Assembly (NCBI GenBank): GCA_037130365.1 | Contig: JBAXTE010000009.1 | Span: 4,452 to 68,451 of the forward strand | Source: Bacteroidota bacterium | GTDB taxonomy: Bacteria; Bacteroidota; Bacteroidia; Bacteroidales; WCHB1-69 | Direction of reading: 5' to 3' | Length of the DNA stretch: 64,000 nt | In this document: piece by piece, positions 1-64,000 of the stretch | How positions within the stretch are numbered: position 1 is the first letter of the stretch | How the letters are laid out: each line of letters starts with the position of its first letter | Program-made: the position numbers and the translations under genes | The notes under the pieces: generated by a model | Seen by the model: the letters and a program-made list of their open reading frames with translations, nothing else | Told to the model about the DNA's origin: nothing | Databases searched by the model: none

Positions 1-1
1 C

Positions 2-1177
2 AAAATTACAAAAAAGCTTTCTGATTCAACTTCTGCATTTACTGTAGGATTAATGCTGGCTATGTTATGGGTATTTCCTTGGCTTAGCGTTCGTTCGATG
101 GTAGAAATTGTGTCGATTCCATTTCTGATGTTTTCGATTTGGAGTATTGTAAAAAAAGAGGCTATTGATCTTGAAAAATCATGGCTTCCATTCTTTATAA
201 GTGGCTTATGGAGCGGTATTGCATTTTCTGTTCGCTTCCAAGTGGCTTTTTTTATTCTTGGCTTAGGATTGGTGATTTTGTTCCAAAAAGGCTTTTTAAA
301 AGCTGTCTGGTTTACTATGGGTTTCCTAATTACGGTGTCAATCACACAAGGTATTATCGATTTTATGATCTGGAAACGCCCGTTTGTAGAATTTACCGAA
401 TATGTAAATTATAATTTGGTTCATAAAGGCGATTACCCTAACGGTCCGTGGTACAATTACTTTTTGGTAATTATGGGGTTGATTATCCCCCCAATAAGCT
501 TTTTAATGCTTGCTGGGATTGTAAAATCATGGAAACGGTTGCTAATCATATTCTTACCTATGTTTTTGTTTTTTGCATTTCACTCATACTTTCCAAACAA
601 ACAAGAGCGTTTTATCTTGCCCATTTTACCTTTTGTAATCATACTTGGTGTAATTGGCTGGCGAGAACTTAGAGGGGAAGGAAAATTCAAATGGTTTTCG
701 CCAAAAGCTGAAAGAATTGTGTGGAAAATTACTTTTGGAATAAATCTGATATTATTATTGGTGATTTCAACCATGTATTCAAAAAAATCAAGAGTTGAAT
801 CGATGTTGTATTTGTCTAATTATCAAGATGTTCATAGTTTTTTAATTGAAAATACGGTAGATAATATGACGTTGTGGTCGCCAATATTCTTCACTGATCA
901 ATATCCAATCGAATACTCTATTACTCAAAATAATCCAATAGATTCCTTATTACCCCCATGGAATAAAGCCGATGAACCTAGATTTGTATTCTTTTTTACA
1001 CTCGAAAACCTCGATAATCGGGTTAATCACGTAAAATCGGTAATCCCAAATTTGCAATATCAAACTACAATTTATCCTAGTTTTATTGATCAACTATTAT
1101 CGACAATCAATCCTGTGAATAAAAATTATATCGTAACTATATATAAAAATAACAGCTTTCAATTAATTCATAAATAA
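2..1177 (+). CDS. Polytopic membrane protein, glycosyltransferase-like (GT22/GT39-type architecture suspected); 5' end outside window
   Basis: The frame is open from nt 2 with no stop before the first listed Met at 53, so the gene begins upstream of the window. The product is mostly hydrophobic helices (e.g. FFISGLWSGIAFSVRFQVAFFILGLGLVILF, YFLVIMGLIIPPISFLMLAGIV) followed by a soluble C-terminal part. The family call rests on architecture only. Confidence 0.5.
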   Translation, partial: KITKKLSDSTSAFTVGLMLAMLWVFPWLSVRSMVEIVSIPFLMFSIWSIVKKEAIDLEKSWLPFFISGLWSGIAFSVRFQVAFFILGLGLVILFQKGFLKAVWFTMGFLITVSITQGIIDFMIWKRPFVEFTEYVNYNLVHKGDYPNGPWYNYFLVIMGLIIPPISFLMLAGIVKSWKRLLIIFLPMFLFFAFHSYFPNKQERFILPILPFVIILGVIGWRELRGEGKFKWFSPKAERIVWKITFGINLILLLVISTMYSKKSRVESMLYLSNYQDVHSFLIENTVDNMTLWSPIFFTDQYPIEYSITQNNPIDSLLPPWNKADEPRFVFFFTLENLDNRVNHVKSVIPNLQYQTTIYPSFIDQLLSTINPVNKNYIVTIYKNNSFQLIHK

Positions 1178-1183
1178 AGAGTT

Positions 1184-3229
1184 ATGACAAACGAAGAAGC
1201 GTTTTTACGAATTGACTTTTTAACCCAAGAACTAAATAAACATAATTATCAATATTACGTTTTAGATAATCCTTCTATTTCCGATTATGATTTTGATATG
1301 CTCCTTAATGAGCTGATATTATTAGAAAAAACTTTCCCTCAATATCGACATGATGATTCTCCTTCTCAGCGAGTTGGGGGCGAAGTGATGAAGAAATTTG
1401 AACAGGTTAAACATAAGTTTCCTATGCTGTCGTTAGGAAATACATATTCAGAAATTGAAGTTGCTGATTTTTATAATCGAATATCTTCGGATGCAATTGC
1501 GCAATCAAAGGCAATAGAGTACGTTTGTGAGCTTAAATTTGATGGAACTGCAATTAGCTTATGGTACGAAAAAGGATTGCTTGTACGTGCGGTTACTCGT
1601 GGCGACGGTGTTCAGGGTGACGATGTTACTCATAATATCAAAACCATTCCTTCAATTCCACTTAAACTTCAGGGTGATTTTCCTTCTTCCTTTGAAATTC
1701 GTGGAGAAGTAATCATGCCTCATAAAAGCTTCGAAATGCTTAATATTCAGCGTATAGACGATGGATATCAACCATTTGCAAATCCGCGAAATGCTGCATC
1801 AGGTAGCCTTAAAATGCTTGACTCAAAAGAAGTGGCTAAACGAAAATTAGATTGCTTTTTATATGGAATTTATAGTGATAATTTATCGTTTAACACGCAT
1901 TCCGAAACTCTACAAGCTGCTCAAAGATGGGGTTTTAAGGTGTCGCCACATTTTGAAGTTCATAATTCGTTACAAGGAATCTATGATTTTATACATGAAT
2001 GGGATTCAAAAAGAAAAAATCTCCCATTCGATACCGATGGTGCGGTAATTAAAGTGGATGATTTTCTAATTCAAAAACAATTGGGATTTACCGCAAAAAC
2101 CCCACGGTGGGCTGTGGCATACAAATATAAAGCAGAACGTGCACTTACCCAATTGGTGAGTGTCGATTTTCAAGTGGGCCGAACTGGGGCAGTTACTCCT
2201 GTTGCCAATTTAGTCCCTGTTGCTCTGGGCGGAACCACGGTTAAGCGCGCTACTCTTCACAATGCTGATGTGATACAAAATCTTGATTTACACCACTATG
2301 ATTTTGTATATCTTGAAAAAGGAGGCGAAATTATTCCAAAAATTGTAAGTGTAGAACTTTCAAAACGACTTACTGGTGCTCCTGTCGTTGATTTTATCTC
2401 AACCTGCCCCGAATGTAATACTCCGTTGATTAGAGTGGATGGTGAAGCTGCCAATTATTGTCCAAACACCGATAATTGTCCTCCCCAAATTAAAGGGAAA
2501 TTGGAACATTTTATCGGAAGAAAAGCGATGAATATCGATAGCTTGGGGGAAGGAAAAATTGAACTTCTTTTTGATCAAAAAATAATCAAAAATTTTGCAG
2601 ATTTATACCAACTTACCTACGAAAAGCTCATTGGTCTGGAGAAAATTATAGCCACAGCAGATGCGGCAGACCGAAAAATGAGCTTTAGAGAGAAAACCGT
2701 TTCAAATATCCTCGACGCCATCGAAAAATCAAAAAGTGTTCCTTTCGAGCGAGTGCTTTTTGCGCTAGGAATTAGATTTGTAGGCGAAACAGTAGCTAAA
2801 AAGATTGCTCGATCGATGAAGAATATTCAGCAAATTAAATCGGCAATTGTCGAAGATTTTATCGCAATTGATGATGTTGGAATACAAATCGCTAATTCAA
2901 TTGTTGATTATTTAAAGAATCCTATTCATCTAGAAATGATAGATCAATTAATTGCTTCAGGACTTCAGTTTGAAGTAGTTGAACAGGAAATCATGAACGA
3001 CATATTGTTAGGAAAATCATTTGTAGTTAGTGGCAAATTCACCATCCCAAGAGACGATTTAAAGTCGATGATTGAGAAGAATGGAGGTAAAAATGTGAGC
3101 TCCATTTCATCAAAAACAGATTATGTTCTTGCTGGAGAAAGCATGGGCCCCGAGAAGTTTAAAAAAGCGCAATCGCTTAATATTCCGATAATTTCAGAAG
3201 AGGATTTCAATATTATGATTAATAAATAA
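1184..3229 (+). CDS. ligA: NAD-dependent DNA ligase LigA
   Basis: 681-aa ORF with the KxDG adenylation motif (CELKFDGTAIS), a four-Cys zinc finger (CPECNTPL...CPNTDNCPP), a helix-hairpin-helix region and a C-terminal BRCT-like segment (GKSFVVSGKF...). Confidence 0.97.
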   Translation: MTNEEAFLRIDFLTQELNKHNYQYYVLDNPSISDYDFDMLLNELILLEKTFPQYRHDDSPSQRVGGEVMKKFEQVKHKFPMLSLGNTYSEIEVADFYNRISSDAIAQSKAIEYVCELKFDGTAISLWYEKGLLVRAVTRGDGVQGDDVTHNIKTIPSIPLKLQGDFPSSFEIRGEVIMPHKSFEMLNIQRIDDGYQPFANPRNAASGSLKMLDSKEVAKRKLDCFLYGIYSDNLSFNTHSETLQAAQRWGFKVSPHFEVHNSLQGIYDFIHEWDSKRKNLPFDTDGAVIKVDDFLIQKQLGFTAKTPRWAVAYKYKAERALTQLVSVDFQVGRTGAVTPVANLVPVALGGTTVKRATLHNADVIQNLDLHHYDFVYLEKGGEIIPKIVSVELSKRLTGAPVVDFISTCPECNTPLIRVDGEAANYCPNTDNCPPQIKGKLEHFIGRKAMNIDSLGEGKIELLFDQKIIKNFADLYQLTYEKLIGLEKIIATADAADRKMSFREKTVSNILDAIEKSKSVPFERVLFALGIRFVGETVAKKIARSMKNIQQIKSAIVEDFIAIDDVGIQIANSIVDYLKNPIHLEMIDQLIASGLQFEVVEQEIMNDILLGKSFVVSGKFTIPRDDLKSMIEKNGGKNVSSISSKTDYVLAGESMGPEKFKKAQSLNIPIISEEDFNIMINK

Positions 3230-3317
3230 GCTCTTTCAACCTTTTATTTTTCAGACTTTAAACGACATTTCGGCTTTTTTTCATAATTTTGCCGATTATC
3301 TTAATACTTTTATTCAA

Positions 3318-4235
3318 TTGAAAAATCACAAAACTAAAATTACTCTTTTTGCTTTTTTATCAATGCTTTGCTGGGGTTTATCATTTGTTTGGTCCAAAGT
3401 AGTCTTTAAATATTACGATCCAATAACTACAATAACACTTCGATTAATAATTTCATCGATAATATTATTTGCAATAATTTTTATTTTCTATCGTAAAGAG
3501 ATTATTCCCCTAGGTAAAGATTTAAAATGGTTTCTTTTACTAGCGTTTTTTGAGCCTTTTTTATACTTTATAGGAGAGAGCTTTGGTTTACAGAAAGTTG
3601 ATGCCACCATTACTTCTGTTATTATTTCAACAATTCCAGTGTTTACAGCCATCATAGGATATTATTTTCTGAAAGAGAAGCTCACGTTTATTAATTTCTT
3701 TGGAATTATCATCTCATGCTCGGGTGTAGTTATTATGATGCTAAATAAAGAGATGAAATTCAATGCTCCATTAGATGGTATATTATTGATTCTTCTAGCT
3801 GTTTTTGCTGCAATTAATTATGGTGTTGTGATGAAAAAAATTAGCACAAAGTTCCATCCAATATATATGATTGCTATTCAGAATGTGATTGGAACTTTAC
3901 TATTTTTGCCATTTTTCTTAATATTTGGGTTTACTAATTTCATCAAAGTAACACCAAATTTCGAACTCATGTACTCTTTGGTCTTCTTATCCATTTTCGC
4001 ATCGTCTATCGCATTTATCTTATACACATACGTAGTTCGGGATTTAGGTTTAGCAAAAGCAAATATATTTACTAATTTCATCCCAGTGTTTACGGCTATT
4101 GGAGCCTTTTTTATTCTAAACGAAGGATTTACAGTAATGAAAGTAATTGGAATTGTAATTACCATTTCAGGAGTTTATTTAAGCCAAAGGACGGTGAAAA
4201 ACTTTAAAAATCGCAAATTAACTGCTGATAATTAA
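3318..4235 (+). CDS. EamA/DMT-family transporter
   Basis: 305 aa with about ten hydrophobic helices arranged as two similar halves, typical of drug/metabolite transporters. The TTG start comes from the ORF track, and an internal ATG start cannot be excluded. Confidence 0.8.
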   Translation: MKNHKTKITLFAFLSMLCWGLSFVWSKVVFKYYDPITTITLRLIISSIILFAIIFIFYRKEIIPLGKDLKWFLLLAFFEPFLYFIGESFGLQKVDATITSVIISTIPVFTAIIGYYFLKEKLTFINFFGIIISCSGVVIMMLNKEMKFNAPLDGILLILLAVFAAINYGVVMKKISTKFHPIYMIAIQNVIGTLLFLPFFLIFGFTNFIKVTPNFELMYSLVFLSIFASSIAFILYTYVVRDLGLAKANIFTNFIPVFTAIGAFFILNEGFTVMKVIGIVITISGVYLSQRTVKNFKNRKLTADN

Positions 4236-4307
4236 TCTACTAGCATAAAAAGATAGCAATGTGTGATAAAAGTTCTTCAAATGCTTGTGTATTCGAAATA
4301 GAATTAT

Positions 4308-4315
4308 TAATTTTG
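4308..4315 (+). promoter_or_regulatory. Bacteroidota-type -7 promoter box (TAATTTTG) upstream of tRNA-Met
   Basis: TAATTTTGCAC matches the TAnnTTTG consensus and lies 21 nt upstream of the tRNA. The identical 11-mer precedes the SRP RNA at 42278. Confidence 0.55.
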
Positions 4316-4335
4316 CACTCTTAATTCTAAAATAT

Positions 4336-4409
4336 GGCGGGATAGCTCAGTTGGTTAGAGCGTCGGATTCATAACCCGGAGGTCACGAGTTCAACTCTCG
4401 TTCCCGCTA
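4336..4409 (+). tRNA. tRNA-Met (anticodon CAU); a lysidine-modified tRNA-Ile2 cannot be excluded from sequence alone
   Basis: A cloverleaf folds by hand. The acceptor stem is GGCGGGA/TCCCGCT (G1:U72 wobble) and the D arm is GCTC-AGTTGGTTA-GAGC. The anticodon stem flanks the loop TTCATAA, the T arm is ACGAG-TTCAACT-CTCGT, and the discriminator is A. The D and T arms resemble elongator tRNA-Met. Confidence 0.9.
4358..4373 (+). repeat. 16-bp tRNA segment (D-stem 3' side to anticodon loop) that recurs at 23905-23920
   Basis: GAGCGTCGGATTCATA is an exact match to 23905-23920, and the match extends to 19 bp with one mismatch. Confidence 0.7.
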
Positions 4410-6009
4410 CAACAAGGGACTTTTCAGAAATACTCTGATTAAGTCCCTTTTCTTTTCCCTCTAAAACCCTTGTCAAATCACGGATGTAGCTAAAAAATGA
4501 GTTAATATTTTCGGTTAGATATACCCTTTTTTTCACATCTAACTTCAAACCATCAGGAAACACGATTTTTTGTATCATTCTTTTTGTTGAAATACTCCCA
4601 GACATCCAGTATTTACTAATGTTTTGAACTATCTCAAAAGAAATATTTATGTAATTTGAGAGGTTAGATATGTTGATTTTACTTTTCTCCAATTTGTCTT
4701 TAATTCCATTAATATTACCGTCTAATTCATTATTATATTTGTCAAAAAGAACTTTTGATAAGCCATCATAAACGTATTTTCGTTCCAAATCTTCTTTTTT
4801 ATTTACAAGTTCTGTGAGTTGTGTTTTTAAAAGTATTTCTTCAGTCGCACTCTCACTATTCATTGTATCAAATGTCTGTTTTAATTGCAGTTTAAACGGT
4901 TCTAAATAACGTTCTTCTAATTGGTAGGTGGCAAGTAAGTTTTTGAATAAATCATGAGCACCTTCTTTTTTTGCAAATGGAGTTGTGTTAGCGTTAATAC
5001 TAATCCCTTTGCATTTAAGGCATTTATAATAATGTACATTTTTCTTTTTGATAATATATCCTACCATTTTTGAACCGCATTCTGCGCAATATATATGTCC
5101 ATTTAGAGGTCTATCAGGATTTAGTTTTTCTTGCTTGTATATTGTTCGTTTTCCATCTAGCTTGTCATTTAAAGCTAAAAAATCCTCTTCTGAAACCATC
5201 TTTTGCCATCTGCCTTGTGCAACTTCACCACCGAGCATTTTATTGTTGCAAATCCCGCAATAAAAAGGGTTTCTCCAAAGTTTACTCAGTTTTTTTGCAT
5301 TGATTTTCAATCCCATTAGTAACAGCCTTTTTGAAATACTAACATCACTTTCGTTTTGCATTTTCCAGCCCCAAGCTTGTTGTAATAAGCACCCTATATC
5401 ATTTAAAACAATTTTTTGTTCTGGTCTTACTTTTGTGTAGTCTTTCACTCGTGGCCCATAATGGTCATATCCAAGTGGTACATTCCCAAGCCAGTTACCA
5501 TTTTCTAGGTGCTTTTTCATGCCTGGAATTGAAACCGCTAATTTGTTTAATGTTTCTTCTCTTGCCTTTAATAATTTGCCATACAAAGCCAATTTGCCTT
5601 CTTCTGTTAAAGTATTGTCACCAGAAGATACTTCAATAATATTTACGCCTATTTCATGTAGTTCAAAAGCCCATCTTACACCACCACCACCCGAACGAGA
5701 AAAGCGGCTCATTACATAAATCAATATCGCAAATGGTTTTTTCTTCATTTTTTTTATTTTCTCGATAAGGCGCATGAATTCTTTTCGTGAAATATCCCCA
5801 CTTGCACTTTCGTATGTGCCACCAAAATAGTCGGTTATGTTATAGTTGTTTGTTTTTGCATACTTTTCAGCTGCAATTTTTTGGTTTTCAAGGCTATGGT
5901 TTGTACTTTGGTCTTTCGATGAAACCCTAGTATACACCATTACACTCAAATTTTCCTCTTTTATTTCAATTGCACCTTTGGCAAATTTTTTAAATGCATC
6001 TAAGCTCAT
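4369..6009 (-). CDS. Large serine recombinase (integrase)
   Basis: 546 aa with an N-terminal resolvase-type catalytic domain and Ser nucleophile context (VMVYTRVSSKDQ). It also has a recombinase domain, a Cys-rich zinc ribbon (CAECGSKM...YYKCLKCKG) and a long helical C-terminal region. The last ~14 codons are the antisense of the tRNA-Met 3' half. Confidence 0.9.
   Translation of the reverse strand: MSLDAFKKFAKGAIEIKEENLSVMVYTRVSSKDQSTNHSLENQKIAAEKYAKTNNYNITDYFGGTYESASGDISRKEFMRLIEKIKKMKKKPFAILIYVMSRFSRSGGGGVRWAFELHEIGVNIIEVSSGDNTLTEEGKLALYGKLLKAREETLNKLAVSIPGMKKHLENGNWLGNVPLGYDHYGPRVKDYTKVRPEQKIVLNDIGCLLQQAWGWKMQNESDVSISKRLLLMGLKINAKKLSKLWRNPFYCGICNNKMLGGEVAQGRWQKMVSEEDFLALNDKLDGKRTIYKQEKLNPDRPLNGHIYCAECGSKMVGYIIKKKNVHYYKCLKCKGISINANTTPFAKKEGAHDLFKNLLATYQLEERYLEPFKLQLKQTFDTMNSESATEEILLKTQLTELVNKKEDLERKYVYDGLSKVLFDKYNNELDGNINGIKDKLEKSKINISNLSNYINISFEIVQNISKYWMSGSISTKRMIQKIVFPDGLKLDVKKRVYLTENINSFFSYIRDLTRVLEGKEKGLNQSISEKSLVVAGTRVELVTSGL
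4401..4412 (+). repeat. Left copy of the island direct repeat (attL core candidate)
   Basis: TTCCCGCTACAA is identical to 23828-23839, and the flanking bases differ on both sides. Confidence 0.75.
4414..4456 (+). terminator. Hairpin plus T-run directly after tRNA-Met, supplied by the island
   Basis: AAGGGACTT...AAGTCCCTT stem with an inner TCAG/CTGA pair, followed by TTCTTTT. It lies inside the 3' end of the antisense recombinase ORF. Confidence 0.6.
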
Positions 6010-6020
6010 TATTTTTTGTG

Positions 6021-6197
6021 TTAGTGTTTTTGTATATAAATTGAATAAGTTAGAATTGATAATTGATATAGCGTGTCGATTAATTTATTGGCTTCTTCAT
6101 CGCTTATATTTTCAAATCCTTTACACTTTTTTAGTTGTTCTATTTTTATTTTTCCATTTTCTTTTATTGGATTTTCATAATTTTCTGTAAAAGGCAT
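6021..6197 (-). CDS. Small hypothetical protein (58 aa) immediately upstream of the recombinase gene
   Basis: Hand-translated ORF below the track's length cut-off: MPFTENYENPIKENGKIKIEQLKKCKGFENISDEEANKLIDTLYQLSILTYSIYIQKH. It ends 11 nt before the recombinase start codon on the same strand. Confidence 0.3.
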   Translation of the reverse strand: MPFTENYENPIKENGKIKIEQLKKCKGFENISDEEANKLIDTLYQLSILTYSIYIQKH

Positions 6198-6290
6198 TTT
6201 CTAGTTTCCGAATATGTCTGCTCCAGATTTTTTCTATAAGCATTCGGGTTTTCATTACGCTTGAGGTCTTCAATACGATATCATTCATCT

Positions 6291-7301
6291 TTAAAATTTT
6301 ATTTTTGTGGTTCTAGTAAAGGTGACAAGTTTGCCATTTTCAGTTTTATATTTGATTTCTTGATAACCTTGCTTTAAAACATGGTCGCAGTAACGTGAAA
6401 CTATGTCTACTTTTTTGGGCGTTTCGGTAACTTCAACCAGATTTATTCTTTTGCCTTTGTAATTGATTGTTATTTGCATAATATCATCTTTTCGGATTAG
6501 CTCTAAAAGTTCTCTTTCTTCCTTTGTCAGTATTCCAAGGCTGCTAATTATTAATGCTTTTTTTTCACTTAATAAGTAGTTTTTAATAATATCTGTCAAT
6601 GATATTGTTAAATGTGGCTGTAAACATTTTTCTGCTTTGTTAGCTGTTGTAGCTTTATCATAAAACTCATTTGAATTATATGGAGCATATCTTTTATAAA
6701 GTGTATCATTGCCATCTTCTAGAAAATATGCATCACCATCTTTGAATATTACTAATTGCATATTAACTCGCATGATTATGCTTTCTTGTATTACATTGTT
6801 GAAATTATTTGTTGTTGCTTGAAAAACTAACATATTACTGATTGACTCAAGTTTGTCAATTGGAATATTTTTATTTTCCTCATATGTCAATAGGTAAGCT
6901 GTGTTAAGTGTTTTTAATGCTTGGTTCTTTAGTTCAATAGGGTATATTAATTCATCTTTTACTTTTTTGATTAGTGTCAGACTAAGTCCAAAATCTCTTA
7001 ACTCTTTTACAATTTGAATCCAGAGAAATTCCGTGAAATTTAATTTTGTCCATTTCAAATCGGCTCTTGAATATTCTAATAAAATCTCATTTTTTTTCCA
7101 ACTCATTAAATTTTTAGAACTTACCTCTGTGTTGCTAACCTTGTATATCGGGCATAACATTTTTGCTTCGAGTACCATAATGTTTTCGGGACTATCATCA
7201 CCTATACTTTTGTCATATGACTGTAATAACTTAATAAAATCAATTTCAATTTCTGTTTCAATGCCATCCTTCTCTAGAAATTTGGCCTTTAATTTTTTCA
7301 T
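6291..7301 (-). CDS. Hypothetical protein with a MerR/excisionase-like helix-turn-helix segment
   Basis: 336 aa. The segment SSKNLMSWKKNEILLEYSRADLKWTKLNFTEFLWIQIVKELRDFGLSLTLIKKVKDEL follows the MerR-type pattern (..Y.E..GLL....R....Y....DL..L..I..L...G.SL.EI). It lies upstream of the recombinase on the same strand. Confidence 0.45.
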   Translation of the reverse strand: MKKLKAKFLEKDGIETEIEIDFIKLLQSYDKSIGDDSPENIMVLEAKMLCPIYKVSNTEVSSKNLMSWKKNEILLEYSRADLKWTKLNFTEFLWIQIVKELRDFGLSLTLIKKVKDELIYPIELKNQALKTLNTAYLLTYEENKNIPIDKLESISNMLVFQATTNNFNNVIQESIIMRVNMQLVIFKDGDAYFLEDGNDTLYKRYAPYNSNEFYDKATTANKAEKCLQPHLTISLTDIIKNYLLSEKKALIISSLGILTKEERELLELIRKDDIMQITINYKGKRINLVEVTETPKKVDIVSRYCDHVLKQGYQEIKYKTENGKLVTFTRTTKIKF

Positions 7302-7522
7302 ATATAAATATTATTTTTGCGTTTTTACAAATATAAAAAAAATAAATGATAAATGCAACATTATAGTAATGTTTTATTTAATTAAATACAACCTTATGTG
7401 TGTGTTTTATAATGAAATCACTGAATCTTTATATCATTATTATTTTATATGTTTCTTCTCTTTCCGCTTTCAGTAAAATATAAATAGTCTCTTTTTTTCT
7501 TTTGCAAAGCGTTATTTTTTTA

Positions 7523-7530
7523 TATCTTTG
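7523..7530 (+). promoter_or_regulatory. Candidate -7 promoter box (TATCTTTG) for the hsd operon
   Basis: Matches TAnnTTTG and lies 27 nt upstream of the hsdR GTG start, in a divergent AT-rich intergenic region. Confidence 0.45.
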
Positions 7531-7556
7531 AACCTTCATCATATAATATTTCCAAA

Positions 7557-10010
7557 GTGGATAATAAAATCTTTTCAGAATCTGACATAAGAGCTAAATT
7601 CATCACACCAGCAATTAAAAATGCAGGGTGGGATGAGTCACAAATTCTGCGTGAAGATTACTTTACAGCTGGAAGAATCCTACATAAAGGAAAGCTACAT
7701 GCAAGAGGGAAAAAGAAAAGATACGATTATTTGCTTTGCTATAAAAGCGATATGCCACTTGCAATTGTGGAAGCTAAAGACAACAGACATACTGTGAGTT
7801 CTGGCATTCAACAGGCAATTGACTATGCAAATACACTTGATTTGCCATTTGCTTATTCTTCAAATGGTGAGGGTTTTTATGAATACGACCGTACATTGAC
7901 GAACGGCTGCTTGGAAAGAGAAATTACACTAGATGAATTTCCATCACCCGAAGAACTTTGGAACAGGTACAAAAAGTATAAAGGAATAGAAACTGCCGAA
8001 GTGGAGTCTATTGTTAAACAAGATTATTTTTTCGACCCCAAAGGTCGTGAACCCAGATATTATCAGCGTATTGCCATTAACAGAACTGTTGAAGCAGTTG
8101 CAAAAGGGGAGAACAGAATCCTACTTGTGATGGCTACTGGTACGGGGAAAACGTATACTGCATTCCAAATCATTCACCGCTTATGGAAAAGCGGAGCAAA
8201 AAGAAGAATCTTGTTTTTAGCTGATAGGACAGCATTAATTGACCAAACCCGAAGAGGTGATTTCAAGCACTTTAGAGATAAAATGACTATCATCAAAAAG
8301 AAAATGGTGACAGTCAAGGAAAATGGAATTACAAAGGAAACGTTGGTCTCTAACCACAAGCGTGGGATTGATTCGTCAGATAAAGCGTATGAAATATTTT
8401 TGGGATTATATCAAGGTTTGACTTCAATTGATGGTGTTGAAGATGCTTATAAAGATTTCTCACCCGATTTTTTCGACTTGATTATCATTGATGAGTGCCA
8501 CAGAGGAAGTGCAGATGCCGATAGTGCATGGCGTCAAATACTGACATATTTTTCAGCAGCAACTCATATAGGTTTAACAGCCACACCTAGAGAAACAAAA
8601 ACCATTTCCAATTCAGAATATTTTGGCGAACCAATTTACACTTATTCGCTAAAACAAGGGATTGAAGATGGTTTTCTAGCACCATACAAAGTAATTCGAG
8701 TCTCTCTAGATAAAGACTTGGAAGGTTACCGTCCCGAAAAAGGGAAAACCGATAAGCAAGGTCAGAATCTTGAAGATAGAGTTTATAATATCAAGGATTT
8801 TGACAGAAACATAGTGATTGATGAGCGTACAGAAATAGTTGCTAAGAAAATCACTGAGTTCCTAAAAGCGACCAATCGATTTGATAAAACAATTGTGTTT
8901 TGCATTGACATCGAACATGCAGACCGAATGCGAAACGCCCTAGTAAAAGAAAATATAGACCTAGCAACGGCAAATTCAAAGTATATCATGAAAATAACTG
9001 GAGATGACGAAGAAGGCAAACGAGAATTGGATGCGTTCATCAATCCCCAAGAAAAATATCCAGTAATTGCCACCACCTCCAAGCTGATGACCACAGGAGT
9101 CGATGCTCAAACTTGTAAATTGATTGTACTCGATTCCAACATTGCATCAATGACCGAATTCAAGCAAATTATCGGTCGGGGCACACGAATAAATGAAGAG
9201 TATGGTAAATTCTCATTTACGATTATGGACTTCCGTAATGTGACAGATTTGTTTTCCGACCCTACATTTGACGGAGACCCAGTTAAAATATACCAACCTA
9301 AACAAGACGACCCTGTTATTCCAGAGGATTTCACCGATTTTGATGAAACAGAAAATCTAACCAATCAGGAGAAAAACGAAATAATAGAAATAGATATTCC
9401 TGAAATAGGCACTGGCTCTTTAATAGAAAAGAAACCTGAAAAGCAACGAAAGATATATGTTAATGGTGTTCAAATCAGTGTGGTAAATGAGCGAGTTCAG
9501 TACTATGGTGCAGATGGAAAGCTGATAACAGAAAGCCTGAAAGATTATACGAGCAAAGCCATTAAAGAAACCTATCGTACACTTGATGATTTTTTGATTA
9601 AATGGAATTCAACCGAAAAAAAACAAGCAATTATTGATGAACTTCTTGAACAGGGAGTTTTTATTGAAGAGTTAGAAGAAAAAGTAGGAAAGGACTTAGA
9701 TTTTTTTGATTTAATATGTCATGTTGCTTTCGGAATGCCACCACTAACACGAAGAGAAAGAGCGGATAATGTCAAGAAAAGAAACTACTTCACTAAATAT
9801 GGAGAACAAGCACGAAAAGTAATAGATGCATTATTGGAGAAATATGCAGATGAAGGCATCGATAACATTGAAAATCTCGAAATACTGCAAGTTAAACCAT
9901 TAAGCGATTTTGGTTCAACAATTGAAATAGTAAATGGTATTTTTGGAAGCAGGGATAAATACCTGCAAGCGATAAAGGAATTGGAATACGAATTATATAA
10001 TATTGCATAA
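7557..10010 (+). CDS. hsdR: Type I restriction enzyme, R subunit
   Basis: 817 aa with an N-terminal PD-(D/E)xK nuclease motif (DYLLCY...AIVEAKD). SF2 helicase motifs are present: MATGTGKT (I), IIIDECHRG (II), LTATPRE (III) and QIIGRGTRI (VI). Confidence 0.95.
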   Translation: MDNKIFSESDIRAKFITPAIKNAGWDESQILREDYFTAGRILHKGKLHARGKKKRYDYLLCYKSDMPLAIVEAKDNRHTVSSGIQQAIDYANTLDLPFAYSSNGEGFYEYDRTLTNGCLEREITLDEFPSPEELWNRYKKYKGIETAEVESIVKQDYFFDPKGREPRYYQRIAINRTVEAVAKGENRILLVMATGTGKTYTAFQIIHRLWKSGAKRRILFLADRTALIDQTRRGDFKHFRDKMTIIKKKMVTVKENGITKETLVSNHKRGIDSSDKAYEIFLGLYQGLTSIDGVEDAYKDFSPDFFDLIIIDECHRGSADADSAWRQILTYFSAATHIGLTATPRETKTISNSEYFGEPIYTYSLKQGIEDGFLAPYKVIRVSLDKDLEGYRPEKGKTDKQGQNLEDRVYNIKDFDRNIVIDERTEIVAKKITEFLKATNRFDKTIVFCIDIEHADRMRNALVKENIDLATANSKYIMKITGDDEEGKRELDAFINPQEKYPVIATTSKLMTTGVDAQTCKLIVLDSNIASMTEFKQIIGRGTRINEEYGKFSFTIMDFRNVTDLFSDPTFDGDPVKIYQPKQDDPVIPEDFTDFDETENLTNQEKNEIIEIDIPEIGTGSLIEKKPEKQRKIYVNGVQISVVNERVQYYGADGKLITESLKDYTSKAIKETYRTLDDFLIKWNSTEKKQAIIDELLEQGVFIEELEEKVGKDLDFFDLICHVAFGMPPLTRRERADNVKKRNYFTKYGEQARKVIDALLEKYADEGIDNIENLEILQVKPLSDFGSTIEIVNGIFGSRDKYLQAIKELEYELYNIA

Positions 10011-10012
10011 CC

Positions 10013-10699
10013 ATGGGGGAATTAATTGAATCATTAAACAATAACGGGTCTGACCAATTTGGATTAGCATTGCTTTCATCAATCGAAGATTTGGGTTTAA
10101 GTATTTTATCTAAAACTGATTTCGAAACATTCATGTTTCATCATATCCTATTGCATCTAGATAAAACAAAAATTAAAAACAATTATGACCTAATGAGGTT
10201 GTTGAAAATCACTCCAAGCAAACTCAGAAGTTTGGAAATGAATAGGTCTGCAAAATTCCTTAATCTTGATTTGTCAAATATTGATAACTGGAGAATGATT
10301 TTTAATGCACTTGATGGCAAAAAGATAGAAACGGAGGATAAAGATAACGGCAAAGTACGAATCTATATTGAAGAATTACATGTACACCGACTAATTGAAA
10401 GATTTGTAGTTGAGGGTGGTTCATCAATAGATTACACTTTGAATAAGAATCAGTTAGTAATTAAATACACTGAGTTTTTATCATTATTAAATGCAATTTT
10501 AGTAAAAGCTAAAAAAGAACCTTTATTGACTGCTATAAATAAAGACAAAAGTCAATTTAAAGTTAAGAAAGAATTTGAGAGCTTTCAAAACATAATTTCG
10601 GATGTTAAGGAAGCAATGAAGGATGCGACATTTGAAAAAGCAGCTGAATTTGCATTAAACAAAATAATAAAAATTGCAAAAGACAAATTAGGATTATGA
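10013..10699 (+). CDS. Uncharacterised protein embedded between hsdR and hsdM
   Basis: 228-aa ORF that starts 2 nt after the hsdR stop and overlaps the hsdM start by 4 nt (ATGA). I recognise no motif in it. Confidence 0.8.
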   Translation: MGELIESLNNNGSDQFGLALLSSIEDLGLSILSKTDFETFMFHHILLHLDKTKIKNNYDLMRLLKITPSKLRSLEMNRSAKFLNLDLSNIDNWRMIFNALDGKKIETEDKDNGKVRIYIEELHVHRLIERFVVEGGSSIDYTLNKNQLVIKYTEFLSLLNAILVKAKKEPLLTAINKDKSQFKVKKEFESFQNIISDVKEAMKDATFEKAAEFALNKIIKIAKDKLGL

Positions 10700-12123
10700 G
10701 CAACATCGGAGGAGTAATAAAATCAATACGGGACATATTCAGAAAAGACCCTGGTTTGAGTGGCGATGCACAACGCATTGAGCAATTGGGATGGATGATT
10801 TTTTTAAAACTGTTTGATGATAAAGACAAGGAAAAGGAAATTCTTGATTTGAATTACAAATCCCCGATACCTGCAGAATTACAGTGGAGAAATTGGGCAG
10901 AAAACGATGAAGGAATCACAGGAGAAGAGCTTATCAATTTTGTGAATAACAAATTATTTCCCCAACTGAAGGAATTGCATATTACGGCAGACAACAGATT
11001 AGGCGTAATCATCCGTCAAATATTCGATGGAACCAACAATTATATGAAAAGTGGCACCACCTTTCGTCAGGCCATCAACAAACTCAACGAAATAGATTTC
11101 AATAGCAGCAAAGAACACCACGTGTTCAATGCAATCTATGAAGATATACTTCAAGGACTTGCCACCAAAAAAGACACAGGCGAATTTTATACACCAAGGG
11201 CAGTCACTCAATTTATCATCGACATGGTAAATCCAAAATTGAGCGAAAAAATTATTGACCCCGCATGTGGCACCGCTGGTTTTTTGGTTTGTGCCATAGA
11301 GCATTTGCGTAAGCAGGTAAACAATGTGGCAGACCGTAAAATATTGCAAGAAACCATAACAGGAACCGAATTGAAGCCGCTTCCGTTTATGTTGAGTATC
11401 ATCAACTTGATTACGCATGATATTGAAGTGCCAAAAATTGAGAATGACGATGCCTTGAGCCGTGAGTTAAGCTCCATTTCAAGAAAAGAGCAAGTGGATA
11501 TCATTGTTGCAAACCCTCCATTCGGTGGCGTGGTAGGTGATGGCATGGAAAACAACTTCCCGATGAACTTTCGCACCAAAGAGAGTGCCGACCTTTTTCT
11601 GATTTTGTTTATTCAACTGCTCAAAGATGGTGGCCGTGCTGGTATTGTATTACCCGATGGCAGCCTGACAGGTGATGGCGTAAAATCCAGAGTGAGAGAA
11701 AAACTATTGACCGATTGCAACCTGCACACCATTGTAAGGCTCCCACAGAGCGTATTTGCTCCCTATGCAACGGTAAACACCAATCTGTTGTTCTTTGCCA
11801 AAGGAACTCCCACAAAGGAGATTTGGTATTACGAACACGCATTGCCCGAAGGCTATAAAGCATACAGCAAAACGAAGCCGATTAAAATTGAGGAGTTCAA
11901 CGACATAAAAAAATGGTGGGACAACAGAACCGAAAGCGAAACCTGTTGGAAAGTCTCCATGGATACCATCAAAGAACGTGGGTTTGATTTAGACATCAAG
12001 AATCCAAATAAGGTTGTGGAAGAAGTGGAATTGAATATTATGAAAATTCTCGGAATTCTTAAATCTGAAAACAATAAAGTAAGCACAATTATCCAGGAAC
12101 TTGAAAACGATTTGGCTAAATGA
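10696..12123 (+). CDS. hsdM: Type I restriction-modification system, M subunit (N6-adenine DNA methyltransferase)
   Basis: 475 aa with a SAM-binding motif (IIDPACGTAGFL), catalytic motif IV (IVANPPFGG) and an HsdM N-terminal helical domain (QLGWMIFLKLFDD). Confidence 0.95.
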   Translation: MSNIGGVIKSIRDIFRKDPGLSGDAQRIEQLGWMIFLKLFDDKDKEKEILDLNYKSPIPAELQWRNWAENDEGITGEELINFVNNKLFPQLKELHITADNRLGVIIRQIFDGTNNYMKSGTTFRQAINKLNEIDFNSSKEHHVFNAIYEDILQGLATKKDTGEFYTPRAVTQFIIDMVNPKLSEKIIDPACGTAGFLVCAIEHLRKQVNNVADRKILQETITGTELKPLPFMLSIINLITHDIEVPKIENDDALSRELSSISRKEQVDIIVANPPFGGVVGDGMENNFPMNFRTKESADLFLILFIQLLKDGGRAGIVLPDGSLTGDGVKSRVREKLLTDCNLHTIVRLPQSVFAPYATVNTNLLFFAKGTPTKEIWYYEHALPEGYKAYSKTKPIKIEEFNDIKKWWDNRTESETCWKVSMDTIKERGFDLDIKNPNKVVEEVELNIMKILGILKSENNKVSTIIQELENDLAK

Positions 12124-13586
12124 CAATATTAGAACTATTTAAAAAAGTACATCCATCTGTATTAGCTGCCAAAATGATTTTTAAGCATTTGCAGGATAAT
12201 TACCCTGTTCTTAAAATATCTGACATTGCCGATACTTCAAGCGGGGGAACTCCAAATCGTGGAATGATTGAATTCTACAACGGTGATATTCCTTGGGTAA
12301 AATCAGGTGAATTAAAAGATGGCATAATAACAAAATGTGATGAATACATTACAGAAGCAGGATTAAAAAACTCTTCTGCAAAGTTATTTCCTAAAGGCAC
12401 TTTACTTGTTGCTATGTATGGTGCAAACATTGGGAAAACGGGTGTATTAGATTTTGATGCAACTACAAATCAAGCGGTCTGTGCAATATTTCCGAAAGTC
12501 GATATTTCAAAAGACTTCTTGTTTTGGTATTTCAAACAACAACGAATTGAATTTATAGCTATTGGCAAAGGTGGAGCACAGCCAAACATTAGCCAAACTA
12601 TAATTAATAATGCGTCAATTGTTGTGCCTGATGAAAAAACACAACAGAAAATTGTTGACTTCTTGGAAGCAATTGAACAAGGCAAAGGAATTGATGAAAA
12701 TTTCTTTATTCCCGAAGTGCTTGAAGATGTAGCACGAATTTACAAGTATAAGAACAACTATATAGATTTGTCTGTTAGCTTTGAAACCCAACTAACCCAA
12801 ATAGAAAACCTAAACCAAGCAATCTTACAAGAAGCGGTGCAGGGGAAATTGGTAAAGCAAGACCCCACAGACGAACCCGCAAGCCAACTACTCAAGCGCA
12901 TCAAAGCCGAAAAATTAAAATCTGGCAAAAAGGAAAAACCATTACCAGCCATCAAACCTGAAGAAATTCCGTTTGAAATCCCTGAAAATTGGATGTGGTG
13001 CAGGTTAGGCGATATTTGTTCAAAAATTGGCTCAGGGAGTACACCAAAAGGAAGTAATTATTCAAAAAATGGGTTCCCATTTTTTCGTTCACAAAACATC
13101 TATGACGAAGGTTTAGTTTATTTTGATATAAAATTTGTTTCAGAAGAAGTTCAAAAGCAAATGAATGGGACAATGGTACTTTCAAATGATATTCTTTTAA
13201 ATATTACAGGTGGTTCAATGGGACGTTGCGCAATAGTCCCAGATGACTTTAATCAAGGCAATGTAAGTCAGCACGTTTGTATAATCAGACCAATGGAAAT
13301 AGATAAAAAGTTTTTTCATAAAATTGTTTTATCTCCTTATTTTCAAAAAAAAGTTTTTGCTTCTACTACAGGTGCAGGTAGAGAAGGGTTGCCAAAATAC
13401 AATCTTGAAAGATTTGTTATTCCAATTCCACCACTATCCGAGCAAAAACGTATCGTATCTGAAATAGAAAAGCAATTAGCCAAAACCAAACAATTAAAGA
13501 TACACATTACAGCCAACCAACATGCCACCGAGCAACTGCTCAAAGCATTGTTGCATGGGGCTTTTGAGGTGGCGGAGGGCTTATGA
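12120..13586 (+). CDS. hsdS: Type I restriction-modification system, S (specificity) subunit
   Basis: 488 aa with two target-recognition domains (SGGTPNRG..., GSGSTPKGSNY...), each followed by a conserved helical spacer (IPIPPLSEQKRIVSEIEKQL). The start overlaps hsdM by 4 bp (ATGA). Confidence 0.93.
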   Translation: MTILELFKKVHPSVLAAKMIFKHLQDNYPVLKISDIADTSSGGTPNRGMIEFYNGDIPWVKSGELKDGIITKCDEYITEAGLKNSSAKLFPKGTLLVAMYGANIGKTGVLDFDATTNQAVCAIFPKVDISKDFLFWYFKQQRIEFIAIGKGGAQPNISQTIINNASIVVPDEKTQQKIVDFLEAIEQGKGIDENFFIPEVLEDVARIYKYKNNYIDLSVSFETQLTQIENLNQAILQEAVQGKLVKQDPTDEPASQLLKRIKAEKLKSGKKEKPLPAIKPEEIPFEIPENWMWCRLGDICSKIGSGSTPKGSNYSKNGFPFFRSQNIYDEGLVYFDIKFVSEEVQKQMNGTMVLSNDILLNITGGSMGRCAIVPDDFNQGNVSQHVCIIRPMEIDKKFFHKIVLSPYFQKKVFASTTGAGREGLPKYNLERFVIPIPPLSEQKRIVSEIEKQLAKTKQLKIHITANQHATEQLLKALLHGAFEVAEGL

Positions 13587-13622
13587 CAAAATATAATAAA
13601 GGATTGTATCTTGTTTCATTAG

Positions 13623-13630
13623 TACTTTTG
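13623..13630 (+). promoter_or_regulatory. Candidate -7 promoter box (TACTTTTG) ahead of the six-gene cluster
   Basis: Matches TAnnTTTG in the 75-bp gap after hsdS, 32 nt upstream of the ATG at 13662. Confidence 0.4.
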
Positions 13631-13661
13631 TATGTAATCATTAATTCTAATTTAGCGAAAT

Positions 13662-15623
13662 ATGAGTGAAATGTTAGCCGAAATAAGGCGAATTGTAAAC
13701 GAAGATATAAGTAGTCGTGTATCACAATATGATGTAATATTTGAAGCAATTACAAATGCAATTCATGCAAACGCAACAAATATAATTTGTACTTTTCATA
13801 CAGGAGAATATACTCTTAAAGAACATGATGTTATTGAAATTGCAAATAAGAAAGTTGATGATATAACAATTTTTGATAATGGAGATGGGTTTAACACTTC
13901 AAACTATAACTCCTTTTGTAAATACAGAACAGATTTAAAAAAGGATTTAGGTTGTAAAGGGGTCGGTCGGTTTGTGTTTTTAAAAGTGTATGACAATGTG
14001 CTTTATAAAAGCCAAATTGCAGATGAACAAATAGAAAAAGTGTTTAAGTTTAATCTTGACTTTAAAACAGAAAATATCAGTACCACTGAAACTAAAATTG
14101 AATCAAATACCACTGAATTATTTTTAAAAGGGTTAACTTCACAATACATTGATTATGATAAACATATAAATAGACGAATTGATTTGGATTTGGAAATAAT
14201 TCGTGAAAAGGTGTTGCTAAATCTAATCCCTACATTGTTTTTTTACAAAAAGAAAGGTGTTTTAATTAAAATAGACTTTGTTGATAGTACAACGTCTAAT
14301 ACTCTATCAATACTGGATTCAGATATTCCAGATTTTTTTGAAACACCATTTAAAATTACGGATAAAAACGGATTTAAATATGGCTTTACTTTAAATCATC
14401 GAATAGAGAAAGAGAGCGGTAAATTAAATGCATTTTATTGCGCAAACAATAGAACCGTATGCGAATTTTCAGATAAAGATTTTAAATTATCATTGCCTTA
14501 TGGCTATTCAGGTTACATGCTTTTAGAGTCGAACTATTTTGATTCTAAAGTAAATCACGAAAGAAATAATTTTGATATATTTCCTTTTAAAACAGATGCA
14601 TTTTCGCTTGTTTCTTGGGAAATGATAAATGCTAAACTCAAGTCAGTCATATCTGAAATTGTCAAGGAAGGTATTCCTGAAACAAATAAAATCAATCAGG
14701 AAAAATTAGAAGAAATTCAAAATGAAAGACCTTATTTGGTTAGCTATATCAATGAAGAAGATATTGACATGGCTGGTTTTTTAGATAAAAAACATCTTAT
14801 AGAGAAAGCAAAAAAACGTTTTGATGTTGAAAAAGAAAAACTGTTGACATCGGCTGGAAAAGAATCATACACAGATGAAGAATTGAGCGATGCAATAGAG
14901 ATTACACAAAACGAATTAGTATCATATATAAACGATAGAGCACAAGTTTTGGAACGATTACGAACCTTGCTAAACAAAAAAGAAAGAGTAGAATCCATAA
15001 TCCATAATTTGTTTATGGAAAGATATTCAGATGATGATTATTTTTCTGTCGGTAAAAATAATTTATGGTTATTAGATGATAGATTCACAACATATAGTTA
15101 TGCAGCCAGTGAAAAAAGGATTGCAGAAGTATTAAAACAAATAGGAGAAGAGTCCGAAGATGTTGAAATTTCCGATGACCGTCCCGATTTATCTCTTTTC
15201 TTTTCACATAATCCAAATTCGCCAGAGCGCTTAAAATCGGTACTTGTTGAGATTAAGCCATTTGATTATCAATCAAAATCAGATAGAAAAAAGTTTGCAG
15301 GCATTCAGCAATTAGTAGATTATGTGAAAGCTTTTAAAACAAAAGAAAATTTAGAAGAGATATTTGCATTTCTAATAACCGATATTGATGAAAAGCTTAC
15401 CACTCGATTAAAAGACAATGATTTCATTCCTTTGTTTTCAACTGAATCTCCAATTTTTCATAAGTTTTTCAATACACTTGGAATTTCTATATATGTTATA
15501 AGTGCTCACACTCTAATTAAAGATGCAGAAGCACGCAACAAAGTATTTCTGGACATTATAAGAAAACAAAGCAGGCTAAATAAGATATTACAATCAAATG
15601 AAGCAACTTTGATTTTAGAATAA
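13662..15623 (+). CDS. GHKL-superfamily (Bergerat-fold) ATPase with a C-terminal PD-(D/E)xK-like module
   Basis: 653 aa. The GHKL motifs are N-box FEAITNAIHA, DxGxG as FDNGDGF and GxxGxG as GCKGVGRF. Near the C-terminus, RPDLSLFF-x-VLVEIKP gives a literal PD...ExK spacing (D-x20-E-x-K). Confidence 0.75.
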   Translation: MSEMLAEIRRIVNEDISSRVSQYDVIFEAITNAIHANATNIICTFHTGEYTLKEHDVIEIANKKVDDITIFDNGDGFNTSNYNSFCKYRTDLKKDLGCKGVGRFVFLKVYDNVLYKSQIADEQIEKVFKFNLDFKTENISTTETKIESNTTELFLKGLTSQYIDYDKHINRRIDLDLEIIREKVLLNLIPTLFFYKKKGVLIKIDFVDSTTSNTLSILDSDIPDFFETPFKITDKNGFKYGFTLNHRIEKESGKLNAFYCANNRTVCEFSDKDFKLSLPYGYSGYMLLESNYFDSKVNHERNNFDIFPFKTDAFSLVSWEMINAKLKSVISEIVKEGIPETNKINQEKLEEIQNERPYLVSYINEEDIDMAGFLDKKHLIEKAKKRFDVEKEKLLTSAGKESYTDEELSDAIEITQNELVSYINDRAQVLERLRTLLNKKERVESIIHNLFMERYSDDDYFSVGKNNLWLLDDRFTTYSYAASEKRIAEVLKQIGEESEDVEISDDRPDLSLFFSHNPNSPERLKSVLVEIKPFDYQSKSDRKKFAGIQQLVDYVKAFKTKENLEEIFAFLITDIDEKLTTRLKDNDFIPLFSTESPIFHKFFNTLGISIYVISAHTLIKDAEARNKVFLDIIRKQSRLNKILQSNEATLILE

Positions 15624-15675
15624 AAAATACTTCTTGTTTCAAACCCCATTTATCAAACAAAAAAACAATAAGCAA

Positions 15676-16095
15676 ATGGAAACAACAGATGAACTATTGA
15701 GATATATTAAAACTCATGTGCCAAACTTTTCAAATCCTAAAATTATTAGCAGTGGTGTGGCTTATCACTATACAATGCATTCAGATTTAATTCAAAAAGA
15801 TGGGCGTATAAAAGGTAGAATAATTGATGAAAATATTGATTGCTCACAGAATGATTTTGTTTCTATTCCAGCGACAGAGAACAATGGTGTTGTTTTCGCA
15901 TATGAAAGTTTAGTAGAATCTAAATTGGAAGCTTTCGTTTTACCTGAAGATAAACAAAGAATTAAAATTATAAAAAATGATTATAATTCAGCTGTATACG
16001 CAAATCATCAGCAGGAAGTTGATTATACTGGTGCCCCACCAACAATTATTATTTTGGCTCATGAGATAACAAATTTTCAAATTATTTATCCTTAA
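15676..16095 (+). CDS. Small hypothetical protein (139 aa)
   Basis: The ORF is co-directional and lies 11 nt upstream of the next gene. I prefer the ATG at 15676 over the non-ATG start at 15634 in the track. I recognise no motif in it. Confidence 0.7.
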   Translation: METTDELLRYIKTHVPNFSNPKIISSGVAYHYTMHSDLIQKDGRIKGRIIDENIDCSQNDFVSIPATENNGVVFAYESLVESKLEAFVLPEDKQRIKIIKNDYNSAVYANHQQEVDYTGAPPTIIILAHEITNFQIIYP

Positions 16096-16106
16096 TTGTT
16101 TTTTAT

Positions 16107-16799
16107 ATGACTTATATTGTAGCAGGTAAATTAAGCTCATGCACATGTCTCATGGCAGATTGTATTGTTAATAGAACAGGTGATACTCCTATATTCACTG
16201 ACAAAATACGTAAACTTACCAGTTCAGATGATACGTTTTTTTCTGTAACGGGTAACTGTTTAATTCCCGAATCTGTTGAAATATTGGATATGTGGTTATT
16301 TTCTTTAGGCAGACCAAATGACTTTATTTCAGGTAATAATAGTATAACTGATTTAGTGAAGTTAATATCATGGCGTTTTGATAAATATCATCGTACAGAT
16401 GGTGCAAAATTAGATAACAATCGAATATTCTTTATTAATCGTGATTCTGTAATTTACTATAATTTATTTTATAATGAAAATAATCTCCTTACATCTAATC
16501 TTGCTAAAACAGTATTACAGAATAAAAAACAAATTACCAATATGTCGCCCCATCCTATATCATTTGATTTGATTTCTACAAGTAATCCACTACGCTATTG
16601 TAAATCAGTTATTGATGATTTAGCAAAATCGGAAAATAAAGATTTGAAAGACCGTTTTTCATATATTCAACTTAATAGTGATTCTGATGACATTATTATT
16701 TCACCTTTTAAGAAAATATCTGACATAGTTGCAGCTTATGAGGGGGCTGATTATAATCTTTTAGATGATATTTCTTTATCATGGGATGAAATAAAATAA
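16107..16799 (+). CDS. Hypothetical protein with a proteasome-beta/HslV-like N-terminal-nucleophile signature
   Basis: 230 aa starting MTYIVAG...CLMADCIV...DKIRKL...FFSVTGN. After Met removal this gives Thr1, Asp17 and Lys32. HslV and proteasome beta subunits have Thr1/Asp17/Lys33, with the same alternation of hydrophobic strands. Confidence 0.45.
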   Translation: MTYIVAGKLSSCTCLMADCIVNRTGDTPIFTDKIRKLTSSDDTFFSVTGNCLIPESVEILDMWLFSLGRPNDFISGNNSITDLVKLISWRFDKYHRTDGAKLDNNRIFFINRDSVIYYNLFYNENNLLTSNLAKTVLQNKKQITNMSPHPISFDLISTSNPLRYCKSVIDDLAKSENKDLKDRFSYIQLNSDSDDIIISPFKKISDIVAAYEGADYNLLDDISLSWDEIK

Positions 16800-16896
16800 C
16801 TCATCCGAACAAAGCCAAACTAGGTGAATAACATCATAATGTATCATTATCTTTAATCATTAATTGAAATAAAGTTCATACAAATAACAACAAATA

Positions 16897-17847
16897 ATGA
16901 ATGCTGAAATTAAATATATTGACATCTTAGATAGAAAAGCTGATTATGAATTGATTTATAAAGAAACATTTAGAACAGAATTGGGTCTAAGAGCAATATC
17001 AATAATGTATGATGAACATTCCAATGATAAGAAATCACATGACAATATTTTGAGATTTAAAGACAACATTCAATACAGGCTTTTTTCAGCAACTCATCAA
17101 TATTTAGTTCTATTAAAAGAGTTATGGGGGGCAGAATCTTATTTGCAAAATCTGTATAAAAAAAATCCTCGATATATTAATTCTTTCCCATTTGAAAATC
17201 CTTTTTTTGATAAAGTAGAACAAGAATTATCATCTGTTTTTGATAATGTAATTTTTCAAGTAACTTCAATTTTTGATTATTTAAGTCATATCGTGTGTTA
17301 TATCACTTTTACAAATAAAACAAATACTCTATATTGGACTAAACTTGCAAGAGCATCAAGAGGTCAAAATAATGATTTTTCAAACATTGAATTGAAAAAT
17401 ATAATAGACATTGTGGATAGGCGTTTTGTTGGTAAGCTTTATGATTATCGCTCACGATTAATTCACGATAAAAGAGATAGACACATTTTTAATGCTCAAG
17501 CAAAATTGATTGATTTCCAATTTAATTTACAATTGCTACCTTCTGATGTCGCTCTTAAACACTTTAAGCTCATAAAAGAGGAGATACCTGTAGGTGCAGA
17601 TGTTACGCTAACATATCTAGCATCATGGTTGATTAAAAGAGCATTTTTTGAAATTGAAACTATACTGGATGTGTTGTCAATTGAATTAAAAAAAGGGTCA
17701 AACTTCCACAGTAATTTGATAAACCCAAAAAGAGGTGATGATGCATTATTGTTTATAACAATGAATCCTGAAACAAGACAAGTTGAACCATTATCAAATG
17801 GTCTATGGAAGGAATATAAAGAAAAAACCAAATCAGTGAAACAGTAG
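16897..17847 (+). CDS. Hypothetical protein with an Rx4H (HEPN-like) motif
   Basis: 316 aa, predicted mostly helical. The motif LYDYRSRLIHDKRD contains R-x4-H, the minimal HEPN RNase signature. There is no other support. Confidence 0.35.
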   Translation: MNAEIKYIDILDRKADYELIYKETFRTELGLRAISIMYDEHSNDKKSHDNILRFKDNIQYRLFSATHQYLVLLKELWGAESYLQNLYKKNPRYINSFPFENPFFDKVEQELSSVFDNVIFQVTSIFDYLSHIVCYITFTNKTNTLYWTKLARASRGQNNDFSNIELKNIIDIVDRRFVGKLYDYRSRLIHDKRDRHIFNAQAKLIDFQFNLQLLPSDVALKHFKLIKEEIPVGADVTLTYLASWLIKRAFFEIETILDVLSIELKKGSNFHSNLINPKRGDDALLFITMNPETRQVEPLSNGLWKEYKEKTKSVKQ

Positions 17848-17860
17848 CAAAATCGACTCT

Positions 17861-19606
17861 ATGAAAACAAACTCCAATAATAGCTCCATTAGCTATATGC
17901 AATTACTAGAATTTAAATTAGTCTTTCCAGATGAAATACCGTTGTCCGTTGATGAGTATCTTAAAGGTAGTAATAGGGGGGATATACTAAATGCTGCTTC
18001 TCATTTTCTAGGTTTTAACCCCAATAATTCAAAAATATTAGATAATAGGGAGTTTTTAAGTAATTTTTTTTGCGCTGAAAACAATGATTTAGCTAACTAT
18101 GTTTATGGTGTAATTAAAAATATCGAGAAAACAGGCACAAAAGTGGGGGTAATCAATCCATATTCAAGTCTATCATTGTTTGAATGTTGTTATAAAAATG
18201 AAGAAAAAGAAGAAACACAATCAAATTCTGATTTTGAAATAAATCTCTTTAAAGCATATCTTGTATTAAACTCTCAATTTACAAGTAAGCAAAAAATTGC
18301 ATTTACTTCAACCCAAGATTTACATCCATTATTGATAAATCCCATGGAATTGTTTTGTATGCAATATCCGCTTGCTGATAAAGTAAATTACGACATCAAT
18401 AGGATATGGGTAAATCAGATGTTAAAAGCAACTCATTTATTTGTATTTCTTGAATCCAATGAGAAAACAGCACCTTTACTTAAAGCTTTTCTTGAGTTTT
18501 TTAATAAAAAAAACTGGCAAGATTTTTTAAAAAGCCTACTTCCTTTAACCAATCCAATGAAATATGCAGATAATGAAGGATTTATTGATTTTGGTGTAAA
18601 TAAGAATGATGATTTTCAAGGAAGTTGCTTGTTTATTGAAAAGTTTATTGTTGATGAAAATGATAGTTTTGATGAAAATGATTTTCTTAGTATTCGGGGT
18701 AAACCTTTTTATAAAGTTGAGGATGGAGTCTATCGGGTAATTTTTCCTTTATTTGTTGTCGAAAAGATATTTAAAGGATTGTATTTTTATTTAAGTGAAG
18801 TTAATAAAACGTTAGATAAGCCATTTGGAAATATCAAAAGCTTTTATGGTGGTGAGTTTTCTGAAAATATCCTGCTTTACAATGTAATGGGAAGCATCTG
18901 GAATAATAAATGTTGTAAGTTTTCAGGCAAACAGATTTCTGAAATGAAAATTGACGGGTTTATTGATTATTATGTTAGAAAAGGGAAAAATATTTTATTG
19001 TTTGAGTCCAAAGATTTTCTTATTAAAGCAGACAAAAAAGCTTCTTTTGATTTTAATATTTATGAGAAAGAATTTAAAAAGTTACTCTACTATGAAGACA
19101 TGCCAAATGGCAAAAGGAAACCAAAAGCTGTAATTCAATTAATAAATAGTATTCGCAAAATACTTAGAAGAGAGTTTGCCGCTGATAAAGATTATAAATA
19201 TCGTGAAGTAAATATTTACCCAATTCTAATAATTCATGATTCCCAATACGATGTGCCAGGTTTTAATTTTCTTATAAATTATTGGTTTCAGCAGGAGATA
19301 GCGTCACTAAAAGAAGAAGGGGTGTATACTCATAATATTAAACCACTTGTGGTTATTAATATTGATTCACTTTTATATTATCAAGTCGCTCTTGCAGAAA
19401 ACACACCACTCCACAATATTATAAATCAGTATGAAATTCAAACGAAAGGTTCAATAAATGACAAATCGGGGTTCGATAATAAGAAATTTGATAAATATAT
19501 TCCTTTTTCATATTTCATTGATGATTTTTTCAAGAATAAAGGCATTGCAAAATTCCCTCCCTTATTGGATTTTGTAGCCCCATTGTTATTCAGTAATGAT
19601 AAATAA
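17861..19606 (+). CDS. Large hypothetical protein with a C-terminal PD-(D/E)xK-like motif
   Basis: 581 aa. KIDGFIDYYVRKGKNILLFESKDF gives D-x12/16-E-x-K preceded by a hydrophobic strand. It starts 13 nt after the previous gene. Confidence 0.45.
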   Translation: MKTNSNNSSISYMQLLEFKLVFPDEIPLSVDEYLKGSNRGDILNAASHFLGFNPNNSKILDNREFLSNFFCAENNDLANYVYGVIKNIEKTGTKVGVINPYSSLSLFECCYKNEEKEETQSNSDFEINLFKAYLVLNSQFTSKQKIAFTSTQDLHPLLINPMELFCMQYPLADKVNYDINRIWVNQMLKATHLFVFLESNEKTAPLLKAFLEFFNKKNWQDFLKSLLPLTNPMKYADNEGFIDFGVNKNDDFQGSCLFIEKFIVDENDSFDENDFLSIRGKPFYKVEDGVYRVIFPLFVVEKIFKGLYFYLSEVNKTLDKPFGNIKSFYGGEFSENILLYNVMGSIWNNKCCKFSGKQISEMKIDGFIDYYVRKGKNILLFESKDFLIKADKKASFDFNIYEKEFKKLLYYEDMPNGKRKPKAVIQLINSIRKILRREFAADKDYKYREVNIYPILIIHDSQYDVPGFNFLINYWFQQEIASLKEEGVYTHNIKPLVVINIDSLLYYQVALAENTPLHNIINQYEIQTKGSINDKSGFDNKKFDKYIPFSYFIDDFFKNKGIAKFPPLLDFVAPLLFSNDK

Positions 19607-19636
19607 GCCAATAGTCAATATTATAAAAATAATTAT

Positions 19637-20620
19637 ATGCTAAGATTTAACCGTTATCTAAGCGATGATGCTTTTAAATTCCTGAAAAATAAAGGGTCGT
19701 GGATAATCCCCGAAATAATAAATGCTAGGCCATTTAATTGCGCTTTTGCTTTTGATATTCAAATTAGGGAAAACGATTATTTGATGGTTTATGTAGGAAC
19801 CACAAGTGTTCTTAAGATTCAATTAGGTGCAGATTTTGTAAATTTCTCAGCACATAAAACTTATAAGGATAGTTTCCTGAAAAAATACTTATTTACTGAT
19901 TTGCCTTATGGTGAAATCAGTAATTACCTTGGTCGGATTCTTCCAAAAGTGGATTCAAGATATTTTGAAAATCACAAAGAAGGCTATTATCAAAATTACT
20001 TATGTTATCATTTGGGGGAAGTTGCAAGCAAAGATTCTCCATTTATTATTTTTGATAGAGAATGTGTTTTAGGTTTCGATAATAGCAATGAAAAAATAAA
20101 TCATCTGACACCATTGAAAAATAAATATGAACAAATTAGAACCGATTTACAAGAAAATAATTCAAAAAGATGGGGTATGCCAAAGTTAAAATCACTGGGA
20201 GACGAGTTGGATATGTTGGCCATTGATAATAATTGCAATCTCATTTGTATAGAATTAAAACATTCATTAAATGGTTCTGGTATTTATTGGACTCCGCTTC
20301 AAGTTTCATTATATCGAGACGCATTTGAAAGTGCTAACAATCAAGTTGTTTTTGATAGCATTAAGAAAATAATCTCTCAAAAAGCAGAATTAGGACTTTT
20401 ACCTGATTGTGTAAATAGTATCATGGATAAAAACAATTCATTCAATAAAATCATTTCACTTGTTGCAGTAGGAGGAGAGGTGAACAAAAAAATGAGTTGT
20501 TGGAGTAAATTTGAAGAAGTATGTGCTAAAAGTCCAAAAGATTTACAAAACCAAATATTTGTTTTCAATGAGAATAATTTAGGTAATTACATGTCAGTAA
20601 TTAGTGGAGTATTGGGCTAA
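19637..20620 (+). CDS. Hypothetical protein with a PD-(D/E)xK nuclease-like core (Shedu/NucS-style D...hhhhELK pattern)
   Basis: 327 aa. GDELDMLAIDNNCNLICIELKHS matches the D-x(8-13)-E-x-K pattern with a preceding beta-strand-like stretch. This is the last gene of the co-directional cluster. Confidence 0.45.
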   Translation: MLRFNRYLSDDAFKFLKNKGSWIIPEIINARPFNCAFAFDIQIRENDYLMVYVGTTSVLKIQLGADFVNFSAHKTYKDSFLKKYLFTDLPYGEISNYLGRILPKVDSRYFENHKEGYYQNYLCYHLGEVASKDSPFIIFDRECVLGFDNSNEKINHLTPLKNKYEQIRTDLQENNSKRWGMPKLKSLGDELDMLAIDNNCNLICIELKHSLNGSGIYWTPLQVSLYRDAFESANNQVVFDSIKKIISQKAELGLLPDCVNSIMDKNNSFNKIISLVAVGGEVNKKMSCWSKFEEVCAKSPKDLQNQIFVFNENNLGNYMSVISGVLG

Positions 20621-21645
20621 TACGCCATAACTTAAAACAAGCAGAAAATTCATAGGTAGAAAGTAACTAACAATAATGGAAGCACGAGTAAAATTTTAGC
20701 ATTCCCTCCCACAAACCAAAAGCAGGTAATAAATCGTCCTCTGCCTCCGAAAATCAGCACCAGCCTGCAAAATCCCCGCCCTTCACTTAAAATGAAGCGT
20801 TCAGGGCTTGCTTGGTCTTTTCCAGGCTTCCCCACAGCATCCCACAGTTGTTTTTTTCTGTCACACTTCTTGCAAAATTATCCCACATGGCACATTGCTT
20901 TCCCGAAAAAAGCAATAAGCCAACCATCCCACAAAAGCAAAAAGGCGCTACATTCCAACCACCACCACCATTCCGCTTGTGCCAGAAATAAAACAACCCA
21001 AAGCTAAATAACATAATGTGGCATTATAGTATATTCCCGATGGGCTCCACTACGTTACGGGGTTGCCACCCAATATCCTATAAAAACATTATATTAAATA
21101 GCCGCACAGGCATCCCACAGTTCCCACTCCGTTGCCACAAATCCCCACCGCCCATTTATAAGGTGTAGGGTAAGTAAAGCATAAAATTTTATGGCAAAGT
21201 GCTTAAAAGCAGGTTCATTCGCTCTCACTACGTTACGTTTCGGACACTCCGTTCATTTCGCTTTGCTACAATCACTACATTATCCTTCACTACACTTTGC
21301 ATTCGTTCATTTCTCCAGCGCAGCACCGCACAGCAAAAGTGCCTCACTCATTCCACTCCACAATCAAAACCAACAAATCTTTCACTACGCATCTACAGGC
21401 ATAATTTAAACATTTTTAAATAAACAAAATTCTATAAAGCAAATTATACCTGACAGTTGCTACGTTCAAACCTTAAATCAATTGTTTCGTTACATTCAAT
21501 CACCACCCTTGCTCATCCATCCCACATATAACAAGGTATGCTTTACTTCCCCCACTAAGTATTTGTCCCCTTTATGCTCATAATACCTCTCATAATTTAG
21601 GTACAGTTATTGTTTATTTAAGCTATTGAAATTCAATTTTAAACT
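20621..21645. other. ORF-free, C-rich (plus strand) region of about 1 kb with recurring short motifs; candidate structured ncRNA, protein-binding array or decayed foreign DNA
   Basis: No ORF exceeds 75 aa in any frame, even though the region is visibly less AT-rich than its surroundings. ATCCCACA occurs five times (20839, 20880, 20926, 21112, 21519). CACAG(G)CATCCCACAGTT occurs twice (20833, 21105). CACTACGTTACG occurs twice (21048, 21226). CGTTCATTTC occurs twice (21250, 21304). TCACTAC occurs four times. Confidence 0.6.
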
Positions 21646-22182
21646 ATGAAAAAAATCACACCAATCATTATCCTATTACTTTTTTCTTTTAAAAGTTATA
21701 GTCAAGATTTAAATAATTCAAACCTTATTAAAGAGTCTCGTAAATTATATATTGACAGTCTTTTAAGTATTTATAAAGGCAATATTAAAGACCCGATAAT
21801 TCTATATTCTAATGAACTTCCAAATAATTATACTCTTCCTCCTTCAAATATTTTAAATTTAGAGGCAAACTGGTACAGCTATTATAGTACATGTAAACAA
21901 AGAACAAAAATCAATACTAATTACAAAGTAGAAGAAATTTCAGACACAACTATTATAATTGGATTCTATTTAGTTAGGGAATATAGAAAACACTTTTTAT
22001 TTTTATTTCCGACAAAAGGCTCAATAATCAGACCTTTAAATTATTCAAAAAACAACTATAATGATTTTTGTGAAAAAAATTATTATATGCAATTCTATTA
22101 TAAATACGATTGTATAAATCATAAATGGATATTAGTTCCTGAACATTCATTTCGTAATTATCCAAAAGTTTTTGAAATTTAG
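21646..22182 (+). CDS. Secreted hypothetical protein
   Basis: 178 aa with an N-terminal signal peptide (MKKITPIIILLLFSFKSYSQ). I recognise no motif in it. Confidence 0.7.
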   Translation: MKKITPIIILLLFSFKSYSQDLNNSNLIKESRKLYIDSLLSIYKGNIKDPIILYSNELPNNYTLPPSNILNLEANWYSYYSTCKQRTKINTNYKVEEISDTTIIIGFYLVREYRKHFLFLFPTKGSIIRPLNYSKNNYNDFCEKNYYMQFYYKYDCINHKWILVPEHSFRNYPKVFEI

Positions 22183-22262
22183 AGCCTTATTATAGATAAA
22201 AAAACAAAAAGCAAGCAAAGATAGGTTGGCTTTCCCCAAGTATATCAAAACTCTCATTATAA

Positions 22263-22355
22263 GGCTATCAAGGTCGTGGCACTTCGTGTTTTGCAATATA
22301 AATCTCCAGTCAGCCAAAGGCTGATAGTATTTATATCGCAAAAACCTTGACAGCC
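22263..22355. other. Long nested imperfect hairpin in an intergenic region
   Basis: There are three coaxial stems. The outer stem is GGCTATCAAGGT (22263-22274) with ACCTTGACAGCC (22344-22355), 12 bp with 1 mismatch. The middle stem is TTGCAATATAAAT (22291-22303) with ATTTATATCGCAA (22329-22341), 13 bp with 1 mismatch. The apical stem is TCAGCC-AAA-GGCTGA (22310-22324). Confidence 0.6.
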
Positions 22356-22467
22356 TACTACGCCACCCTTTTAGATGGCTTTCTTTTTCTTTTTTTTTAG
22401 TTTTTTCATTTTTCTTTGTTAAATTTTGATGTGAGCGTAGCGAAGCTAATTTTTTAAAGCTCGCATT

Positions 22468-22890
22468 ATGGAAACGTTACAAATCAAATCGCACAAAATC
22501 GGCAGAGAATACACACAGCCACATTTTTTCATCCTTAACAAAGGAAACAATAGCGGAAAACCATTAAATCAACCATGCCCGAATTGCTTTGTCTGCATCA
22601 CAAACACTTCAAACGACAGAGAACAATTATATTGGCTTTTATATGGCTTATGGCGTTCAAACTCCTTTTATCAATACCTTAGAGGTTCTGTTATTCCTTT
22701 TATCGTGGTAAGGGACTTAAAATCGTGTATTATCAGCGCCAATTCAATTGCTGCAATAAATCAGGATGATTTTAATAAATCCGTGTCAACCCTTCGCACT
22801 CTTGAGAATCTGGAAGCTACCTACAAAAAGAACCTTCAACTAATCGACCAAGCAAAAAAAGCAGTTTTTAAAATATTTTCGCCTCATTAA
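22468..22890 (+). CDS. Hypothetical protein; weak resemblance to a solitary HsdS-type half (one TRD plus conserved helix)
   Basis: 140 aa. The C-terminal FNKSVSTLRTLENLEATYKKNLQLIDQAKKAVFKIF resembles the conserved helical spacer of S subunits. The resemblance is judged by eye only. Confidence 0.3.
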   Translation: METLQIKSHKIGREYTQPHFFILNKGNNSGKPLNQPCPNCFVCITNTSNDREQLYWLLYGLWRSNSFYQYLRGSVIPFIVVRDLKSCIISANSIAAINQDDFNKSVSTLRTLENLEATYKKNLQLIDQAKKAVFKIFSPH

Positions 22891-22958
22891 GTCCGTATCA
22901 AGTCCGTTTTTATTTTTTTATACTATTTAATAATATAACCAATTAAAAAACAAATATT

Positions 22959-23609
22959 ATGGGAAAATTAAAAAATGGAATTTTGGGAATCACAGTAGGA
23001 AAAGTGGGTAATGTGGTCGGTTCTAAATGGAAAAACATAAATACTGTACGTATTTATCAACCACAAATCTATAATCCTCGAACAGTTTCACAAACTGCTC
23101 AACGTAGCAAATTCAGCACTACAGTAGCTTTTGTAAGACAAGTATTACCACTTATAAACGAGATTTATGCTGGTAGTTTAACAAAAATGTCACCTTTCAA
23201 CAAGGTAACAAGTCTTATCGTGAAAAATGCTTTTGTTGGTGAACCTCCAGTTCTTGACCAAACATTAGTAAAACTTGGAGATATTGAAGGAAGTGAAGTT
23301 TTAAATGTAGTTAACACTGGAGTTCCTGACCAAATTATGAAAATAACTTGGGAACCTAACTCGATTATCCAAGCTGAACTTGATTCAAAATTATCCTTTG
23401 TGTTAATCAACTGTGTTACAAACAAAGCGATGATTTTCAGTGAAGTTGCTGCACGTTCTGAAGGTTCAACCCAAATCACAGCTCCCCGCAGTTGGGCTGA
23501 TTGTGATTCAGCACTTCATGTTATTACTACTGATTATAGCAATCCTGTTAAACCAAAAAAAGTAGTTAAATTCTGCCCTGGAAACGAACTTTCTGGACAC
23601 ATTAAATAG
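22959..23609 (+). CDS. Conserved-looking hypothetical protein (Bacteroidota-type, function unknown)
   Basis: 216 aa. The N-terminus MGKLKNGILGITVGKVGNVVGSKWKNINTVRIY looks like a family of uncharacterised Bacteroidota proteins that I recall only vaguely. It is followed by a strong terminator. Confidence 0.6.
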   Translation: MGKLKNGILGITVGKVGNVVGSKWKNINTVRIYQPQIYNPRTVSQTAQRSKFSTTVAFVRQVLPLINEIYAGSLTKMSPFNKVTSLIVKNAFVGEPPVLDQTLVKLGDIEGSEVLNVVNTGVPDQIMKITWEPNSIIQAELDSKLSFVLINCVTNKAMIFSEVAARSEGSTQITAPRSWADCDSALHVITTDYSNPVKPKKVVKFCPGNELSGHIK

Positions 23610-23626
23610 TTTATCTTTTTTATTTT

Positions 23627-23661
23627 AAGGCTAGTATTTTAATTAATACTAGCCTTTTTTT
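23627..23661 (+). terminator. Rho-independent terminator
   Basis: AAGGCTAGTATT / AATACTAGCCTT 12-bp stem followed by a T-run. Confidence 0.8.
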
Positions 23662-23827
23662 GTCCTAATATATACTAGTTAGAGTATTACTCTGTATTAC
23701 TTATCATATTACTAATTAACTCTTATATTAGAATAAATATTTTCTACAATATGGTCTTCTTTTAAAAACTGAGCTAAATCAATGAAAGACAAGTAATCTT
23801 CAACAAAACGGTTAGATATTGGGACAC

Positions 23828-23839
23828 TTCCCGCTACAA
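23828..23839 (+). repeat. Right copy of the island direct repeat (attR core candidate; displaced tRNA 3' end)
   Basis: TTCCCGCTACAA is identical to 4401-4412 and is followed by the terminator hairpin at 23842-23870. Confidence 0.75.
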
Positions 23840-23841
23840 AG

Positions 23842-23870
23842 AAAAAGCGACTTTATTGAGTCGCTTTTTT
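23842..23870 (+). terminator. Hairpin/T-run after the displaced tRNA 3' end (probable native tRNA-Met terminator)
   Basis: GCGACT-TTATTG-AGTCGC stem-loop flanked by an A-run and a T-run, starting 3 nt after the right direct repeat. Confidence 0.7.
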
Positions 23871-23904
23871 CGTATCGAAGTTTTTTAAATTATTGTATTC
23901 TGAG

Positions 23905-23920
23905 GAGCGTCGGATTCATA
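23905..23920 (+). repeat. Isolated copy of the tRNA-Met anticodon-arm segment, 65 bp outside the island's right repeat
   Basis: GAGCGTCGGATTCATA is an exact match to 4358-4373. The downstream sequence (TCCGTATATGC...) shows no continuation of the tRNA. Confidence 0.7.
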
Positions 23921-24106
23921 TCCGTATATGCTAAAATATTAGGCTCATTTAAGATAAAAATTAAAAATTTTCACCTTTTGAATTTAACCTATTTTTCCCT
24001 ACCTTTGGCTAAACAATTATGATTTAAATCTTCGTAATCAAGATTCATTGTATATTTCAATTTTAAAAAAGTAATTACACCCAAAACATCTGATAGAAAA
24101 AATAAC

Positions 24107-24943
24107 ATGACAAAAGAAATAGCAATAAAACTTTTTGAACAAACGCAAGTAAGAACGCTTTGGGATGACGAACATGAAAAATGGTATTTTTCAATTGTTG
24201 ATGTAATAGGCATTTTAACCGAAAGCATCGACTCATCAGCATATTGGCGTAAGCTAAAACAAAGACTAAAAGAAGAAGGAAATGAAACCGTGACGAATTG
24301 TCACGGTTTGAAAATGCTTGCCACGGATGGCAAAATGCGATTAACAGATGTTGCAGATACAGAACAACTTTTTCGGTTAATCCAATCAATTCCATCGCCC
24401 AAAGCCGAACCATTTAAACTATGGATTGCAAAAGTTGCACGTGAACGAATAGATGAAATTGAAGACCCCGAAATAGGGATTGACAGATTGATGGAGACCT
24501 ATTTTAGAAAAGGATATAGCAAAGAGTGGATAAATCAACGAATAAAAAGCATTGAAATCAGAAAAGAATTAACCGATGAATGGGAAAACCGTGGTGTAAA
24601 AAAAGGGCAGGAGTTCGCAATACTTACCGATGAAATCACTAAAGCATGGAGTGAATTAACTACAAAACAGTATAAATTACACAAGAACCTTAAAAAGGAA
24701 AATCTACGAGACCACATGACTAATCTTGAATTGGTTCTCAATATGCTTGCAGAAGCATCTACTACTGAAATATCTAAGGATAAACAACCAAAAACATTTA
24801 GCGAAAATAGAGAAGTTGCCCAAAAAGGAGGAAAAGTTGCAAAAGCAGCCCGTTTGCAATTAGAAAGTACTACAGGCAAAAAAGTAGTTTCTAAACTAAA
24901 TGCAAAAGATTTATCACAAATCGAACGAAAACGAATTAAATAA
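24107..24943 (+). CDS. Bro-N domain / DinD-like (phage antirepressor-type) protein
   Basis: 278 aa. The N-terminus (FEQTQVRTLWDDEHEKWYFSIVDVIGILTES...) fits the Bro-N pattern. The C-terminal half (RKELTDEW...LHKNLKKENLRDHMTNLELVLNMLAEAST) resembles the DNA-damage-inducible DinD family. Confidence 0.65.
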   Translation: MTKEIAIKLFEQTQVRTLWDDEHEKWYFSIVDVIGILTESIDSSAYWRKLKQRLKEEGNETVTNCHGLKMLATDGKMRLTDVADTEQLFRLIQSIPSPKAEPFKLWIAKVARERIDEIEDPEIGIDRLMETYFRKGYSKEWINQRIKSIEIRKELTDEWENRGVKKGQEFAILTDEITKAWSELTTKQYKLHKNLKKENLRDHMTNLELVLNMLAEASTTEISKDKQPKTFSENREVAQKGGKVAKAARLQLESTTGKKVVSKLNAKDLSQIERKRIK

Positions 24944-25001
24944 ACGGTTCTTAAATAAACAATCAAATAATTCTTTGATATTTCTAGATTAGAGTTCCAT
25001 T

Positions 25002-25637
25002 TTAAGGCTTGTATCCAACCGTTTGAGCTAAAATAATTACTTCATCTGCTGTTAATTCCATTGTTTTAGCTAGTTCATCAACATCCAAATAGCGACGGGT
25101 TACTGTGTTCATCCCAACGGAAGCACAATAAAGATAGATGTTTTGTGAAACCGATCCTGCATGAATTCCTGCATAAAGCATTTTATCTTCTTTTGAAGCG
25201 GTTTTCAGCTTCGAAAAATTGGAAACAATCACAATATTTAATGCTGCTTTGTCCACAAAATCTTGTTTCCCAGTGTTTTTCATATAATCACCTGATTTTC
25301 GGAATTTCAAGATGTTTTCTTTTGACTCATAAAGATATATTCCCGAGCGAGTTACAACAAATAAATCAATATCTTGCCAATTGCGAGCAGTAGCAGCAGT
25401 GCGTTTGCCTGATTCTGGTCTATTGATGCCATTTGCAGCCCATAATAAATCTGAAAGCTCCTGCAATGTGAGCTCTTTTGTAGAAAATTCTCGAGCACTA
25501 GATCGAGCATTCAATGATTCCATTAACGGCTTTCCTCCAGTTTTTATAGGAGCTGGCAACAATATATCTTTGCTGTTTTGAGCATTTGAAAGTGTTGGCG
25601 TGATGATAATCAACATTAAAAAGGTAAACTGTTTCAT
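25002..25637 (-). CDS. Nitroreductase-family protein with signal peptide
   Basis: 211 aa with the signal peptide MKQFTFLMLIIITPTLSNAQ. The nitroreductase-like core includes RSSAREF...LSDLLWAANGINR... Confidence 0.7.
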   Translation of the reverse strand: MKQFTFLMLIIITPTLSNAQNSKDILLPAPIKTGGKPLMESLNARSSAREFSTKELTLQELSDLLWAANGINRPESGKRTAATARNWQDIDLFVVTRSGIYLYESKENILKFRKSGDYMKNTGKQDFVDKAALNIVIVSNFSKLKTASKEDKMLYAGIHAGSVSQNIYLYCASVGMNTVTRRYLDVDELAKTMELTADEVIILAQTVGYKP

Positions 25638-25797
25638 TTTGTATATTATTAGTATTTAATCTTTGAATTCAGAAATCAAATGTAGCTCTTTTTTTAAATA
25701 ATTCAGTTATCGTTCAAAAAAATGAAGATTAAACTTAATTTTTTATATTTTTGTAGTCAATAATATTTCATCAGTATATTTATTTAAGTTGTTCATT

Positions 25798-27060
25798 ATG
25801 AAGAAGATTGCGCTAATTGTGTTAGGATTAAATTTAATATTTATTCACGTAAATGCTCAAAAATCAACTGATTTAAAGATAGCTGGCATCAAGGGATCAG
25901 CAATAAACATTGAAGAAATGATTGAACGTCCAATTACGGCCATAAAATCGAGCGATAAAGTAATATCATTTATTGTAACAGTAGAAATTGATAAGAAGCA
26001 AAAGTCATTTTATTCAAAGGGCAATCGATTTTCGGATGAATTTATTCAAGCATCACAAAATTTATCATCTGGAAGTAAAATTTCCTTCGATAGTGTTGTG
26101 GTTAAACAAATTGATAAGCAAATAATTATTCCTTCCTTTAATTATATTATTAAAAGAGAATCGCCACAGGCCTACATTGGGAACCATCGGTCTGTTTATG
26201 AAATGCCAATCACTGAAATTCTAAATCAACCATTTCTTAATTGTTCTAATCGAAATATCAAAGTATCAACTTTTAATGTTGTTATTTGCAAAAATGAAAG
26301 AGTTCAACGGTTTGAAAATAAGTCTGAGAAGTTTTCTACCGAAATAATAGGCGCAATAAGCCAATTAATAGGAGGGGAGACCGTTTGGTTTGAAAATATA
26401 AATGGGGTTGTAGAATCTAAAGTTGTTCCTTTACCACCGTTTAAAATTTCTATTTTAGGAAGTAATGAAGATTATCCGTGCACATTAGCTGGGATTTCTT
26501 TTGGAGAATGGGATACGAAATTATTGCCCTTGTCACAGGAGATAAAAGTTCCATCTAAAAATGTAATTATTGAATCTTTTATGATGTATGCAATAATTAA
26601 TGATGAATACAAAAGCTTCAGACAAACATCAGGCTCAAAGTTAACGAGTGAAATGATCGAATTTTTAAAACAGGTAAAACCTGGGACAGTGGTAAAAATA
26701 GATTATATTCGTGCTTCTATTGAAGATGTATCACTGAAATTAAACCCAATTTATTTAAAAATTGCTGGTAATGGTAACTCATTGACAAAATCAGTTCTAG
26801 GTAATCTCTCTTTTGGTGTTCAGTCGGCAGATTATATTAAAAACAACAAAATTACCTTCAACAACAAACCTGTAAACTATTTTATCGTACGAACACTATC
26901 CGAAAACGTCTTAACATCTCTTGATGGCAATCTTACAGAATCTCAAAGTCAACAATTATCTCAATTTCCAAAAGGAACTATTTTGCAGTTCTATAATATA
27001 AGTGTAATAGAATCCGGAAAACGAGTTAAATTAGATGATATCTGGATTAAGATAAAATAG
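25798..27060 (+). CDS. Secreted protein built from four internal repeats of about 95 aa (GldM C-terminal-like by eye)
   Basis: The signal peptide is MKKIALIVLGLNLIFIHVNAQ, so the ATG at 25798 is preferred over the TTG at 25789. The four repeats end ...IIIPSFNYIIK, ...VPLPPFKISI, ...KLNPIYLKI and ...KLDDIWIKI. Confidence 0.7.
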   Translation: MKKIALIVLGLNLIFIHVNAQKSTDLKIAGIKGSAINIEEMIERPITAIKSSDKVISFIVTVEIDKKQKSFYSKGNRFSDEFIQASQNLSSGSKISFDSVVVKQIDKQIIIPSFNYIIKRESPQAYIGNHRSVYEMPITEILNQPFLNCSNRNIKVSTFNVVICKNERVQRFENKSEKFSTEIIGAISQLIGGETVWFENINGVVESKVVPLPPFKISILGSNEDYPCTLAGISFGEWDTKLLPLSQEIKVPSKNVIIESFMMYAIINDEYKSFRQTSGSKLTSEMIEFLKQVKPGTVVKIDYIRASIEDVSLKLNPIYLKIAGNGNSLTKSVLGNLSFGVQSADYIKNNKITFNNKPVNYFIVRTLSENVLTSLDGNLTESQSQQLSQFPKGTILQFYNISVIESGKRVKLDDIWIKIK

Positions 27061-27063
27061 CAT

Positions 27064-27123
27064 TTTACCCTTTCACCATGTACCCTTTACCCTTTACCAT
27101 TTCACGATGTACCCTTTACCCTT
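27064..27123. repeat. Short direct repeats (TACCCTTTAC-type) between convergent genes
   Basis: The exact 17-mer ATGTACCCTTTACCCTT occurs at 27078-27094 and 27107-27123, with an additional TTACCCTTTCACC at 27065. Confidence 0.7.
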
Positions 27124-27126
27124 TTC

Positions 27127-27783
27127 CTATGTCCATCTTTCGCTCTCGAATATCTCTTTCGATATTTCTCTAAATTCGTTTAAGATCATCGCTGTTGCTC
27201 CCCAAACAATGTGGTTGTCTATTTTGAAAGCAGGAACCTCCATTATTTGGTCCTTGATATTTACATTCAAATTCTGAATAACAGTTTTTTTGATAAATGT
27301 TTCAATATCAAATTCTATTATTTCAGCTACTTCGTGATTATCAATAGAATAATCAGGAGCTTTTTTTAAGAAACATATATAAGGATACACCAAGAATTGG
27401 CTAATTGGAATCACCAATGGCGTTAATTCTCCGACAATATCGTTAGAATTGATATCTACATTTATTTCTTCTTTAGTCTCTCTTATTGCGGTTTGTTCTA
27501 AATTGATGTCAAATGGTTCCACTTTGCCTCCAGGAAAGCTAATTTGGTCGCTGTGTGTTCCAAAATATTTTGAACGTCTAATAAGCAGTGATTTTAATCG
27601 ATAATCATCCTCAAATAAAACCATCATTACAGCACTTTTTCGATAATTTTGAACTTCTTTATCATTAATTGAAAAAAAAATGCGTTTATTTGGTAAAATA
27701 TTTTGATGAAAAGATACACCAAAATTATTATGTTTAAGCCTGATTCTTAATATGTTAAAGAATGTTAAAATATTTTCCTTCAT
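27127..27783 (-). CDS. Nudix hydrolase (CoA pyrophosphatase-like)
   Basis: 218 aa with the Nudix box GGKVEPFDINLEQTAIRETKEEINV. Confidence 0.85.
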   Translation of the reverse strand: MKENILTFFNILRIRLKHNNFGVSFHQNILPNKRIFFSINDKEVQNYRKSAVMMVLFEDDYRLKSLLIRRSKYFGTHSDQISFPGGKVEPFDINLEQTAIRETKEEINVDINSNDIVGELTPLVIPISQFLVYPYICFLKKAPDYSIDNHEVAEIIEFDIETFIKKTVIQNLNVNIKDQIMEVPAFKIDNHIVWGATAMILNEFREISKEIFESERWT

Positions 27784-27897
27784 TAGATATAAACAATTTG
27801 TGCAAAATTAAACGAAAAAATGTTTGCATATATTAAAAAATGTTTGCACTTTTGTAACTGGAATTAAAAAAAAACTATTCACTAAAATTAAAAAAAA

Positions 27898-28371
27898 ATG
27901 AAAAAAGTAGTTAGTTTATTATTAGTTGTTGTAGCATTAGTAGCTTTCAACTCATGTAAAAAATCAGAAACTCCAGAAGCAGTTGCTGACAAGTATTTAA
28001 AAGCTATTGGACAAATGAAATTTGACGAAGCTAAGACTTTAGTTACCGAAGAATCAAAACCAACTATTGATTTTATGGTTCAAATGTCAACAATGGGCGG
28101 AGAAGAAGCTAAAAAAGCTGCAGCTACTGCAAAAATTGAAATCAAAGACATGAAATGCGAAACTAAAGGTGATGCTTCAGATTGCGTTTGTAAAGTTAAT
28201 GATGGCAAAAAAGAAGAAGAAACTAAATTACATCTTGTTAAAAAAGATGGAAAATGGTTAGTTGAACAAAAGAAAGAAGGTGGCGCTCCAACTGAAACAG
28301 CTCCTGCTGATTCAACAAAAACTGAAGTAGCTCCTGTTGCTGAAGAAACTAAAACTGAAGTTAAAAAATAA
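27898..28371 (+). CDS. Lipoprotein, function unknown
   Basis: 157 aa with a lipobox (LVAFNSCKK) and a Lys/Glu-rich, low-complexity C-terminus. Confidence 0.75.
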   Translation: MKKVVSLLLVVVALVAFNSCKKSETPEAVADKYLKAIGQMKFDEAKTLVTEESKPTIDFMVQMSTMGGEEAKKAAATAKIEIKDMKCETKGDASDCVCKVNDGKKEEETKLHLVKKDGKWLVEQKKEGGAPTETAPADSTKTEVAPVAEETKTEVKK

Positions 28372-28384
28372 TTAGTACTACATT

Positions 28385-29041
28385 GTGAAAAAAAGACTCA
28401 TTAGAGTTCTTATTATCATACTTGTAATATTATTATCAATTGCATTGTTCCTGTTCATCTACGAATATCGTAGTGGACAGGAACAGTCGTTTAATAAATA
28501 TCGATTAACCGACTCCGAAATTGATTCTTTACAAGATGGTGATATTATACTCCGACATGGTTTTGGTGTTGTAAGCGACATGATTGGCGAAACTATGAAT
28601 GAAAAATTTAATGTTTCTCATTGTGCAATAGTCTGCCGCCCTAGTGCTGATAGTATTGTCATAATACATTCTGTTTCTAGTTCTTTATCTAATTTTGATG
28701 GCGTTCAAACGTGTGAATTGAATAAATTTATGCAAGAAAGTAAGCCAAACAGTATCATAGTTGTTAGATATAAATCAAAAATAAATAAAAGTCTAAGTTG
28801 TATAAGCAAACGAGCCAACTATTATCTTCAAAAACAAGTGCCATTCGACGATAGTTTTGATATTATTGATCATTCAAAAATTTATTGTTCAGAATTGCCA
28901 TTCTTGATTTTTAAAGATGAATTTAATGATGACATCTTCAATTCTTCGGATCCAGAAAAAACAACTCATAAACGATTTGCTGCTTTTTGGGATACTACTA
29001 GATTCACAGTCATAATCAATCATCAATTAAGAAAAAAGTGA
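28385..29041 (+). CDS. Putative permuted papain-like (NlpC/P60-superfamily, YiiX-type) hydrolase
   Basis: 218 aa with an N-terminal TM helix. It has a His context (FNVSHCAIV) and a later Cys context (SKIYCSELP), in the permuted order. The start is GTG. Confidence 0.4.
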   Translation: MKKRLIRVLIIILVILLSIALFLFIYEYRSGQEQSFNKYRLTDSEIDSLQDGDIILRHGFGVVSDMIGETMNEKFNVSHCAIVCRPSADSIVIIHSVSSSLSNFDGVQTCELNKFMQESKPNSIIVVRYKSKINKSLSCISKRANYYLQKQVPFDDSFDIIDHSKIYCSELPFLIFKDEFNDDIFNSSDPEKTTHKRFAAFWDTTRFTVIINHQLRKK

Positions 29042-29134
29042 TAATCTGGTTAAAAAAACTTATTTATTCAAGCTCCCTAATAATTGGTAAATAAAATTCG
29101 ATTAAATTTGCGCTAGAAATTAAAAACTGAAAAA

Positions 29135-29881
29135 ATGAAACTACTCGAAGGAAAAGTAGCACTTATTACAGGAGCTTCTAGAGGTATAGGAAAAGGAATT
29201 GCTATAAAATTTGCTAAACATGGTGCTAATATCGCTTTTACCGATTTACAATACGACGAAGCAGCTCAACAACTTGAACAAGAATTACAACTTTTAGGTG
29301 TAAAGGCTAAAGGTTATGCTTCTGATGCATCTTCTTTGGAAGATTCAGAAAAGACAATCGAAGCTGTAGCTGCAGATTTTGGTCGTATTGACATTCTTAT
29401 TAACAACGCTGGTATAACTCGAGATAATTTATTGCTTAGAATGACAGAACTAGATTGGGATTTGGTGATGAAAATTAACCTGAAATCAGTTTTTAATCTG
29501 ACTAAAGCTGTTCAGAAAATTATGATTAAGCAACGCTGTGGTTCTATCGTAAATATGTCTTCAGTTGTAGGTGTTCATGGCAATGCTGGTCAGGCAAACT
29601 ACGCTGCTTCTAAAGCTGGAATGATTGGATTTACAAAATCTATAGCTCAAGAACTTGGCTCACGAAATATTAGATGCAACGCTATCGCTCCAGGTTTTAT
29701 TGAAACCGAGATGACACACCAATTATCTGACGAGGTTAGAACTAGCTGGGTCAATCAAATTCCATTACGTAGAACTGGAACTCCTGATGATGTTTCTAAT
29801 GTCGCTCTATTCTTTGCTTCCGATTTATCTTCATACGTCTCTGGACAAGTACTGAGTTGCGATGGTGGAATGAGAACATAA
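29135..29881 (+). CDS. fabG: 3-oxoacyl-[acyl-carrier-protein] reductase
   Basis: 248-aa SDR with TGASRGIG, NNAG and the catalytic YAASK motif. A TAAATTTG -7 box lies about 25 nt upstream. Confidence 0.9.
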   Translation: MKLLEGKVALITGASRGIGKGIAIKFAKHGANIAFTDLQYDEAAQQLEQELQLLGVKAKGYASDASSLEDSEKTIEAVAADFGRIDILINNAGITRDNLLLRMTELDWDLVMKINLKSVFNLTKAVQKIMIKQRCGSIVNMSSVVGVHGNAGQANYAASKAGMIGFTKSIAQELGSRNIRCNAIAPGFIETEMTHQLSDEVRTSWVNQIPLRRTGTPDDVSNVALFFASDLSSYVSGQVLSCDGGMRT

Positions 29882-29920
29882 GCGCTGGTTTTTAAATTTT
29901 GTGCTTGAAAAGTATATTTA

Positions 29921-29949
29921 AAAGTCAGGAACAAATCCTGACTTTTTTT
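29921..29949 (+). terminator. Rho-independent terminator after fabG
   Basis: AAAGTCAGGA-ACAAA-TCCTGACTTT stem-loop followed by a T-run. Confidence 0.8.
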
Positions 29950-30008
29950 ATTCCCATTAATTCCATTTTTTTCATAAATTTGTATTCTAATTTCAACCTA
30001 TTTATACT

Positions 30009-32090
30009 TTGAGCATAATAACTACTTTTTCGATATGGCTAATTTTGGGATGCATTGCATTTAGCGGATTCCTTTCATGGTTGCTCTATTTCTATCGTCC
30101 AAACACGGATATTAAAAAAAGCATTCGATTTACTTTGGCTGGATTGCGGTTTGTGTTTTTGTTTCTGCTTACACTTTTGTTGCTTTCACCATTAGTGCTC
30201 ATGAATTCAAAGCAAATTGAAAAGCCACTCATTGTTTTTGCTCAAGATAATTCTGCTTCAATTTTGTATTCTACCGACTCCTCGTTTTATGCAAACGATT
30301 ATATCTCTAAGGTTAAAAAAATATCAGAAAAATTTGATTCAAAATTTGATTTCAGATTTATCACATTTGACCAATCGGTGCATAAAAACTCAACTATCGA
30401 TTACAGTGGAAATGAGACGAATTTATCTTTGCTTTTTGATGAACTTAAAAACACCTTTGCTGGTAGAAATGTAGGTGCAATCATCCTTGCATCCGATGGA
30501 ATCTTTAACAAAGGTGGAAACCCATACTACATTGCAGAAAAAATGCCTATGCCTATTTATTCTGTGGTGATGGGTGATACCATAAAGCAGACAGATTTAG
30601 CCATTAGTGCGGTTGATTACAATAAATCTACGTTTTACAAAAATACATTTCCTGTAGAAATTTTAATCAATGCTCATAATTTGTCGTCGCAAAAAAGTAC
30701 CATTACGATCTCAAACAATCAATCCACACTATTTTCGAAGGAACTTAATATCTCATCACAACGATATACAGAAACCGTCCGCTTTTTTATTGATGCAAAT
30801 CAAAAAGGATTACAAAAATATCATATATCCCTTAAACCTGTTGAAGGGGAGTTTACGTTGAAAAATAATGAATTCGACTTTTTTGTCAATGTTCTTGATT
30901 CTCGTGATAAAATTCTAATTACATATCAAACACTTCATCCTGATATTGCGGCAATTAAACAAGCTCTCCTTTCGTCGGATATGTATCAAGTGGATGTAAA
31001 ACAAGTGAATCAAATAGATAAGCCATTAAATGAATATCGGACCATTTTTGCATATCAGCTACCAGATGAGAAAAATAGTTCCGCAAATCTATTTAATAGC
31101 GCAAAACAATGGTCTATTCCAATTGTGTATGTGATTGGAAACCAATCTTTACTGCCTGAATTTAATCAGCTCAATACTGGAATTCAGATTCTGCAACAAA
31201 ATAATATGACCAACGATGCTTTTCCATTGTTGAATCAAAACTTTGTTCTTTTTTCCATTCCTTCGGATGTTAAACAATATATATCCGAACTACCACCAAT
31301 TACGGTTCCTTTTGGAAAATATAACCTATCTGCATCGGCAATTCCATTTTTAATGCAACGCATTGGCAATTATAATTCGTCGATGCCTCTTGTCGTTTTT
31401 AACGATCAAATGAACTCGAAAAATTGCGTAATATTGGGAGAAGGTATATGGAAATGGCGTTTAGCATCTTATCAGATGTACAATCATCATCGCTTTTTTG
31501 ATGAATTAATCACCAAAATACCTCAATATTTGGTTTCGCAAAGTGATAATTCCAATTTTAGAGTAAAAATTCGTCAAATATTCAATCAAAATGAGCCTAT
31601 AACTGCACTTGCAGAACTTTACAATCCTTCGTTAGAGCTAGATAATACTCCAGAAGTTTCTTTTTTGATTACCGACCAAAACGGCAAAGAATTTCCGTAC
31701 TCATTTTCGCGCGTAAATAAAAGTTATAATATTGAGATAGGTGCTATGCCAGTAGGAGAGTACCGATGGTTAGCAAAGACTAAACTTGGAGAAAAAGCAT
31801 ACGAAAAACGGGGCGCTTTTGTTGTTCAAAACGTAAATTTCGAAGCCCTAAACATTACTGCTGACTTTGGCTTACTTCGCTCTTTGGCTAATATTCATGG
31901 TGGAAAAACAATTATGGCAAAAAACATTGAATCTATCACCGATGAAATTGAGAAAAACGAGAATATCAAACCTGTTTCATATCTATCTAAGTCATATACC
32001 GAGTTATCACAATCGTGGATTTATATAATTTTGTTGTTGCTAATTGGAATTTCAGAATGGTTTATTCGTAAATATAATGGTCTATTCTAA
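30009..32090 (+). CDS. Membrane-anchored VWA-domain protein (BatA/BatB-like)
   Basis: 693 aa with N-terminal TM helices and one C-terminal TM helix. A MIDAS-like DxSxS motif (AQDNSAS) is present. The start is TTG. Confidence 0.6.
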   Translation: MSIITTFSIWLILGCIAFSGFLSWLLYFYRPNTDIKKSIRFTLAGLRFVFLFLLTLLLLSPLVLMNSKQIEKPLIVFAQDNSASILYSTDSSFYANDYISKVKKISEKFDSKFDFRFITFDQSVHKNSTIDYSGNETNLSLLFDELKNTFAGRNVGAIILASDGIFNKGGNPYYIAEKMPMPIYSVVMGDTIKQTDLAISAVDYNKSTFYKNTFPVEILINAHNLSSQKSTITISNNQSTLFSKELNISSQRYTETVRFFIDANQKGLQKYHISLKPVEGEFTLKNNEFDFFVNVLDSRDKILITYQTLHPDIAAIKQALLSSDMYQVDVKQVNQIDKPLNEYRTIFAYQLPDEKNSSANLFNSAKQWSIPIVYVIGNQSLLPEFNQLNTGIQILQQNNMTNDAFPLLNQNFVLFSIPSDVKQYISELPPITVPFGKYNLSASAIPFLMQRIGNYNSSMPLVVFNDQMNSKNCVILGEGIWKWRLASYQMYNHHRFFDELITKIPQYLVSQSDNSNFRVKIRQIFNQNEPITALAELYNPSLELDNTPEVSFLITDQNGKEFPYSFSRVNKSYNIEIGAMPVGEYRWLAKTKLGEKAYEKRGAFVVQNVNFEALNITADFGLLRSLANIHGGKTIMAKNIESITDEIEKNENIKPVSYLSKSYTELSQSWIYIILLLLIGISEWFIRKYNGLF

Positions 32091-32860
32091 TGTCAATATT
32101 TTTTATAATTTCTAAGATTTTATCCTTTTTATTTAATCCTCTTTTTTGGATTGGATTATTGCTGATTTTTGCAATTTTCCTAAAGAATAAAGTCACTGCA
32201 CGAAAATGCTTAATTGCAGTAGTTGTACTTTTCTTTCTATTTACCAACAATTTTCTAATTGATATGATTTTAAGAGGATGGGAATCTAAAATTGTTCCTT
32301 ATTCAGAATTAAAACCTTCGTATGATGTGGGAGTGGTTCTTGGTGGCGGAATGGTGAATATCGACCGTACAAATGATCGCTTAATCTTCAGAAATAATCC
32401 AGATAGATTTTTACAAGCCTTAGATTTATATAACAAAAAACGAATCAAAAAAATTCTAATTTCTAGTGGTGCTGGTTCAATGATTTTTAGAGATGTTATT
32501 GAATCTGATTTACTTAAACGCTTTTTATTAGACAATCATGTTCCTGATTCAGCAATAGTTATCGATACAAAATCTAATAACACATACGAAAACGCTAAGT
32601 TTACCAAAGATTTAATCGTCCAAAATAACTTCAAATCAGTTTTGTTAATTACTTCGGCAACGCACATGCGAAGATCTAAAGGTTGTTTCGAAAAACAGTC
32701 AATTAGTGTGGATGTTTACCCAACAGACAAACTAGTGTCCACTTGGCGTTATGATCCAAATTACTTATTTGTCCCAAGCATAGACGCACTAGAACGTTGG
32801 ATGATTTTTATTCACGAATTTACGGGATATATTGTCTATAAAACGATGGGTTATCTTTAA
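32090..32860 (+). CDS. YdcF/DUF218-family protein
   Basis: 256 aa with two N-terminal TM helices and a DUF218-like core (YDVGVVLGGG...ITSATHMRRS). The start overlaps the upstream stop (TAATG). Confidence 0.7.
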   Translation: MSIFFIISKILSFLFNPLFWIGLLLIFAIFLKNKVTARKCLIAVVVLFFLFTNNFLIDMILRGWESKIVPYSELKPSYDVGVVLGGGMVNIDRTNDRLIFRNNPDRFLQALDLYNKKRIKKILISSGAGSMIFRDVIESDLLKRFLLDNHVPDSAIVIDTKSNNTYENAKFTKDLIVQNNFKSVLLITSATHMRRSKGCFEKQSISVDVYPTDKLVSTWRYDPNYLFVPSIDALERWMIFIHEFTGYIVYKTMGYL

Positions 32861-32903
32861 ATTTTCAATTTCTGTAATAATAATTCTTAATTCCTGATTT
32901 TTA

Positions 32904-34139
32904 ATGACTTCATCTATTTTTATATTAATTATTTCCATACTAATACTCAGCTACATATTTGATTCATGGCTTGATTACTTGAATCATGAGCATTATAAAA
33001 TGCCTTTACCAAGTATTGTTGATGGATTATATACCACAGAAAAACTTACTCAACAACAAAGTTATCACAACATAAACTATAAAGTCGATGAAATTTCATC
33101 CTTTATTTCATTTGTACTTACCCTTGCAATTTTGCTGATGGGAGTTTTGCCTTGGTTTGATGTTGTAATCAGAAGCTATACGAATTCTGCTTATTGGCAA
33201 GCTTTATTCTTTTTTATAGGAATTGGACTTGTTTTTCAATTGATTTCTCTGCCATTTTCAATCTATAGCACTTTTGTAATTGAACAAAAATTTGGATTCA
33301 ATAAAATAACTCCAAAATTGTATATTCTGGATATGATAAAATCTATAGTCTTGTCACTCGTTATTGGTGGTGGATTAATGTTTCTCATTATCTGGTTTTG
33401 GCAAATTACTCAAGATTTATTTTGGTTGTATGCGTGGGGAACTTTTACTGTGTTTTCATTATTTATGATGTTGTTTTATTCCAATATTATTGTTCCGCTT
33501 TTCAATAAACAAACTCCATTACCACAAGGCGAACTTCGTACTGCAATAGAGCTGTTTGCGAATAAAGTGAATTTCGAATTGAATAATATATATATCATTG
33601 ATGCTTCTAAGCGTTCTACCAAATCAAATGCATATTTTACTGGACTTGGGAAAAAGAAAAGAATTGTGCTTTACGACACATTGTTGGATCACAATACAAC
33701 CGCTGAAATTGTAGCCATATTAGCACACGAAATTGGCCATTATAAGCACAAGCATACTCTTTGGGGTTCATTAATTTCAATAGTCCAAACGGGAGTATTC
33801 CTCTATATATTTGGAATTTTTATCAATATTCCATTCTTCGCACTTTCTCTGGGTGGAGAAATCGTTTCCTTTCACATGAGTATTATCTCTTTTGGTTTGT
33901 TATTAGAGCCTATTTCTTTGATTTTAGGCATATTATCCTCAAAACTATCGCGACATTTCGAATATCAAGCAGACGATTTTGTTGTAAATCAAGGATTAGC
34001 TGGTGATTTAATTGATGCTCTAAAGAAATTATCTGTAGACAACTTGAGTAATATTAATCCGCATCCATTTTATGTATTTGTTCATTATTCACATCCACCA
34101 TTACATTTACGCTTAGAAAATCTGATGAAACAAAAATAA
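32904..34139 (+). CDS. M48-family zinc metallopeptidase (Ste24/HtpX-like)
   Basis: 411 aa, polytopic, with the HExxH motif (LAHEIGHYKH). Confidence 0.85.
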   Translation: MTSSIFILIISILILSYIFDSWLDYLNHEHYKMPLPSIVDGLYTTEKLTQQQSYHNINYKVDEISSFISFVLTLAILLMGVLPWFDVVIRSYTNSAYWQALFFFIGIGLVFQLISLPFSIYSTFVIEQKFGFNKITPKLYILDMIKSIVLSLVIGGGLMFLIIWFWQITQDLFWLYAWGTFTVFSLFMMLFYSNIIVPLFNKQTPLPQGELRTAIELFANKVNFELNNIYIIDASKRSTKSNAYFTGLGKKKRIVLYDTLLDHNTTAEIVAILAHEIGHYKHKHTLWGSLISIVQTGVFLYIFGIFINIPFFALSLGGEIVSFHMSIISFGLLLEPISLILGILSSKLSRHFEYQADDFVVNQGLAGDLIDALKKLSVDNLSNINPHPFYVFVHYSHPPLHLRLENLMKQK

Positions 34140-34146
34140 TTGCAAC

Positions 34147-34178
34147 AAAAAAGCTACAATGAAAATTGTAGCTTTTTT
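34147..34178. terminator. Bidirectional terminator between convergent genes
   Basis: AAGCTACAAT-GAAA-ATTGTAGCTT stem-loop flanked by an A-run and a T-run. Confidence 0.8.
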
Positions 34179-34194
34179 AATCTTCACATAAAAT

Positions 34195-36735
34195 TTATTC
34201 TTTTATTGGAGGTTCAATTTTAATGATTAGTGTGTCAGCACCTTCGATATAATCAATTAAAATGGTTGAATTTTCAACAGGTTTTGAAAGAATTATTTGT
34301 TCTGCCAATTCATCCTCAATATATTTTTGGATTGCTCTTTTCAACGGACGAGCACCATATTGTGCATCCCAACCTCGTTCTAACAAAAAGTCTTTTGCCG
34401 GAATAGTAGTATCAATAGTGAATCCCATTAGATTAATTCGTTGGTATAATGCAGATAGCTCAATATCAATGATTTTGTGAATATCTTCACGTTCTAAAGA
34501 GTTGAAAATTACTACATCATCAATACGATTTAAAAATTCTGGAGCAAAAGTTTTTTTCAAAGCATTTTCTAGAACACTCTGATTTTCACTTTGTAAAGAA
34601 GCAGATTTGGCTTTTGTTTGAAATCCAACTCCTTGACCAAAATCTTTCAACTGTCGACTTCCAATATTTGAAGTCATAATAATGATTGTATTTTTAAAAT
34701 CCACTTTACGTCCCAAACTATCGGTAAGTTGACCATCATCTAACACCTGCAAAAGCAAGTGGAAAACATCAGGATGTGCTTTTTCAATTTCATCTAAAAG
34801 GACAATAGAGTAGGGCTTCCGTCTAACTTTTTCTGTTAATTGTCCACCTTCTTCATACCCAACATAACCTGGAGGAGCTCCCACTAAACGAGAAACAGCA
34901 AATTTCTCCATATACTCGCTCATATCAATTCTAATCAGAGCATCTGTATTGTCGAATAAATATTTTGATAACACTTTTGCTAAATATGTTTTCCCAACTC
35001 CAGTAGGCCCTAAAAAGACAAAGGTTCCAATGGGTTTATTTGGATCTTTTAGTCCAGCTCTATTTCTACGAATCGCCTTAACAACTTTTTTAATAGCTTC
35101 GTTTTGACCAATTACAGAATTTTGGAGCTCGATATCCATCTTCATTAATCGATCACCTTCATTTTGAGCAATTCTTTGAACAGGAATACCAGTCATCATA
35201 GCCACAACTTCTGCAACATTATCTTCAGAGACTATCTGTCTGTTTATCTTAGAGTTATCATCCCATTTTTTATTAGCAAGTTCTAAATTTTCAGATAAAA
35301 TCCGTTCATTATCTCTATAACTAGCAGCTTGCTCATACTTTTGACTTTTTATAGCATCGAGTTTTAATTGCTTAACTTCGTCAATATCTTTTTCTAACTT
35401 TAAGACCTCTTCTGGAACATTAATATTTTTTATATGAACTCTAGCTCCAGCTTCGTCAAGCGCATCAATGGCTTTGTCTGGAAGATGCCTATCGCTAATA
35501 TATCTTGTTGTTAATGTAACACAAGCCTCTATTGCCTCATTTGAATATGTAACCAAATGATGATCTTCATATTTGCTTTTAATGTTATTTAATATTTCAA
35601 TAGATTCTGAAATAGAAGTAGGTTCAATAAGCACTTTTTGAAAACGACGTTCTAAGGCACCGTCTTTTTCAATATATTGTCGATACTCGTTAAGTGTTGT
35701 AGAGCCAATACATTGGAGTTCGCCGCGGGCTAAGGCGGGTTTAAACATATTTGAAGCATCTAATGAGCCTGAAGCATTACCAGCGCCTACAATCGTGTGA
35801 ATTTCGTCAATAAATAATATTACATCTGGATTTTTTTCTATTTCATTCAAAACAGCTTTCATCCGTTCTTCAAATTGACCCCTATATTTAGTTCCAGCTA
35901 CTAAGGAAGCTAAATCTAAAGTTATAACACGTTTGTTAAATAACGAGCGAGGAACTTTACGTTGAGTAATTCGAATTGCTAATCCTTCTGCCATTGCTGA
36001 TTTACCAACACCAGGCTCTCCAATTAATATTGGATTATTTTTTTTACGTCGACTTAATATTTGTGCAATTCGCTCTAATTCATACTCCCGGCCAACAATT
36101 GGATCCAATTTTTGCTCTTCAGCCATACGTGTTAAATCTCGACCAAAATTATCGAGGACTGGAGTTTTAGATTTTGGATCTACATTCCGCTTAGTTTTTG
36201 AATCGCCTAATATTGGATCTTCTTCCTCTTCGCCAGAACTTGATGCTTCATTCGTGAAATCAGGTTTTGTGAAATCTGTTCGAATTTCTCCACTTTCAAT
36301 TTCTTTAATGTAACTTTCAGCTACTTGATAATCAAATGAAAACCGATTTAATATTTGGGCAACCAAATTGTTTTTATCTCGTAATATTGAAAGCAGAATA
36401 TGCTCAGTACCAATGACTTCTTTATTAAATTGTCGAGAAATTAAATAGGAGAGTTTTAGCACTTTTTCTACTTGTTTATTCATTGGCAAACTAGATGTTT
36501 CTTCATTTTCTTTATTGCTTTCAGAATATTTTTTTATAGCAGATTCTATATGCTTTTTTATTAATTTAATATCAATATCAGCAAGATTTATGGCTGTAAT
36601 TGCAATCCCTGCTTCGCTTCGTATAATCCCAAGCATTAGATGCTCTACTCCAACATAATCACTACCAAGCCGTGTGGCTTCTTCACGACTAAATGATAAC
36701 ACATCATATGCATGTTGAGAAAATTTTGCTTCCAT
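34195..36735 (-). CDS. clpC: ATP-dependent Clp protease ATP-binding subunit ClpC
   Basis: 846 aa with Clp_N repeats at the N-terminus and two AAA+ modules ([16 protein letters not shown]). It has a short UVR-like linker ([13 protein letters not shown]) rather than a ClpB-length M-domain, and a VGF loop. Confidence 0.9.
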
Positions 36736-37036
36736 TGTAGTCCTTTTGTTTGTTACTCGTTTTAAAATGCTGATTTATACAAAGATAATTAAAAAAACAT
36801 AACTCATCAATATTATCATTATCAGATGTATTTATTTCGTCAAAATTACTATTGATTATCATTCAATCTTTTTATTTTTTGCCATATTTTTAAACATAAA
36901 ATTGTTAGTAATAAAACACAAGAAATATGATATAGTTTGATAAAAAAATTGTAACTTCGTAAATTAATATATCAAAACTTAATACATTGATTTGTAGTTG
37001 ATTAAAAAATCAATTAGATATCATTCAAACAGAAAT

Positions 37037-39673
37037 ATGGAACAAGGAGAAAAAATCGTTCAGGTAAATATCGAAAATCAGATGAAATCTGCATACATTG
37101 ATTATTCAATGTCAGTAATTGTTTCTCGTGCATTACCTGATGTCCGTGATGGATTAAAACCAGTACATCGTAGAATTTTATATGCGATGTGGGATATGGG
37201 AATTACAGCTAATAAACCATTTAAAAAATCAGCTCGTATCGTGGGTGAAGTTTTGGGTAAATATCATCCACATGGCGACACTGCAGTTTATGATTCTATG
37301 GTTAGAATGGCTCAAGTATGGTCATTGAGATACACGCTTATCGACGGTCAAGGGAACTTTGGTTCAATTGATGGTGATAGTCCTGCTGCAATGCGATATA
37401 CGGAAGCTCGATTGAAAAAAATTGCCGAAGAAATGTTGGTTGATATCGAGAAAGATACCGTAAATATGCGGAAAAATTTCGACGATTCACTAGATGAACC
37501 GACTGTTCTTCCTTCAAAAATTCCGAATTTATTAGTTAATGGTGCTTCTGGAATTGCTGTAGGGATGGCTACAAATATGCCTCCTCATAATCTTCGTGAA
37601 ATTATTGATGGGATTGTTGCTTACATAGACGATCGTGAGATTTCTATCGAAGAATTGATGAAATATGTTAAGGCTCCCGACTTTCCAACTGGTGGAATAA
37701 TTTATGGCTATGAAGGCGTTAAAGAAGCATTTCTCACTGGTCGTGGTCGCGTTATTATGCGTGGCGAAGCAAATTTAGAAAACGAAGAACATTTAAATGG
37801 TCGCGAAAAAATTATTATCTCTTCAATTCCTTATCAAGTTAACAAATCTGAACTTGTAAAAAAAATTGCCGATTTAATTAACGATAAGAAAATTGAAGGA
37901 ATTGCAGATTTAAGAGATGAATCTGACAGAAATGGAATGCGCATCGTTTTTGACTTAAAAAGGGATGCTGTTGCGAATGTCGTGCTTAACAAGTTATATC
38001 AATATACCGCATTACAATCTTCGTTTAGTGTAAATAATGTAGCCTTAGTAGATGGCAGACCATACACGTTAAATCTTAAAGACCTTATTGTACATTATGT
38101 TAGTCATCGCCACGAAATTGTGGTAAGAAGAGCAAAATTCGAACTTGCTGAAGCAGAAAGAAGAGCACACATTCTTGAAGGATTGCTAATTGCTCTTGAT
38201 CATATAGATGAAGTAATTGCATTAATTAGATCTTCAAAAACGGTTGATGAAGCTCGTGAAGGTTTAATGGAACGTTTTGGTTTGTCGGAAATCCAGTCTA
38301 GAGCAATTGTAGATATGCGTCTACGTCAATTAGTTGGACTAGAACGAGATAAACTCCAAGAAGAATACAGTAATCTACTCAAACTTATTGACTATCTAAG
38401 AAACTTATTAGATAATGAACAACTTAGAATGGAAGTCATTAAAACAGAGCTACTTGAGATTAAAGAAAAATATGGTGACGAACGTAAAACAAGAATTGAG
38501 TATTCAGCATCAGATTTTAGAATTGAAGATACCATTGCTGATGAAAGTGTTGTTATTACAATTTCTCATTTAGGTTATATTAAAAGGACACCACTCGTTG
38601 AGTATAAAGTTCAACATAGAGGTGGCAAAGGTAGTAAAGGAAGTAATTCTCGAAATGCCGATTTTATTGAGCAAATGTATGTTGCTACAAACCATAACTA
38701 TCTGTTGTTCTTTACAGAAAAAGGAAAATGTTTCTGGTTAAGAGTTTTTGAAATTCCAGAGGGTTCAAAAACAAGTGTAGGGAGAGCAATTCAAAATATG
38801 ATTAATATTGAGCCTGATGATAAAATCAAAGCAGTAATTAATGTGCTTAATCTATCTGATCCTGAATATATTAATAATAACTTTGTAATACTTTGTACTG
38901 AAAAGGGTATTATCAAAAAAACATCATTAAAAGCATATTCTCGACCAAGAGTAAATGGAATTAATGCAATTACTGTCCGCGAAAATGATATTCTATTTGA
39001 AGCCAGACTGACAAATGGAAGCAATATCATTATGATGGCTTTGGAGTCTGGAAGAGCAATTCGCTTTAATGAAGCGCTTGTTCGTCCAATGGGACGGAAC
39101 GCATCTGGCGTAAGAGGCATTAGAATGGCGAATGAAACAGACAAAGTTATTGGTATGATTTGTGTCAACGATCTCGAAAGTAATGTGTTAGTAGTTTCCG
39201 AAAAGGGATATGGAAAACGTTCATTGATAGAAGATTATAGAGAAACAAATCGCGGTGGAAAGGGCGTAAAAACAATAAATATTACCGATAAAACGGGTAA
39301 GCTCATATCCATTAAAGATGTTACTGATAATGATGATTTAATGATAATCACCACAAATGGCATCACAATTAGATTAAGAGTGATGGATTTACGTGTAATG
39401 GGTAGAGCAACCCAAGGTGTTCGCCTTATAAATGTGAAAGATTCTGATGATATAGCTGCTGTAGCAAAAGTAGATACAGACGTGGAACTAGATGAAGAGG
39501 TAGAATATGCTCAAGTAATCAACGAACCTTTAGAAATTGATCCAAATTTTGAAGAAGCAGAAGAAGCAGATGAAGTTGAAGATGTTGAAGATGATTTGGA
39601 AGCTACTGAAGATGAAAACGATGATGATGAAAACATTGAAGAAAAAAAGTCAAATGATGATACAGAAGTATAA
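37037..39673 (+). CDS. gyrA: DNA gyrase subunit A
   Basis: The catalytic Tyr context is [10 protein letters not shown] and the QRDR-type segment is [13 protein letters not shown]-terminal beta-pinwheel repeats are present. The ATG at 37037 is preferred over the TTG at 36998. The protein ends in an acidic tail of about 40 aa. Confidence 0.96.
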
Positions 39674-39713
39674 TTAAACAAATTTTGATAATAATAAAAA
39701 AAGAAAAATTGTT

Positions 39714-40889
39714 ATGAAAAAAATCAAATTATTACTTGCAATCAGCGTAGTTGCAGGTACGCTAAGTGCGCAAAACCCAAAGGTAAATAACGCTTTTAAC
39801 TATCTTCGTAAAGGAAATCTTTCTAAAGCTAAAGATGCAATAGACGAAGCAAGTGAGCATCAAGATACTAAAGATGCAGCTAAAACATGGTTCTATAAAG
39901 GCAATATTTATTTGGCAATATCAGCTTCAGCAGATCCTGAGGTTAATGGCTTAGATACTGCTGCTCTAGAAAAATCGTATGAATATTATCAAAAATCAAT
40001 CACGATTGATAAAGAGATAAGTAATGATATGCTCAATATTTCTAACCCTTTTGATGGAATTAAAATGGTTGCAAATATTTGGTTTATTAAAGGTAGAAAA
40101 TATTTTGACGAAAAGAATTTCTATCGTGCATATTATTGCTATAATAAATCGTATGAATACACTAATCCAAAAGATGATAATGCGGCATATATGGCTGCTA
40201 TTTGTGGAATAAATTACGATAATACGCGTGATATGAAAAAAGACACAATTAGCTTAGCAAAAGAGACAAAATCTTATCTAGTGGGCCTTACTAATAGAGG
40301 TTTTAAAGATGAATTTATCTACAGCACATTAGCTAATTTGTATATGACAGATAAGGATACTACAAAAGCAGTAAGCGTTGCTAATAAAGCCGAAAAGCAA
40401 TTTCCTGATAGCTCTAATACATTATTGTTAAAATTAAGTGTTTACTATTGGGCAGGTAAAACTGCGGATGCTAACGTATTACGTGAAACTATCAAAGGAA
40501 AATATACAAAAAACCCACTTGTGTTTTTTAATATGGGAAACATACTGGAAAAGACAAATTTTGAAGAATCAGAAAAAGCTTTTCTTATGGCTATAGATTT
40601 AAATCCTACATACTTTGATGCAATATTTAATCTAGGTGCATTATATTTTAATAAATACGTAGATATTAAGAAAAATGCTTCAAATATCAAGGATGACGCT
40701 GAGTATACAAAAGCTATCGAAAAATCTAAAGAGTATATAACAAAGGCTCGTCCTTATGTTGAAAAATGTTATGCAATGAATGCTCAAGATTATAATACCC
40801 TTTTTATGCTTAAGTTAATTTATGCCAATTCTAATGAATTAGAAAAAGTTAAAGAGATGGATGCATTATTACTGAAAATTAAAAAATAA
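39714..40889 (+). CDS. Secreted TPR-repeat protein
   Basis: 391 aa with a signal peptide and repeated TPR-like helical pairs (e.g. WFYKGNIYLAI, AIFNLGALYFNK). Confidence 0.7.
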   Translation: MKKIKLLLAISVVAGTLSAQNPKVNNAFNYLRKGNLSKAKDAIDEASEHQDTKDAAKTWFYKGNIYLAISASADPEVNGLDTAALEKSYEYYQKSITIDKEISNDMLNISNPFDGIKMVANIWFIKGRKYFDEKNFYRAYYCYNKSYEYTNPKDDNAAYMAAICGINYDNTRDMKKDTISLAKETKSYLVGLTNRGFKDEFIYSTLANLYMTDKDTTKAVSVANKAEKQFPDSSNTLLLKLSVYYWAGKTADANVLRETIKGKYTKNPLVFFNMGNILEKTNFEESEKAFLMAIDLNPTYFDAIFNLGALYFNKYVDIKKNASNIKDDAEYTKAIEKSKEYITKARPYVEKCYAMNAQDYNTLFMLKLIYANSNELEKVKEMDALLLKIKK

Positions 40890-40907
40890 TATTTTTCATA
40901 TTTCTAA

Positions 40908-40938
40908 AAACCTCGACTAAATATCGAGGTTTTTTTTT
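40908..40938 (+). terminator. Rho-independent terminator
   Basis: AAACCTCGA-CTAAATA-TCGAGGTTT stem-loop followed by a T-run. Confidence 0.8.
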
Positions 40939-40949
40939 ATCTTTGAAAC

Positions 40950-42074
40950 ATGAAAAAAATTATCATTTTTTGTCTATTATCCTGTAATATTTGGTTGACT
41001 TCAGCAATCAATATAAAGCCTAATTATGCTTTACCAATTGAAAATGATACGATTAAATATTCGAAAATTTTAGATGCATTACACAATTGGAAAATTGCAG
41101 ATGCTTCTATAGAGCTCAAAAGTATTGCCATTAGCAGCAATCCTAATGACGAAGCTTATTTCTATTTTTTTAAAGGTGTTGTAACCTATTATTCTTGGAG
41201 GCAAAGTGATTCAACCAATGGGAATACTTCATTAGTTTTTATTGATAGTGCAATTAAATATTTTGAAAAATCTATTAGTATAAATTCTTCAATAAGCTTT
41301 TCAAAATTATACATTAATTCTCCAAAAGATGGATTAGATTCTTGTGCTACAGTTTTATCGAGTAATGCAAAAATGAATTATTTAAAAGGAGATTATTTAA
41401 AATCAACCAAATTATATGAAAAAGCTGTGGATATTAATGGAGATTACAATAATTTAGTAGGAGCGGGGCTGAGTTCAATGATGCAAACGAGTTATTTTAA
41501 AGCAGAAAAATACTTTAAAATGGCCAAAGAATATTACCCTCAAAACGAAAAAACATGGATTTTTCTTACGGAAGTCTATAAAAGAATGGGAGATACCGTA
41601 AATGCAATTAATATTTCCCACGAATCATTATTGAAATTCAACCACAATGTGAATTTATTGTTAAATTATTGTAATGTAGCAAATTGGAGTAATATTCAGA
41701 AAGAAATTGACGAATCTATAACTAAGCTAGAGGATCAATCAGTTCCAAGAAATGATCAGTTAAATAAAATACTTGTGAATTATTATTCTAAAAATAATGA
41801 TTTTAAAAAAGCAGAACCATATATTATTGAAGTTTCAAATAATATTAAATCAACAAATGAACGTACTGAAGCATTATTAGTTTTTTATTATAATTGGTAT
41901 ATCAATTTACTTGATGAAATTTGTATTAATTATTCAAAAGGAAATTCATTGATTCGCAACAATCAATATTTATTAGCCAATTTTGTACTGCTGAAATCTA
42001 AACCATATTTAGCTAATGACAATGCTAAGATGAAACAGGTTTGTGATTTTTTAATTCATGAAATGGACAATTAA
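40950..42074 (+). CDS. Secreted TPR-like protein
   Basis: 374 aa with a signal peptide and TPR-like repeats. A TATCTTTG -7 box lies immediately upstream. Confidence 0.65.
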   Translation: MKKIIIFCLLSCNIWLTSAINIKPNYALPIENDTIKYSKILDALHNWKIADASIELKSIAISSNPNDEAYFYFFKGVVTYYSWRQSDSTNGNTSLVFIDSAIKYFEKSISINSSISFSKLYINSPKDGLDSCATVLSSNAKMNYLKGDYLKSTKLYEKAVDINGDYNNLVGAGLSSMMQTSYFKAEKYFKMAKEYYPQNEKTWIFLTEVYKRMGDTVNAINISHESLLKFNHNVNLLLNYCNVANWSNIQKEIDESITKLEDQSVPRNDQLNKILVNYYSKNNDFKKAEPYIIEVSNNIKSTNERTEALLVFYYNWYINLLDEICINYSKGNSLIRNNQYLLANFVLLKSKPYLANDNAKMKQVCDFLIHEMDN

Positions 42075-42277
42075 TCACATAAATATAAAGAATTCATCAA
42101 ACTTAAAAAATGTTCTGATAATATACATTATGTTAAGTAGATAAATTTAAACTAATCCAATTATTGAAAATTGGAATAAATTGTAATCCCACCACTCTTA
42201 TGTTATAGGCATTCAGATTATTAGAATAAATGTAGAAAAATAATATTAATAATTGTTGGTTATATCAGAATATTTCC

Positions 42278-42285
42278 TAATTTTG
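42278..42285 (+). promoter_or_regulatory. -7 promoter box (TAATTTTG) for SRP RNA
   Basis: TAATTTTGCAC ends 2 nt before the start of the RNA helix (42290). The 11-mer is identical to the one upstream of tRNA-Met. Confidence 0.55.
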
Positions 42286-42289
42286 CACT

Positions 42290-42386
42290 GGGTAAGTCTT
42301 ATACGACCAGCTCCTATTGAACTCCCCCAGGTCCGGAAGGAAGCAAGGGTAATTTGGTTGAGCGGTGCGATATAAGTAGCTTACCC
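42290..42386 (+). ncRNA. ffs: Signal recognition particle RNA (small, 4.5S-type)
   Basis: The terminal helix is GGGTAAG...CTTACCC. The conserved domain IV core CCAGGTCCGGAAGGAAGCA is present, and a T-run follows. Confidence 0.9.
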
Positions 42387-42411
42387 ATTTTTTATTTAAA
42401 TTTTATGGGTT

Positions 42412-43035
42412 ATGTTACTCAAAATTTATCCCGAAAATCCCAATCCTCGAGAAATTAACAAAGTCGTGGATTGCTTAAAAAGTGGTGGTATTGTTATCTT
42501 TCCAACTGATACAATTTATGGAATTGGTTGTGATATTCACAATCATAAGGCTGTAGAACGAATATCTGAAATCATTAAAACAGATATTAATAAAAGTAAC
42601 TTTTCATTTATTTTTAACGACTTAAGTCATATTTCTGATTATGCTAAGCCGTTTTCAAATCCCGTCTTTAAATTACTAAAGTATACCCTTCCTGGTCCAT
42701 ATACCTTTATTTTAGAGGCAAACAACAATGTCCCCAAAATTTTTCATAATAAAAAAAAGACATTGGGTATTCGTATACCAAACAATCCAATTATTAATTC
42801 TATCGTTAATTCGTTAGGAAACCCTATATTATCTAAGTCGGTAAAGGATTTAAGTGATGATATTTTTGAATATTATACTGATCCAGAATTAATCTATGAG
42901 CAATTCGGAGATTTAGTAGATATTATTATTGATGGCGGGTATAGTGGGCATACTCCTTCTACAGTTATTAGTTGTTTAAATAATGAATTTGAGGTTATTA
43001 GAGAAGGACTTGGGAGTATAAAAGGTCTTTTATAG
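42412..43035 (+). CDS. tsaC: L-threonylcarbamoyladenylate synthase (YrdC/TsaC family)
   Basis: 207-aa YrdC-domain protein (IVIFPTDTIYGIGCD...LGIRIP...). Confidence 0.8.
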   Translation: MLLKIYPENPNPREINKVVDCLKSGGIVIFPTDTIYGIGCDIHNHKAVERISEIIKTDINKSNFSFIFNDLSHISDYAKPFSNPVFKLLKYTLPGPYTFILEANNNVPKIFHNKKKTLGIRIPNNPIINSIVNSLGNPILSKSVKDLSDDIFEYYTDPELIYEQFGDLVDIIIDGGYSGHTPSTVISCLNNEFEVIREGLGSIKGLL

Positions 43036-43043
43036 TTTGAATT

Positions 43044-43370
43044 ATGAAACAAAATATTTTTGATATTTCTAATGTAATACTCAATATTGATGATAATGAG
43101 TATTTTGAAGATTTGCATGAACAAGAAAATATTAGGATTGAACGAATTGTTTCTTGCGGGCAAACAACTCCTGTTGATAAATGGCTGGAGGAATCAAACT
43201 CAGAATGGGTCGTTGTTGTTCAAGGTGAAGCGTGTTTAGTTTTTGACACGAATGAGACGTTTGTTTTAAAAGCTGGGGATCACCTATTGATTCCTTCGAA
43301 TCAAAAACATCGAGTTTCTTATACTAGCTCTACTCCTGAATGTATTTGGATTGCTGTTCATCAAAAATAA
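43044..43370 (+). CDS. Cupin-domain protein
   Basis: 108 aa with a small beta-barrel pattern (EWVVVVQGEACLVF...GDHLLIPSNQKHRV). Confidence 0.7.
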   Translation: MKQNIFDISNVILNIDDNEYFEDLHEQENIRIERIVSCGQTTPVDKWLEESNSEWVVVVQGEACLVFDTNETFVLKAGDHLLIPSNQKHRVSYTSSTPECIWIAVHQK

Positions 43371-43376
43371 TTCAAC

Positions 43377-44567
43377 ATGATATCACAACGAAATTTATTT
43401 TTTAACCACATAGCCCAAACATCTCCAGAGCCGTTAGCATTGGAAATTGACTCAGCTTTAGGGGTTTATCTTACAGATATTCATGGAAAAAAGTATATTG
43501 ATTTAATTTCTGGTATTTCGGTGAGCAATATCGGTCATAGACATCCTAATGTAGTAAATGCTATCCGTTTACAAACAGATAAATACTTACATTTGATGGT
43601 TTATGGCGAGTATATTCAATCCCCTCAAGTATTATTAGCTCAAAAAATAACCTCTTTACTTCCCTCCCATTTATCTAATGTTTTTTTTGTAAACTCAGGC
43701 AGCGAAGCCAATGATGGTGCTCTAAAGTTATCTAGGAAATTTACAGGAAGATCCGAAATTTTATCTTGTTTAAATGCTTATCACGGAAGTACATTTGGTG
43801 CGCTCAGTGCCATGGGAAGTGAAGATTATAAACAATGGTTTGCTCCTCTTATTCCTGGTTTTTCGAATATTACTTTTGGAAATATTGACGATTTGCAAAA
43901 AATATCAGTGAAAACTGCAGCTATACTTATTGAACCAATTCAAGGAGAAGCTGGAGTTAGAACGGCTAATGGAGTATATTGGAAAGCCCTTCAACAAAAG
44001 TGTAAGGATACTGGTACCTTAATTATTGCTGATGAAGTACAAACTGGTTTTGGGAGAACAGGCAAAATGTTTGGCTTTGAATATGCAGGCTTTACCCCTG
44101 ATATTGTGACATTTGCAAAAGGAATGGGCGGTGGAATGCCAATTGGAGCTTTTGTTGCCTCAAAAGAAATGATGGAAAGTTTTACACATCATCCCATATT
44201 AGGTCATATTACAACATTTGGCGGACATCCAGTCTCTTGTGCAGCCGCTCTTGCATGTATTGAAACCATCGAAAACGAAAATCTAATCAATCGAGTTCCA
44301 GAAATATCTAGTTTTATTGTTAATGAATTATCTGATATTAATGGAGTTAGAGAAATTCGTGCTGCCGGACTATTAATTGCTATTGAATTTGATTCATTTG
44401 AAATTAATAAGAAAATCATAGATACTTGTATTCAAAATGGGGTAATTGCTGATTGGTTTTTATTTTGTGACAATAGTATGAGAATTGCACCTCCAATAAA
44501 TATTACAAATCTGGAACTTCAAAAAGCAATTGAGATTATTAAAAAGAGTATTGAAAAAAACATATAA
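43377..44567 (+). CDS. Class-III PLP-dependent aminotransferase (acetylornithine/ornithine aminotransferase-like)
   Basis: 396 aa with the motifs NSGSEANDGALKL, IADEVQTGFGRTGKMF and TFAKGMGGG (PLP lysine context). Confidence 0.85.
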   Translation: MISQRNLFFNHIAQTSPEPLALEIDSALGVYLTDIHGKKYIDLISGISVSNIGHRHPNVVNAIRLQTDKYLHLMVYGEYIQSPQVLLAQKITSLLPSHLSNVFFVNSGSEANDGALKLSRKFTGRSEILSCLNAYHGSTFGALSAMGSEDYKQWFAPLIPGFSNITFGNIDDLQKISVKTAAILIEPIQGEAGVRTANGVYWKALQQKCKDTGTLIIADEVQTGFGRTGKMFGFEYAGFTPDIVTFAKGMGGGMPIGAFVASKEMMESFTHHPILGHITTFGGHPVSCAAALACIETIENENLINRVPEISSFIVNELSDINGVREIRAAGLLIAIEFDSFEINKKIIDTCIQNGVIADWFLFCDNSMRIAPPINITNLELQKAIEIIKKSIEKNI

Positions 44568-44622
44568 CTTTGTAACCTAAACTTTCATCTCAAAGCAATT
44601 GAGATTATAACTTGCAAAAACA

Positions 44623-45192
44623 ATGACAGAAACATATCAACCAATATTTGAGGATTCAAATCACCAAATTGATTATGAAATTACTCATGGAAAGCACATT
44701 ATTGAGCTATTATCAGTAGCAAACGAGTTTATTAATTTTATGGATGATTGTAGCAAATACGACAAACATATAATTATGGGTTATCTTCAGAAATTATTAC
44801 CCTTGATTTATCTGAAATCCTCTTTATTGCCAGAAATTAAGCTAGATGACAATACTGCAGATGAGCGATTTGTTACCGAAGAAGAATATGAACGGATCCT
44901 GAGCATATTACTAGAAAAATTTTCGCAAAAATGTGAAGATGACCATGAATGTTCTTGTACCGACGAAGGCCCAAAGGTTGCCGAAGCATTAGCAGATCTT
45001 TATCAAGATTTAAAGGATACCATTATTTTATATGGAACAAACAAAACATCTGCTCAAGAATGGGCTGTGCATAATTGTAGGACTTGGTTTATAGAACGTT
45101 GGGGTTTAGCCGTGGCTGATATATTAGGTTATATTCATACTTGTATTTATCATCTACATGACCATGATGAGGAGATTCATACTGACTTATAA
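44623..45192 (+). CDS. Hypothetical acidic protein
   Basis: 189-aa ORF with no motif I recognise with confidence. Confidence 0.6.
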   Translation: MTETYQPIFEDSNHQIDYEITHGKHIIELLSVANEFINFMDDCSKYDKHIIMGYLQKLLPLIYLKSSLLPEIKLDDNTADERFVTEEEYERILSILLEKFSQKCEDDHECSCTDEGPKVAEALADLYQDLKDTIILYGTNKTSAQEWAVHNCRTWFIERWGLAVADILGYIHTCIYHLHDHDEEIHTDL

Positions 45193-45196
45193 TTCA

Positions 45197-45226
45197 TAAA
45201 AAAAGTCCCGTTTGGGACTTTTTTTA
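45197..45226. terminator. Bidirectional terminator
   Basis: AGTCCC-GTTT-GGGACT stem-loop flanked by A8 and T8. Confidence 0.8.
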
Positions 45227-45237
45227 TGAACTCAACT

Positions 45238-45390
45238 TTAGTTCATAAACACATCAAAATTGCCAAGACTTTTTGATTTAATCACTACTAAAGATGTCGC
45301 ATAACTTAAAATAAACTTGTTTATCGACAATCTTGGCATTGGAGTTTGAGCATTTTTTTGTGGTTTTAAAAGTGTACTTTTTTTGTTCAT
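45238..45390 (-). CDS. Small hypothetical membrane-type protein (50 aa) downstream of the ECF sigma gene
   Basis: Hand-translated ORF below the track's length cut-off: MNKKSTLLKPQKNAQTPMPRLSINKFILSYATSLVVIKSKSLGNFDVFMN. It is on the same strand as the sigma gene, 56 nt downstream of it, and ends just before the terminator. Confidence 0.3.
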   Translation of the reverse strand: MNKKSTLLKPQKNAQTPMPRLSINKFILSYATSLVVIKSKSLGNFDVFMN

Positions 45391-45446
45391 AGGCTTATTT
45401 TTACATCATTTAAACCTAAAAACGAACAAAAAACTGGAATATTGTT

Positions 45447-46028
45447 TTAAGTGAGAATAATATTTTTCTCATTAACAATTTTTCTAATATTTATCAATGC
45501 ATATCTCATTCTACCCAATGCAGTATTGATGCTTATATCACATTTATCGGCAATATCTTTAAAACTCATATTTTGATAAAAGCGCATGTGTACCACATCT
45601 CTTTGCTCAACAGGTAGATGTTCGATAACACCTCTTACATCGGCATGTATTTGATTTGTAATCATTTGATCCTCTTTAGAAGGCTCTGTCCCCATAATTA
45701 AATTAAAAATATCAAATTCATCATTTGGGCTGCATGTTGGCATTCTATTTTCTTTTCGGAAGTAATCGATACTCAAATTATGAGCAATTCTCATAACCCA
45801 TTGGATGAATTTTCCCTCTTCATTATATTGTCCGGAACGAATAGTGTGAATGACTTTTACAAAAGTATCTTGATAAATATCTTCTGCAACATCGCGGTTA
45901 TTTACAATCATGTAAATATAACCAAAGATTTTCTTTTGGTAACGATTAATTAAAACCTCTAGAGATTTTGAATCACCTGAAGCGAAGTTAATGATTAAAT
46001 CATTATCGCTAAGTAAATTTGCTTTCAT
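45447..46028 (-). CDS. ECF-type RNA polymerase sigma-70 factor
   Basis: 193 aa with region 2 (DIYQDTFVKV...WVMRIAHNLSIDYFRK) and a region 4 HTH (MSFKDIADKCDISINTALGRMRYAL). Confidence 0.9.
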   Translation of the reverse strand: MKANLLSDNDLIINFASGDSKSLEVLINRYQKKIFGYIYMIVNNRDVAEDIYQDTFVKVIHTIRSGQYNEEGKFIQWVMRIAHNLSIDYFRKENRMPTCSPNDEFDIFNLIMGTEPSKEDQMITNQIHADVRGVIEHLPVEQRDVVHMRFYQNMSFKDIADKCDISINTALGRMRYALINIRKIVNEKNIILT

Positions 46029-46199
46029 AATAGCCTCCTTTTTGGATGGTTAGTAAAGCGTAAAATTTACTCTATAGGCGATTTTTGTTTGTGAATAACT
46101 ATTAATATTTTGCAAATATACGGTTTGAAATATTTAAAGTCAAGTATTTTTGGTATTTTTGCATAAATATTTCACGAATAATTCGGCAACTACCTAATA

Positions 46200-49010
46200 A
46201 TGAGAGATAAAGATTTTAACAATCAGTTTATACGAATCAAAGGAGCTAAAGTAAATAACCTAAAGAACATTGATGTCTCCATTCCCCGAAACAAATTAGT
46301 CGTAATCACGGGATTATCTGGTTCTGGAAAATCTTCATTAGCTTTTGACACACTATACGCCGAAGGTCAACGAAGATATGTAGAAAGTTTGAGCGCTTAT
46401 GCCCGTCAGTTTATGGGGAGAATGGCCAAACCGGAGGTAGATCTAATCGAAGGAATTCCTCCTGCAATTGCTATTGAGCAAAAATCTATCACCAAAAATC
46501 CTCGGTCAACAGTAGGAACTTCAACAGAGATTTATGAGTATATAAAACTGCTATATTCAAGAGTTGGCAAGACTTACTCTCCTATTAGCGGTGAAGTAGT
46601 TAAGCGAAATTCTGTTACCGAAGTCACTGATTTTGCATACCAGTTAACTGAAGATACTCGGATTTTTATATTTGCTCCATTAATTATTAAGTTAGAACGC
46701 TCACTCGAAGAACAATTTTCTATCTTATTGCAACAAGGATATAGTCGTATTTTGTACGAAGATTTGATTGAACCCATTAGCGAAGCTATCAAAAATCCAG
46801 AAAACTACACGTCATCTAAGTTATATGTCTTAGTAGATAGATTGAAAATTGAGCATAACTTAGAGTTAAGGAATCGGCTATCAGACTCTATTCAGAGTGC
46901 TTTTTTTGAAGGAAATGGCTCTTGTTTTATTAAAGTACAAACTAATGATTCGGATGAGAATTTTGAATTTAGCAATAGGTTTGAATTAGATGGTATTCTG
47001 TTTGAAGAACCAAGCATCAATATGTTCAGCTTTAACAATCCATTTGGTGCATGTCAACGATGTGAAGGTTATGGTCAAATAATTGGAATTGACGACGATT
47101 TGGTAATCCCTAATCGCAGTTTATCTGTTTTTGAAGATGCAATCGCCTGTTGGAAATTTGAAAGCACAAAAGAGTGGAAACAGCTTTTAATTGGAAATGC
47201 TCATAAGTTTGATTTTCCGATTCATCGTGCTATAGAAGACTTAACAGAACAAGAAGTCCAATTACTTTGGGATGGAAATAAGTATTTTAAGGGTATAAAC
47301 GCCTTTTTTTCTTACCTTGAAGAACATAATTATAAGATTCAGAATCGTGTGTTTATTTCCCGTTTTAGAGGTAAAACAATCTGTCCAGAGTGCAAAGGAA
47401 CTCGTTTACGTAAGGATGCCCAATATGTAAAGATTGCTGGAAAATCAATTACAGACATAGTGTTGATGCCGGTTGAAAATTCGTTGGAATTCTTTAAAAA
47501 CATAAATTTTGATTCTGAATCAGAAACGACAATATCAGCACGAATAATTATTGAAATTAAGAATAGATTACAATTTTTATCAGATGTTGGATTGGGATAT
47601 TTAACACTAAATCGTTTAACTAACAGTTTATCTGGCGGAGAATCTCAGCGTATTAATTTAGCTACTTCGCTTGGAAGTAGCTTGGTTGGCTCACTCTATA
47701 TTCTAGACGAGCCGAGTATAGGTTTGCACTCTCGCGATACCGAACGGTTGATAGGTGTTCTTAAACGACTTCGTGATATTGGAAATACGGTGGTTGTAGT
47801 AGAACATGATGAAGACATTATTAAATCTGCTGATTACATTATTGATATTGGCCCCAATTCGGGTAGACTTGGCGGTGAAGTTGTTTTTGCTGGAACTCCT
47901 CTTGAATTAAAGGATAGCGATTCGTACACTGCACAATATATGACCGGAAGAATGCATATTCCAGTTCCAAAAATTCGAAGAAATTGGCATAATTCAATAA
48001 TTGTTGAAGGTGCCAAGGAAAATAACTTGAAGAACATCAACGTAACAATCCCTTTGGAGATTTTTACAGTAATTACTGGAGTTAGTGGCTCCGGTAAGAC
48101 CACTTTAATCAAAAAGATTCTGTACACAGCCTTAAAACGACAATTGGGTGAAGGAATGACCGATAAACCTGGTAAACACAGTGGAATATCTGGTGATTTA
48201 ATGCGAATTTCAGCGATAGAACTCATTGATCAAAATCCCATTGGAAGATCCTCAAGATCAAACCCTGCTACTTACACAAAAACTTTTGATGATATTAGAC
48301 AACTGTTTGCAGATCAACCATTATCGAAAAATAGAGGATATAAAGCTGGTTTCTTTTCCTATAATGTACCAGGGGGAAGATGTGATGAATGCGAAGGCGA
48401 AGGAAAAGTGTATATCGAAATGCAGTTTATGGCCGATGTTGAAATTATTTGCGAAGAATGTCATGGCAAACGATATAAAGACGAAGCTTTAGAAGTCAAA
48501 TTCCAAGACAAAAACATCAGTGACATCTTAAATATGACTGTAAATCAGGCTATTGAATTTTTTGAAGTTCATATTAAACTAGGAACTGTTATAAAAAGAG
48601 TGGTAGAAAAATTACGTCCTTTGCAAGATGTTGGATTGGGTTATTTGATGCTTGGACAATCATCGAGCACGCTCTCTGGTGGCGAGGCACAGCGATTAAA
48701 GTTGGCTAGTTTCTTAGTAAAAGGAAGCAACACCTCTCCTACACTGTTTATTTTTGATGAACCTACCACAGGTTTGCATGTTCATGATATTCAGAAACTA
48801 TATACTTCTTTTGACCTTTTGATTGAAAAAGGACATACCGTTTTAGTGATTGAACACAATCCAGAAATTATCAAATGTGCCGACTGGATTATAGATTTAG
48901 GACCCGATGGTGGCGATAAAGGTGGATTAGTTGTATTTACAGGTACTCCAGAACAGTTAGGGTCATCATCAACTTCAATTACGGCCAAATATATTCAAAA
49001 TAAGCTATAA
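46200..49010 (+). CDS. uvrA: Excinuclease ABC subunit A
   Basis: 936 aa with two ABC ATPase modules ([18 protein letters not shown]), LSGGE signatures and CxxC zinc modules. Confidence 0.97.
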
Positions 49011-49047
49011 AATGACTACTTTTGCATTTTAATAAACAACAGCATTA

Positions 49048-50223
49048 ATGGGAAAACAAATAATGAGATTACTTGCTAAAACAATGGCAGGTTTAGAAGG
49101 TGTACTAGCAGAAGAATTGGAAGAAATTGGTGCTTTAAAAGTTGAAAAACTAATCAGAGCTGTTCGTTTTGAAGGTGATTTAGCCATGATGTATAAGGCA
49201 AATTATTGCTGTAGAACTGCGCTGAACATACTCGTAGAGCAATTTTCGTTTAATTTTACCTCGCAAGATGACTTTTACGACAGTATTTATAATTATAATT
49301 GGGATCCACTTTTTGAGCATGACACCACTTTTTTGGTTGATGCAACCATTTCGGGCGATGTTTTTACAAATTCGCACTATACTGCCCTTTTATGTAAAGA
49401 TGCCATTGTAGATTACTTTAGAAGAAAATATAATCAACGCCCTTCTGTTGATCGTTTTGATCCACATTTAAAAATAAATGTTTACATCAGAAATAATGAA
49501 TGTACTATTTTACTAGACAGTTCAGGGGAATCGTTATTTAAACGAGGATATAGAATTGCCACTGGTGAAGCACCAATTAAGGAAGTATTAGCCGCTGGAA
49601 TCATCAAATTGGCAGGTTGGAATGGTCAAAGTAATTTTTATGCCCCTATGTGCGGTTCAGGAACTTTTGCTGTGGAAGCAGGAATGATTGCGTCTAAAAT
49701 TCCAGCAGGATATTACCGTGAACAATTTGGGTTTATGTATTGGCCAAATTACAATGAATTGCTATGGAATAAGATTAAAGATGAAGCCGACATGGAAATC
49801 ACGGAAACGGAAATTGAAATTCATGCTTCTGATATAGATCCAAAAATGGTTAAATTCACCTATAGAAATGCTCAAAAAGCCAAATTACATAAGGATATCA
49901 CTATTACGGAATCATCTTTTGAAGATTTTGACTTCCCAAAAGAAGGAGGAATCATTATCTTTAACCCTCCTTATGGCGAACGAATGGAGTTGTCGGATGT
50001 TGAAGAAAGCTACAAATTAATTGGCGATACCCTTAAAAAGAATTGCGCCAATTATGAAGTATATATGATTGCTGGTGGGACATTGGTTCATAAATATGTA
50101 GGATTGAAACCTTCAAAAAAATTAACTCTTTTTAATGGAGCTATAGAATGTCAAATGTTGAAATATGATATGTATGAAGGCTCTAAAAAAGAGGATTATA
50201 ACGAAAATATTGTACAAAATTAA
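49048..50223 (+). CDS. THUMP-domain class I SAM-dependent RNA methyltransferase (RlmL/UPF0020-like)
   Basis: 391 aa with SAM motif I (PMCGSGTFAVEA) and the catalytic NPPYGERM motif. Confidence 0.85.
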   Translation: MGKQIMRLLAKTMAGLEGVLAEELEEIGALKVEKLIRAVRFEGDLAMMYKANYCCRTALNILVEQFSFNFTSQDDFYDSIYNYNWDPLFEHDTTFLVDATISGDVFTNSHYTALLCKDAIVDYFRRKYNQRPSVDRFDPHLKINVYIRNNECTILLDSSGESLFKRGYRIATGEAPIKEVLAAGIIKLAGWNGQSNFYAPMCGSGTFAVEAGMIASKIPAGYYREQFGFMYWPNYNELLWNKIKDEADMEITETEIEIHASDIDPKMVKFTYRNAQKAKLHKDITITESSFEDFDFPKEGGIIIFNPPYGERMELSDVEESYKLIGDTLKKNCANYEVYMIAGGTLVHKYVGLKPSKKLTLFNGAIECQMLKYDMYEGSKKEDYNENIVQN

Positions 50224-50225
50224 TC

Positions 50226-50585
50226 ATGGTTATGGCAGAATCACCAATAATTATTGACAAGAAATTAATTGCTAAATGTGGTCTGTATTGTGGCTCTTGT
50301 GGAAAATATATTGCTGGAAAATGTCCTGGTTGTAGTGAAAATACAAAAGCTACTTGGTGTAAAATTCGGAGTTGCTGCATCGATTTGAATATTAATTCAT
50401 GTGCTGATTGCACAACTATTAAGGCCTCAGAATGCAAAAAGCGAAATAATGTGATTTCTAAAATTTTCTCGTTGATTTATAAATCAGATAGAAATGCATG
50501 CATTGAACGTATTCAAAAAGTTGGATATCAAGAATATGCACGTGAAATGAGCGAACAACGAATCCCGAGCATTAAACGAAAATAA
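50226..50585 (+). CDS. Cys-rich DUF3795-like protein
   Basis: 119 aa with CGLYCGSCGKY...CPGC...WCKIRSCC...CADC. Confidence 0.65.
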   Translation: MVMAESPIIIDKKLIAKCGLYCGSCGKYIAGKCPGCSENTKATWCKIRSCCIDLNINSCADCTTIKASECKKRNNVISKIFSLIYKSDRNACIERIQKVGYQEYAREMSEQRIPSIKRK

Positions 50586-50594
50586 ATAATAAGA

Positions 50595-51695
50595 ATGTCA
50601 ACCTGTTTATCGATAACCTCAATTTTAGCTAAAGCGTTAAATTTAGAGCCAATTACTGCTGATGAGGGCGTATTGCTATACACTAAAGCTTCTCTTTCTG
50701 AATTGATGTTTGTTGCCAATGAGTTGCGAAAGAAATGGCATCCAAACCAAGAAGTAACTTGGATTATCGATCGAAATGTGAACATTACAAATGTGTGCTC
50801 ATCAGGTTGTTTATTTTGCAATTTTCATTGTTCAAGCAAATCAGAAAAAGCATATATTACAACAATTGAAGAGTATGACCAAAAAATTGCGACTCTTTTT
50901 GAACTTGGCGGAGATCAGATATTGTTGCAAGGAGGAATGCATCCAGATTTAGGATTATCCTTTTATGAAGATTTATTTCGAGAACTCAAAAAAAGACATC
51001 CCAAATTAAAACTTCATGCACTTGGACCTCCAGAAATTGTCTATTTATCTAAAAAAGCTGGAATTTCGTATCGGGAAACATTAGTAAGATTAATTGCAGC
51101 AGGATTAGATTCATTGCCTGGCGCTGGCGCAGAAATACTGGTTGATGATGTTCGAAGTAAAATTTCGAGAAATAAATGTTCTAGTCAAGAATGGTTGGAT
51201 GCCATGCATGAGGCACATAAACTCAACTTAACAACTTCTGCAACCATGATGTTGGGACATATTGAAACTGAAACCCAGCGAATAGAGCATTTGATTAAAA
51301 TAAGGGAGTTGCAAGACAAAAAACCAATTGGCACAAAAGGATTTCTCTCGTTTATACCATGGCCATTTCAGGGAGAAAACACGGCATTAGTGAAAAAATA
51401 TCGCAACCTTGCTCCCATTTCTTCTACCGATTATATTCGATTTATTGCAATCGCTCGGATTGTGCTAAACAATATTCCAAATATTCAAGCATCATGGCTT
51501 ACAGTGGGGACAGAAACAGCACAAGTTTGTCTTCATTCAGGTGCAAATGATTTGGGCTCAATTATGATAGAAGAGAATGTGGTCTCTGCTGCTGGAGCAA
51601 ATCACAAACTAGATGCAGGCTTGATGCAGCTTAAGATTCGGCAAGCTGGGTTTGAACCAATTCGAAGAAATCAGCATTTTGATAAACTTCAATAA
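50595..51695 (+). CDS. Radical SAM enzyme of the CofH/MqnC/MqnE family (futalosine-pathway type)
   Basis: 366 aa with the CxxxCxxC cluster CSSGCLFC in the context NVNITNVC. The overall length and C-terminal pattern are typical of MqnC/MqnE. I cannot decide which of the two it is. Confidence 0.7.
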   Translation: MSTCLSITSILAKALNLEPITADEGVLLYTKASLSELMFVANELRKKWHPNQEVTWIIDRNVNITNVCSSGCLFCNFHCSSKSEKAYITTIEEYDQKIATLFELGGDQILLQGGMHPDLGLSFYEDLFRELKKRHPKLKLHALGPPEIVYLSKKAGISYRETLVRLIAAGLDSLPGAGAEILVDDVRSKISRNKCSSQEWLDAMHEAHKLNLTTSATMMLGHIETETQRIEHLIKIRELQDKKPIGTKGFLSFIPWPFQGENTALVKKYRNLAPISSTDYIRFIAIARIVLNNIPNIQASWLTVGTETAQVCLHSGANDLGSIMIEENVVSAAGANHKLDAGLMQLKIRQAGFEPIRRNQHFDKLQ

Positions 51696-51768
51696 TAATT
51701 TCTAGGTAATAAGTTGATAAAGCAAAGAAATTGACTAAAATTTATTTTAGAAAAATGGAAAAAAGTTA

Positions 51769-51776
51769 TATCTTTG
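51769..51776 (+). promoter_or_regulatory. -7 promoter box (TATCTTTG) for the tRNA-Leu pair
   Basis: Matches TAnnTTTG and ends 12 nt before tRNA-Leu(GAG). Confidence 0.55.
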
Positions 51777-51788
51777 CATCTCATTAAA

Positions 51789-51872
51789 GCCCAGGTGGTG
51801 AAATTGGCAGACACGCTACTTTGAGGGGGTAGTATCCGTAAGGATGTGCAAGTTCGACTCTTGTTCTGGGCA
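51789..51872 (+). tRNA. tRNA-Leu (anticodon GAG)
   Basis: Class II cloverleaf folded by hand. The acceptor stem is GCCCAGG/TCTGGGC, and the anticodon stem CTACT/GGTAG carries the loop TTGAGGG. The long variable arm is ATCC-GTAA-GGAT and the T arm is GCAAG-TTCGACT-CTTGT. Confidence 0.9.
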
Positions 51873-51902
51873 CTTTTCTGAAATAATTATCAATAAATCT
51901 TA

Positions 51903-51986
51903 GCCCAAGTGGTGGAATTGGTAGACACGCTACATTCAGGGTGTAGTATCCTTAAGGATGTGCAAGTTCGAGTCTTGTTTTGGGTA
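51903..51986 (+). tRNA. tRNA-Leu (anticodon CAG)
   Basis: Same architecture as the neighbouring tRNA-Leu. The anticodon stem CTACA/TGTAG carries the loop TTCAGGG, and a long variable arm is present. Confidence 0.9.
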
Positions 51987-52007
51987 CATTTTATTTTTTA
52001 TAGATTT

Positions 52008-54656
52008 TTGAAAATAGTATTCACAACCACCTTTTGCTTAATTCTAAATTTTTCATTTTCTCAACAAATTATCATTCAAGATACAACTTGTAATTATGAG
52101 TATTTAGTCTCTAAATCAGCAACTAACAGTCTGTATCTCACACAGTTTTTAAACCAATATTCGAAAGACACGAAGGTTGGTGATCCTTATTTTAGATATA
52201 AAATTGGAGTTAATATATCAATAACTAGAAAAGACAATCATCAAATTCAGGTATTTTGTTCTGTGATTAAAGAATCTGTGCAAGGAAATACTGAATATAA
52301 TGGATTCGATTTTTCTGCGGCGCTTTTCCCAAATAGATTTGCTGCCAAAATTAACCTACAAATTAATGGAAAGCAATATCAATATCCAATTGAAGGTCAA
52401 ATTCTGAATAAACAAACAATTTTTCCTCCAATATTAATTAATGATTCTACTTCAAATAGTCTTAAATCACAATTGGTAGACGTAAGAACTTCATTTGATG
52501 CGAGTTGGCATCAAGAGACGCAAATTCAGATGCAAGCTGTGGATTTGTATCAAAAAGCAGATTCTTTAATTCTAAGTTGGGATAGTGCTATTCAGTATAT
52601 TAATTTAGAAAAAACTGAACTAATTCCCCTACTCGATTTTGAACTTGATGAGATAATTATGAATATTCATCAATTCAATGATTTGAATTTAGTAAACCGT
52701 CTTAACTTGGCTAAAAATGATCCAAAGGAAATTGCTAAAAAAATAACTGAAATAAACATTAAGGCTTCACAAAAGCAAGTGATGTTGAATAATTATTTAA
52801 TGAATATTGATCAGCAATTTATTTTGGAAGCTCGAAAAAATAAAGATAATGGCAATATTTTGAAATCTATCCATTTATACAACAAGGCTTTATCATATCA
52901 TGCATTCAATATTACAGCATTAAATGAATTGGCAAAGCTTTATTATGAAATTGGGAATTTGGAATCTTCTGGGGAATTAATTAAAACTATCTTTTCCAAG
53001 ACATACCCAGATGATTTTCAATATTTAAAATGTAAAGAAACGGGCGATTTACTCTATAAAAAAATTGTAAATCAAGGGAATGATATGTTGGTTGCTCAGA
53101 ATTATGGTGAAGCGTTGAAAATATTTGAAAAAGCATATATATTTTGTGATAGTATAAATGAACCGATTTGTAATAGCGCTCACGAAAAAGGGGTAATTGC
53201 TGCAAAAACAGGAATATACAACTCCTATTTAACTGTGATTAGCAAAGCGTTGCAGAACAATATGATTGATATGGCCGAGAATTATATTCGAGAAGCTAGT
53301 AAATATCAAAAGTTGAACAAAAAGGAAATTCCTAATGATTTTGAAATTCAGGATAAAGTCAATATTATTGTTTCAAGGAATGTGGAGAAAAGCAATACAT
53401 TTCTTGTTTCGAAGCAATATTTAAAAGCATTAACATACTTAGAAAAAGCAGATAGTATTGGTCGATCGTATCGTGAAAATTTTACGTTAGCGTGTTTAAC
53501 AGATCAACGATTTAAGGCAGCTAAAGGGGGCTTTGAAGAATATATTAGCATCATAAACAAATATACCGAACAGAATGATAGGTATTTAGCTCAGCAATAT
53601 TTAGAAAAAGCAATTGATTTTCGGAGTAAATATCACGACTATATAATTGACACGACATTGTTAACGAGTGCAGTTAAGAATATTAAAATGCTTGATTATA
53701 AGAATGCAATTCAAGTTGGCAATCAATTGTATAACATGAGTTTATTTCAAAATGCATTGGATAAGTATATAGATGCCAAACAATTGCAAGTACAATATCA
53801 CTTAGAATTGGGCCAGAATATTGATAGTTTAGTTTTTCGATTAAGTCGGCCTTTGATGCTTGATTACTTGTCTTCAACGCGACAAAAGATATGGGGAAAT
53901 GATTTTTCGGGTGCAAATTCATTATTGTTAAAAGCAGATTCATTAGCTAAAAATGCAAATTTAATTAATGATTCTTTAGTGAAAAATGAAATAAAAACTA
54001 CTAAAGCATTACTTGAAATACAACAATGTATTTATCTGACTAACAAGAACAATTATTTTTTATCAAAATTTAATTTTGCGAAACTTTCAAAAAATTATTT
54101 GAGTGCCACACAATGCATTGATTCAATGAATGTAATAGCAGAAATGGCACCTCAATGTGCGATTTCTAGCCAAATTTCGAAGAAGGAAATTGAGAATATT
54201 AGAAATGCTAATAACTACCAATTAATGGTTAATGATTCTCGCTATTTAGCAACTATTAATCAAGTAAATCAAGCACTTGAACTATTTTTTAAGGCGGATT
54301 CTGTGTTTGAGAAAAGCAATCTTCAATCATTCTCAATTAATCGGGATTCGCTCCCAAATGTTTTTCTATTTACTTCAAATAATTTATCATTACTTGAGGC
54401 TTGTAAATGGCTTTCATCTAATAGAAAATTCAAAGAAGGTGTATCGATATTAAAATTAATGAAGCAAAAAGGAATGTTGTCGAAAGAGACAAAATCCTAT
54501 CAAATCATATTTGCTAAAGAATTATATAAAATTGATTTTGTAAAATATCCTTCTATTACAAAAAAAGAGCTACTGAAGCAATATCAAGTGGATGGATCTT
54601 GGTTCTATTTTTTTAGAAAAAGTTATCTTAAAAACCCGATTACATCATTATTCTAG
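52008..54656 (+). CDS. Large secreted protein with TPR-like helical repeats
   Basis: The track ORF starts inside tRNA-Leu(CAG). The TTG at 52008 gives a plausible signal peptide ((M)KIVFTTTFCLILNFSFSQQ). The body is helical-repeat-like. Confidence 0.65.
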   Translation: MKIVFTTTFCLILNFSFSQQIIIQDTTCNYEYLVSKSATNSLYLTQFLNQYSKDTKVGDPYFRYKIGVNISITRKDNHQIQVFCSVIKESVQGNTEYNGFDFSAALFPNRFAAKINLQINGKQYQYPIEGQILNKQTIFPPILINDSTSNSLKSQLVDVRTSFDASWHQETQIQMQAVDLYQKADSLILSWDSAIQYINLEKTELIPLLDFELDEIIMNIHQFNDLNLVNRLNLAKNDPKEIAKKITEINIKASQKQVMLNNYLMNIDQQFILEARKNKDNGNILKSIHLYNKALSYHAFNITALNELAKLYYEIGNLESSGELIKTIFSKTYPDDFQYLKCKETGDLLYKKIVNQGNDMLVAQNYGEALKIFEKAYIFCDSINEPICNSAHEKGVIAAKTGIYNSYLTVISKALQNNMIDMAENYIREASKYQKLNKKEIPNDFEIQDKVNIIVSRNVEKSNTFLVSKQYLKALTYLEKADSIGRSYRENFTLACLTDQRFKAAKGGFEEYISIINKYTEQNDRYLAQQYLEKAIDFRSKYHDYIIDTTLLTSAVKNIKMLDYKNAIQVGNQLYNMSLFQNALDKYIDAKQLQVQYHLELGQNIDSLVFRLSRPLMLDYLSSTRQKIWGNDFSGANSLLLKADSLAKNANLINDSLVKNEIKTTKALLEIQQCIYLTNKNNYFLSKFNFAKLSKNYLSATQCIDSMNVIAEMAPQCAISSQISKKEIENIRNANNYQLMVNDSRYLATINQVNQALELFFKADSVFEKSNLQSFSINRDSLPNVFLFTSNNLSLLEACKWLSSNRKFKEGVSILKLMKQKGMLSKETKSYQIIFAKELYKIDFVKYPSITKKELLKQYQVDGSWFYFFRKSYLKNPITSLF

Positions 54657-54690
54657 GAGTTTCAAATGGGTTACTAAAGATGAATTTGTT

Positions 54691-56043
54691 TTAGTGGATA
54701 ACAGATTTATATATAATTTTTTTCTCAATATTTAATCCAAATCGAGTTGCTTTTTTGGAGAAATTATAAATTCGCTTTTTATCGATAATAAGGCTAAACA
54801 TCACTCCTAAAAATGGGAGTGCGATGGACTTATATCTAACAATTGCTCCTAATATTGGAGTCGTAATTCCAGTAAGTAGGAACACTCCTATCACAAACCA
54901 TAACGATAGATGGAATACCATTTTTTGTGAACGATTTAGTTTCGCAGGAAATGCAAAAGAAAATCCCAAAAGTATGATAAAACAAATATTTTCAATGATG
55001 GCAGGAATCATCATCGGGGAATTATCTAATCCAATAATTGGGCGAAAAAATGTGTTTACTATTGCCATAGGTAGCTGTTGAATAAAGCTTAACCAATCGG
55101 GAGTTAGTTGATTATTAGAGATTAAACTTCCTGTAGGTTGACTATTTGCTAACGCAATAAAATCATGTTGCTTATTGGCTAAAACTGCCAATATATCAAT
55201 ATTTGCTAAAATCTTTAGAGAAATATAACTCACAAGACTAGTGAAAAACAAAACAGTAAAAAACGCAATTCCAATATTATTTTTCGAATATTGTTTCAGT
55301 GATTTAAAAATTATCACCAGCGGAAATATCAAAAGGAAAATATAAATTTTGGTGTACAAAAGCAGTAAAATTGATCCAAAAATAACCAATGAGTTCCAAA
55401 AATTAAATCGTTCGAAGAAGTTGTTACTGTAATGCAAGAACAGTCCTAATGCGAAGAAAATCAATCCTTCTTTTAATACTCCCGAACCCCAGAATAGAAC
55501 CGATGGAATATAAAATAGTGAAACAAAAATTCCAAATTTACATTTTGGGGCATGAGCGATAAAGAATTTCATCAAAGCAGTGAGTCCGATAAATGATAAA
55601 AAACAAATAAATACTGTGTGAACATTGTAATATCCAAACGAAAAAAGCATCACAAATGCATTAAATCTAATGATTAAATGGCTGTCGCTGAATATATTAG
55701 AATCATAAATTCGAAACCAATTATTCATATGCTCATAATAGTTTGTCGAAAAATATGACGAGTCGTTATGGATTCCTAACAGCATTTGAATATAATCTAA
55801 AGGCTTTGTAAAAATGGCATTAGCCATAACTTTGCTATCATCAAAATACTTAAAGATATCTGCAGTTGCCCGATCGGTATAGTAGTAAGTATAAACAAGA
55901 TAGAGCAATATACCAAAAGCAACTTTAAGTAGAAAAGCAAATCTAAGCGCTTCACTTCGAATTCCTTCAATTCTAAAAAAAGAGTGATTCCTAATAATAA
56001 TTAGAAACAATATGGTATACATTACGGTAAGAAATATTTCCAT
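54691..56043 (-). CDS. Polytopic integral membrane protein, function unknown
   Basis: 450 aa, hydrophobic nearly throughout (more than 10 helices). It could be a glycosyltransferase/polymerase-type protein, but I recognise no motif. Confidence 0.6.
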   Translation of the reverse strand: MEIFLTVMYTILFLIIIRNHSFFRIEGIRSEALRFAFLLKVAFGILLYLVYTYYYTDRATADIFKYFDDSKVMANAIFTKPLDYIQMLLGIHNDSSYFSTNYYEHMNNWFRIYDSNIFSDSHLIIRFNAFVMLFSFGYYNVHTVFICFLSFIGLTALMKFFIAHAPKCKFGIFVSLFYIPSVLFWGSGVLKEGLIFFALGLFLHYSNNFFERFNFWNSLVIFGSILLLLYTKIYIFLLIFPLVIIFKSLKQYSKNNIGIAFFTVLFFTSLVSYISLKILANIDILAVLANKQHDFIALANSQPTGSLISNNQLTPDWLSFIQQLPMAIVNTFFRPIIGLDNSPMMIPAIIENICFIILLGFSFAFPAKLNRSQKMVFHLSLWFVIGVFLLTGITTPILGAIVRYKSIALPFLGVMFSLIIDKKRIYNFSKKATRFGLNIEKKIIYKSVIH

Positions 56044-56199
56044 ATAAAATGTAGTATTATGATGCTAAGTTACATTATTTTGTTCATTTATCAATTTTTC
56101 CATTGTTTCTATTCTAAAGTTTCATAATTTTGTAAATGAACGTCAATATCTGAAATCGCTGTGAATCTCTTGATTCCTTATGTTGAAAAATAAGAAGTA

Positions 56200-58173
56200 A
56201 TGACGAAGAATAACATATTGAAAGAAATTAAAGCTGCTTATCGAAGACCTTACGGGTATTTTTTTTGGCCAATTTCAGTACTTCTTTTTTTGCTAATTGC
56301 TTTTGCAATCCTTAGAGAACCAATATTTAAGCATTTTTTGTCGAATAAAATCACACAGTTTAACGAGAAATATAATGCAGAATTTTCATATCAAGATATC
56401 ACATTTCACGGATTGTCTTCAGTTTCGTTACATCAAATTACTTTACAAGAAAAATCAGCCCAACCATTACTTGTGGCCGATAAAATTGATATAGAGATTG
56501 ATTTCTGGAAGTTGTTATGGCGTAGATTATCCATTGAAAGTATTAATATTGATAATTGTACCATCTCGATGTTTAGAAATCAAACACTAGATAATTTCAG
56601 CTTTTTATTCAAAGGAAAAAAAGAAGATTCAGAAGTTGATACGCCTAAAAAAACCGTTGCTCAAACGGTAGAACATTTATTCGATATGCTCTTTGATTTG
56701 ATTCCAAAAAAGTTAGTCGTAAACAATTTTAATTTGGGCTATGCTAATGATATTCATAATATTAATATTGCTATTCCACAATTAGAATTGTTAGATAAAT
56801 CGTTTAAATGTAAAGTCTCAGTTACTGAATTTGAGCATAAAAGAACCATTGTTGCCGAAGGAATTTTAGATAAATCTAATGAACAAGCCTCCATTAAATT
56901 GTATTCTGACGACTCTCTTAACGTGGATATACCATGGTTGAAATACAGAAATAATGCGATGGTAAAATTTGACACTGCATATTTCAAGTTAAAACATAAA
57001 GTAAGAGACGATTTAAAACAAGAAGTGTCTGGAATTATGTCTGCCAAAAATATGCAGTTATATCATCGGAGAATTGCTTCTGACACTGTTTTATTGGCTG
57101 AAATAAGTAATGACTTTATTTTAAATTTTGGAGATAATGACATTGAGTTTGATAGCAATTCTACAGTTATTCTTAATCAGCTTGCCATTCATCCGTATAT
57201 ATATTACAGTCGAGGACCATCAGAACAACTTATAATGTCGTTAAATAAACCATTATTTGAGGCATCAATTTTATTCAACTCGCTTCCAAATGGTCTTTTT
57301 GACAACTTTACAGGCATTAAAGTGAGTGGTCAACTCTCCTATCATGGATATTTTAAAATGGATTTTGCAACGCCAGATTCTTTGATTTTTGAATCGGATT
57401 TAAAGCAACGAAACTTCAAAATTATTAAACCAGGAAGTACAGATTTTCGTAAGATCAACGAGACATTTGAGCATCATATTTTTGAAAATGACAAAGAGGT
57501 TAAATCTATCGTTTTGGGCACCGAAAACCCCAATTTTCTTCCTTTCGAGCAGATTCCAGTTTCATTAAAAAATGCCATTTTGATGTCGGAAGATGGTTGG
57601 TTTTTCGAACATGGAGGATTCTCGTTAGGTGCTTTTAGAGAGTCTATTATTGCGAATGTAAAAACCAAGCGATTTGCCCGTGGTGGCAGCACTATTTCGA
57701 TGCAATTAGTGAAAAATTTGTATTTAAATCGGAACAAAAATATTGCGCGTAAAGTAGAAGAACTCTTAATTGTATGGATGCTCGAACGACAAAAAATTAC
57801 GACCAAAGAGCGAATGTTTGAGATTTATGTGAATATAATTGAATGGGGTCCAGGAATATATGGCGCTTCCGAAGCCGCTCGATTTTATTTTAACAAAGAA
57901 GTAAGTGCGCTCACACTAGAAGAGTGTATTTATTTAGCGGCAATTATTCCCAGTCCAAAAGGATTCCTATTTTTATTTAACGATGATAGAAGTTTTAAAG
58001 AGTATATTCTTAATTATTATAAATTAGTGTTATTGAGAATGGTAGAGCACGAAAAAATTTCTCAGCAAGAAGCAGATGCCGCAATAATTCATGTTTCGAT
58101 TGTAGGCGCGGCCAAAAATTTACTCGATAATAAACACGATAGTCTTGTAAAACGACATTTAATCAAACCTTAG
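56200..58173 (+). CDS. Peptidoglycan glycosyltransferase (GT51 transglycosylase domain) with a long N-terminal extension
   Basis: 657 aa. The C-terminal GT51 motifs are MSEDGWFFEHGG and RGGSTISMQLVKN. It has an N-terminal TM helix and a domain of about 430 aa with unknown function. Confidence 0.8.
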   Translation: MTKNNILKEIKAAYRRPYGYFFWPISVLLFLLIAFAILREPIFKHFLSNKITQFNEKYNAEFSYQDITFHGLSSVSLHQITLQEKSAQPLLVADKIDIEIDFWKLLWRRLSIESINIDNCTISMFRNQTLDNFSFLFKGKKEDSEVDTPKKTVAQTVEHLFDMLFDLIPKKLVVNNFNLGYANDIHNINIAIPQLELLDKSFKCKVSVTEFEHKRTIVAEGILDKSNEQASIKLYSDDSLNVDIPWLKYRNNAMVKFDTAYFKLKHKVRDDLKQEVSGIMSAKNMQLYHRRIASDTVLLAEISNDFILNFGDNDIEFDSNSTVILNQLAIHPYIYYSRGPSEQLIMSLNKPLFEASILFNSLPNGLFDNFTGIKVSGQLSYHGYFKMDFATPDSLIFESDLKQRNFKIIKPGSTDFRKINETFEHHIFENDKEVKSIVLGTENPNFLPFEQIPVSLKNAILMSEDGWFFEHGGFSLGAFRESIIANVKTKRFARGGSTISMQLVKNLYLNRNKNIARKVEELLIVWMLERQKITTKERMFEIYVNIIEWGPGIYGASEAARFYFNKEVSALTLEECIYLAAIIPSPKGFLFLFNDDRSFKEYILNYYKLVLLRMVEHEKISQQEADAAIIHVSIVGAAKNLLDNKHDSLVKRHLIKP

Positions 58174-58302
58174 AAGTCTTGTAAAATCAAAAACCCGTTT
58201 GATACCGCTTTTAGATATAATATAGTCCATTACTTAAACATTCAATAAACAATTTAAATCTACGAGCGGCATTAGACCAATCGCTATTAAGGGCAGGAAT
58301 TT

Positions 58303-60012
58303 TCAATAATAGATTTTTGTCTTAGGTAATATTTTTTTAAGTTTCTGTTTATTATCAATACTTACATTATTGCGATACAACCCCAATTGCTCTAATTCTA
58401 AACCATTTAAAGCATTGTAAATATTGTTATAATCAAGATTTGGACAATCTCCCAATCCTAATGCCTTTAATTTTATTAATTTTGCAAATGAAATTGGAAT
58501 TGTTTTTATTTCTTGATTTCCACCTAACCATAGCTTTTCTAAATTTTCTAATAAATGAATATTTTCCGGTATTTGTTTTATATTATTACCCATTAAATTA
58601 ATCTCTTTAATTTGTTTTAAACAAAAAAGCAAATTAAAAATGCTATCATTCAAATTATTATTACCAAAGTCCAGTTTTTCTAATTTATCAAGTAGACAAA
58701 AACTACTTGGCAAATTTGAAATATTATTATTTTGAAGATTAAGACTTTTCAAATTTTTCAGGTTAGATATTTCATCTGGAAGTTTCTCAATCTTATTATG
58801 CCACATTACAATCTCTTCAATTTTCCTCAATTTTGTCAAACCACTTGGAAATTCAATAAAGTTGTTATAACACAAATTTATTCTTGTCAATTTTGGCAAA
58901 TCACCTTCTTCAAAATCAAAATTTTGAATTTTATTACTGAATAACCGAAGATATGTAAGATTTTGCATTTTTTTTATCCCTTGTGGAAATTCTTTTAAGG
59001 AATTACCATCCAGCCATAGTACACATATTTGTTTCAATTTACTAATTTCAATTGGAATGAAATCCAAACTATTATTTGTTAAATGTAGTTCTCTTAAACT
59101 ATCTATATCAACTAATTGATTGAATAGAATTGATAATTCAATTTTTGGACAATTTGAAATACTAAGTTCTTTCAAATGAGTCAATTTTTTAATAGTTTCT
59201 GGCAATATTTTTATACTATCATTTCCAATCCACAAAGTAGTCAAACTTAATATAGTGCTTATTTCTTTTGGATAACTTTTCACTTGGTTTTGATATAGGC
59301 TCAATTTTTTTAAATTATGAAATTTACTTAGTAATTTAAAAGTTTTGCTCCAATTTAAGTTGGAACAATTTTCAATACTTATTGAACTTAAATTTTCGAA
59401 AGTTAAAATTTTGCTTGGTAATTTGTCAAAGTTTTGAAAACTTATTTCAGTAATTTTATCAGCATAAATATAAGCGCTATCAAGTAACAAAAATTCTTTT
59501 TTGTCAATTGTTTTTGCTTTTATTTTAATTTTAGTTTTAAATGAATCGGACTTGTATTTTTTATTATATATTTTAATTTCTTGTTTAACTTTGATTGGGG
59601 TGCCTTGTAATTTTTTATAGTAACAACTTAATATAAAATCACTCATTTCATCTGGATGTTTAAATTTTAAGTTTAACATATAAACCTGTAATCTCGAACC
59701 CGCCCATAGTCCCCAATTATTTCTAATCCACATTCCTAAACTAAGGTGAGCTGTCCCAGTAAAGTCATCTTCCGTCATTTTTTTTATTTCTAATTTTAGA
59801 CTATCACATAATAAAATATTCAATTGACTAAAGCAGTCAGATATGTCTTTTGGAATATAAATTCCGTTTATCGTATCTTTTTGAATAAGATTTTTATATT
59901 CTATGATTTCAGTTTTATTAGTGTTTTGAGCATTAATTCCAAAATATTGAAATGTAAAAATCAAAAATAATATTAGATAAATTTTGTTTTTTTTAATCAT
60001 GGTTATTTTCAT
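58303..60012 (-). CDS. Leucine-rich-repeat protein with signal peptide
   Basis: 569 aa. The C-terminal two-thirds consist of tandem LxxLxLxxNxL repeats of about 23 aa (e.g. LKELSISNCPKI, LRELHLTNNSLDFIP). Confidence 0.8.
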   Translation of the reverse strand: MKITMIKKNKIYLILFLIFTFQYFGINAQNTNKTEIIEYKNLIQKDTINGIYIPKDISDCFSQLNILLCDSLKLEIKKMTEDDFTGTAHLSLGMWIRNNWGLWAGSRLQVYMLNLKFKHPDEMSDFILSCYYKKLQGTPIKVKQEIKIYNKKYKSDSFKTKIKIKAKTIDKKEFLLLDSAYIYADKITEISFQNFDKLPSKILTFENLSSISIENCSNLNWSKTFKLLSKFHNLKKLSLYQNQVKSYPKEISTILSLTTLWIGNDSIKILPETIKKLTHLKELSISNCPKIELSILFNQLVDIDSLRELHLTNNSLDFIPIEISKLKQICVLWLDGNSLKEFPQGIKKMQNLTYLRLFSNKIQNFDFEEGDLPKLTRINLCYNNFIEFPSGLTKLRKIEEIVMWHNKIEKLPDEISNLKNLKSLNLQNNNISNLPSSFCLLDKLEKLDFGNNNLNDSIFNLLFCLKQIKEINLMGNNIKQIPENIHLLENLEKLWLGGNQEIKTIPISFAKLIKLKALGLGDCPNLDYNNIYNALNGLELEQLGLYRNNVSIDNKQKLKKILPKTKIYY

Positions 60013-60031
60013 TAATGCCCTTAACTAGGGT

Positions 60032-60061
60032 AAAAAAAACCGTTTGATAAATCTCAAACGG
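60032..60061 (-). terminator. Rho-independent terminator (minus strand) after the 149-aa lipoprotein gene
   Basis: CCGTTTGA-TAAATC-TCAAACGG stem-loop, with A8 on the plus strand (a T-run on the minus strand). Confidence 0.7.
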
Positions 60062-60120
60062 GAAATCTAGTATTTTAAGAAAAGTCAATTTTATTAATAA
60101 TTTCTTGCGGTTTTAGAAAT

Positions 60121-60570
60121 TTATTTTTTTACTCTTTTTAATTCAAGATACTTTGCATCACACTTACTGAAATTGGTGTATTTATTCATCGAATTTCCTT
60201 CGTTTTGAATCAACAAGGTTTCATTTTCATATTTTGCTTCAACATCGCCTTTTGGGCTCTTTCCATTGATAGCAAGAAGATTCAAATAAACTTCATTTTC
60301 TTGTTTAATAATTTCAATGTTGCCTTTTGTTTTTCCTGAAGTGTAGGTAAAATTTGTATCCTTTTTTTGAATTTCAATTGTTAGATCACAAACGGATTTA
60401 TCTGTAATTGAATAGGTTCCACTATAATCAAATGCAACTGTAGCTTTAACAGCTTCTGTCTTTACACTGTCTTTTTGTTCCACTTTTTTATCACTATTGT
60501 TGTTTGTGCATGAACCTAAAAGTATCGAGATTGCAATTATTCCTATTGCTAAAAAATTATGTTTTTTCAT
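60121..60570 (-). CDS. Lipoprotein, function unknown
   Basis: 149 aa with a lipobox (ILLGSCTNN). Confidence 0.7.
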   Translation of the reverse strand: MKKHNFLAIGIIAISILLGSCTNNNSDKKVEQKDSVKTEAVKATVAFDYSGTYSITDKSVCDLTIEIQKKDTNFTYTSGKTKGNIEIIKQENEVYLNLLAINGKSPKGDVEAKYENETLLIQNEGNSMNKYTNFSKCDAKYLELKRVKK

Positions 60571-60613
60571 CTGTTTTTGTGTTTATTGAGATTATTTACT
60601 GTTTTTTAGACAA

Positions 60614-61237
60614 TCAAGGTGCCCATTGTCTGTGAGAAATTCCAATTAAATAAGCATTGTTATTTTCGTTTTTAAAAATCAATGTCAACGCTTTCCAATC
60701 TAGACCGTCATATTTTTTGCCATCTCCAGCATAGTAATATTCAACAAATTGAGACTTTGGATAAACGTTTTTTATTGTTCGTGTAGGTTCTACAGAATTA
60801 GTTACTTTATTTAACTCTTTTTTTGCAAGTTTGATAAAATCAACATCATACACAAATTGATCGAAATAATTATTGATACTTAAATTTATTGGGTCACCAA
60901 TTCCTTCATCAACACCCCATTTAAATTTCTTTTTAGATTTACTTAGCTCTAAAATCAGATCTTTGGTAAGGACTTTATCATTTTTCACATCTATAATTGA
61001 TGTTGCTGAAAAACGAACTCCTTCGGTTGGGTGAACAAAATTTGCTAAGGCTTCATAATTTTTTTCTTTGATGGCAATCATAATTTTTTCGGAGACAACC
61101 TTTAAATCAATTTCAGCAAGTGTGTCAACTTTTGAAATGGTGTCTGTTTGAGATTTAGTGCTTTTGCCTTCCGAATTACATGATGTAAAACTTACTGATG
61201 CCGCAATTAACATGAGTGATAAAAAATTGAATTTCAT
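60614..61237 (-). CDS. Lipoprotein, function unknown
   Basis: 207 aa with a lipobox (VSFTSCNSE). Confidence 0.7.
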   Translation of the reverse strand: MKFNFLSLMLIAASVSFTSCNSEGKSTKSQTDTISKVDTLAEIDLKVVSEKIMIAIKEKNYEALANFVHPTEGVRFSATSIIDVKNDKVLTKDLILELSKSKKKFKWGVDEGIGDPINLSINNYFDQFVYDVDFIKLAKKELNKVTNSVEPTRTIKNVYPKSQFVEYYYAGDGKKYDGLDWKALTLIFKNENNNAYLIGISHRQWAP

Positions 61238-61489
61238 TTTTGATGTTTTTTAGTGATTACTTCAAATTGACACAAATATTATAAGTTATTAAAGATAAGA
61301 TACTTAATAAATATTTTACGTAAACAATACCCTCAATTATATCTTATCAACTATGAATAGTTGCATGAACGCAAAGATAATAATAAATAATTCAACTTAT
61401 CAAAATCAATTATTTTTAAAAATCTTTTAACATACAGTTTTGATTTGCATTCAAAAATGAAAATCTTATTGAATAATTTTAAAATAATG

Positions 61490-61497
61490 TATCTTTG
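61490..61497 (+). promoter_or_regulatory. -7 promoter box (TATCTTTG) for glmM
   Basis: Matches TAnnTTTG and lies 30 nt upstream of the ATG at 61528. It overlaps the TTG that the ORF track used as a start. Confidence 0.5.
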
Positions 61498-61527
61498 CAG
61501 TCTAAAAAAAAAACCAATAAAACGACT

Positions 61528-62919
61528 ATGTCACTTATAAAATCAATCTCTGGAATTAGAGGAACTATTGGAGGAAAACCAGGCAACAACCTTACTCCCA
61601 TAGATATTGTAAAATTTACGGCTTCTTTTATTTCTTTCATTAAACAACAAACAGGTAAAAAACATCTCAAAATTACCATTGGTCGTGATGCCCGTATATC
61701 TGGAGATATGGTAAACCGGTTAGTTTGTGGCACTGCTATGTCGATGGGTTGCGATGTGTGTGATATTGGACTTAGCACCACTCCTACCGTTGAAATGGAA
61801 GTTGTTGGTTCTCAATCAGATTGTGGAATTATTATTACTGCGAGTCATAATCCAACTCAATGGAATGCGTTAAAACTTCTCAACAATAAGGGAGAATTTA
61901 TCAATGCAGAAGAAGGAGCTCAAGTTCTTGCTTTAGCCGAAAACGAATCATATCTATATAGTGAGGTTATGAAACTTGGTTCATATCTTCAGGTAGAAAA
62001 TGCTATTGATCGCCATATAGACCAAGTACTTGCACTTGAACTAGTTGATGTAAAAGCAATAAAAACTGCTAACTTTAAAGTAGCCATTGATTGTGTAAAT
62101 TCAACTGGTGGTATCGCACTTCCAAAACTTTTAAAAGCCTTAGGAGTATCTCAGGTAACAGAATTATATTGTGACCCAAATGGTCATTTTCCACATAATC
62201 CAGAACCACTTCCAGAAAACCTTACTGAAATCAGCAACCTAATAAAAAAATCAGATATTAACGTAGGTTTTGTGGTAGATCCAGATGTTGACCGTTTAGC
62301 TATTGTTTGCGAAAATGGTGAAATGTTTGGCGAAGAGTACACATTAGTTGCGATAGCCGATTACATTTTAAAACACACTCCAGGAAGCACAGTTTCAAAT
62401 CTTTCTTCTACTAGAGCATTGCGAGATGTAACCGAAAAGCAAGGACAATCGTATTCTGCTTCTGCAGTTGGTGAAGTCAATGTGGTTGAACTTATGAAAT
62501 CAACACAAGCAGTTATTGGTGGTGAAGGCAACGGTGGTGTTATCTATCCAGAACTTCATTACGGACGTGATTCTTTAGTTGGAATAGCACTTTTTCTGAC
62601 TCATTTGGCAAAATCAGGAAAAACTTGTTTATCACTTCGTAGCACTTATCCCGATTATTTTATCTCAAAAAACAAAATAGAACTTGCTCCAGATATGGAT
62701 GTAGATGCAATTTTGATTAGCATCCAAGATCGATATAAAAAGCAACCTATTAATACAATTGATGGTGTAAAAATTGAGTTTGATAAACAATGGATACACC
62801 TACGCAAATCAAACACAGAGCCAATTATTCGAATTTATTGCGAAAGCAATTCTATGACGACTGCGGAACATTTGGCAAACAAAATAATTTCCGATATTAA
62901 AGAAATTGTATCTCAATAG
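61528..62919 (+). CDS. glmM: Phosphoglucosamine mutase
   Basis: The active-site Ser context is IIITASHNP and the Mg-binding loop is VVDPDVDRLA. The ATG start at 61528 (MSLIKSISGIRG) is preferred. Confidence 0.9.
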   Translation: MSLIKSISGIRGTIGGKPGNNLTPIDIVKFTASFISFIKQQTGKKHLKITIGRDARISGDMVNRLVCGTAMSMGCDVCDIGLSTTPTVEMEVVGSQSDCGIIITASHNPTQWNALKLLNNKGEFINAEEGAQVLALAENESYLYSEVMKLGSYLQVENAIDRHIDQVLALELVDVKAIKTANFKVAIDCVNSTGGIALPKLLKALGVSQVTELYCDPNGHFPHNPEPLPENLTEISNLIKKSDINVGFVVDPDVDRLAIVCENGEMFGEEYTLVAIADYILKHTPGSTVSNLSSTRALRDVTEKQGQSYSASAVGEVNVVELMKSTQAVIGGEGNGGVIYPELHYGRDSLVGIALFLTHLAKSGKTCLSLRSTYPDYFISKNKIELAPDMDVDAILISIQDRYKKQPINTIDGVKIEFDKQWIHLRKSNTEPIIRIYCESNSMTTAEHLANKIISDIKEIVSQ

Positions 62920-62922
62920 CTT

Positions 62923-64000
62923 ATGCAAACCATCTATTTCGACCACGCTGCAACCACTCCTATCAATCAGGAAGTTTTTGATGTTTTGATGGCAAAAACC
63001 AAAGAAATTATTGGAAATCCATCTTCAACGCATGCGTTAGGACAAAAAGCGCGGGTAGAAATTGAGCAAGCCAGAAATACGATTGCAAAATTATTAGGGG
63101 TTAGCGGATCAGAAATTTATTTTACTTCTGGCGCTACAGAAGCCATCAACATGATTATTAGAGGAGTTGCTGATTCAAAAAAAATCGATAAAATTATTGT
63201 ATCATCACTCGAACATCACGCTGTTTTACATGCATTGCAACATCTTCCTTTCCCCATTTCTATTGAATTTGTAGATCATAATCAACAGGGTATAATTGAT
63301 TTATCTCATCTTGATACGCTTTTAACTAATAGTAATCAGGCATTTGTAATTATTATGAATGTGAATAATGAGATAGGAAACATTAATCCAGTGGAACAAA
63401 TTGCATCGATATGTAAGCGACATCATGCATTATTTTTTTCAGATATGGTGCAGGCAGTTGGAAAAACTGTGTTTTCGTTAGCAAATGTTGACTTTGCTTC
63501 GTTCTCTGCTCATAAATTTAACGGTCCCAAAGGAGTTGGATTTGCATTTATTCGTTCCGGAAACAAAATTGAGCCACTACTTTATGGTGGTAGTCAAGAA
63601 CAAAATATGCGTGCTGGCACCGAAAATCTTCCAGCAATAGTGGCTATGGCTAAGGCTTTAACCTTAGTTTTTGAGCAATTTAATGAGAATTTCAATTATT
63701 TAACCTCATTAAAAGTCCAATTGGTAGAAAAACTAAAAACAAACTTTCCTACAATATCTTTTCATGGCACTTCTGAATTTGATGGAGTTCCAAATATTAT
63801 CAATTTCACGCTTCCTGATTTTAAGGATATGGAAATTCTTCACATTCTATTGGATATCAATGGAGTATGTATTTCGCAAGGAAGCGCATGTTCTTCTGGC
63901 TCTAATCAAAAATCAGTTGTAATCAGTGCTTTAAAAAATGGATCAGAGCAAGCCATTCGAATTTCATTCGGGATTAATAATACGATTACCGATATCAATT
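62923..64000 (+). CDS. Cysteine desulfurase (class V aminotransferase, NifS/IscS-like); 3' end outside window
   Basis: The hand-translated frame is open from the ATG at 62923 to the window end: MQTIYFDHAATTPI...GATEAINM...SAHKFNGPKGVG (PLP-Lys motif). It is absent from the ORF track because no stop falls inside the window. Confidence 0.88.
   Translation, partial: MQTIYFDHAATTPINQEVFDVLMAKTKEIIGNPSSTHALGQKARVEIEQARNTIAKLLGVSGSEIYFTSGATEAINMIIRGVADSKKIDKIIVSSLEHHAVLHALQHLPFPISIEFVDHNQQGIIDLSHLDTLLTNSNQAFVIIMNVNNEIGNINPVEQIASICKRHHALFFSDMVQAVGKTVFSLANVDFASFSAHKFNGPKGVGFAFIRSGNKIEPLLYGGSQEQNMRAGTENLPAIVAMAKALTLVFEQFNENFNYLTSLKVQLVEKLKTNFPTISFHGTSEFDGVPNIINFTLPDFKDMEILHILLDINGVCISQGSACSSGSNQKSVVISALKNGSEQAIRISFGINNTITDIN

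Follow-up and report, generated by a model that had tools for sequence, protein, structure and literature searches.

A large serine recombinase (LSR) gene that runs toward a tRNA-Met gene and ends inside it raises the question of where the recombinase's island was inserted and what insertion did to the gene itself. We analyzed the locus in a stretch of 64,000 nucleotides (hereafter the window), the features of which are listed in Table 1. An LSR-driven island at tRNA-Met(CAT), with a recombinase gene straddling its own attP, is very probably the best explanation of the locus as a whole.

Table 1. Features of the island and its attachment sites (window coordinates).
Feature	Position	Strand	Evidence or remark
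tRNA-Met (anticodon CAT), intact	4336..4410	+	ARAGORN; Rfam tRNA 66.9 bits
LSR, integrated-form ORF, 546 aa	4369..6009	-	Pfam, translation, AF2
tRNA T-loop box GTTCAAC (antisense T(C/T)GAAC)	4389..4395	+	16 nt from V-codon G in 69/69 loci
attL core TTCCCGCTACAA	4401..4412	+	Exact repeat
Island-borne rho-independent terminator of the tRNA	4414..4457	+	Hairpin 4414-4449 and T-tract; -18.1 kcal/mol, z -4.7
Box 2 GGTTAGATAT (ATATCTAACC on recombinase strand)	4513..4522	+	111 nt upstream of V codon
Box 1 GGTTAGATAT	4662..4671	+	260 nt upstream of V codon; fixed offset in 68/69 genes
Conserved 58-aa ORF	6021..6197	-	Immediately upstream of LSR; tblastn
336-aa ORF	6291..7301	-	Common only to the island's closest relatives
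Type I restriction-modification cargo	7557..13586	+	Pfam; PADLOC REase_I 1146.7 bits
hsdR	7557-10010	+	Within type I cargo
228-aa ORF, no assigned function	10013-10699	+	Between hsdR and hsdM
hsdM	10696-12123	+	Within type I cargo
hsdS	12120-13586	+	Within type I cargo
Seven co-oriented cargo genes	13662..20620	+	First is a 653-aa GHKL-type ATPase, weak HATPase_c_3 match
~0.9 kb without credible ORF	20650..21560	.	+ strand C-rich; at least 6 copies of CATCCCACA-type motif
Last cargo genes: 178-aa ORF, DUF6943, DUF6266, and terminator	21646..23656	+	Terminator 23627-23656
Orphan 3' end of LSR gene, 38 codons SVPISNRFVEDYLSFIDLAQFLKEDHIVENIYSNIRVN and stop	23712..23828	-	Tail HMM E = 4.6e-16; codon-position periodicity
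Box 3 GGTTAGATAT, attP P' arm	23810..23819	+	21 nt from V-codon G; encodes the tail's I-S-N
attR core TTCCCGCTACAA, the tRNA's original 3' end	23828..23839	+	Exact repeat
Displaced native tRNA terminator, hairpin and T-run	23841..23870	+	-16.3 kcal/mol, z -4.1

Boundaries of the island in the tRNA-Met gene

The island occupies 19,427 bp (4413-23839) in the 3' end of tRNA-Met(CAT). The 12-mer that bounds it has only two copies in the 64-kb window, with 0.14 expected by chance, and two matches were obtained in none of 100 shuffles. Because joining the island ends restores a conserved recombinase tail in frame, the predicted junction fixes the right boundary at 23828-23839 without recourse to the repeat. 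The 16 bp at 23905-23920, which closed the range given in an earlier note on this DNA, are a separate tRNA anticodon-arm fragment outside the att site. An empty attB gave no matches in two metagenome scans, the Logan contigs break inside the tRNA, and a search for the attP junction of this particular island found none. Searches with Pfam, PHROGs, NCBIfam, and PADLOC detected no tyrosine integrase and no conjugation or phage structural genes in the island, and no second recombinase was found within it.

The island now provides the last ~4-10 nt of the tRNA gene as well as its terminator. The replacement terminator is written antisense within the variable linker of the recombinase, and hairpins equivalent to the displaced native one also sit outside attR in two relatives (L001 and L070). 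A hairpin and T-tract follow the tRNA in all 69 family loci, with stems that differ yet pair; the terminator score was reached in none of 1870 control windows. The earlier note had proposed a ~19.4-kb island between two 12-mers, a native hairpin left beyond the right copy, a replacement terminator, and a lack of conjugation and phage structural genes, all of which were borne out, the replacement terminator as a family-wide trait.

A recombinase gene divided between attL and attR

The LSR ORF reads from 6009 to 4369, crosses the attL repeat, and terminates within the tRNA gene (4369-4371). The island contributes codons 1-536; the last ten (TRVELVTSGL) and the TGA are antisense tRNA, the stop being the complement of U33-C34-A35 in the anticodon loop. 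The enzyme is serine-type, as previously noted: the Pfam Resolvase match is above cutoff (3.6e-15), the YTRVSSKDQ motif is present, and R28, S30, and four Cys are invariant, with Zn_ribbon_recom (7.2e-05) and Recombinase (0.0016) both just under their cutoffs. The AF2 model has an LSR architecture in which the coiled coil is followed by a further helical domain (residues ~450-521) and a tail; by sequence, a solved structure (3guv) is matched in the catalytic domain only. Since pLDDT is below 50 for the linker and the tail, the model offers no structural clue to the tail's role. Because no recombination was observed, the recombination activity of the LSR is one that we wholly infer.

The 3' end of the gene lies orphaned at the far end of the island, in frame with the main ORF solely in a circular island. 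Joining the island ends yields a 584-aa ORF with the conserved 38-aa tail; when the ends are joined in L001, L079, L070, and L046, a tail bearing the same motif is likewise brought into frame. The att cores of these four loci and the window measure 11-16 bp, and GTAG is the smallest core common to all attL/attR pairs. Using the tail HMM, further orphan tails were located upstream, in the correct orientation, in L024, L020, L012, and L032. Three long-form genes (P0018, P0078, and P0102) carry the tail, and the two ends of the P0078 contig overlap exactly over 55 bp, which gives a 6,352-bp circle without a tRNA. This circular-looking contig could also have originated from a tandem array; such arrays exist at L046 and likewise recreate the full-length gene. 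The in-frame tail at the joined ends, seen also on these full-length relatives, upholds the attribution of the island to the adjacent recombinase.

Read in this way, the recombinase gene straddles attP, so that insertion exchanges the enzyme's tail for ten antisense-tRNA codons. The circular element encodes the 584-aa recombinase. Integration cuts its gene after codon ~536, leaving the last 38 codons 19.4 kb away at attR and joining the body to antisense tRNA sequence, which supplies the new codons and the anticodon-loop stop. We propose that the full-length enzyme would be made only while the element is excised, and the tRNA-tailed isoform while it is integrated.

Distribution of the family in Bacteroidota

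The gene-spans-attP arrangement is shared by a large and apparently undescribed family in Bacteroidota. The recombinase C-terminus is complete in 77 of 81 loci, and in 69 of these 77 relatives, all from Bacteroidota genomes, the ORF runs into a tRNA gene (66 tRNA-CAT, 2 tRNA-Leu(TAA), and 1 tRNA-Glu). The arrangement recurs in 9 further tails, rebuilt or orphan, and in the 3 long-form genes, and most of the 120 homologues listed end in VAGxx(L/F)E(P/L)xT(F/S)GL. The same layout occurs with different cargo in dozens of unrelated genomes and is nearly missing from viral contigs (2 of 2.9 million). The 58-aa ORF next to the LSR gene has tblastn matches in 51 loci, 49 of them on the same strand and at most 150 nt upstream, including the circular-looking L092. 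Its product had no Pfam, NCBIfam, or PHROG match and is a candidate accessory or directionality factor.

Significance of the exchanged tail

If the two isoforms exist as proposed, the tail that the enzyme carries in each state of the element would bias its activity, its stability, or the direction in which it recombines. Such functional importance is a tentative view, at a little below an even chance. A competing reading, plausible but on the doubtful side, is that the architecture is real yet functionally neutral, so that the attP overlap is merely compact, the tail dispensable, the isoforms alike, and the conservation a product of a DNA box plus weak constraint. Indeed, the strongest tail motif, I-S-N, coincides with such a box and is explained by it, rather than by protein function, at least partly. 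The tail is disordered in the AF2 model and varies from 26 to 49 aa across the family, and the genes in integrated form are intact and evolve under purifying selection (median dN/dS of recombinase genes 0.075), so the truncated enzyme evidently still serves some purpose. However, the tail beyond the box has an invariant Asp, conserved hydrophobic positions, synonymous variation, and coding periodicity: identity over codons 9-25 is 0.51, 0.61, and 0.34 at codon positions 1, 2, and 3, and in 15 of the 17 columns it is lower at position 3 than at position 2. In addition, the tails of the window and L001 are both exactly 38 aa, and an open frame of 26-49 codons in AT-rich DNA would not last in every member unselected.

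Repeated boxes and the layout of attP

The last ~300 bp of the LSR gene hold three overlapping layers, namely protein, antisense terminator, and T-loop-like boxes. The box ATATC(T/G)AACC is present as three direct copies at fixed positions and in two reading frames. Box 1 encodes I-S-N (residues 447-449) in a frame different from that of box 2, which encodes Y-L-T (residues 497-499). At -111, TAT C(T/G)A AC is kept in 70 of 70 genes (CTA in 53, CGA in 17) despite the Leu/Arg change. The offset of box 3 is 21 nt in 12 of 12 attP arms, compared with 16 nt for the tRNA T-loop box, which places the attP box 5 bp farther from the crossover, in agreement with the 5-bp shift published for LSR ZD motifs, farther out in attP than in attB (PMC3783163). 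We propose that box 3 is the ZD motif of attP, and the T-loop box the zinc-ribbon domain (ZD) motif of the attB-derived arm. From the ZD-motif geometry (PMC3783163), the crossover dinucleotide is predicted to be CT at 4407-4408 (tRNA C71-U72), which on the recombinase strand reads as the AG of the invariant GTAG.

Under the proposed mechanism, the zinc-ribbon domain would read the crossover-nearest box in attP and the genuine T-loop, 5 bp closer, in attB (cf. A118-type integrases), and strands would be exchanged at this AG/CT. LSR att sites are 40-50 bp long (PMC3783163); boxes 1 and 2, if bound as well by the recombinase or by the conserved 58-aa protein, would extend attP to ~290 bp. It is also conceivable, if rather unlikely, that none of the three boxes is a recombinase site and that their ligand is instead the 58-aa protein or a host factor, in an architectural or directionality role, or that they act at the RNA level. 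The position of the 58-aa protein is conserved to the same degree as that of the boxes. Moreover, to our knowledge, LSRs classically need no accessory sites, and their canonical att sites lack them. Yet box 3 lies exactly where the attP ZD motif is expected, with the look-alike T-loop closer in attB, a pattern specific to zinc-ribbon binding by LSRs. In Tn3/gamma-delta res and Sin, several recombinase-binding motifs extend over 100-300 bp beside the crossover, those of Sin site II being directly repeated. The spread boxes of the family can be likened to these, recombinase binding of boxes 1 and 2 being putative; unlike the family, those systems are small serine recombinases that resolve cointegrates at intergenic sites.

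Mobility of the integrated form

Integration could also be one-way ("suicidal"), with only the full-length enzyme active and the island trapped unless a second, intact copy provides that enzyme. This logic is that of the suicidal tyrosine integrases of the SSV type (PMC8371274); integrated forms far exceed long forms (~114 versus 6 among the homologues listed), and scars and decayed copies exist (L001 and L046). We nevertheless consider one-way integration improbable: the integrated form lacks just 38 of the 584 residues and keeps every catalytic and DNA-binding domain, the genes are intact in 77 of 81 loci with the low dN/dS given above, and a circular-looking form exists. Furthermore, recombinase genes ~98% identical were found in different genera, which implies repeated mobilization. 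The reading without any island, in which the interval is ancestral with a coincidental 12-bp repeat or was moved by another enzyme, is effectively refuted, since despite the missing empty site and a GC content that differs not sharply from the flanks, the repeat would not be expected by chance, the island has no other recombinase, the layout recurs with different cargo in dozens of unrelated genomes, and it is very hard to see how else a conserved tail could be restored in exact frame where the junction was predicted.

Comparison with known systems

Phage-type LSRs (A118/LI, phiC31, Bxb1, and SPbeta SprA) share with the family the domain order (R-x-S catalytic domain, alphaE helix, recombinase domain, and zinc ribbon with an inserted coiled coil), a very short attP/attB identity, and a ZD-type motif 5 bp farther out in attP than in attB (PMC3783163). 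In contrast to these enzymes, whose attB is protein-coding or intergenic, the family uses a tRNA gene as attB and contains attP within its own gene, and therefore integration changes the protein. It also adds the helical domain (~450-521) and tail after the coiled coil, and two more ZD-like boxes, 111 and 260 bp from the crossover.

The archaeal SSV-type integrases likewise have attP in the integrase ORF, a tRNA target, and a partitioned gene, but they belong to the unrelated tyrosine superfamily and are exclusively archaeal according to a review (PMC8371274). Their split is thought to inactivate the integrase, whereas here ~38 of 584 residues are exchanged and the tRNA provides a new stop. 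In the integration-dependent immunity of mycobacteriophages (BPs and relatives; Clusters G, N, and P), attP also lies in the 3' end of a gene and attB in a tRNA, C-terminal residues are removed, a stop arises at the junction, isoforms depend on state, and no separate RDF is evident (PMC9262239). The split gene there is a repressor and the integrase is of the tyrosine type, whereas here the serine recombinase itself is split; the tail lost there is an ssrA-like degron for which a role has been demonstrated, unlike for the tail of the family.

A serine recombinase at a tRNA 3' end is rare, with precedents in phiRSM and Pami6. ORF14 of phiRSM1/3 is a serine-family recombinase with a core matching the 3' end of tRNA-Ser; this Int is small and resolvase/invertase-like, and its attP lies between genes (PMC3816273). 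Paracoccus phage vB_PamS_Pami6, a siphovirus of an alphaproteobacterium, has a serine recombinase and a site, predicted only, at tRNA-Met (PMC6536676). For neither of them was a gene spanning attP reported. Within the same phylum, the integrase of Riemerella (Flavobacteriales) RAP44-like phages has attP in its gene, attB at a tRNA 3' end, and an altered ORF, but it is a tyrosine (XerD-type) enzyme of a true phage with attP at nucleotides 25-43, the 5' end of the gene (PMC12169736).

Island cargo

None of the genes at 13662..20620 is common to other islands of the family, and the ORF-free region behind them gave no Rfam match. The earlier description of the cargo as almost entirely defensive holds in part: ~10 other island genes gave no informative match, and the demonstrably defensive cargo is the type I restriction-modification system only, which is clear.

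Island boundaries and integration site

An island inserted at the 3' end of a tRNA-Met gene by an adjoining serine recombinase had been proposed in the earlier note, and our analysis supports this interpretation, with the underlying observation confirmed as written. The tRNA-Met(CAT) gene was recovered by ARAGORN in agreement with Rfam, and the window contains exactly two copies of the 12-mer TTCCCGCTACAA, against a chance expectation of 0.14 and with two matches in none of 100 shuffles. Each copy is followed by a hairpin and T-tract that were found significant by folding. Direct repeats derived from the tRNA 3' end thus bound the element and the tRNA is left intact, and the adjacent large serine recombinase (LSR) has a Resolvase Pfam match and carries the YTRVSSKDQ motif claimed for it. 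Neither tRNA terminator was picked up by the promoter/terminator scanner, since the T-run is taken up in A-T pairs, and folding was used instead; sigma-70 promoter matches in the window are uninformative for Bacteroidota. The source was traced to a Bacteroidota MAG, GCA_964577495.1 (contig CAZNZE010000014.1). Coordinates of the features are collected in the table.

Features of the island and its surroundings (window positions; box distances are counted from the V codon at the core)
Feature	Position	Details
tRNA-Met(CAT)	4336-4410	
attL core	4401-4412	first copy of the 12-mer
attR core	23828-23839	second copy of the 12-mer
Hairpin + T-tract after left repeat	4414-4457	-18.1 kcal/mol, z -4.7
Hairpin + T-tract after right repeat	23841-23870	13-bp hairpin; -16.3 kcal/mol, z -4.1
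Predicted central dinucleotide AG	4407-4408, 23834-23835	
Recombinase ORF, integrated form	4369-6009 (-)	546 aa
Recombinase stop codon TGA	4369-4371	
Box 1	4662-4671	-260 nt; 68/69 genes; encodes I-S-N, residues 447-449
Box 2	4513-4522	-111 nt; 70/70 genes; encodes Y-L/R-T, residues 497-499, another reading frame
Box 3	23810-23819	+20 nt; 12/12 attP arms; encodes tail I-S-N
Fourth copy of the box sequence	58761-58770	in LRR gene 58303-60012
Small ORF upstream of recombinase	6021-6197	~58 aa
ORF between hsdR and hsdM	10013-10699	228 aa; overlaps hsdM by 4 nt
Seven-gene block	13662-20620	
Segment with no credible ORF	20650-21560	~0.9 kb
Imperfect inverted repeat	21165-21192 / 21528-21555	28 nt
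tRNA-Met anticodon-arm copy	23905-23920	16 bp; identical to 4358-4373; 65 bp beyond attR
Bro-N domain gene	24107-24943	directly outside attR

The predicted attP junction of the island reads ...GATATTGGGACACTTCCCGCTACAACAAGGGACTTTTC... and the predicted empty attB reads ...CTCGTTCCCGCTACAAAGAAAAAGCGAC.... No match to the empty junction was obtained in an exact scan of JGI metagenome contigs, and none to the right flank alone in a scan of metagenome contigs. When the proteins of two flanking genes (EamA, nitroreductase) were looked up by exact match, the same strain alone was returned, and the Logan contigs of that strain stop inside the tRNA and inside the Bro-N gene and thus carry no information on site occupancy. 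The break within the Bro-N gene in this independent assembly suggests that the sequence is multi-copy or mobile, and the flank on this side may itself be a remnant of another element.

The 16-bp copy of the tRNA-Met anticodon arm (GAGCGTCGGATTCATA) was rejected as a part of attR, as it lies outside the island and past the native terminator. Its upstream bases are weakly D-arm-like, and the fold around it does not reach significance (z -1.6). Its probable origin is an eroded further copy of the tRNA or a scar left by an earlier event, and it is akin to extra tRNA pieces found beyond attR in a related locus of another genome, L001. There, at 1792-2075, beyond attR at 2372, tRNA-Met pieces of 24, 27, and 20 bp, which together make up a near-full antisense tRNA copy, and a run of N are located just outside the far end of the island, which suggests tandem or successive integrations at the same tRNA.

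The recombinase gene crosses the left attachment site

The recombinase ORF has no stop codon within the island. It reads through the 12-bp core and then through the antisense strand of the tRNA acceptor stem and T-arm, giving a C-terminus of ...EKSLVVAG/TRVELVTSGL, and it terminates at a TGA that is the complement of U33-C34-A35 in the anticodon loop. When the island ends are joined as a circle (23839 to 4413), the frame stays open for 38 more codons and reads VVAG-SVPISNRFVEDYLSFIDLAQFLKEDHIVENIYSNIRVN to its stop, so that the protein ends in ...IRVN in the excised form and in ...TSGL in the integrated form. The earlier note had overlooked this crossing, which makes the island more interesting than it had stated. 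As read from the sequence, the coding region of a serine integrase would at once be its attachment site and provide a terminator for the tRNA, and it would yield two state-dependent isoforms.

Distribution of the family in Bacteroidota

A search of a 5.8-billion-protein collection returned 1,221 significant relatives among the scored candidates, and the named sources are Bacteroidota. Among the 120 listed homologues, most have lengths of 544-553 aa (mainly 546-551), and their C-terminal motif, VAG-x-x-(L/F)-E-(P/L)-x-T-(F/S)-G-L, is encoded by antisense tRNA. Six longer proteins on the list continue instead with ...(I/K)SN(R/Q/H/N)...D..., the motif of the reconstructed tail. A scan of one genome per GTDB species gave 173 loci; 80 of these were fetched and, with the window, 81 loci were analyzed. 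The recombinase C-terminus is complete in 77 of the 81, and 69 of these 77 have their stop codon within an antisense tRNA (66 tRNA-CAT, two tRNA-Leu(TAA), and one tRNA-Glu(TTC)), with the last stop base always at tRNA position 32-35. The integrated-form genes are under strong purifying selection (median dN/dS 0.075, 93 pairs). Recombinase genes that are ~98% identical in nucleotide sequence were found across genera, in species representatives comprising a Flavobacterium MAG, Ca. Arcticimaribacter, a Flavobacteriaceae MAG, and Winogradskyella poriferorum (L039, L040, L041, and L045), pointing to recent horizontal transfer. The family is present in two of 2.9 million IMG/VR contigs, both integrated at tRNA-Met.

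In 68 of the 69 target tRNAs, counted over loci that are not phylogenetically independent, the anticodon (CAT or TAA) is one whose first two bases, with U33, give an in-frame antisense stop (TGA/TAA). The family may be limited to tRNAs whose anticodon loop ends the fused ORF; a few members that continue past this point, such as the 587-aa homologue P0103, exemplify the absence of such a stop. The complete genome of Flavobacterium ginsenosidimutans FLA2 (NZ_CP158863.1) carries two members, L059 and L066, at 2.03 and 2.07 Mb, 46 kb apart and each ending in tRNA-CAT.

Reconstructed tails and full-length genes

Wherever the far end of an island lay within the fetched DNA, attL and attR were joined at the repeat derived from the tRNA, and an in-frame tail bearing the motif of the window's reconstructed tail was recovered. 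This was the case in L001 (core of 11 bp, island of 9.2 kb), L079 (16 bp, 9.1 kb), L070 (12 bp, 9.1 kb), and L046 (11 bp, 2.4 kb). Using a profile built from ten tails, we detected further orphan tails in L024, L020, L012, and L032 (E values of 3e-15 to 6e-4), all upstream of the recombinase and on its own strand. The attL/attR core common to each of these four pairs is only of the GTAG type, 4-6 bp long and in frame, which fits a serine recombinase that requires identity only at the crossover. The displaced native terminator, a hairpin with a T-run, was found outside attR in the window, L001, and L070.

Three long-form genes (L003, L091, and L092) lie on contigs without a tRNA. The 6,407-bp contig of L092 has an exact terminal overlap of 55 bp, corresponding to 6,352 bp if circular, and such an overlap is the usual signature of circular assembly. 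It could also be mimicked by a tandem array, an arrangement that can recreate full-length genes without excision, as L046 illustrates. Circular or array alike, the L092 contig carries an intact attP within a full-length gene. Besides the large recombinase and its small partner, it encodes a small 206-aa resolvase-family protein and an HTH_3 regulator (418-1527). The tandem in L046 (8989-11650) runs from the degraded 3' part of another recombinase gene through a core to the tail of the 2.4-kb minimal element, which holds little beyond the recombinase gene.

Architecture of the attachment sites

The sequence ATATC(T/G)AACC occurs in three direct copies at fixed distances from the V codon across the family, and its reverse complement, GGTT(A/C)GATAT, is similar to the T-arm of the tRNA (GGTTCGA...). 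In the half of attL that belongs to the tRNA, the T-loop hexamer T(C/T)GAAC is located 16 nt from the G of the V codon at all 69 loci, and in attP the box hexamer is located 21 nt from the same base in 12 of 12 arms. In the A118-family integrase, the motif for the zinc-ribbon domain (ZD) occupies positions 16-24 in attP versus 11-19 in attB, an outward shift of 5 bp (PMC3783163). The sites described here likewise combine a 5-bp shift of the putative ZD motif with minimal identity between attP and attB, the core being as short as GTAG. By analogy, the central dinucleotide is predicted to be the AG of the invariant GTAG, corresponding to tRNA C71-U72, and it falls within the smallest core common to all attL/attR pairs.

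In the window, GGTTAGATAT is found at the three boxes and once elsewhere, with an expected count of 0.14. The fourth copy was considered as a sign of a second family member and rejected, as it encodes EISNL within an LRR gene (BLASTP E = 1.0).

The ten tails were compared for signs of selection at both the protein and the DNA level. Over tail codons 9-25, nucleotide identity is 0.51 at the first codon position, 0.61 at the second, and 0.34 at the third. The third position varies more than the second in 15 of 17 columns, and an invariant Asp is written as either GAT or GAC. This codon periodicity argues for selection on the protein. By contrast, no position varies in the V codon (GTA) or in the I-S-N codons (ATA TCT AAC) of the tails, which we attribute to the repeated DNA box. 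The tail appears from these comparisons to be under both protein and DNA constraint. Box 2 is read in another frame, where 53 genes have CTA as the middle codon and 17 have CGA, a Leu/Arg change that preserves the T/G alternative of the DNA; CTA accounts for only 12% of Leu codons gene-wide. Its Thr codon is ACC in 54 of 70 genes, compared with 21% gene-wide.

A terminator is embedded in the same stretch. Within 60 nt downstream of the tRNA, every one of the 69 loci has a hairpin (-11.7 to -23 kcal/mol) that leads into a T-tract. As a control, 1,870 antisense windows from other parts of these genes were scored, and not one reached the weakest of the 69. The terminator is antisense to the variable linker of the recombinase, just before the S-x-V-A-G codons, and the K/E-rich codons of this linker constitute the T-tract; the stems vary in sequence between loci and always pair. 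We conclude that the element supplies a replacement terminator for the truncated tRNA and that this need shapes the protein stretch.

The enzyme and its small partner

The recombinase matched PF00239 (Resolvase) above cutoff (3.6e-15), and PF07508 (Recombinase) and PF13408 (Zn_ribbon_recom) slightly below their gathering scores. Y26, R28, S30, and Q34 are invariant in alignments of 28 and 42 members, as are the zinc-ribbon cysteines C308, C311, C330, and C333. The AF2 model (pLDDT 80.9) is confident in the body and falls below 50 in the linker and tail. It places in order the catalytic domain, an alphaE helix (137-170), the recombinase domain, the zinc ribbon (beta strands 306-339), a coiled coil of long helices (366-443), an additional helical domain (450-521), and the linker and tail. 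The protein thus has the parts of a large serine recombinase, namely a resolvase-type catalytic domain with Arg and the Ser nucleophile, the recombinase domain, the zinc ribbon, and the coiled coil. Among PDB sequences, the only match was to the catalytic domain of a resolvase. The ORF of about 58 aa precedes the recombinase gene by a few nt at 49 or more loci, L092 among them, and matches no known family.

Comparison with known systems and proposed reading

Serine recombinases acting at tRNA genes have been described in phiRSM, a small enzyme that uses tRNA-Ser (PMC3816273), and in Paracoccus phage Pami6, with a predicted site at tRNA-Met (PMC6536676). An attP inside the integrase gene is known from the archaeal suicidal tyrosine integrases, where it was termed exclusive to archaea (PMC8371274), and from the tyrosine integrase of a Riemerella phage (PMC12169736). 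In mycobacteriophages such as BPs, integration at a tRNA attB changes the C-terminus of the repressor (PMC9262239). The SSV-type suicidal integrases have a tyrosine fold, whereas the present enzyme is a serine recombinase, and only the logic of a gene that spans attP is held in common. In integration-dependent immunity it is the repressor that is split, and the viral-form proteins carry an ssrA-like degron, whereas here the recombinase is split; no repressor was identified. In the literature searched, incomplete in coverage, we found no LSR gene that extends across attP, nor any tail encoded by antisense tRNA or repeated boxes inside such a gene. Every ingredient has a precedent, and for the combination we found no report in that literature.

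We consider it possible, if short of probable, that this Bacteroidota family represents a distinct class of serine integrases. Its composite attP of ~290 bp, made of three T-loop-like boxes and a crossover that mimics the tRNA acceptor end, would lie wholly within its own coding sequence. Integration and excision would toggle between the native and the antisense-tRNA tail and, with the 58-aa partner, would give the element a built-in control of direction that senses its state, in place of a conventional RDF or in addition to one. Serine integrases are valued as genome-engineering tools for their short sites and independence of accessory DNA, and the basis of their choice of direction is under active structural study. 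The family would offer a natural experiment on directionality, with one enzyme body and two alternative tails set by the state of the element. It would extend to a bacterial serine recombinase the split-by-integration gene logic earlier described for tyrosine systems, and it would be an extreme case of overlapping codes, in which ~300 bp hold protein sequence, an antisense terminator, and repeated putative DNA-binding boxes in two frames. The target tRNA with its CAT anticodon is universally conserved and would provide ready-made landing sites across Bacteroidota, including gut Bacteroidales and Flavobacterium. Given their variable cargo and movement between genera, these elements would be a route of gene flow in this phylum that has gone unrecognised until now.

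Cargo of the island

The earlier note had described the cargo as almost entirely defence-type. A type I restriction-modification locus (hsdR, a 228-aa ORF, hsdM, and hsdS) is clear from its Pfam/PADLOC matches, the 228-aa ORF itself matching no family. The broader description is not endorsed, since nothing beyond this locus matched a defence family in PADLOC, NCBIfam, or PHROGs. The other genes, encoding a GHKL-type ATPase, six further unknowns, a 178-aa ORF, DUF6943, and DUF6266, match no defence, phage, or conjugation family, and no cargo genes common to several family islands were found. The claimed lack of phage and transfer genes was borne out: the island genes scanned gave no PHROG or Pfam match to phage structural, packaging, or replication genes, and no Pfam/NCBIfam match to a relaxase, coupling protein, or type IV secretion gene was obtained in the island. 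With several ORFs unassigned, the island may still have a novel Mob protein or an oriT-only strategy.

The seven genes of the block led by the 653-aa GHKL-type ATPase, which has a weak HATPase_c_3 match, are co-oriented and tightly packed; none of them has a PADLOC, NCBIfam, or PHROG match. The block may be an undescribed defence system or something else. The segment that follows it has no Rfam match, a higher GC content (~0.39), a strongly negative GC skew, at least six copies of a CATCCCACA-type motif, and the imperfect inverted repeat; it could be an origin, an oriT, a set of iterons, or an ncRNA.

Follow-up and report, generated by a model that had tools for sequence, protein, structure and literature searches.

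Unrelated immune genes cluster beside restriction-modification (R-M) systems and integrases in defence islands. Anantharaman et al. are said to have described, in 2013, HEPN proteins that include stand-alone abortive-infection families, such as AbiU2 and Cthe_2314-like proteins. Two described types of protein are closest to the first gene of the locus analysed here. paraMORC3 combines a GHKL ATPase domain, an S5 domain and a RecB-like nuclease domain with an E-D-ExK motif, and occurs in Proteobacteria and Bacteroidetes, either alone or as part of R-M operons (Iyer, Abhiman & Aravind 2008, PMC2292703). The role that Iyer and colleagues proposed for MORC and paraMORC proteins is DNA looping or end processing tied to restriction (PMC2292703). 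The second is VcSduA, of Shedu type I-D (GHKL-Shedu; PMC12137116; Gu et al., bioRxiv 2023.08.10.552793). VcSduA is a validated single-gene defence that depends on its ATPase glutamate as well as its nuclease lysine: defence is lost in the mutants E27A and K557A (PMC12137116).

We analysed a window (the whole stretch of DNA, 64,000 nucleotides) from a Bacteroidota bacterium. We believe, with a probability of about 0.8, that positions 13662-20620 are a defence-island mosaic of single-gene modules, of which the first, gene A, is allied to the R-M operon at its left. The relevant features are:

4336-4410, + strand, tRNA-Met (CAT), found by ARAGORN
4369-6009, - strand, large serine recombinase (Pfam Resolvase, 3.6e-15)
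7557-10010, + strand, HsdR, type I restriction subunit (Pfam ResIII 8e-45, EcoEI_R_C 2e-35, HSDR_N)
10013-10699, + strand, 228-aa gene between hsdR and hsdM, from the ORF list; its stop overlaps the hsdM start
10696-12123, + strand, HsdM, type I methyltransferase (Pfam N6_Mtase 6.9e-68, HsdM_N)
12120-13586, + strand, HsdS, type I specificity subunit (Pfam Methylase_S 4.1e-41, two stretches)
13623-13630, + strand, TACTTTTG, a TAnnTTTG box (Bacteroidota -7-like) read from the sequence, 32 nt ahead of gene A
13662-15623, + strand, gene A, ORF of 653 aa
15676-16095, + strand, gene B, ORF of 139 aa from ATG (153 aa if from the upstream TTG at 15634)
16107-16799, + strand, gene C, ORF of 230 aa
16897-17847, + strand, gene D, ORF of 316 aa
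17861-19606, + strand, gene E, ORF of 581 aa
19637-20620, + strand, gene F, ORF of 327 aa

The six ORFs are a compact, co-directional run, and the coordinates and gaps given in the initial annotation (52, 11, 97, 13 and 30 nt) were confirmed. Coding sequence makes up 97% of the region, and GC1>GC2>GC3 holds in all six ORFs. The region has six open frames of 139 codons or more, where 500 shuffles gave 0.008 on average. The gap between hsdS and gene A is 75 nt. The TAnnTTTG box reported in this gap is present, but the motif is weakly informative (130 in the window versus 108 expected by chance). The intergenic gaps from A to F had no further + strand copy of this motif, and no terminator-like sites were seen in them. 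This tight packing, with neither a terminator-like site nor a box inside, counts against a mosaic, and cross-talk between the genes is possible in this genome.

The context of a tRNA-adjacent island with a type I R-M operon beside the cluster is real, as judged from the ARAGORN tRNA and the Pfam matches of the recombinase and of hsdR, hsdM and hsdS. The end of the recombinase ORF overlaps the 3' part of the tRNA-Met gene, which is therefore the likely integration site of the island. Further matches of the recombinase to Recombinase and Zn_ribbon_recom fell below the Pfam cut-offs. A second copy of the 3' 26-mer of the tRNA was not found within the window, allowing up to three mismatches, and the right-hand boundary of the island is therefore not fixed. 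Pfam and PHROG searches with the 228-aa gene gave no match. The run of nuclease-type genes had a lower G+C content (about 29%) than the flanks (33-37%).

Gene A was shown to be a GHKL ATPase with an S5-like transducer domain, a helical linker and a C-terminal restriction-endonuclease-type domain, a paraMORC3-like architecture. The initial annotation had described a GHKL ATPase fused to a PD...EIK module, and Pfam, Foldseek and invariant residues all bore this out. The motifs are EAITNAIHA (28-36), DNGDGF (72-77), GCKGVGRF (97-104), PD (508-509) and EIK (530-532). The N-terminus matched Pfam HATPase_c_3 just over the cut-off, and Foldseek aligned the GHKL and transducer regions of ParE, GyrB, MutL, MLH1, Hsp90 and SMCHD1 (1e-10 to 1e-8, over 350-470 columns). 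Gene A has hundreds of homologues. Its invariant residues are E28, N32, D72, G74, G76, G100, G102 and T151, together with E444, NNLWLxDD (466-473), D509, E530, K532 and Q550. D509, E530 and K532 hold without exception in homologues of as little as 21% identity. The C-terminal domain had a low-confidence model (pLDDT 30-50), and its matches to HSDR_N (5.7e-6), Tox-REase-9 and NucS_C were all below cut-off.

Gene A has the features described for paraMORC3: intact ATP-binding motifs in the GHKL domain, a transducer/S5-type middle, a conserved C-terminal E...D...ExK plus QxxxY as in RecB-type restriction-fold nucleases, and a family distributed in Bacteroidota and Proteobacteria, in R-M operons or stand-alone; the comparison is to the described architecture. 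However, later literature equates paraMORC3 with DUF4263 proteins, and the A family lacks DUF4263 by Pfam. VcSduA has the same domain order as A (HATPase_c-type GHKL, Hsp90/MORC-like middle, C-terminal PD-(D/E)xK nuclease), an equivalent motif I glutamate (E28 in A, E27 in VcSduA) and nuclease lysine (K532 and K557), and it too is a single gene in a defence-island context. In contrast to Shedu, SduA_C/DUF4263 was undetected in A, in 16 divergent homologues and in three plasmid homologues, whereas a true Shedu adjoining a plasmid A homologue scored 1.3e-25. The C-terminal profile of A gave no hhalign match to this neighbouring Shedu, and gene A matched none of the PADLOC Shedu models.

Gene D looks, from its sequence, like a stand-alone HEPN-like protein of about 300 aa. 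The Rx4H motif pointed out earlier is RSRLIH (185-190); R185 and H190, together with D127, are invariant in 40 homologues (21-64% identity) from a family of 202 representative clusters at E <= 1e-3. Like the stand-alone HEPN abortive-infection proteins, the D family has an invariant R-x4-H, is single-domain and about 300 aa, and is scattered in defence-type neighbourhoods. Unlike them, it falls below threshold for every HEPN Pfam model, the best hits, from HEPN_Cthe2314 and HEPN_AbiU2 (E values of 0.0028 and 0.029), each being found in one of the 40 members. Gene D would be an abortive-infection-type RNase using R185 and H190.

Gene E is a stand-alone protein of about 600 aa, whose N-terminal domain is helical and whose C-terminal domain is a nuclease of the PD-(D/E)xK type. 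Its reported D...ESK motif is present (D369, ESK at 382-384). The family has 363 homologues, and D369, E382 and K384 are invariant. The best PDB fold matches of its AF2 model (pLDDT 75) were PD-(D/E)xK nucleases: the R.BspD6I small subunit (probability 0.95, E = 0.14), Hjc, McrC and RecU. None of the 23 E-family members searched matched Pfam. Gene F is, by its motifs, a putative stand-alone PD-(D/E)xK-type nuclease with an unannotated N-terminal domain. The D...ELK motif assigned to it was found as D192/D197...E206-L-K208, followed by Q222xxxY226, as in RecB/NucS-type PD-(D/E)xK nucleases. The sole homologue found in a partial family survey was 24% identical and on Pimelobacter (actinobacterial) plasmids, among unrelated neighbours. 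The suggestion that F might be Shedu-like was not supported, as a Pfam hit to SduA_C was absent.

Both E and F resemble the solitary PD-(D/E)xK defence nucleases (Shedu, NucS-like, PADLOC PDC-S11) in having a D...ExK core, with QxxxY also in F, and in occurring singly in the vicinity of R-M, Abi or integrase genes. They differ in that E has no Pfam or PADLOC model and matches solved nuclease structures weakly (E >= 0.14), and that F matches five PADLOC PDC-S11 models weakly (E 0.0015-0.02) over about 40 residues (188-232). Neither protein has an SduA_C or NERD domain. The unannotated N-terminal domains of E and F would serve as sensors or regulators.

The homologues of A, D and E did not co-occur with the other genes of the cluster. 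In 57 genome loci with an A homologue (flanks up to 10 kb per side, shorter at contig ends), B-F genes were found in none, and they were likewise missing beside the nearest relatives of A (78, 73 and 72% identity). A permissive phmmer search of the genes that immediately follow A homologues gave scores of at most 5 bits. Similarly, B, C, D and F were absent from all 77 metagenome loci with an E homologue, and E had no conserved partner across them; at one of these loci, a gene distantly resembling A (25% identity) stood about 6.5 kb upstream of the E homologue. The six contexts read for D homologues were all different (GmrSD_C; TIR/STAND/HEPN_LA2681; SocA_Panacea; others), and 3.3 kb downstream of the D homologue on one contig there was a gene distantly resembling E (22% identity). 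The single six-gene defence unit put forward in the initial annotation therefore fails, and its fallback, several independent one- or two-gene systems, matches the data. It had recognised no named system, and PADLOC likewise matched none on the locus.

The compact layout (gaps of 11-97 nt), the single promoter-like box and the lack of a match to named systems are what one lineage-specific multi-gene system would produce, with the GHKL ATPase as motor or sensor and the nuclease- and peptidase-like proteins as effectors. We consider such a system extremely improbable: the large A, D and E families do not bring the others along, the conserved partners of A are upstream R-M genes and not downstream genes, and no homologues were found for B or C, the two lineage-restricted ORFans. 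B matched no family library searched (PADLOC, Pfam, NCBIfam, PHROG) and had no homologue among 5.8 billion proteins or in plasmids; C found only itself among those proteins, had no plasmid homologue and gave no hit in the same four libraries. B and C could be a private module of two genes, or three with D, in which C is an N-terminal-nucleophile (proteasome/HslV-like) hydrolase. The B-C gap is only 11 nt, both ORFs are coding-like, and the start of C (M-T-Y-I-V-A-G, with T2, D18 and K33) recalls the Thr1/Asp17/Lys33 pattern of proteasome beta subunits. However, the Proteasome Pfam model was absent at E <= 1, BLASTP against E. coli HslV gave no similarity, comparison with PDB sequences gave nothing better than E = 0.08 and no Ntn hydrolase, and a pattern of only three fixed residues can readily arise by chance. 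Together with the missing homologues, this makes such a module very doubtful. It is also unlikely, if somewhat less so, that B-F, wholly or in part, have no role in defence and are addiction modules, element-maintenance nucleases, decaying genes or other mobile-element cargo. PADLOC had no hits, the defence role of these families is a predicted one, some E and A homologues are in non-defence surroundings, and A homologues are split into fragments at five loci in other genomes, indicating turnover. On the other hand, A, D and E homologues repeatedly neighbour R-M, Shedu, CBASS, AbiEii, GmrSD, TIR or STAND genes, and their families have invariant catalytic-type residues.

Gene A belongs with the upstream R-M operon and not with B-F. 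Members of the A family are found repeatedly inside R-M operons, or as their last co-directional gene, and these operons are of several types: type III mod-res-A; SNF2/PLD helicase, Eco57I-like methyltransferase, AAA_23, then A; and type I hsdM-A-hsdS. At R-M-linked loci the gap to the upstream gene was mostly -4 to 111 nt (outliers 175-341 nt), and a Vibrio fluvialis plasmid had the order hsdR, AAA, hsdM, hsdS, Shedu, then an A homologue. A DNA methyltransferase was within 6 kb in at least 17 of the 57 A loci, a lower bound from a seed-based scan that left about two thirds without one. These arrangements, and the proposal of Iyer and colleagues (PMC2292703), would fit A being a non-autonomous accessory subunit of the adjacent R-M system, the unit then being hsdR, the 228-aa gene, hsdM, hsdS and A (7557-15623). 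We hold this to be possible, at well below even odds. Against it are the loci without a methyltransferase, some amid housekeeping genes, and the architectural equivalent VcSduA, which protects alone (PMC12137116). In addition, the partner R-M types are mechanistically different, for which co-localisation in islands is a better fit than a specific complex. In gene A, an ATP-driven dimeric GHKL clamp would gate the C-terminal nuclease, so that invading DNA is cut. A may act alone, like the GHKL-nuclease VcSduA, or it may assist the neighbouring R-M enzyme by processing the DNA which that enzyme has engaged.

The mosaic reading agrees with what is typical of defence islands: a tRNA-adjacent recombinase, an R-M operon, then unrelated nuclease-type genes that, except for the ORFans B and C, recur elsewhere in other combinations. 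Nothing essential differs here, and what is unusual is limited to the two ORFans and to how tightly the genes are packed on a single strand. Positions 13662-20620 would be the cargo-bearing end of a mobile defence island that has inserted beside tRNA-Met, with A-F as separately evolving single-gene modules that lie head to tail by happenstance and may be co-transcribed. We regard A-F as unrelated candidate defence genes behind an R-M operon, with a predicted role in defence, and the locus as an ordinary defence-island mosaic with a few unannotated single-gene families.

The six open reading frames downstream from hsdS (genes A to F) were recovered with the coordinates, strand and spacing reported in the initial annotation, and every motif quoted for them was located in the translations. 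The complete type I restriction-modification (R-M) operon was also confirmed upstream, comprising hsdR, a 228-aa gene, hsdM and hsdS. The six genes are:

13662-15623, + strand, ORF, gene A
15676-16095, + strand, ORF, gene B (alternative upstream TTG start at 15634)
16107-16799, + strand, ORF, gene C
16897-17847, + strand, ORF, gene D
17861-19606, + strand, ORF, gene E
19637-20620, + strand, ORF, gene F

The gaps between consecutive genes are 52, 11, 97, 13 and 30 nt, and the stretch is 97% coding. It has six open frames of at least 139 codons, compared to a mean of 0.008 in 500 shuffled sequences, and each of the six ORFs has the GC1>GC2>GC3 pattern of coding DNA. G+C content is ~29% across the cluster versus 33-37% in the flanks. 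Co-transcription of A to F is plausible, since no terminator-like site was found within the cluster. Sigma-70-like sites occurred at the frequency expected by chance. The TAnnTTTG box assigned to the cluster is present at 13623, upstream from gene A, and is of little weight because the motif is so common in the window (130 occurrences versus 108 expected). A scan of 13000-23000 with Rfam gave no match.

The six genes did not behave as a single multi-gene system when we looked at their homologues elsewhere. Co-occurrence in other genomes was proposed in the initial annotation, and is used here, as the decisive test of its claim that A to F are one undescribed defence system. A search with gene A returned 369 matches, of which the best 120 were all 62-78% identical and mostly from Bacteroidota. 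Scanning one genome per species gave 57 loci with up to 10 kb of flank on each side. By tblastn with all proteins of the window, A was found in 57/57 of these loci and B to F in 0/57, and the three A relatives of highest identity (78, 73 and 72%) likewise had none of B to F beside them. Comparing B, C, D and F by phmmer, at permissive settings, to the genes directly downstream from A homologues gave scores of no more than 5 bits.

Results with the other genes were consistent with those for gene A. There were 363 matches to gene E, the best 120 of which were 52-57% identical and ~600 aa long; B, C, D or F was found in none of 77 metagenome loci with E, and clustering of the E neighbours revealed no conserved partner. 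A single one of these 77 loci (L114) had an A-like gene, a distant one (25% identity) ~6.5 kb upstream from E. Gene D had 202 representative clusters at E <= 1e-3. The six readable contexts of its homologues were all different, and none had an adjacent partner from the cluster: one homologue came after a GmrSD_C protein, another was among TIR, S24 peptidase, HEPN_LA2681, kinase and STAND genes, and another was near SocA_Panacea and SMEK_N/MC8/DUF2326 genes. The only one of the six that also carried an E-like gene was contig L149, where the E-like protein (22% identity, E = 2e-21) was 3.3 kb from the D homologue with two genes between them. The row on this contig (L149, 159-7281) is GmrSD_C, the D homologue (50% identity), a 369-aa protein, an AAA_23 ATPase and then the distant E-like protein.

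Relatives of B, C and F were nearly absent from the databases searched. When B and C were joined into one query and searched against 5.8 billion proteins, the only protein returned was C itself, and B and C are therefore ORFans. The sole relative of F that we found was a 24%-identical protein on Pimelobacter plasmids, among unrelated genes. There was no match by tblastn for B, C or D in plasmids or for F in phages, and scans of viral contigs for C, D and F and with the D alignment found no relatives. From the A, D and E loci and the searches with B+C and F, homologues of the six genes never co-occurred in conserved order outside this genome as far as this could be tested, with coverage thinnest for F and six contexts for D. 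Based on these results, we conclude that this is a defence-island mosaic of an ordinary kind, in agreement with the fallback reading, also raised in the initial annotation, of several independent modules.

The statement that the cluster matches no named defence system was upheld. PADLOC-DB v2 had no significant match for any of A to F: there were no matches for A, D or E, and those for B, C and F were at chance level (E >= 0.0015, over short stretches). PADLOC, Pfam, NCBIfam and PHROGs together gave nothing beyond the GHKL match of gene A, and nothing meaningful came from searching the PDB, by sequence and by profile, with A, C, D, E, F and the C-terminal domain of A.

Conserved neighbours of gene A were on its upstream side, as determined by clustering of neighbours and Pfam annotation, and recurrently belonged to R-M systems. 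In one arrangement, A came after type III mod (N6_N4_Mtase) and res (ResIII), and some of these operons had an AAA_21/DUF4276 pair embedded in them. In another, A followed a SNF2/PLD helicase, an Eco57I-like methyltransferase and an AAA_23 ATPase. Distant relatives were found within type I operons, in the order hsdM-A-hsdS...hsdR. A DNA methyltransferase was within 6 kb of A in at least 17 of the 57 loci, a lower bound that comes from a scan with seed sequences. The upstream gene was co-directional with A in 39/53 loci, and in R-M-linked loci most gaps to it were between -4 and 111 nt, the outliers being 175-341 nt; the gap from hsdS to A in the window is 75 nt. On plasmids, A homologues adjoined a type I R-M system in Rhodococcus and a CBASS-like operon in Acinetobacter, and on Vibrio fluvialis pIDH5335-1 (L142) the order was hsdR, AAA ATPase, hsdM, hsdS, Shedu and then the A homologue. 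The family extends across Bacteroidota, Proteobacteria, Actinomycetota, Verrucomicrobiota, Planctomycetota and others. Because the partners of A lie upstream, the natural split of the locus is between R-M plus A (7557-15623) and unrelated cargo (15634-20620).

Several of these loci had features of their own. In L142 (5409-8803), the canonical Shedu gene overlaps the start of the A homologue by 4 nt, both after the type I R-M operon, and the two are possibly a Shedu and GHKL-nuclease pair. In L004, L006 and L043 (and partly in L005 and L013), at about 900-12000, there was a recurrent four-gene row ending in the A homologue, with the SNF2/PLD helicase (~1100 aa), the Eco57I-like methyltransferase (~1200 aa) and the AAA_23 ATPase (~650 aa) before it, that looks like an R-M or DISARM-like system. 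The AAA_21 ATPase and DUF4276 genes lie between mod and res in type III operons ending in an A homologue in L035 (5515-7274) and L020 (5525-7312). In L029, L036, L047, L055 and L057 the A homologue was split into two or three ORFs (around 10000-11950; around 2966-4795 in L047), suggesting frequent inactivation or sequencing frameshifts in metagenome-assembled genomes.

Gene A encodes a GHKL ATPase with a putative C-terminal nuclease domain. Its match to Pfam HATPase_c_3 was 25.6 bits (cut-off of 25), and the same family matched 15 of 16 divergent homologues (best E of 4.2e-13). The GHKL residues E28, N32, D72xG74xG76, G100xG102 and T151 were invariant in an alignment that went down to 21% identity. 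The AlphaFold model was confident over residues 20-296 (pLDDT of 82-94 for 110-296). Foldseek aligned 350-470 columns to two-domain ATPase modules with E values of 1e-10 to 1e-8; these were ParE, GyrB 43K, the N-terminal domains of MutL/MLH1/PMS1, Hsp90, SMCHD1 and topo VI-B, with SMCHD1 ranked no better than GyrB or MutL. The length of these alignments indicates that the match probably spans a second, S5/transducer domain after the GHKL domain. Within the C-terminal part, E444, NNLWLxDD (466-473), D509, E530, K532 and Q550 were invariant down to the same 21% identity, and with Y554, which is present in the window protein, they read as an E-D-ExK-QxxxY nuclease signature. C-terminal segments of single family members had matches, below the cut-off and yet of a consistent theme, to HSDR_N (5.7e-6), Tox-REase-9 (9.8e-5), NucS_C, PDDEXK_9 and VRR_NUC; the C-terminal domain of A had no profile match in the PDB. 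The model is poor here (pLDDT of 30-50 for residues 430-550), so the nuclease fold is a predicted one.

This architecture resembles that of two types of proteins already described. The paraMORC3 family of GHKL ATPases has GHKL and S5 domains and a C-terminal RecB-like nuclease with E-D-ExK residues, is prevalent in Proteobacteria and Bacteroidetes, and occurs in R-M operons or stands alone (Iyer, Abhiman and Aravind 2008; PMC2292703). Gene A is similar in having a GHKL domain with intact ATP-binding motifs followed by a likely S5/transducer domain, and an E-D-ExK pattern, at the level of motif, in its C-terminal domain; its family is also sporadically distributed and found near R-M genes or alone. 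The likeness is one of architecture. VcSduA, a GHKL-nuclease with the architecture predicted for A, is a validated single-gene defence protein in which E27A (ATPase) or K557A (nuclease) each abolishes protection (PMC12137116), and Gu et al. place proteins of this type within Shedu, as members with a GHKL N-terminal domain (bioRxiv 2023.08.10.552793).

Gene A did not match the Shedu family by domain, profile or PADLOC model. SduA_C/DUF4263 (PF14082) had no match in A at E <= 1 and was absent from 16 divergent A homologues, from their C-terminal segments and from three plasmid homologues. As a positive control, the genuine Shedu beside the Vibrio A homologue in L142 scored 1.3e-25. Comparison by hhalign of the C-terminal profile of A to this Shedu, and to gene F, found nothing, and no Shedu or other PADLOC model matched A or the 16 divergent homologues. 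We rejected A as MzaB, Menshen or another GHKL component in PADLOC for lack of matches. From these results we file gene A as paraMORC3-like by its predicted architecture and as working like GHKL-Shedu, but not as a demonstrated Shedu member. The kind of protein to which it belongs has been known from computational work since 2008, and a sister architecture was validated in 2025.

Genes D and E have conserved residues of catalytic type. The Rx4H motif read from D was borne out, with R185 and H190 invariant in 40 sequences of 21-64% identity; D127 was the only other invariant residue. The invariant Rx4H agrees with the R-x4-6-H catalytic motif of the HEPN superfamily and supports D as a probable HEPN-like protein. 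Matches of the family to HEPN models were below threshold, with HEPN_Cthe2314 (E = 0.0028) and HEPN_AbiU2 (E = 0.029) each matching one of 40 members, and the D profile had no match in the PDB. In E, D369, E382 and K384 were invariant in 23 sequences. In the E model (pLDDT of 75, pTM of 0.78) the N-terminal half is helical and the C-terminal half is alpha/beta. Its best Foldseek matches among PDB and viral structures were almost all PD-(D/E)xK nucleases (R.BspD6I small subunit, Hjc, McrC, RecU, VRR-NUC and Cas4), all of them non-significant (best, 2p14, E = 0.14, probability of 0.95); against viral structures there were weak nuclease matches alone. Pfam had no family match in the 23 members. 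One UniRef entry labels an E homologue 'NERD domain-containing', and we rejected this assignment for E, as neither E nor 22 homologues matched NERD at E <= 0.1. E homologues on Hymenobacter plasmids adjoin MmeI and AbiEii genes.

Proteasome/HslV-type Ntn hydrolases have an N-terminal Thr nucleophile with Asp17 and Lys33 in a four-layer alpha-beta-beta-alpha fold. The three residues are all present in C, and the proposed HslV-like start is real as a motif, without profile, PDB or pairwise backing: there was no Pfam Proteasome match at E <= 1, no match to any Ntn hydrolase among PDB sequences, and no similarity by BLASTP to E. coli HslV. Gene F has the motif D192/D197...E206-L-K208...Q222xxxY226, and matched five PDC-S11 candidate models over the motif core only (E of 0.0015-0.02). 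The suggestion that F could be Shedu-like failed, as there was no SduA_C at E <= 1 and BLASTP to the L142 Shedu found nothing; F was rejected as a Shedu because it has no SduA_C domain.

The left end of the island has the layout of tRNA-integrating elements. A large serine recombinase gene (4369-6009, - strand) is to the left of the R-M operon and its 3' end is inside tRNA-Met (4336-4410). The right end is undefined because there was no second copy of the tRNA-Met 3' end within the 64-kb window. Between hsdR and hsdM, only 2 nt separate the end of hsdR from the 228-aa gene (10013-10699), whose stop codon overlaps the start of hsdM. Neither Pfam nor PHROGs matched this gene, and none of the fetched loci contained a homologue; in the V. 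fluvialis operon (L142) its slot is filled by a 596-aa AAA_21/SMC-like ATPase. Directly after gene F is a ~1-kb stretch (20621-21645) in which no ORF reaches 80 aa. Its + strand is rich in C (GC skew of about -0.2), it contains the repeated motifs ATCCCACA, GCATCCCACAGTT and CACTACGTTACG, and Rfam found nothing in it. The stretch may be the end of an element, an iteron or oriT-like region, or a novel RNA. Further downstream (22468-24943) are genes with DUF6943, DUF6266 and Bro-N domains, suggesting a phage-like or mobile element adjoining the island.

The mosaic would contain several separate activities. In A, a GHKL clamp formed by a dimer would bind and hydrolyse ATP and in this way control the C-terminal nuclease, and the protein might restrict invading DNA alone, as VcSduA does, or cooperate with the upstream R-M enzyme, as Iyer and colleagues proposed. 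D may act as an RNase that brings growth to a halt upon infection, and E and F may be DNases restrained by their own N-terminal domains. Nothing ties one of these four activities to another. In a wider reading, which we consider rather unlikely, the A family would be a Shedu-independent lineage of GHKL-ATPase nucleases that plugs into R-M systems of different mechanism (type I, type III and Eco57I-like methyltransferase/helicase) as their second stage, and that might, for instance, clamp and degrade the DNA engaged by the R-M enzyme. Also in this reading, D (HEPN-like) and E (helical plus PD-(D/E)xK) could, independently of A, be new families of single-gene anti-phage proteins missed by current defence catalogues.

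That genes are co-directional and tightly packed next to an R-M operon does not count as evidence for a multi-gene system; here, a simple test of co-occurrence was enough to break the cluster up into independent parts and to return A to the operon at its left. The analysis points to a large GHKL-nuclease family, without a Shedu domain, that is widespread in Bacteroidota and beyond and habitually found behind R-M operons. D and E represent sizeable families with no Pfam or PADLOC match at threshold, conserved residues of catalytic type and defence-type neighbours, and are reasonable candidates for single-gene defence screens.

What the first reader, a model, noticed from the sequence alone, without database searches (positions are those of the whole stretch)
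16107..16799. Proteasome/HslV-like N-terminal-nucleophile signature in a defence-island protein
The ORF begins MTYIVAGKLSSCTCLMADCIVNRTGDTPIFTDKIRKL...FFSVTGN. After Met removal, a Thr sits at position 1, an Asp at 17 and a Lys at 32. HslV and proteasome beta subunits use Thr1, Asp17 and Lys33, with the same strand-like hydrophobic pattern (TTIV.....VV.A.D....G.......K.V..L......G.AG). There is no propeptide, as in HslV. No AAA+ unfoldase partner is obvious, although the adjacent GHKL ATPase is an ATPase of a different fold. I am not aware of a threonine peptidase of this type as a described defence module.
Basis: inference. Interest (0 to 1): 0.7.

Follow-up and report, generated by a model that had tools for sequence, protein, structure and literature searches.

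The report
Stand-alone proteasome-like threonine hydrolase in defence island
This 230-residue gene encodes a previously unannotated relative of the proteasome/HslV protease subunits with the full catalytic signature, and it and its rare relatives ride alone, without an unfoldase partner, on mobile islands that usually carry anti-phage defence genes.

Summary
ORF 16107-16799 (+) can only start at the ATG that gives Met-Thr. Thr2, Asp18 and Lys33 (Thr1/Asp17/Lys32 after Met removal) are present.

An exhaustive search found only 68 family clusters, none named or in Pfam, NCBIfam, PHROGs or PADLOC. Among 60 aligned members only three columns are invariant: Asp18, Lys33 and Gly49. Met1 is 59/59 and Thr2 is 57/59, with Ser in the other two. 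These are the proteasome Thr1/Asp17/Lys33/Gly47 positions.

An AlphaFold2 model (pLDDT 94.8, pTM 0.91) matches 20S proteasome subunits, Anbu and the mycobacterial proteasome in Foldseek (811 PDB hits at E <= 1e-3, best 2.5e-7). Sequence-only evidence is marginal.

No neighbouring gene is conserved across 13 loci, so neither the GHKL ATPase nor any AAA+ protein is a dedicated partner. Six loci carry known defence genes nearby (Type I, Type II and Type ISP R-M, pAgo, Gabija, Tiamat), and most carry recombinases or transposases. A shorter branch sits among phage-like genes.

Verdict: a real, probably active, new subfamily of proteasome-like Ntn hydrolases. A defence role is plausible but rests only on gene neighbourhood.

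The parts
16107..16799 (+). Gene for the 230-aa proteasome-like Ntn hydrolase (stop codon included)
   Evidence: ORF list and sequence. AF2 model with pLDDT 94.8. Foldseek hits to 20S proteasome subunits and Anbu.
16107..16112 (+). Start Met plus Thr2 codons. Thr2 is the predicted N-terminal nucleophile (Thr1) once Met is removed.
   Evidence: M1 59/59; T2 57/59 plus 2 Ser. No alternative upstream start. The Met-Thr/Ser pair is kept even in members with called extensions.
16158..16160 (+). Asp18 codon (equivalent of proteasome Asp17), at the end of strand S2
   Evidence: 60/60 invariant. Aligns with Asp17 of E. coli HslV and with the Asp of PDB 8adn_N.
16203..16205 (+). Lys33 codon (equivalent of proteasome Lys33), just before strand S3
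   Evidence: 60/60 invariant. In register with Lys33 of HslV and 8adn_N.
16251..16253 (+). Gly49 codon (equivalent of the Gly47 oxyanion-hole residue), just after strand S4
   Evidence: 60/60 invariant. Aligned with the Gly of 'SG' in 8adn_N.
16641..16667 (+). Conserved D-x-K-x-R-F-S/T-F motif (residues 179-187) between the last core helix and strand S9. It is a candidate counterpart of the proteasome Asp166-x-x-Ser169 region (inference).
   Evidence: Column counts: D179 36/58, K181 40/58, R183 45 plus 9 K, F184 46, S185 42 plus 9 T. Secondary structure.
4336..6009 (.). Left end of the mobile island that carries the gene: tRNA-Met (4336-4410, +) and a 546-aa large serine recombinase ORF (4369-6009, -)
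   Evidence: ARAGORN and Rfam. ORF with the YTRVSSKDQ motif.
23905..23923 (+). 18/19-nt copy of the tRNA-Met anticodon arm (4358-4376). It is the putative right-hand attachment repeat and bounds a ~19.5-kb island.
   Evidence: the repeat finder family D12 and alignment.

Best explanation
The gene encodes a member of a rare, unannotated subfamily of proteasome-like N-terminal-nucleophile hydrolases.

Shown here:
- The protein starts Met-Thr.
- The only invariant residues of the family are those at the proteasome positions Asp17, Lys33 and Gly47, and the N-terminal Thr (Ser in two members) is nearly invariant.
- The predicted structure is the proteasome-subunit sandwich: S1-S4, H1-H2, S5-S8, H3/H4, S9-S10 plus a C-terminal helix.
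- The gene has no conserved neighbour. It occurs as single-gene cargo on integrated mobile elements, about half of which carry known anti-phage systems next to it.

Inferred mechanism:
- Methionine aminopeptidase removes Met1, since Thr is a permissive second residue. E. coli HslV likewise begins MTTIV.
- The free alpha-amino group and the hydroxyl of Thr1, with Lys33 and Asp17 as the proton relay and the Gly47 backbone amide as the oxyanion hole, attack a peptide bond.
- The enzyme is therefore a threonine peptidase, or possibly a transpeptidase like connectase. It works without a dedicated AAA+ unfoldase, as proposed for Anbu, BPH and the other orphan proteasome homologues.

Most likely biological role (inference, about 45%): a stand-alone conflict or defence gene of mobile islands that cleaves a phage or host protein during infection. 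It is not a subunit of the neighbouring GHKL ATPase, the R-M system, pAgo or Gabija.
For: ORF and start codon.

Family size and lack of annotation:
- 68 clusters at 50% identity among 1.84 billion representatives.
- No Pfam, NCBIfam, PADLOC or PHROG hit.
- No source gives a name.

Catalytic positions: D18, K33 and G49 are 60/60; T2 is 57/59 plus 2 Ser; M1 is 59/59.

Structure:
- The AF2 model built from the 60-sequence alignment, without templates, has pLDDT 94.8 and pTM 0.91.
- Foldseek against PDB gives 811 hits at E <= 1e-3. All of the top 50 are 20S proteasome subunits, Anbu or the Mtb proteasome; the best has E 2.5e-7, probability 1.00 and TM 0.5-0.58.
- BFVD hits include phage proteins annotated as proteasome or HslV.

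Sequence-level matches:
- The family HMM's only PDB hit below E 0.1 is a proteasome beta-1 chain (8adn_N, E 0.0067). Family Thr2 aligns to that chain's Thr22, and the Asp, Lys and Gly are in register.
- hhalign to E. coli HslV puts M1, T2, D18 and K33/34 in register.

No conserved partner: all-against-all BLASTP of neighbours in 13 loci.

Defence context:
- Window: Type I R-M.
- pAgo ending 10 nt upstream in L005.
- Gabija GajA/GajB in L006.
- HsdR in L009.
- Type ISP enzyme plus Tiamat TmtA in L013.
- Bse634I and a methylase, plus a weak Peptidase_U49 hit, in L017.

Mobility: serine recombinase and tRNA repeat in the window; integrases, resolvase or transposases in L006, L015, L017 and L023.

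Literature: the catalytic definition (Thr1/Ser1, Asp17, Lys33, Gly47) and the absence of AAA+ partners for orphan homologues are described in PMC8665760. Four literature searches found no paper linking a proteasome-like protein to phage defence.
Against: - Sequence-profile support for homology is weak. There is no PF00227 hit for any of 60 members. hhalign against an archaeal beta-subunit profile is not significant. hhalign to HslV gives E 0.072. A smaller family profile loses the PDB hit. The assignment therefore rests on a predicted, not solved, structure plus the residue pattern.
- Foldseek TM-scores are moderate (0.5-0.58, rmsd over 5 A), so the fold is divergent.
- Counterparts of Ser129, Asp166 and Ser169 could not be mapped with certainty. 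The window protein has Asn145 where 9 of 10 close homologues have Ser.
- Oligomeric state is unknown. Isolated proteasome subunits are inactive unless assembled (PMC8665760).
- The defence role is association only. Seven of 13 loci show no known defence gene. A shorter branch lies among phage-like genes, which fits counter-defence or phage functions equally well.
- No member was found in cultured phages, plasmids or IMG/VR. The gene's ecology is therefore known only from metagenomes.
Confidence: 0.75

Rival explanations
1. It is the effector or an accessory subunit of whichever system lies immediately upstream: the GHKL ATPase operon here, pAgo in L005, Gabija in L006. In this reading it is a modular protease effector that different sensors plug into.
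For: - The gene follows the upstream gene by only 11 nt in the window, 10 nt after pAgo in L005, 10 nt in L012 and 57 nt after gajB in L006. It is always on the same strand, which is compatible with co-transcription.
- Catalytically inactive pAgos are known to use co-encoded effectors (PMC10620215, listed).
Against: - The upstream partner differs in every locus, and several loci have no recognisable sensor.
- Gabija and Type I R-M are complete systems without it.
- The two pAgo surveys I checked mention no protease or proteasome-like associated protein.
- The L005 contig is only 1185 nt, so pAgo linkage is seen once.
Confidence: 0.15
2. It is an active proteasome-like hydrolase with no role in defence. 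It would be a mobile-element or phage gene used for the element's own biology, such as processing an element protein, counter-defence or host takeover. It would appear in defence islands only because those are the general cargo regions of integrated elements.
For: - The short branch (P0070-P0074) is a lone gene inside a run of small genes, several of which hit PHROGs.
- Phage-borne proteasome homologues (PPH, AAH) are documented (PMC8665760), and BFVD contains structural relatives.
- Seven of 13 loci have no known defence gene nearby.
- Most loci have recombinases or transposases.
Against: - Six of 13 independent loci place it within a few kb of six different kinds of known defence system. I judge this higher than expected for a random accessory gene, but I did not measure the background.
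- The family has no match in 50,697 phage genomes or in IMG/VR.
Confidence: 0.3
3. [quoted passage not shown]
For: - There is no unfoldase partner.
- The family has a unique C-terminal extension and long H1-H2 helices.
- Connectase shows that this catalytic set can act as a ligase (PMC7980362, listed; PMC8665760).
Against: - Connectase lacks helices H1/H2 and has a two-helix insertion between S3 and S4 that covers the active site. This protein has H1 and H2 and no such insertion.
- Connectase chains are not among the top 50 Foldseek hits.
Confidence: 0.12
4. The resemblance is a chance motif in a protein of unrelated fold, or the protein is a catalytically dead scaffold.
For: Pfam, NCBIfam and hhalign give no significant match.
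Against: - The only invariant columns of the family coincide with all four defining catalytic positions.
- The template-free model has pLDDT 94.8 and retrieves 811 proteasome-family chains.
- Inactive subunits (alpha, beta3/4/6/7) lose Thr1, whereas this family keeps it in 59/59 members (Thr or Ser).
Confidence: 0.04

Closest known systems
20S proteasome beta subunits (MEROPS T1, Pfam PF00227)
   Same: - Same predicted fold; these give the best Foldseek E-values.
- Thr1, Asp17, Lys33 and Gly47 sit at the same positions relative to strands S1-S4.
- A C-terminal helix after S10 resembles H5.
   Different: - No significant sequence-profile match.
- No propeptide: Thr directly follows the start Met.
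- No alpha subunit and no AAA+ or Mpa/PAN partner nearby.
- No clear GSG (Ser129) motif.
- It is an accessory gene on mobile elements rather than a core housekeeping gene.
HslV (ClpQ) of the HslUV protease
   Same: - Bacterial, single gene.
- Thr exposed by Met removal alone (E. coli HslV starts MTTIV).
- Thr, Asp and Lys are in register in the hhalign alignment.
   Different: - No hslU next to it in any of 13 loci.
- 230 aa versus 176 aa, with longer H1/H2 and a C-terminal extension.
- HslV chains are not among the top 50 PDB structural matches.
- The profile match is not significant (E 0.072).
Anbu, BPH and the 22 orphan proteasome homologues of Fuchs, Alva and Lupas 2021 (PMC8665760)
   Same: - Prokaryotic proteasome-like proteins that keep Thr1/Ser1, Asp17, Lys33 and Gly47, lack propeptides and have no co-occurring AAA+ partner.
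- Anbu chains give the highest query-normalised TM-scores, 0.50-0.57.
- Several of those families also occur in Bacteroidetes or in phages.
   Different: - Those authors reported no informative genomic context. This family recurs beside R-M, pAgo, Gabija and Tiamat genes.
- No ATP-grasp or transglutaminase-type neighbours, which my own knowledge associates with the Anbu operon, turned up in the Pfam annotations of any locus.
- The family's only NCBI records are three MAG assemblies, so it was probably not in the database they searched (inference).
Connectase (archaeal proteasome-like protein ligase)
   Same: An orphan, partner-less proteasome homologue with an N-terminal Thr. It shows that the catalytic set can serve a highly specific, non-degradative reaction.
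   Different: Connectase lacks H1/H2 and has an S3/S4 helical lid. It is restricted to methanogens and is linked to MtrA. None of this applies here.
Single-gene protease defence or exclusion proteins such as Lit (Peptidase U49)
   Same: A stand-alone protease gene on a mobile element in a defence context. A weak Peptidase_U49 hit lies next to a family member in L017. That Lit cleaves EF-Tu on phage infection comes from my own knowledge.
   Different: Lit is a zinc metallopeptidase of unrelated fold. No functional data exist for the present family.

Membership tests
Proteasome-like Ntn hydrolases (proteasome beta / HslV / Anbu / BPH superfamily) | Thr (or Ser) nucleophile as the first residue of the mature chain | tested here: met
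   The ORF can only start at the Met-Thr ATG. M1 is 59/59; T2 is 57/59 plus 2 Ser. Met removal itself is inferred, not measured.
Proteasome-like Ntn hydrolases (proteasome beta / HslV / Anbu / BPH superfamily) | Asp17 and Lys33 completing the catalytic triad | tested here: met
   D18 and K33 (numbered with Met) are invariant in 60/60 members. They are in register with 8adn_N and E. coli HslV.
Proteasome-like Ntn hydrolases (proteasome beta / HslV / Anbu / BPH superfamily) | Gly47 oxyanion-hole residue after strand S4 | tested here: met
   G49 is invariant in 60/60 and lies directly after model strand E43-48.
Proteasome-like Ntn hydrolases (proteasome beta / HslV / Anbu / BPH superfamily) | Alpha-beta-beta-alpha sandwich with S1-S10 and H1-H4 topology | tested here: met
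   The AF2 model has pLDDT 94.8 and pTM 0.91, with the expected order of elements. Foldseek gives 811 PDB hits at E <= 1e-3, and all of the top 50 are proteasome family. This is a predicted structure, not an experimental one.
Proteasome-like Ntn hydrolases (proteasome beta / HslV / Anbu / BPH superfamily) | Significant sequence-profile match to the family (Pfam PF00227 or HMM-HMM) | tested here: not met
   No Pfam hit for the protein or for any of 60 members. HMM against PDB gives one marginal hit, E 0.0067, which is lost with a smaller profile. hhalign is not significant.
Proteasome-like Ntn hydrolases (proteasome beta / HslV / Anbu / BPH superfamily) | Supporting active-site residues Ser129, Asp166 and Ser169 | tested here: inconclusive
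   A conserved D-x-K-x-R-F-S/T motif (residues 179-185) and a partly conserved I-D/N-S motif (around 143-145) lie at the topologically expected places. No reliable residue-level alignment or model coordinates were available.
Proteasome-like Ntn hydrolases (proteasome beta / HslV / Anbu / BPH superfamily) | Assembly into hexameric or heptameric stacked rings; peptidase activity sensitive to proteasome inhibitors | not testable with these tools
   No multimer prediction or biochemistry was possible.
HslV specifically | Operon or co-occurrence with the AAA+ unfoldase HslU | tested here: not met
   No HslU or other conserved AAA+ neighbour in 13 loci. In E. coli, hslU directly follows hslV.
One of the 22 named orphan proteasome homologue clusters (Fuchs et al. 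2021) | Clustering by sequence with the representative of a named cluster (e.g. AAH, CPH, PMI-1/2/4/6, which occur in Bacteroidetes) | not testable with these tools
   Only accession numbers are given in the paper, and the supplement holds no sequences. The representatives could not be fetched.
Known anti-phage defence systems (PADLOC-DB v2) | Match to a model of a known or candidate defence protein | tested here: not met
   The only hit is a spurious 12.6-bit match to a Type I specificity subunit model.
pAgo-associated effectors | Consistent co-encoding with a prokaryotic Argonaute | tested here: not met
   Seen in one locus only (L005; pAgo C-terminus PDLC02385, E 1.4e-44). The other 12 loci have no pAgo.

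The most novel reading that the evidence does not exclude
A partner-less, proteasome-like threonine protease is a new kind of single-gene anti-phage (probably abortive-infection) module. It would be spread by mobile islands in Bacteroidota and mirrored by a phage-borne branch. It would also be the first orphan bacterial proteasome homologue with an assigned biological role, showing that proteasome-type catalysis was recruited to prokaryotic immunity.
Probability: 0.35. Interest if true: 0.85.

Novelty: new variant of a known kind. Interest (0 to 1): 0.66.

Why it matters
Bacterial proteasome homologues other than HslV and the actinobacterial 20S (Anbu, BPH and 22 further clusters) have no known function. 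Their discoverers found no informative gene context (PMC8665760).

This family does have a context. It is single-gene cargo on integrated elements and sits repeatedly beside restriction-modification, Argonaute, Gabija and Tiamat genes. That gives a directly testable hypothesis, infection-triggered threonine proteolysis, for one branch of this enigmatic superfamily.

It would also add a catalytic class not yet represented among described defence effectors. Known protease effectors are, to my knowledge, serine, cysteine or metallo enzymes.

The protein is small, has no required partner and has a fully defined catalytic set. Mutagenesis, inhibitor tests with existing proteasome drugs and phage challenge are all straightforward.

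Tried and rejected
- Single-sequence searches of Pfam, NCBIfam, PADLOC, PHROGs and PDB found nothing meaningful.
- The word-indexed homologue search found only one relative. The exhaustive representative search was needed.
- The first AF2 run, with two sequences, was useless (pLDDT 36.8).
- Pfam scans of all 60 members gave no common family.
- hhalign against E. coli HslV was in register but not significant. hhalign against an 18-member archaeal beta-subunit profile was not significant and partly out of register, even after trimming propeptides and trying local and global modes.
- A smaller family profile against PDB lost significance.
- GHKL ATPase as partner: rejected, since it is absent from all other loci.
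- Conserved downstream partner (316 aa here, 286 aa in L006): rejected, since there is no similarity.
- Looking for the family in GTDB genomes gave 1 locus, JGI metagenome contigs 3 loci, and cultured phages, PLSDB plasmids and IMG/VR none.
- The promoter and terminator scan gave nothing above the shuffled background, so transcription units are undefined.
- Literature searches for a proteasome-like or Ntn defence protein found none. The two pAgo surveys mention no protease partner.
- The supplement of Fuchs et al. holds no sequences, so assignment to their clusters was impossible.
- PADLOC and Pfam on neighbours in L010, L011, L015, L021 and L023 found no known defence genes there.
Full report
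**1. The observation**

The ORF lies at 16107-16799 on the + strand. It encodes 230 residues beginning MTYIVAGKLSSCTCLMADCIVNRTGDTPIFTDKIRKL. Reading upstream in frame, a TGA lies at 16062 and no ATG, GTG or TTG lies between it and the ATG at 16107. Thr is therefore necessarily the second residue.

Thr2, Asp18, Lys33 and Gly49 correspond to Thr1, Asp17, Lys32 and Gly48 after Met removal.

**2. The family**

The protein alone matches nothing in Pfam, NCBIfam, PADLOC, PHROGs or PDB sequences. The word-indexed search of 5.8 billion proteins found one relative (P0002, 36% identity). The exhaustive phmmer search of 1.84 billion cluster representatives found 68 clusters, 38 of them at E <= 1e-10. 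None carries a name from any source. No member hits a common Pfam family.

In a 60-member alignment (A2) only three columns are invariant: Asp18, Lys33 and Gly49. Other well-conserved columns:

| Column | Conservation |
|---|---|
| Met1 | 59/59 |
| Thr2 | 57/59, the other two Ser |
| Gly7 | 58/59 |
| Asp61 | 57/60 |

Thirty-eight of the 59 members with an N-terminus start at the aligned Met. The 21 members with called extensions of 15-79 residues all keep Met-Thr or Met-Ser at the aligned site. This argues for miscalled starts rather than propeptides.

The residues the family cannot change are therefore those that define the proteasome active site: Thr1/Ser1, Asp17, Lys33 and the Gly47 oxyanion hole (PMC8665760).

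**3. The fold**

With two sequences AlphaFold2 failed (pLDDT 36.8). With the 60-sequence alignment and no templates it gave pLDDT 94.8 and pTM 0.91. The order of elements is the proteasome-subunit topology plus an H5-like helix:

- strands 4-8, 12-18, 35-37 and 43-48
- helices 52-66 and 78-98
- strands 105-110, 115-120, 134-136 and 141-144
- helices 155-159 and 161-174
- strands 184-190 and 196-198
- helix 204-212

Asp18 ends S2, Lys33 precedes S3 and Gly49 follows S4, as in the proteasome.

Foldseek against PDB returned 811 chains at E <= 1e-3. All 50 listed are 20S subunits (yeast, human, Plasmodium, microsporidian, Mycobacterium) or Anbu. The best has E 2.5e-7, probability 1.00 and TM 0.5-0.58. 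BFVD returned 14 phage proteins at E <= 1e-3. The annotated proteins in the list, some of them above that cut-off, are labelled proteasome or HslV.

**4. Limits of the sequence evidence**

- The family HMM's only PDB hit below E 0.1 is proteasome beta-1 of Vairimorpha (8adn_N, E 0.0067). The family Thr aligns to that chain's Thr22, and the Asp, Lys and Gly are in register.
- hhalign to E. coli HslV, fetched from NC_000913, aligns M1, T2, D18 and K33/34 in register but with E 0.072.
- hhalign to a profile of 18 archaeal beta subunits is not significant in any mode.
- A 10-member profile loses the PDB hit.

Membership of the superfamily therefore rests on the predicted structure plus the catalytic pattern, not on sequence statistics.

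**5. Context in the window**

The gene sits in a same-strand array:

| Coordinates | Feature |
|---|---|
| 7557-10010 | hsdR |
| 10013-10699 | unknown 228-aa ORF |
| 10696-12123 | hsdM |
| 12120-13586 | hsdS |
| 13662-15623 | GHKL ATPase (PF13589, E 1.4e-5) |
| 15634-16095 | 153-aa ORF |
| 16107-16799 | the Ntn gene, 11 nt after the 153-aa ORF |
| up to 20620 | three further unknown ORFs |

The array lies between two landmarks. On the left are tRNA-Met (4336-4410) and a 546-aa large serine recombinase ORF. On the right is an 18/19-nt copy of the tRNA anticodon arm at 23905-23923. I estimate such a G+C-rich match at about 3e-5 expected by chance. This indicates a ~19.5-kb integrated island. A Bacteroidales-type small SRP RNA places the host in Bacteroidales.

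**6. Context elsewhere**

Twelve further distinct loci were recovered.

Loci with known defence genes nearby:

- L005: a pAgo ends 10 nt upstream (PADLOC PDLC02385, E 1.4e-44, on the 78 visible residues).
- L006: Gabija GajA/GajB ends 57 nt upstream, on an integrase-bearing element.
- L009: a Type I HsdR.
- L013: a Type ISP enzyme upstream and Tiamat TmtA (E 6e-228) downstream.
- L017: a truncated ComM-like gene, a weak Peptidase_U49 hit, a resolvase, Bse634I and a C5 methylase.

Loci without known defence genes:

- L015: two tyrosine integrases and a transposase.
- L023: a DDE transposase.
- L021: a DUF4325/PIN pair.
- L010, L011, L012 and the P0004 contig: nothing recognisable.

All-against-all BLASTP of every reading frame within 9 kb found no neighbour shared between loci. 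The only shared features were generic restriction-helicase, integrase, HTH and ABC domains. The 316-aa gene downstream here and the 286-aa gene downstream in L006 are unrelated. The family has no obligate partner. In particular, the GHKL ATPase is not one, and no AAA+ unfoldase is either.

A divergent branch of about 200 residues (P0070-P0074) is a lone gene on the opposite strand within a run of small genes, several of which hit PHROGs. The family therefore also occurs on phage-like DNA. No member exists in 50,697 phage genomes, PLSDB plasmids or IMG/VR. Only one was found in the GTDB species representatives, an uncultured Bacteroidales MAG.

**7. Mechanism**

Shown: the start at Met-Thr, the conservation of the catalytic set, the fold (predicted) and the lack of a conserved partner.

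Inferred:

- Methionine aminopeptidase exposes Thr1, as it must in E. coli HslV, which begins MTTIV.
- Thr1, Lys33 and Asp17, with the Gly47 amide, hydrolyse or transfer a peptide bond.
- Activity may require oligomerisation, as in the proteasome.
- The conserved D-x-K-x-R-F-S/T motif (179-185) lies where beta subunits have Asp166-x-x-Ser169. This mapping is tentative.
- The window protein has Asn145 where 9 of 10 close relatives have Ser.

The biological role I consider most likely is a stand-alone conflict or defence protease, because six of 13 independent loci place it beside six different kinds of known defence system on mobile islands. This is association only. I put it at about 45%, against about 30% for a non-defence mobile-element or phage function and about 15% for an accessory or effector role for the adjacent system.

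**8. Comparison with what is known**

The superfamily is well known. Fuchs, Alva and Lupas (2021, PMC8665760) catalogued 22 orphan prokaryotic clusters in addition to HslV, Anbu, BPH and connectase. These share the same four catalytic residues, lack propeptides and have no AAA+ partner. The authors state explicitly that no genomic context suggested a function.

I could not test whether the present family equals one of their clusters, because only accession numbers are published and the supplement holds no sequences. Its only NCBI records are three MAG assemblies, which makes a new cluster likely.

Four literature searches found no paper linking a proteasome-like or Ntn protein with phage defence. 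Two pAgo surveys mention no protease partner.

**9. Verdict**

It is corrected on the GHKL partner and the expected Pfam hit. The defence role remains open.
- Novelty: a new variant (subfamily plus context) of a known kind.
- Interest 0.66. The finding is real, unannotated, rare and easy to test, and it offers the first contextual clue for an orphan proteasome homologue. The defence role is unproven, and orphan proteasome homologues as such are already described.

Noticed in passing
window 4336-6009 and 23905-23923: tRNA-Met (4336-4410) overlaps the 3' end of a 546-aa large serine recombinase ORF (4369-6009, minus strand). An 18/19-nt copy of the tRNA anticodon arm recurs at 23905-23923. Together these suggest a ~19.5-kb element integrated at tRNA-Met that carries the whole defence array.
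   Followed up: partly
window 10013-10699: A 228-aa ORF with no family match is wedged between hsdR and hsdM of the Type I R-M operon. It starts 3 nt after the hsdR stop and overlaps the hsdM start by 4 nt. In L009 an unrelated 211-aa ORF also follows hsdR.
   Followed up: partly
window 13662-16095: A 653-aa GHKL-type ATPase (PF13589, E 1.4e-5) is followed by a 153-aa ORF. Neither matches any PADLOC model. They may form a separate uncharacterised system and are not conserved next to the Ntn family elsewhere.
   Followed up: partly
window 16897-20620: Three further same-strand ORFs (316, 581 and 327 aa) have no Pfam or NCBIfam family. The 327-aa protein has only weak hits to PADLOC PDC-S11 and HerA models and to SUKH-1 (E about 1e-3). 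They may be additional unknown island cargo.
   Followed up: no
window 20650-21640: A stretch of about 1 kb has no convincing ORF and strong strand asymmetry (GC skew -0.32, C-rich). It has repeated CATCCCACA and CACTACGTTACG motifs. Rfam gives no match even at E <= 1. This could be an unknown non-coding RNA or an array of binding sites inside the island.
   Followed up: partly
L005 1-945: The closest homologue (P0002) starts 10 nt after the stop of a prokaryotic Argonaute gene (C-terminal 78 residues; PADLOC PDLC02385, E 1.4e-44). The contig is only 1185 nt, so the rest of the locus is unseen.
   Followed up: partly
L019 7555-8169 and L020 4049-4663: A shorter branch of the family (about 200 aa, P0070-P0074) is a lone plus-strand gene within a long run of small minus-strand genes, several with PHROG hits. 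All five members share a conserved 15-residue sequence, MGL(I/V)ATNKW.IK.KN, in front of MTYIVGGK. This could be a real propeptide or an upstream miscall.
   Followed up: partly
L017 8600-15727: The family member P0016 lies between a truncated ComM-like Mg-chelatase/AAA+ gene (a possible island insertion site) and a cluster of four genes: a weak Peptidase_U49 (Lit-like) hit, a resolvase, a Bse634I-type restriction enzyme and a C5 DNA methylase.
   Followed up: no
window 16539-16541 (Asn145): The window protein has Asn at a position where 9 of 10 close homologues have Ser, within an I-D/N-S motif after strand S8. This is a candidate counterpart of proteasome Ser129. It may matter for activity of this particular copy.
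   Followed up: no
window 42283-42390: A Bacteroidales-type small SRP RNA (Rfam RF04183, 98.7 bits) identifies the host lineage as Bacteroidales.
   Followed up: yes
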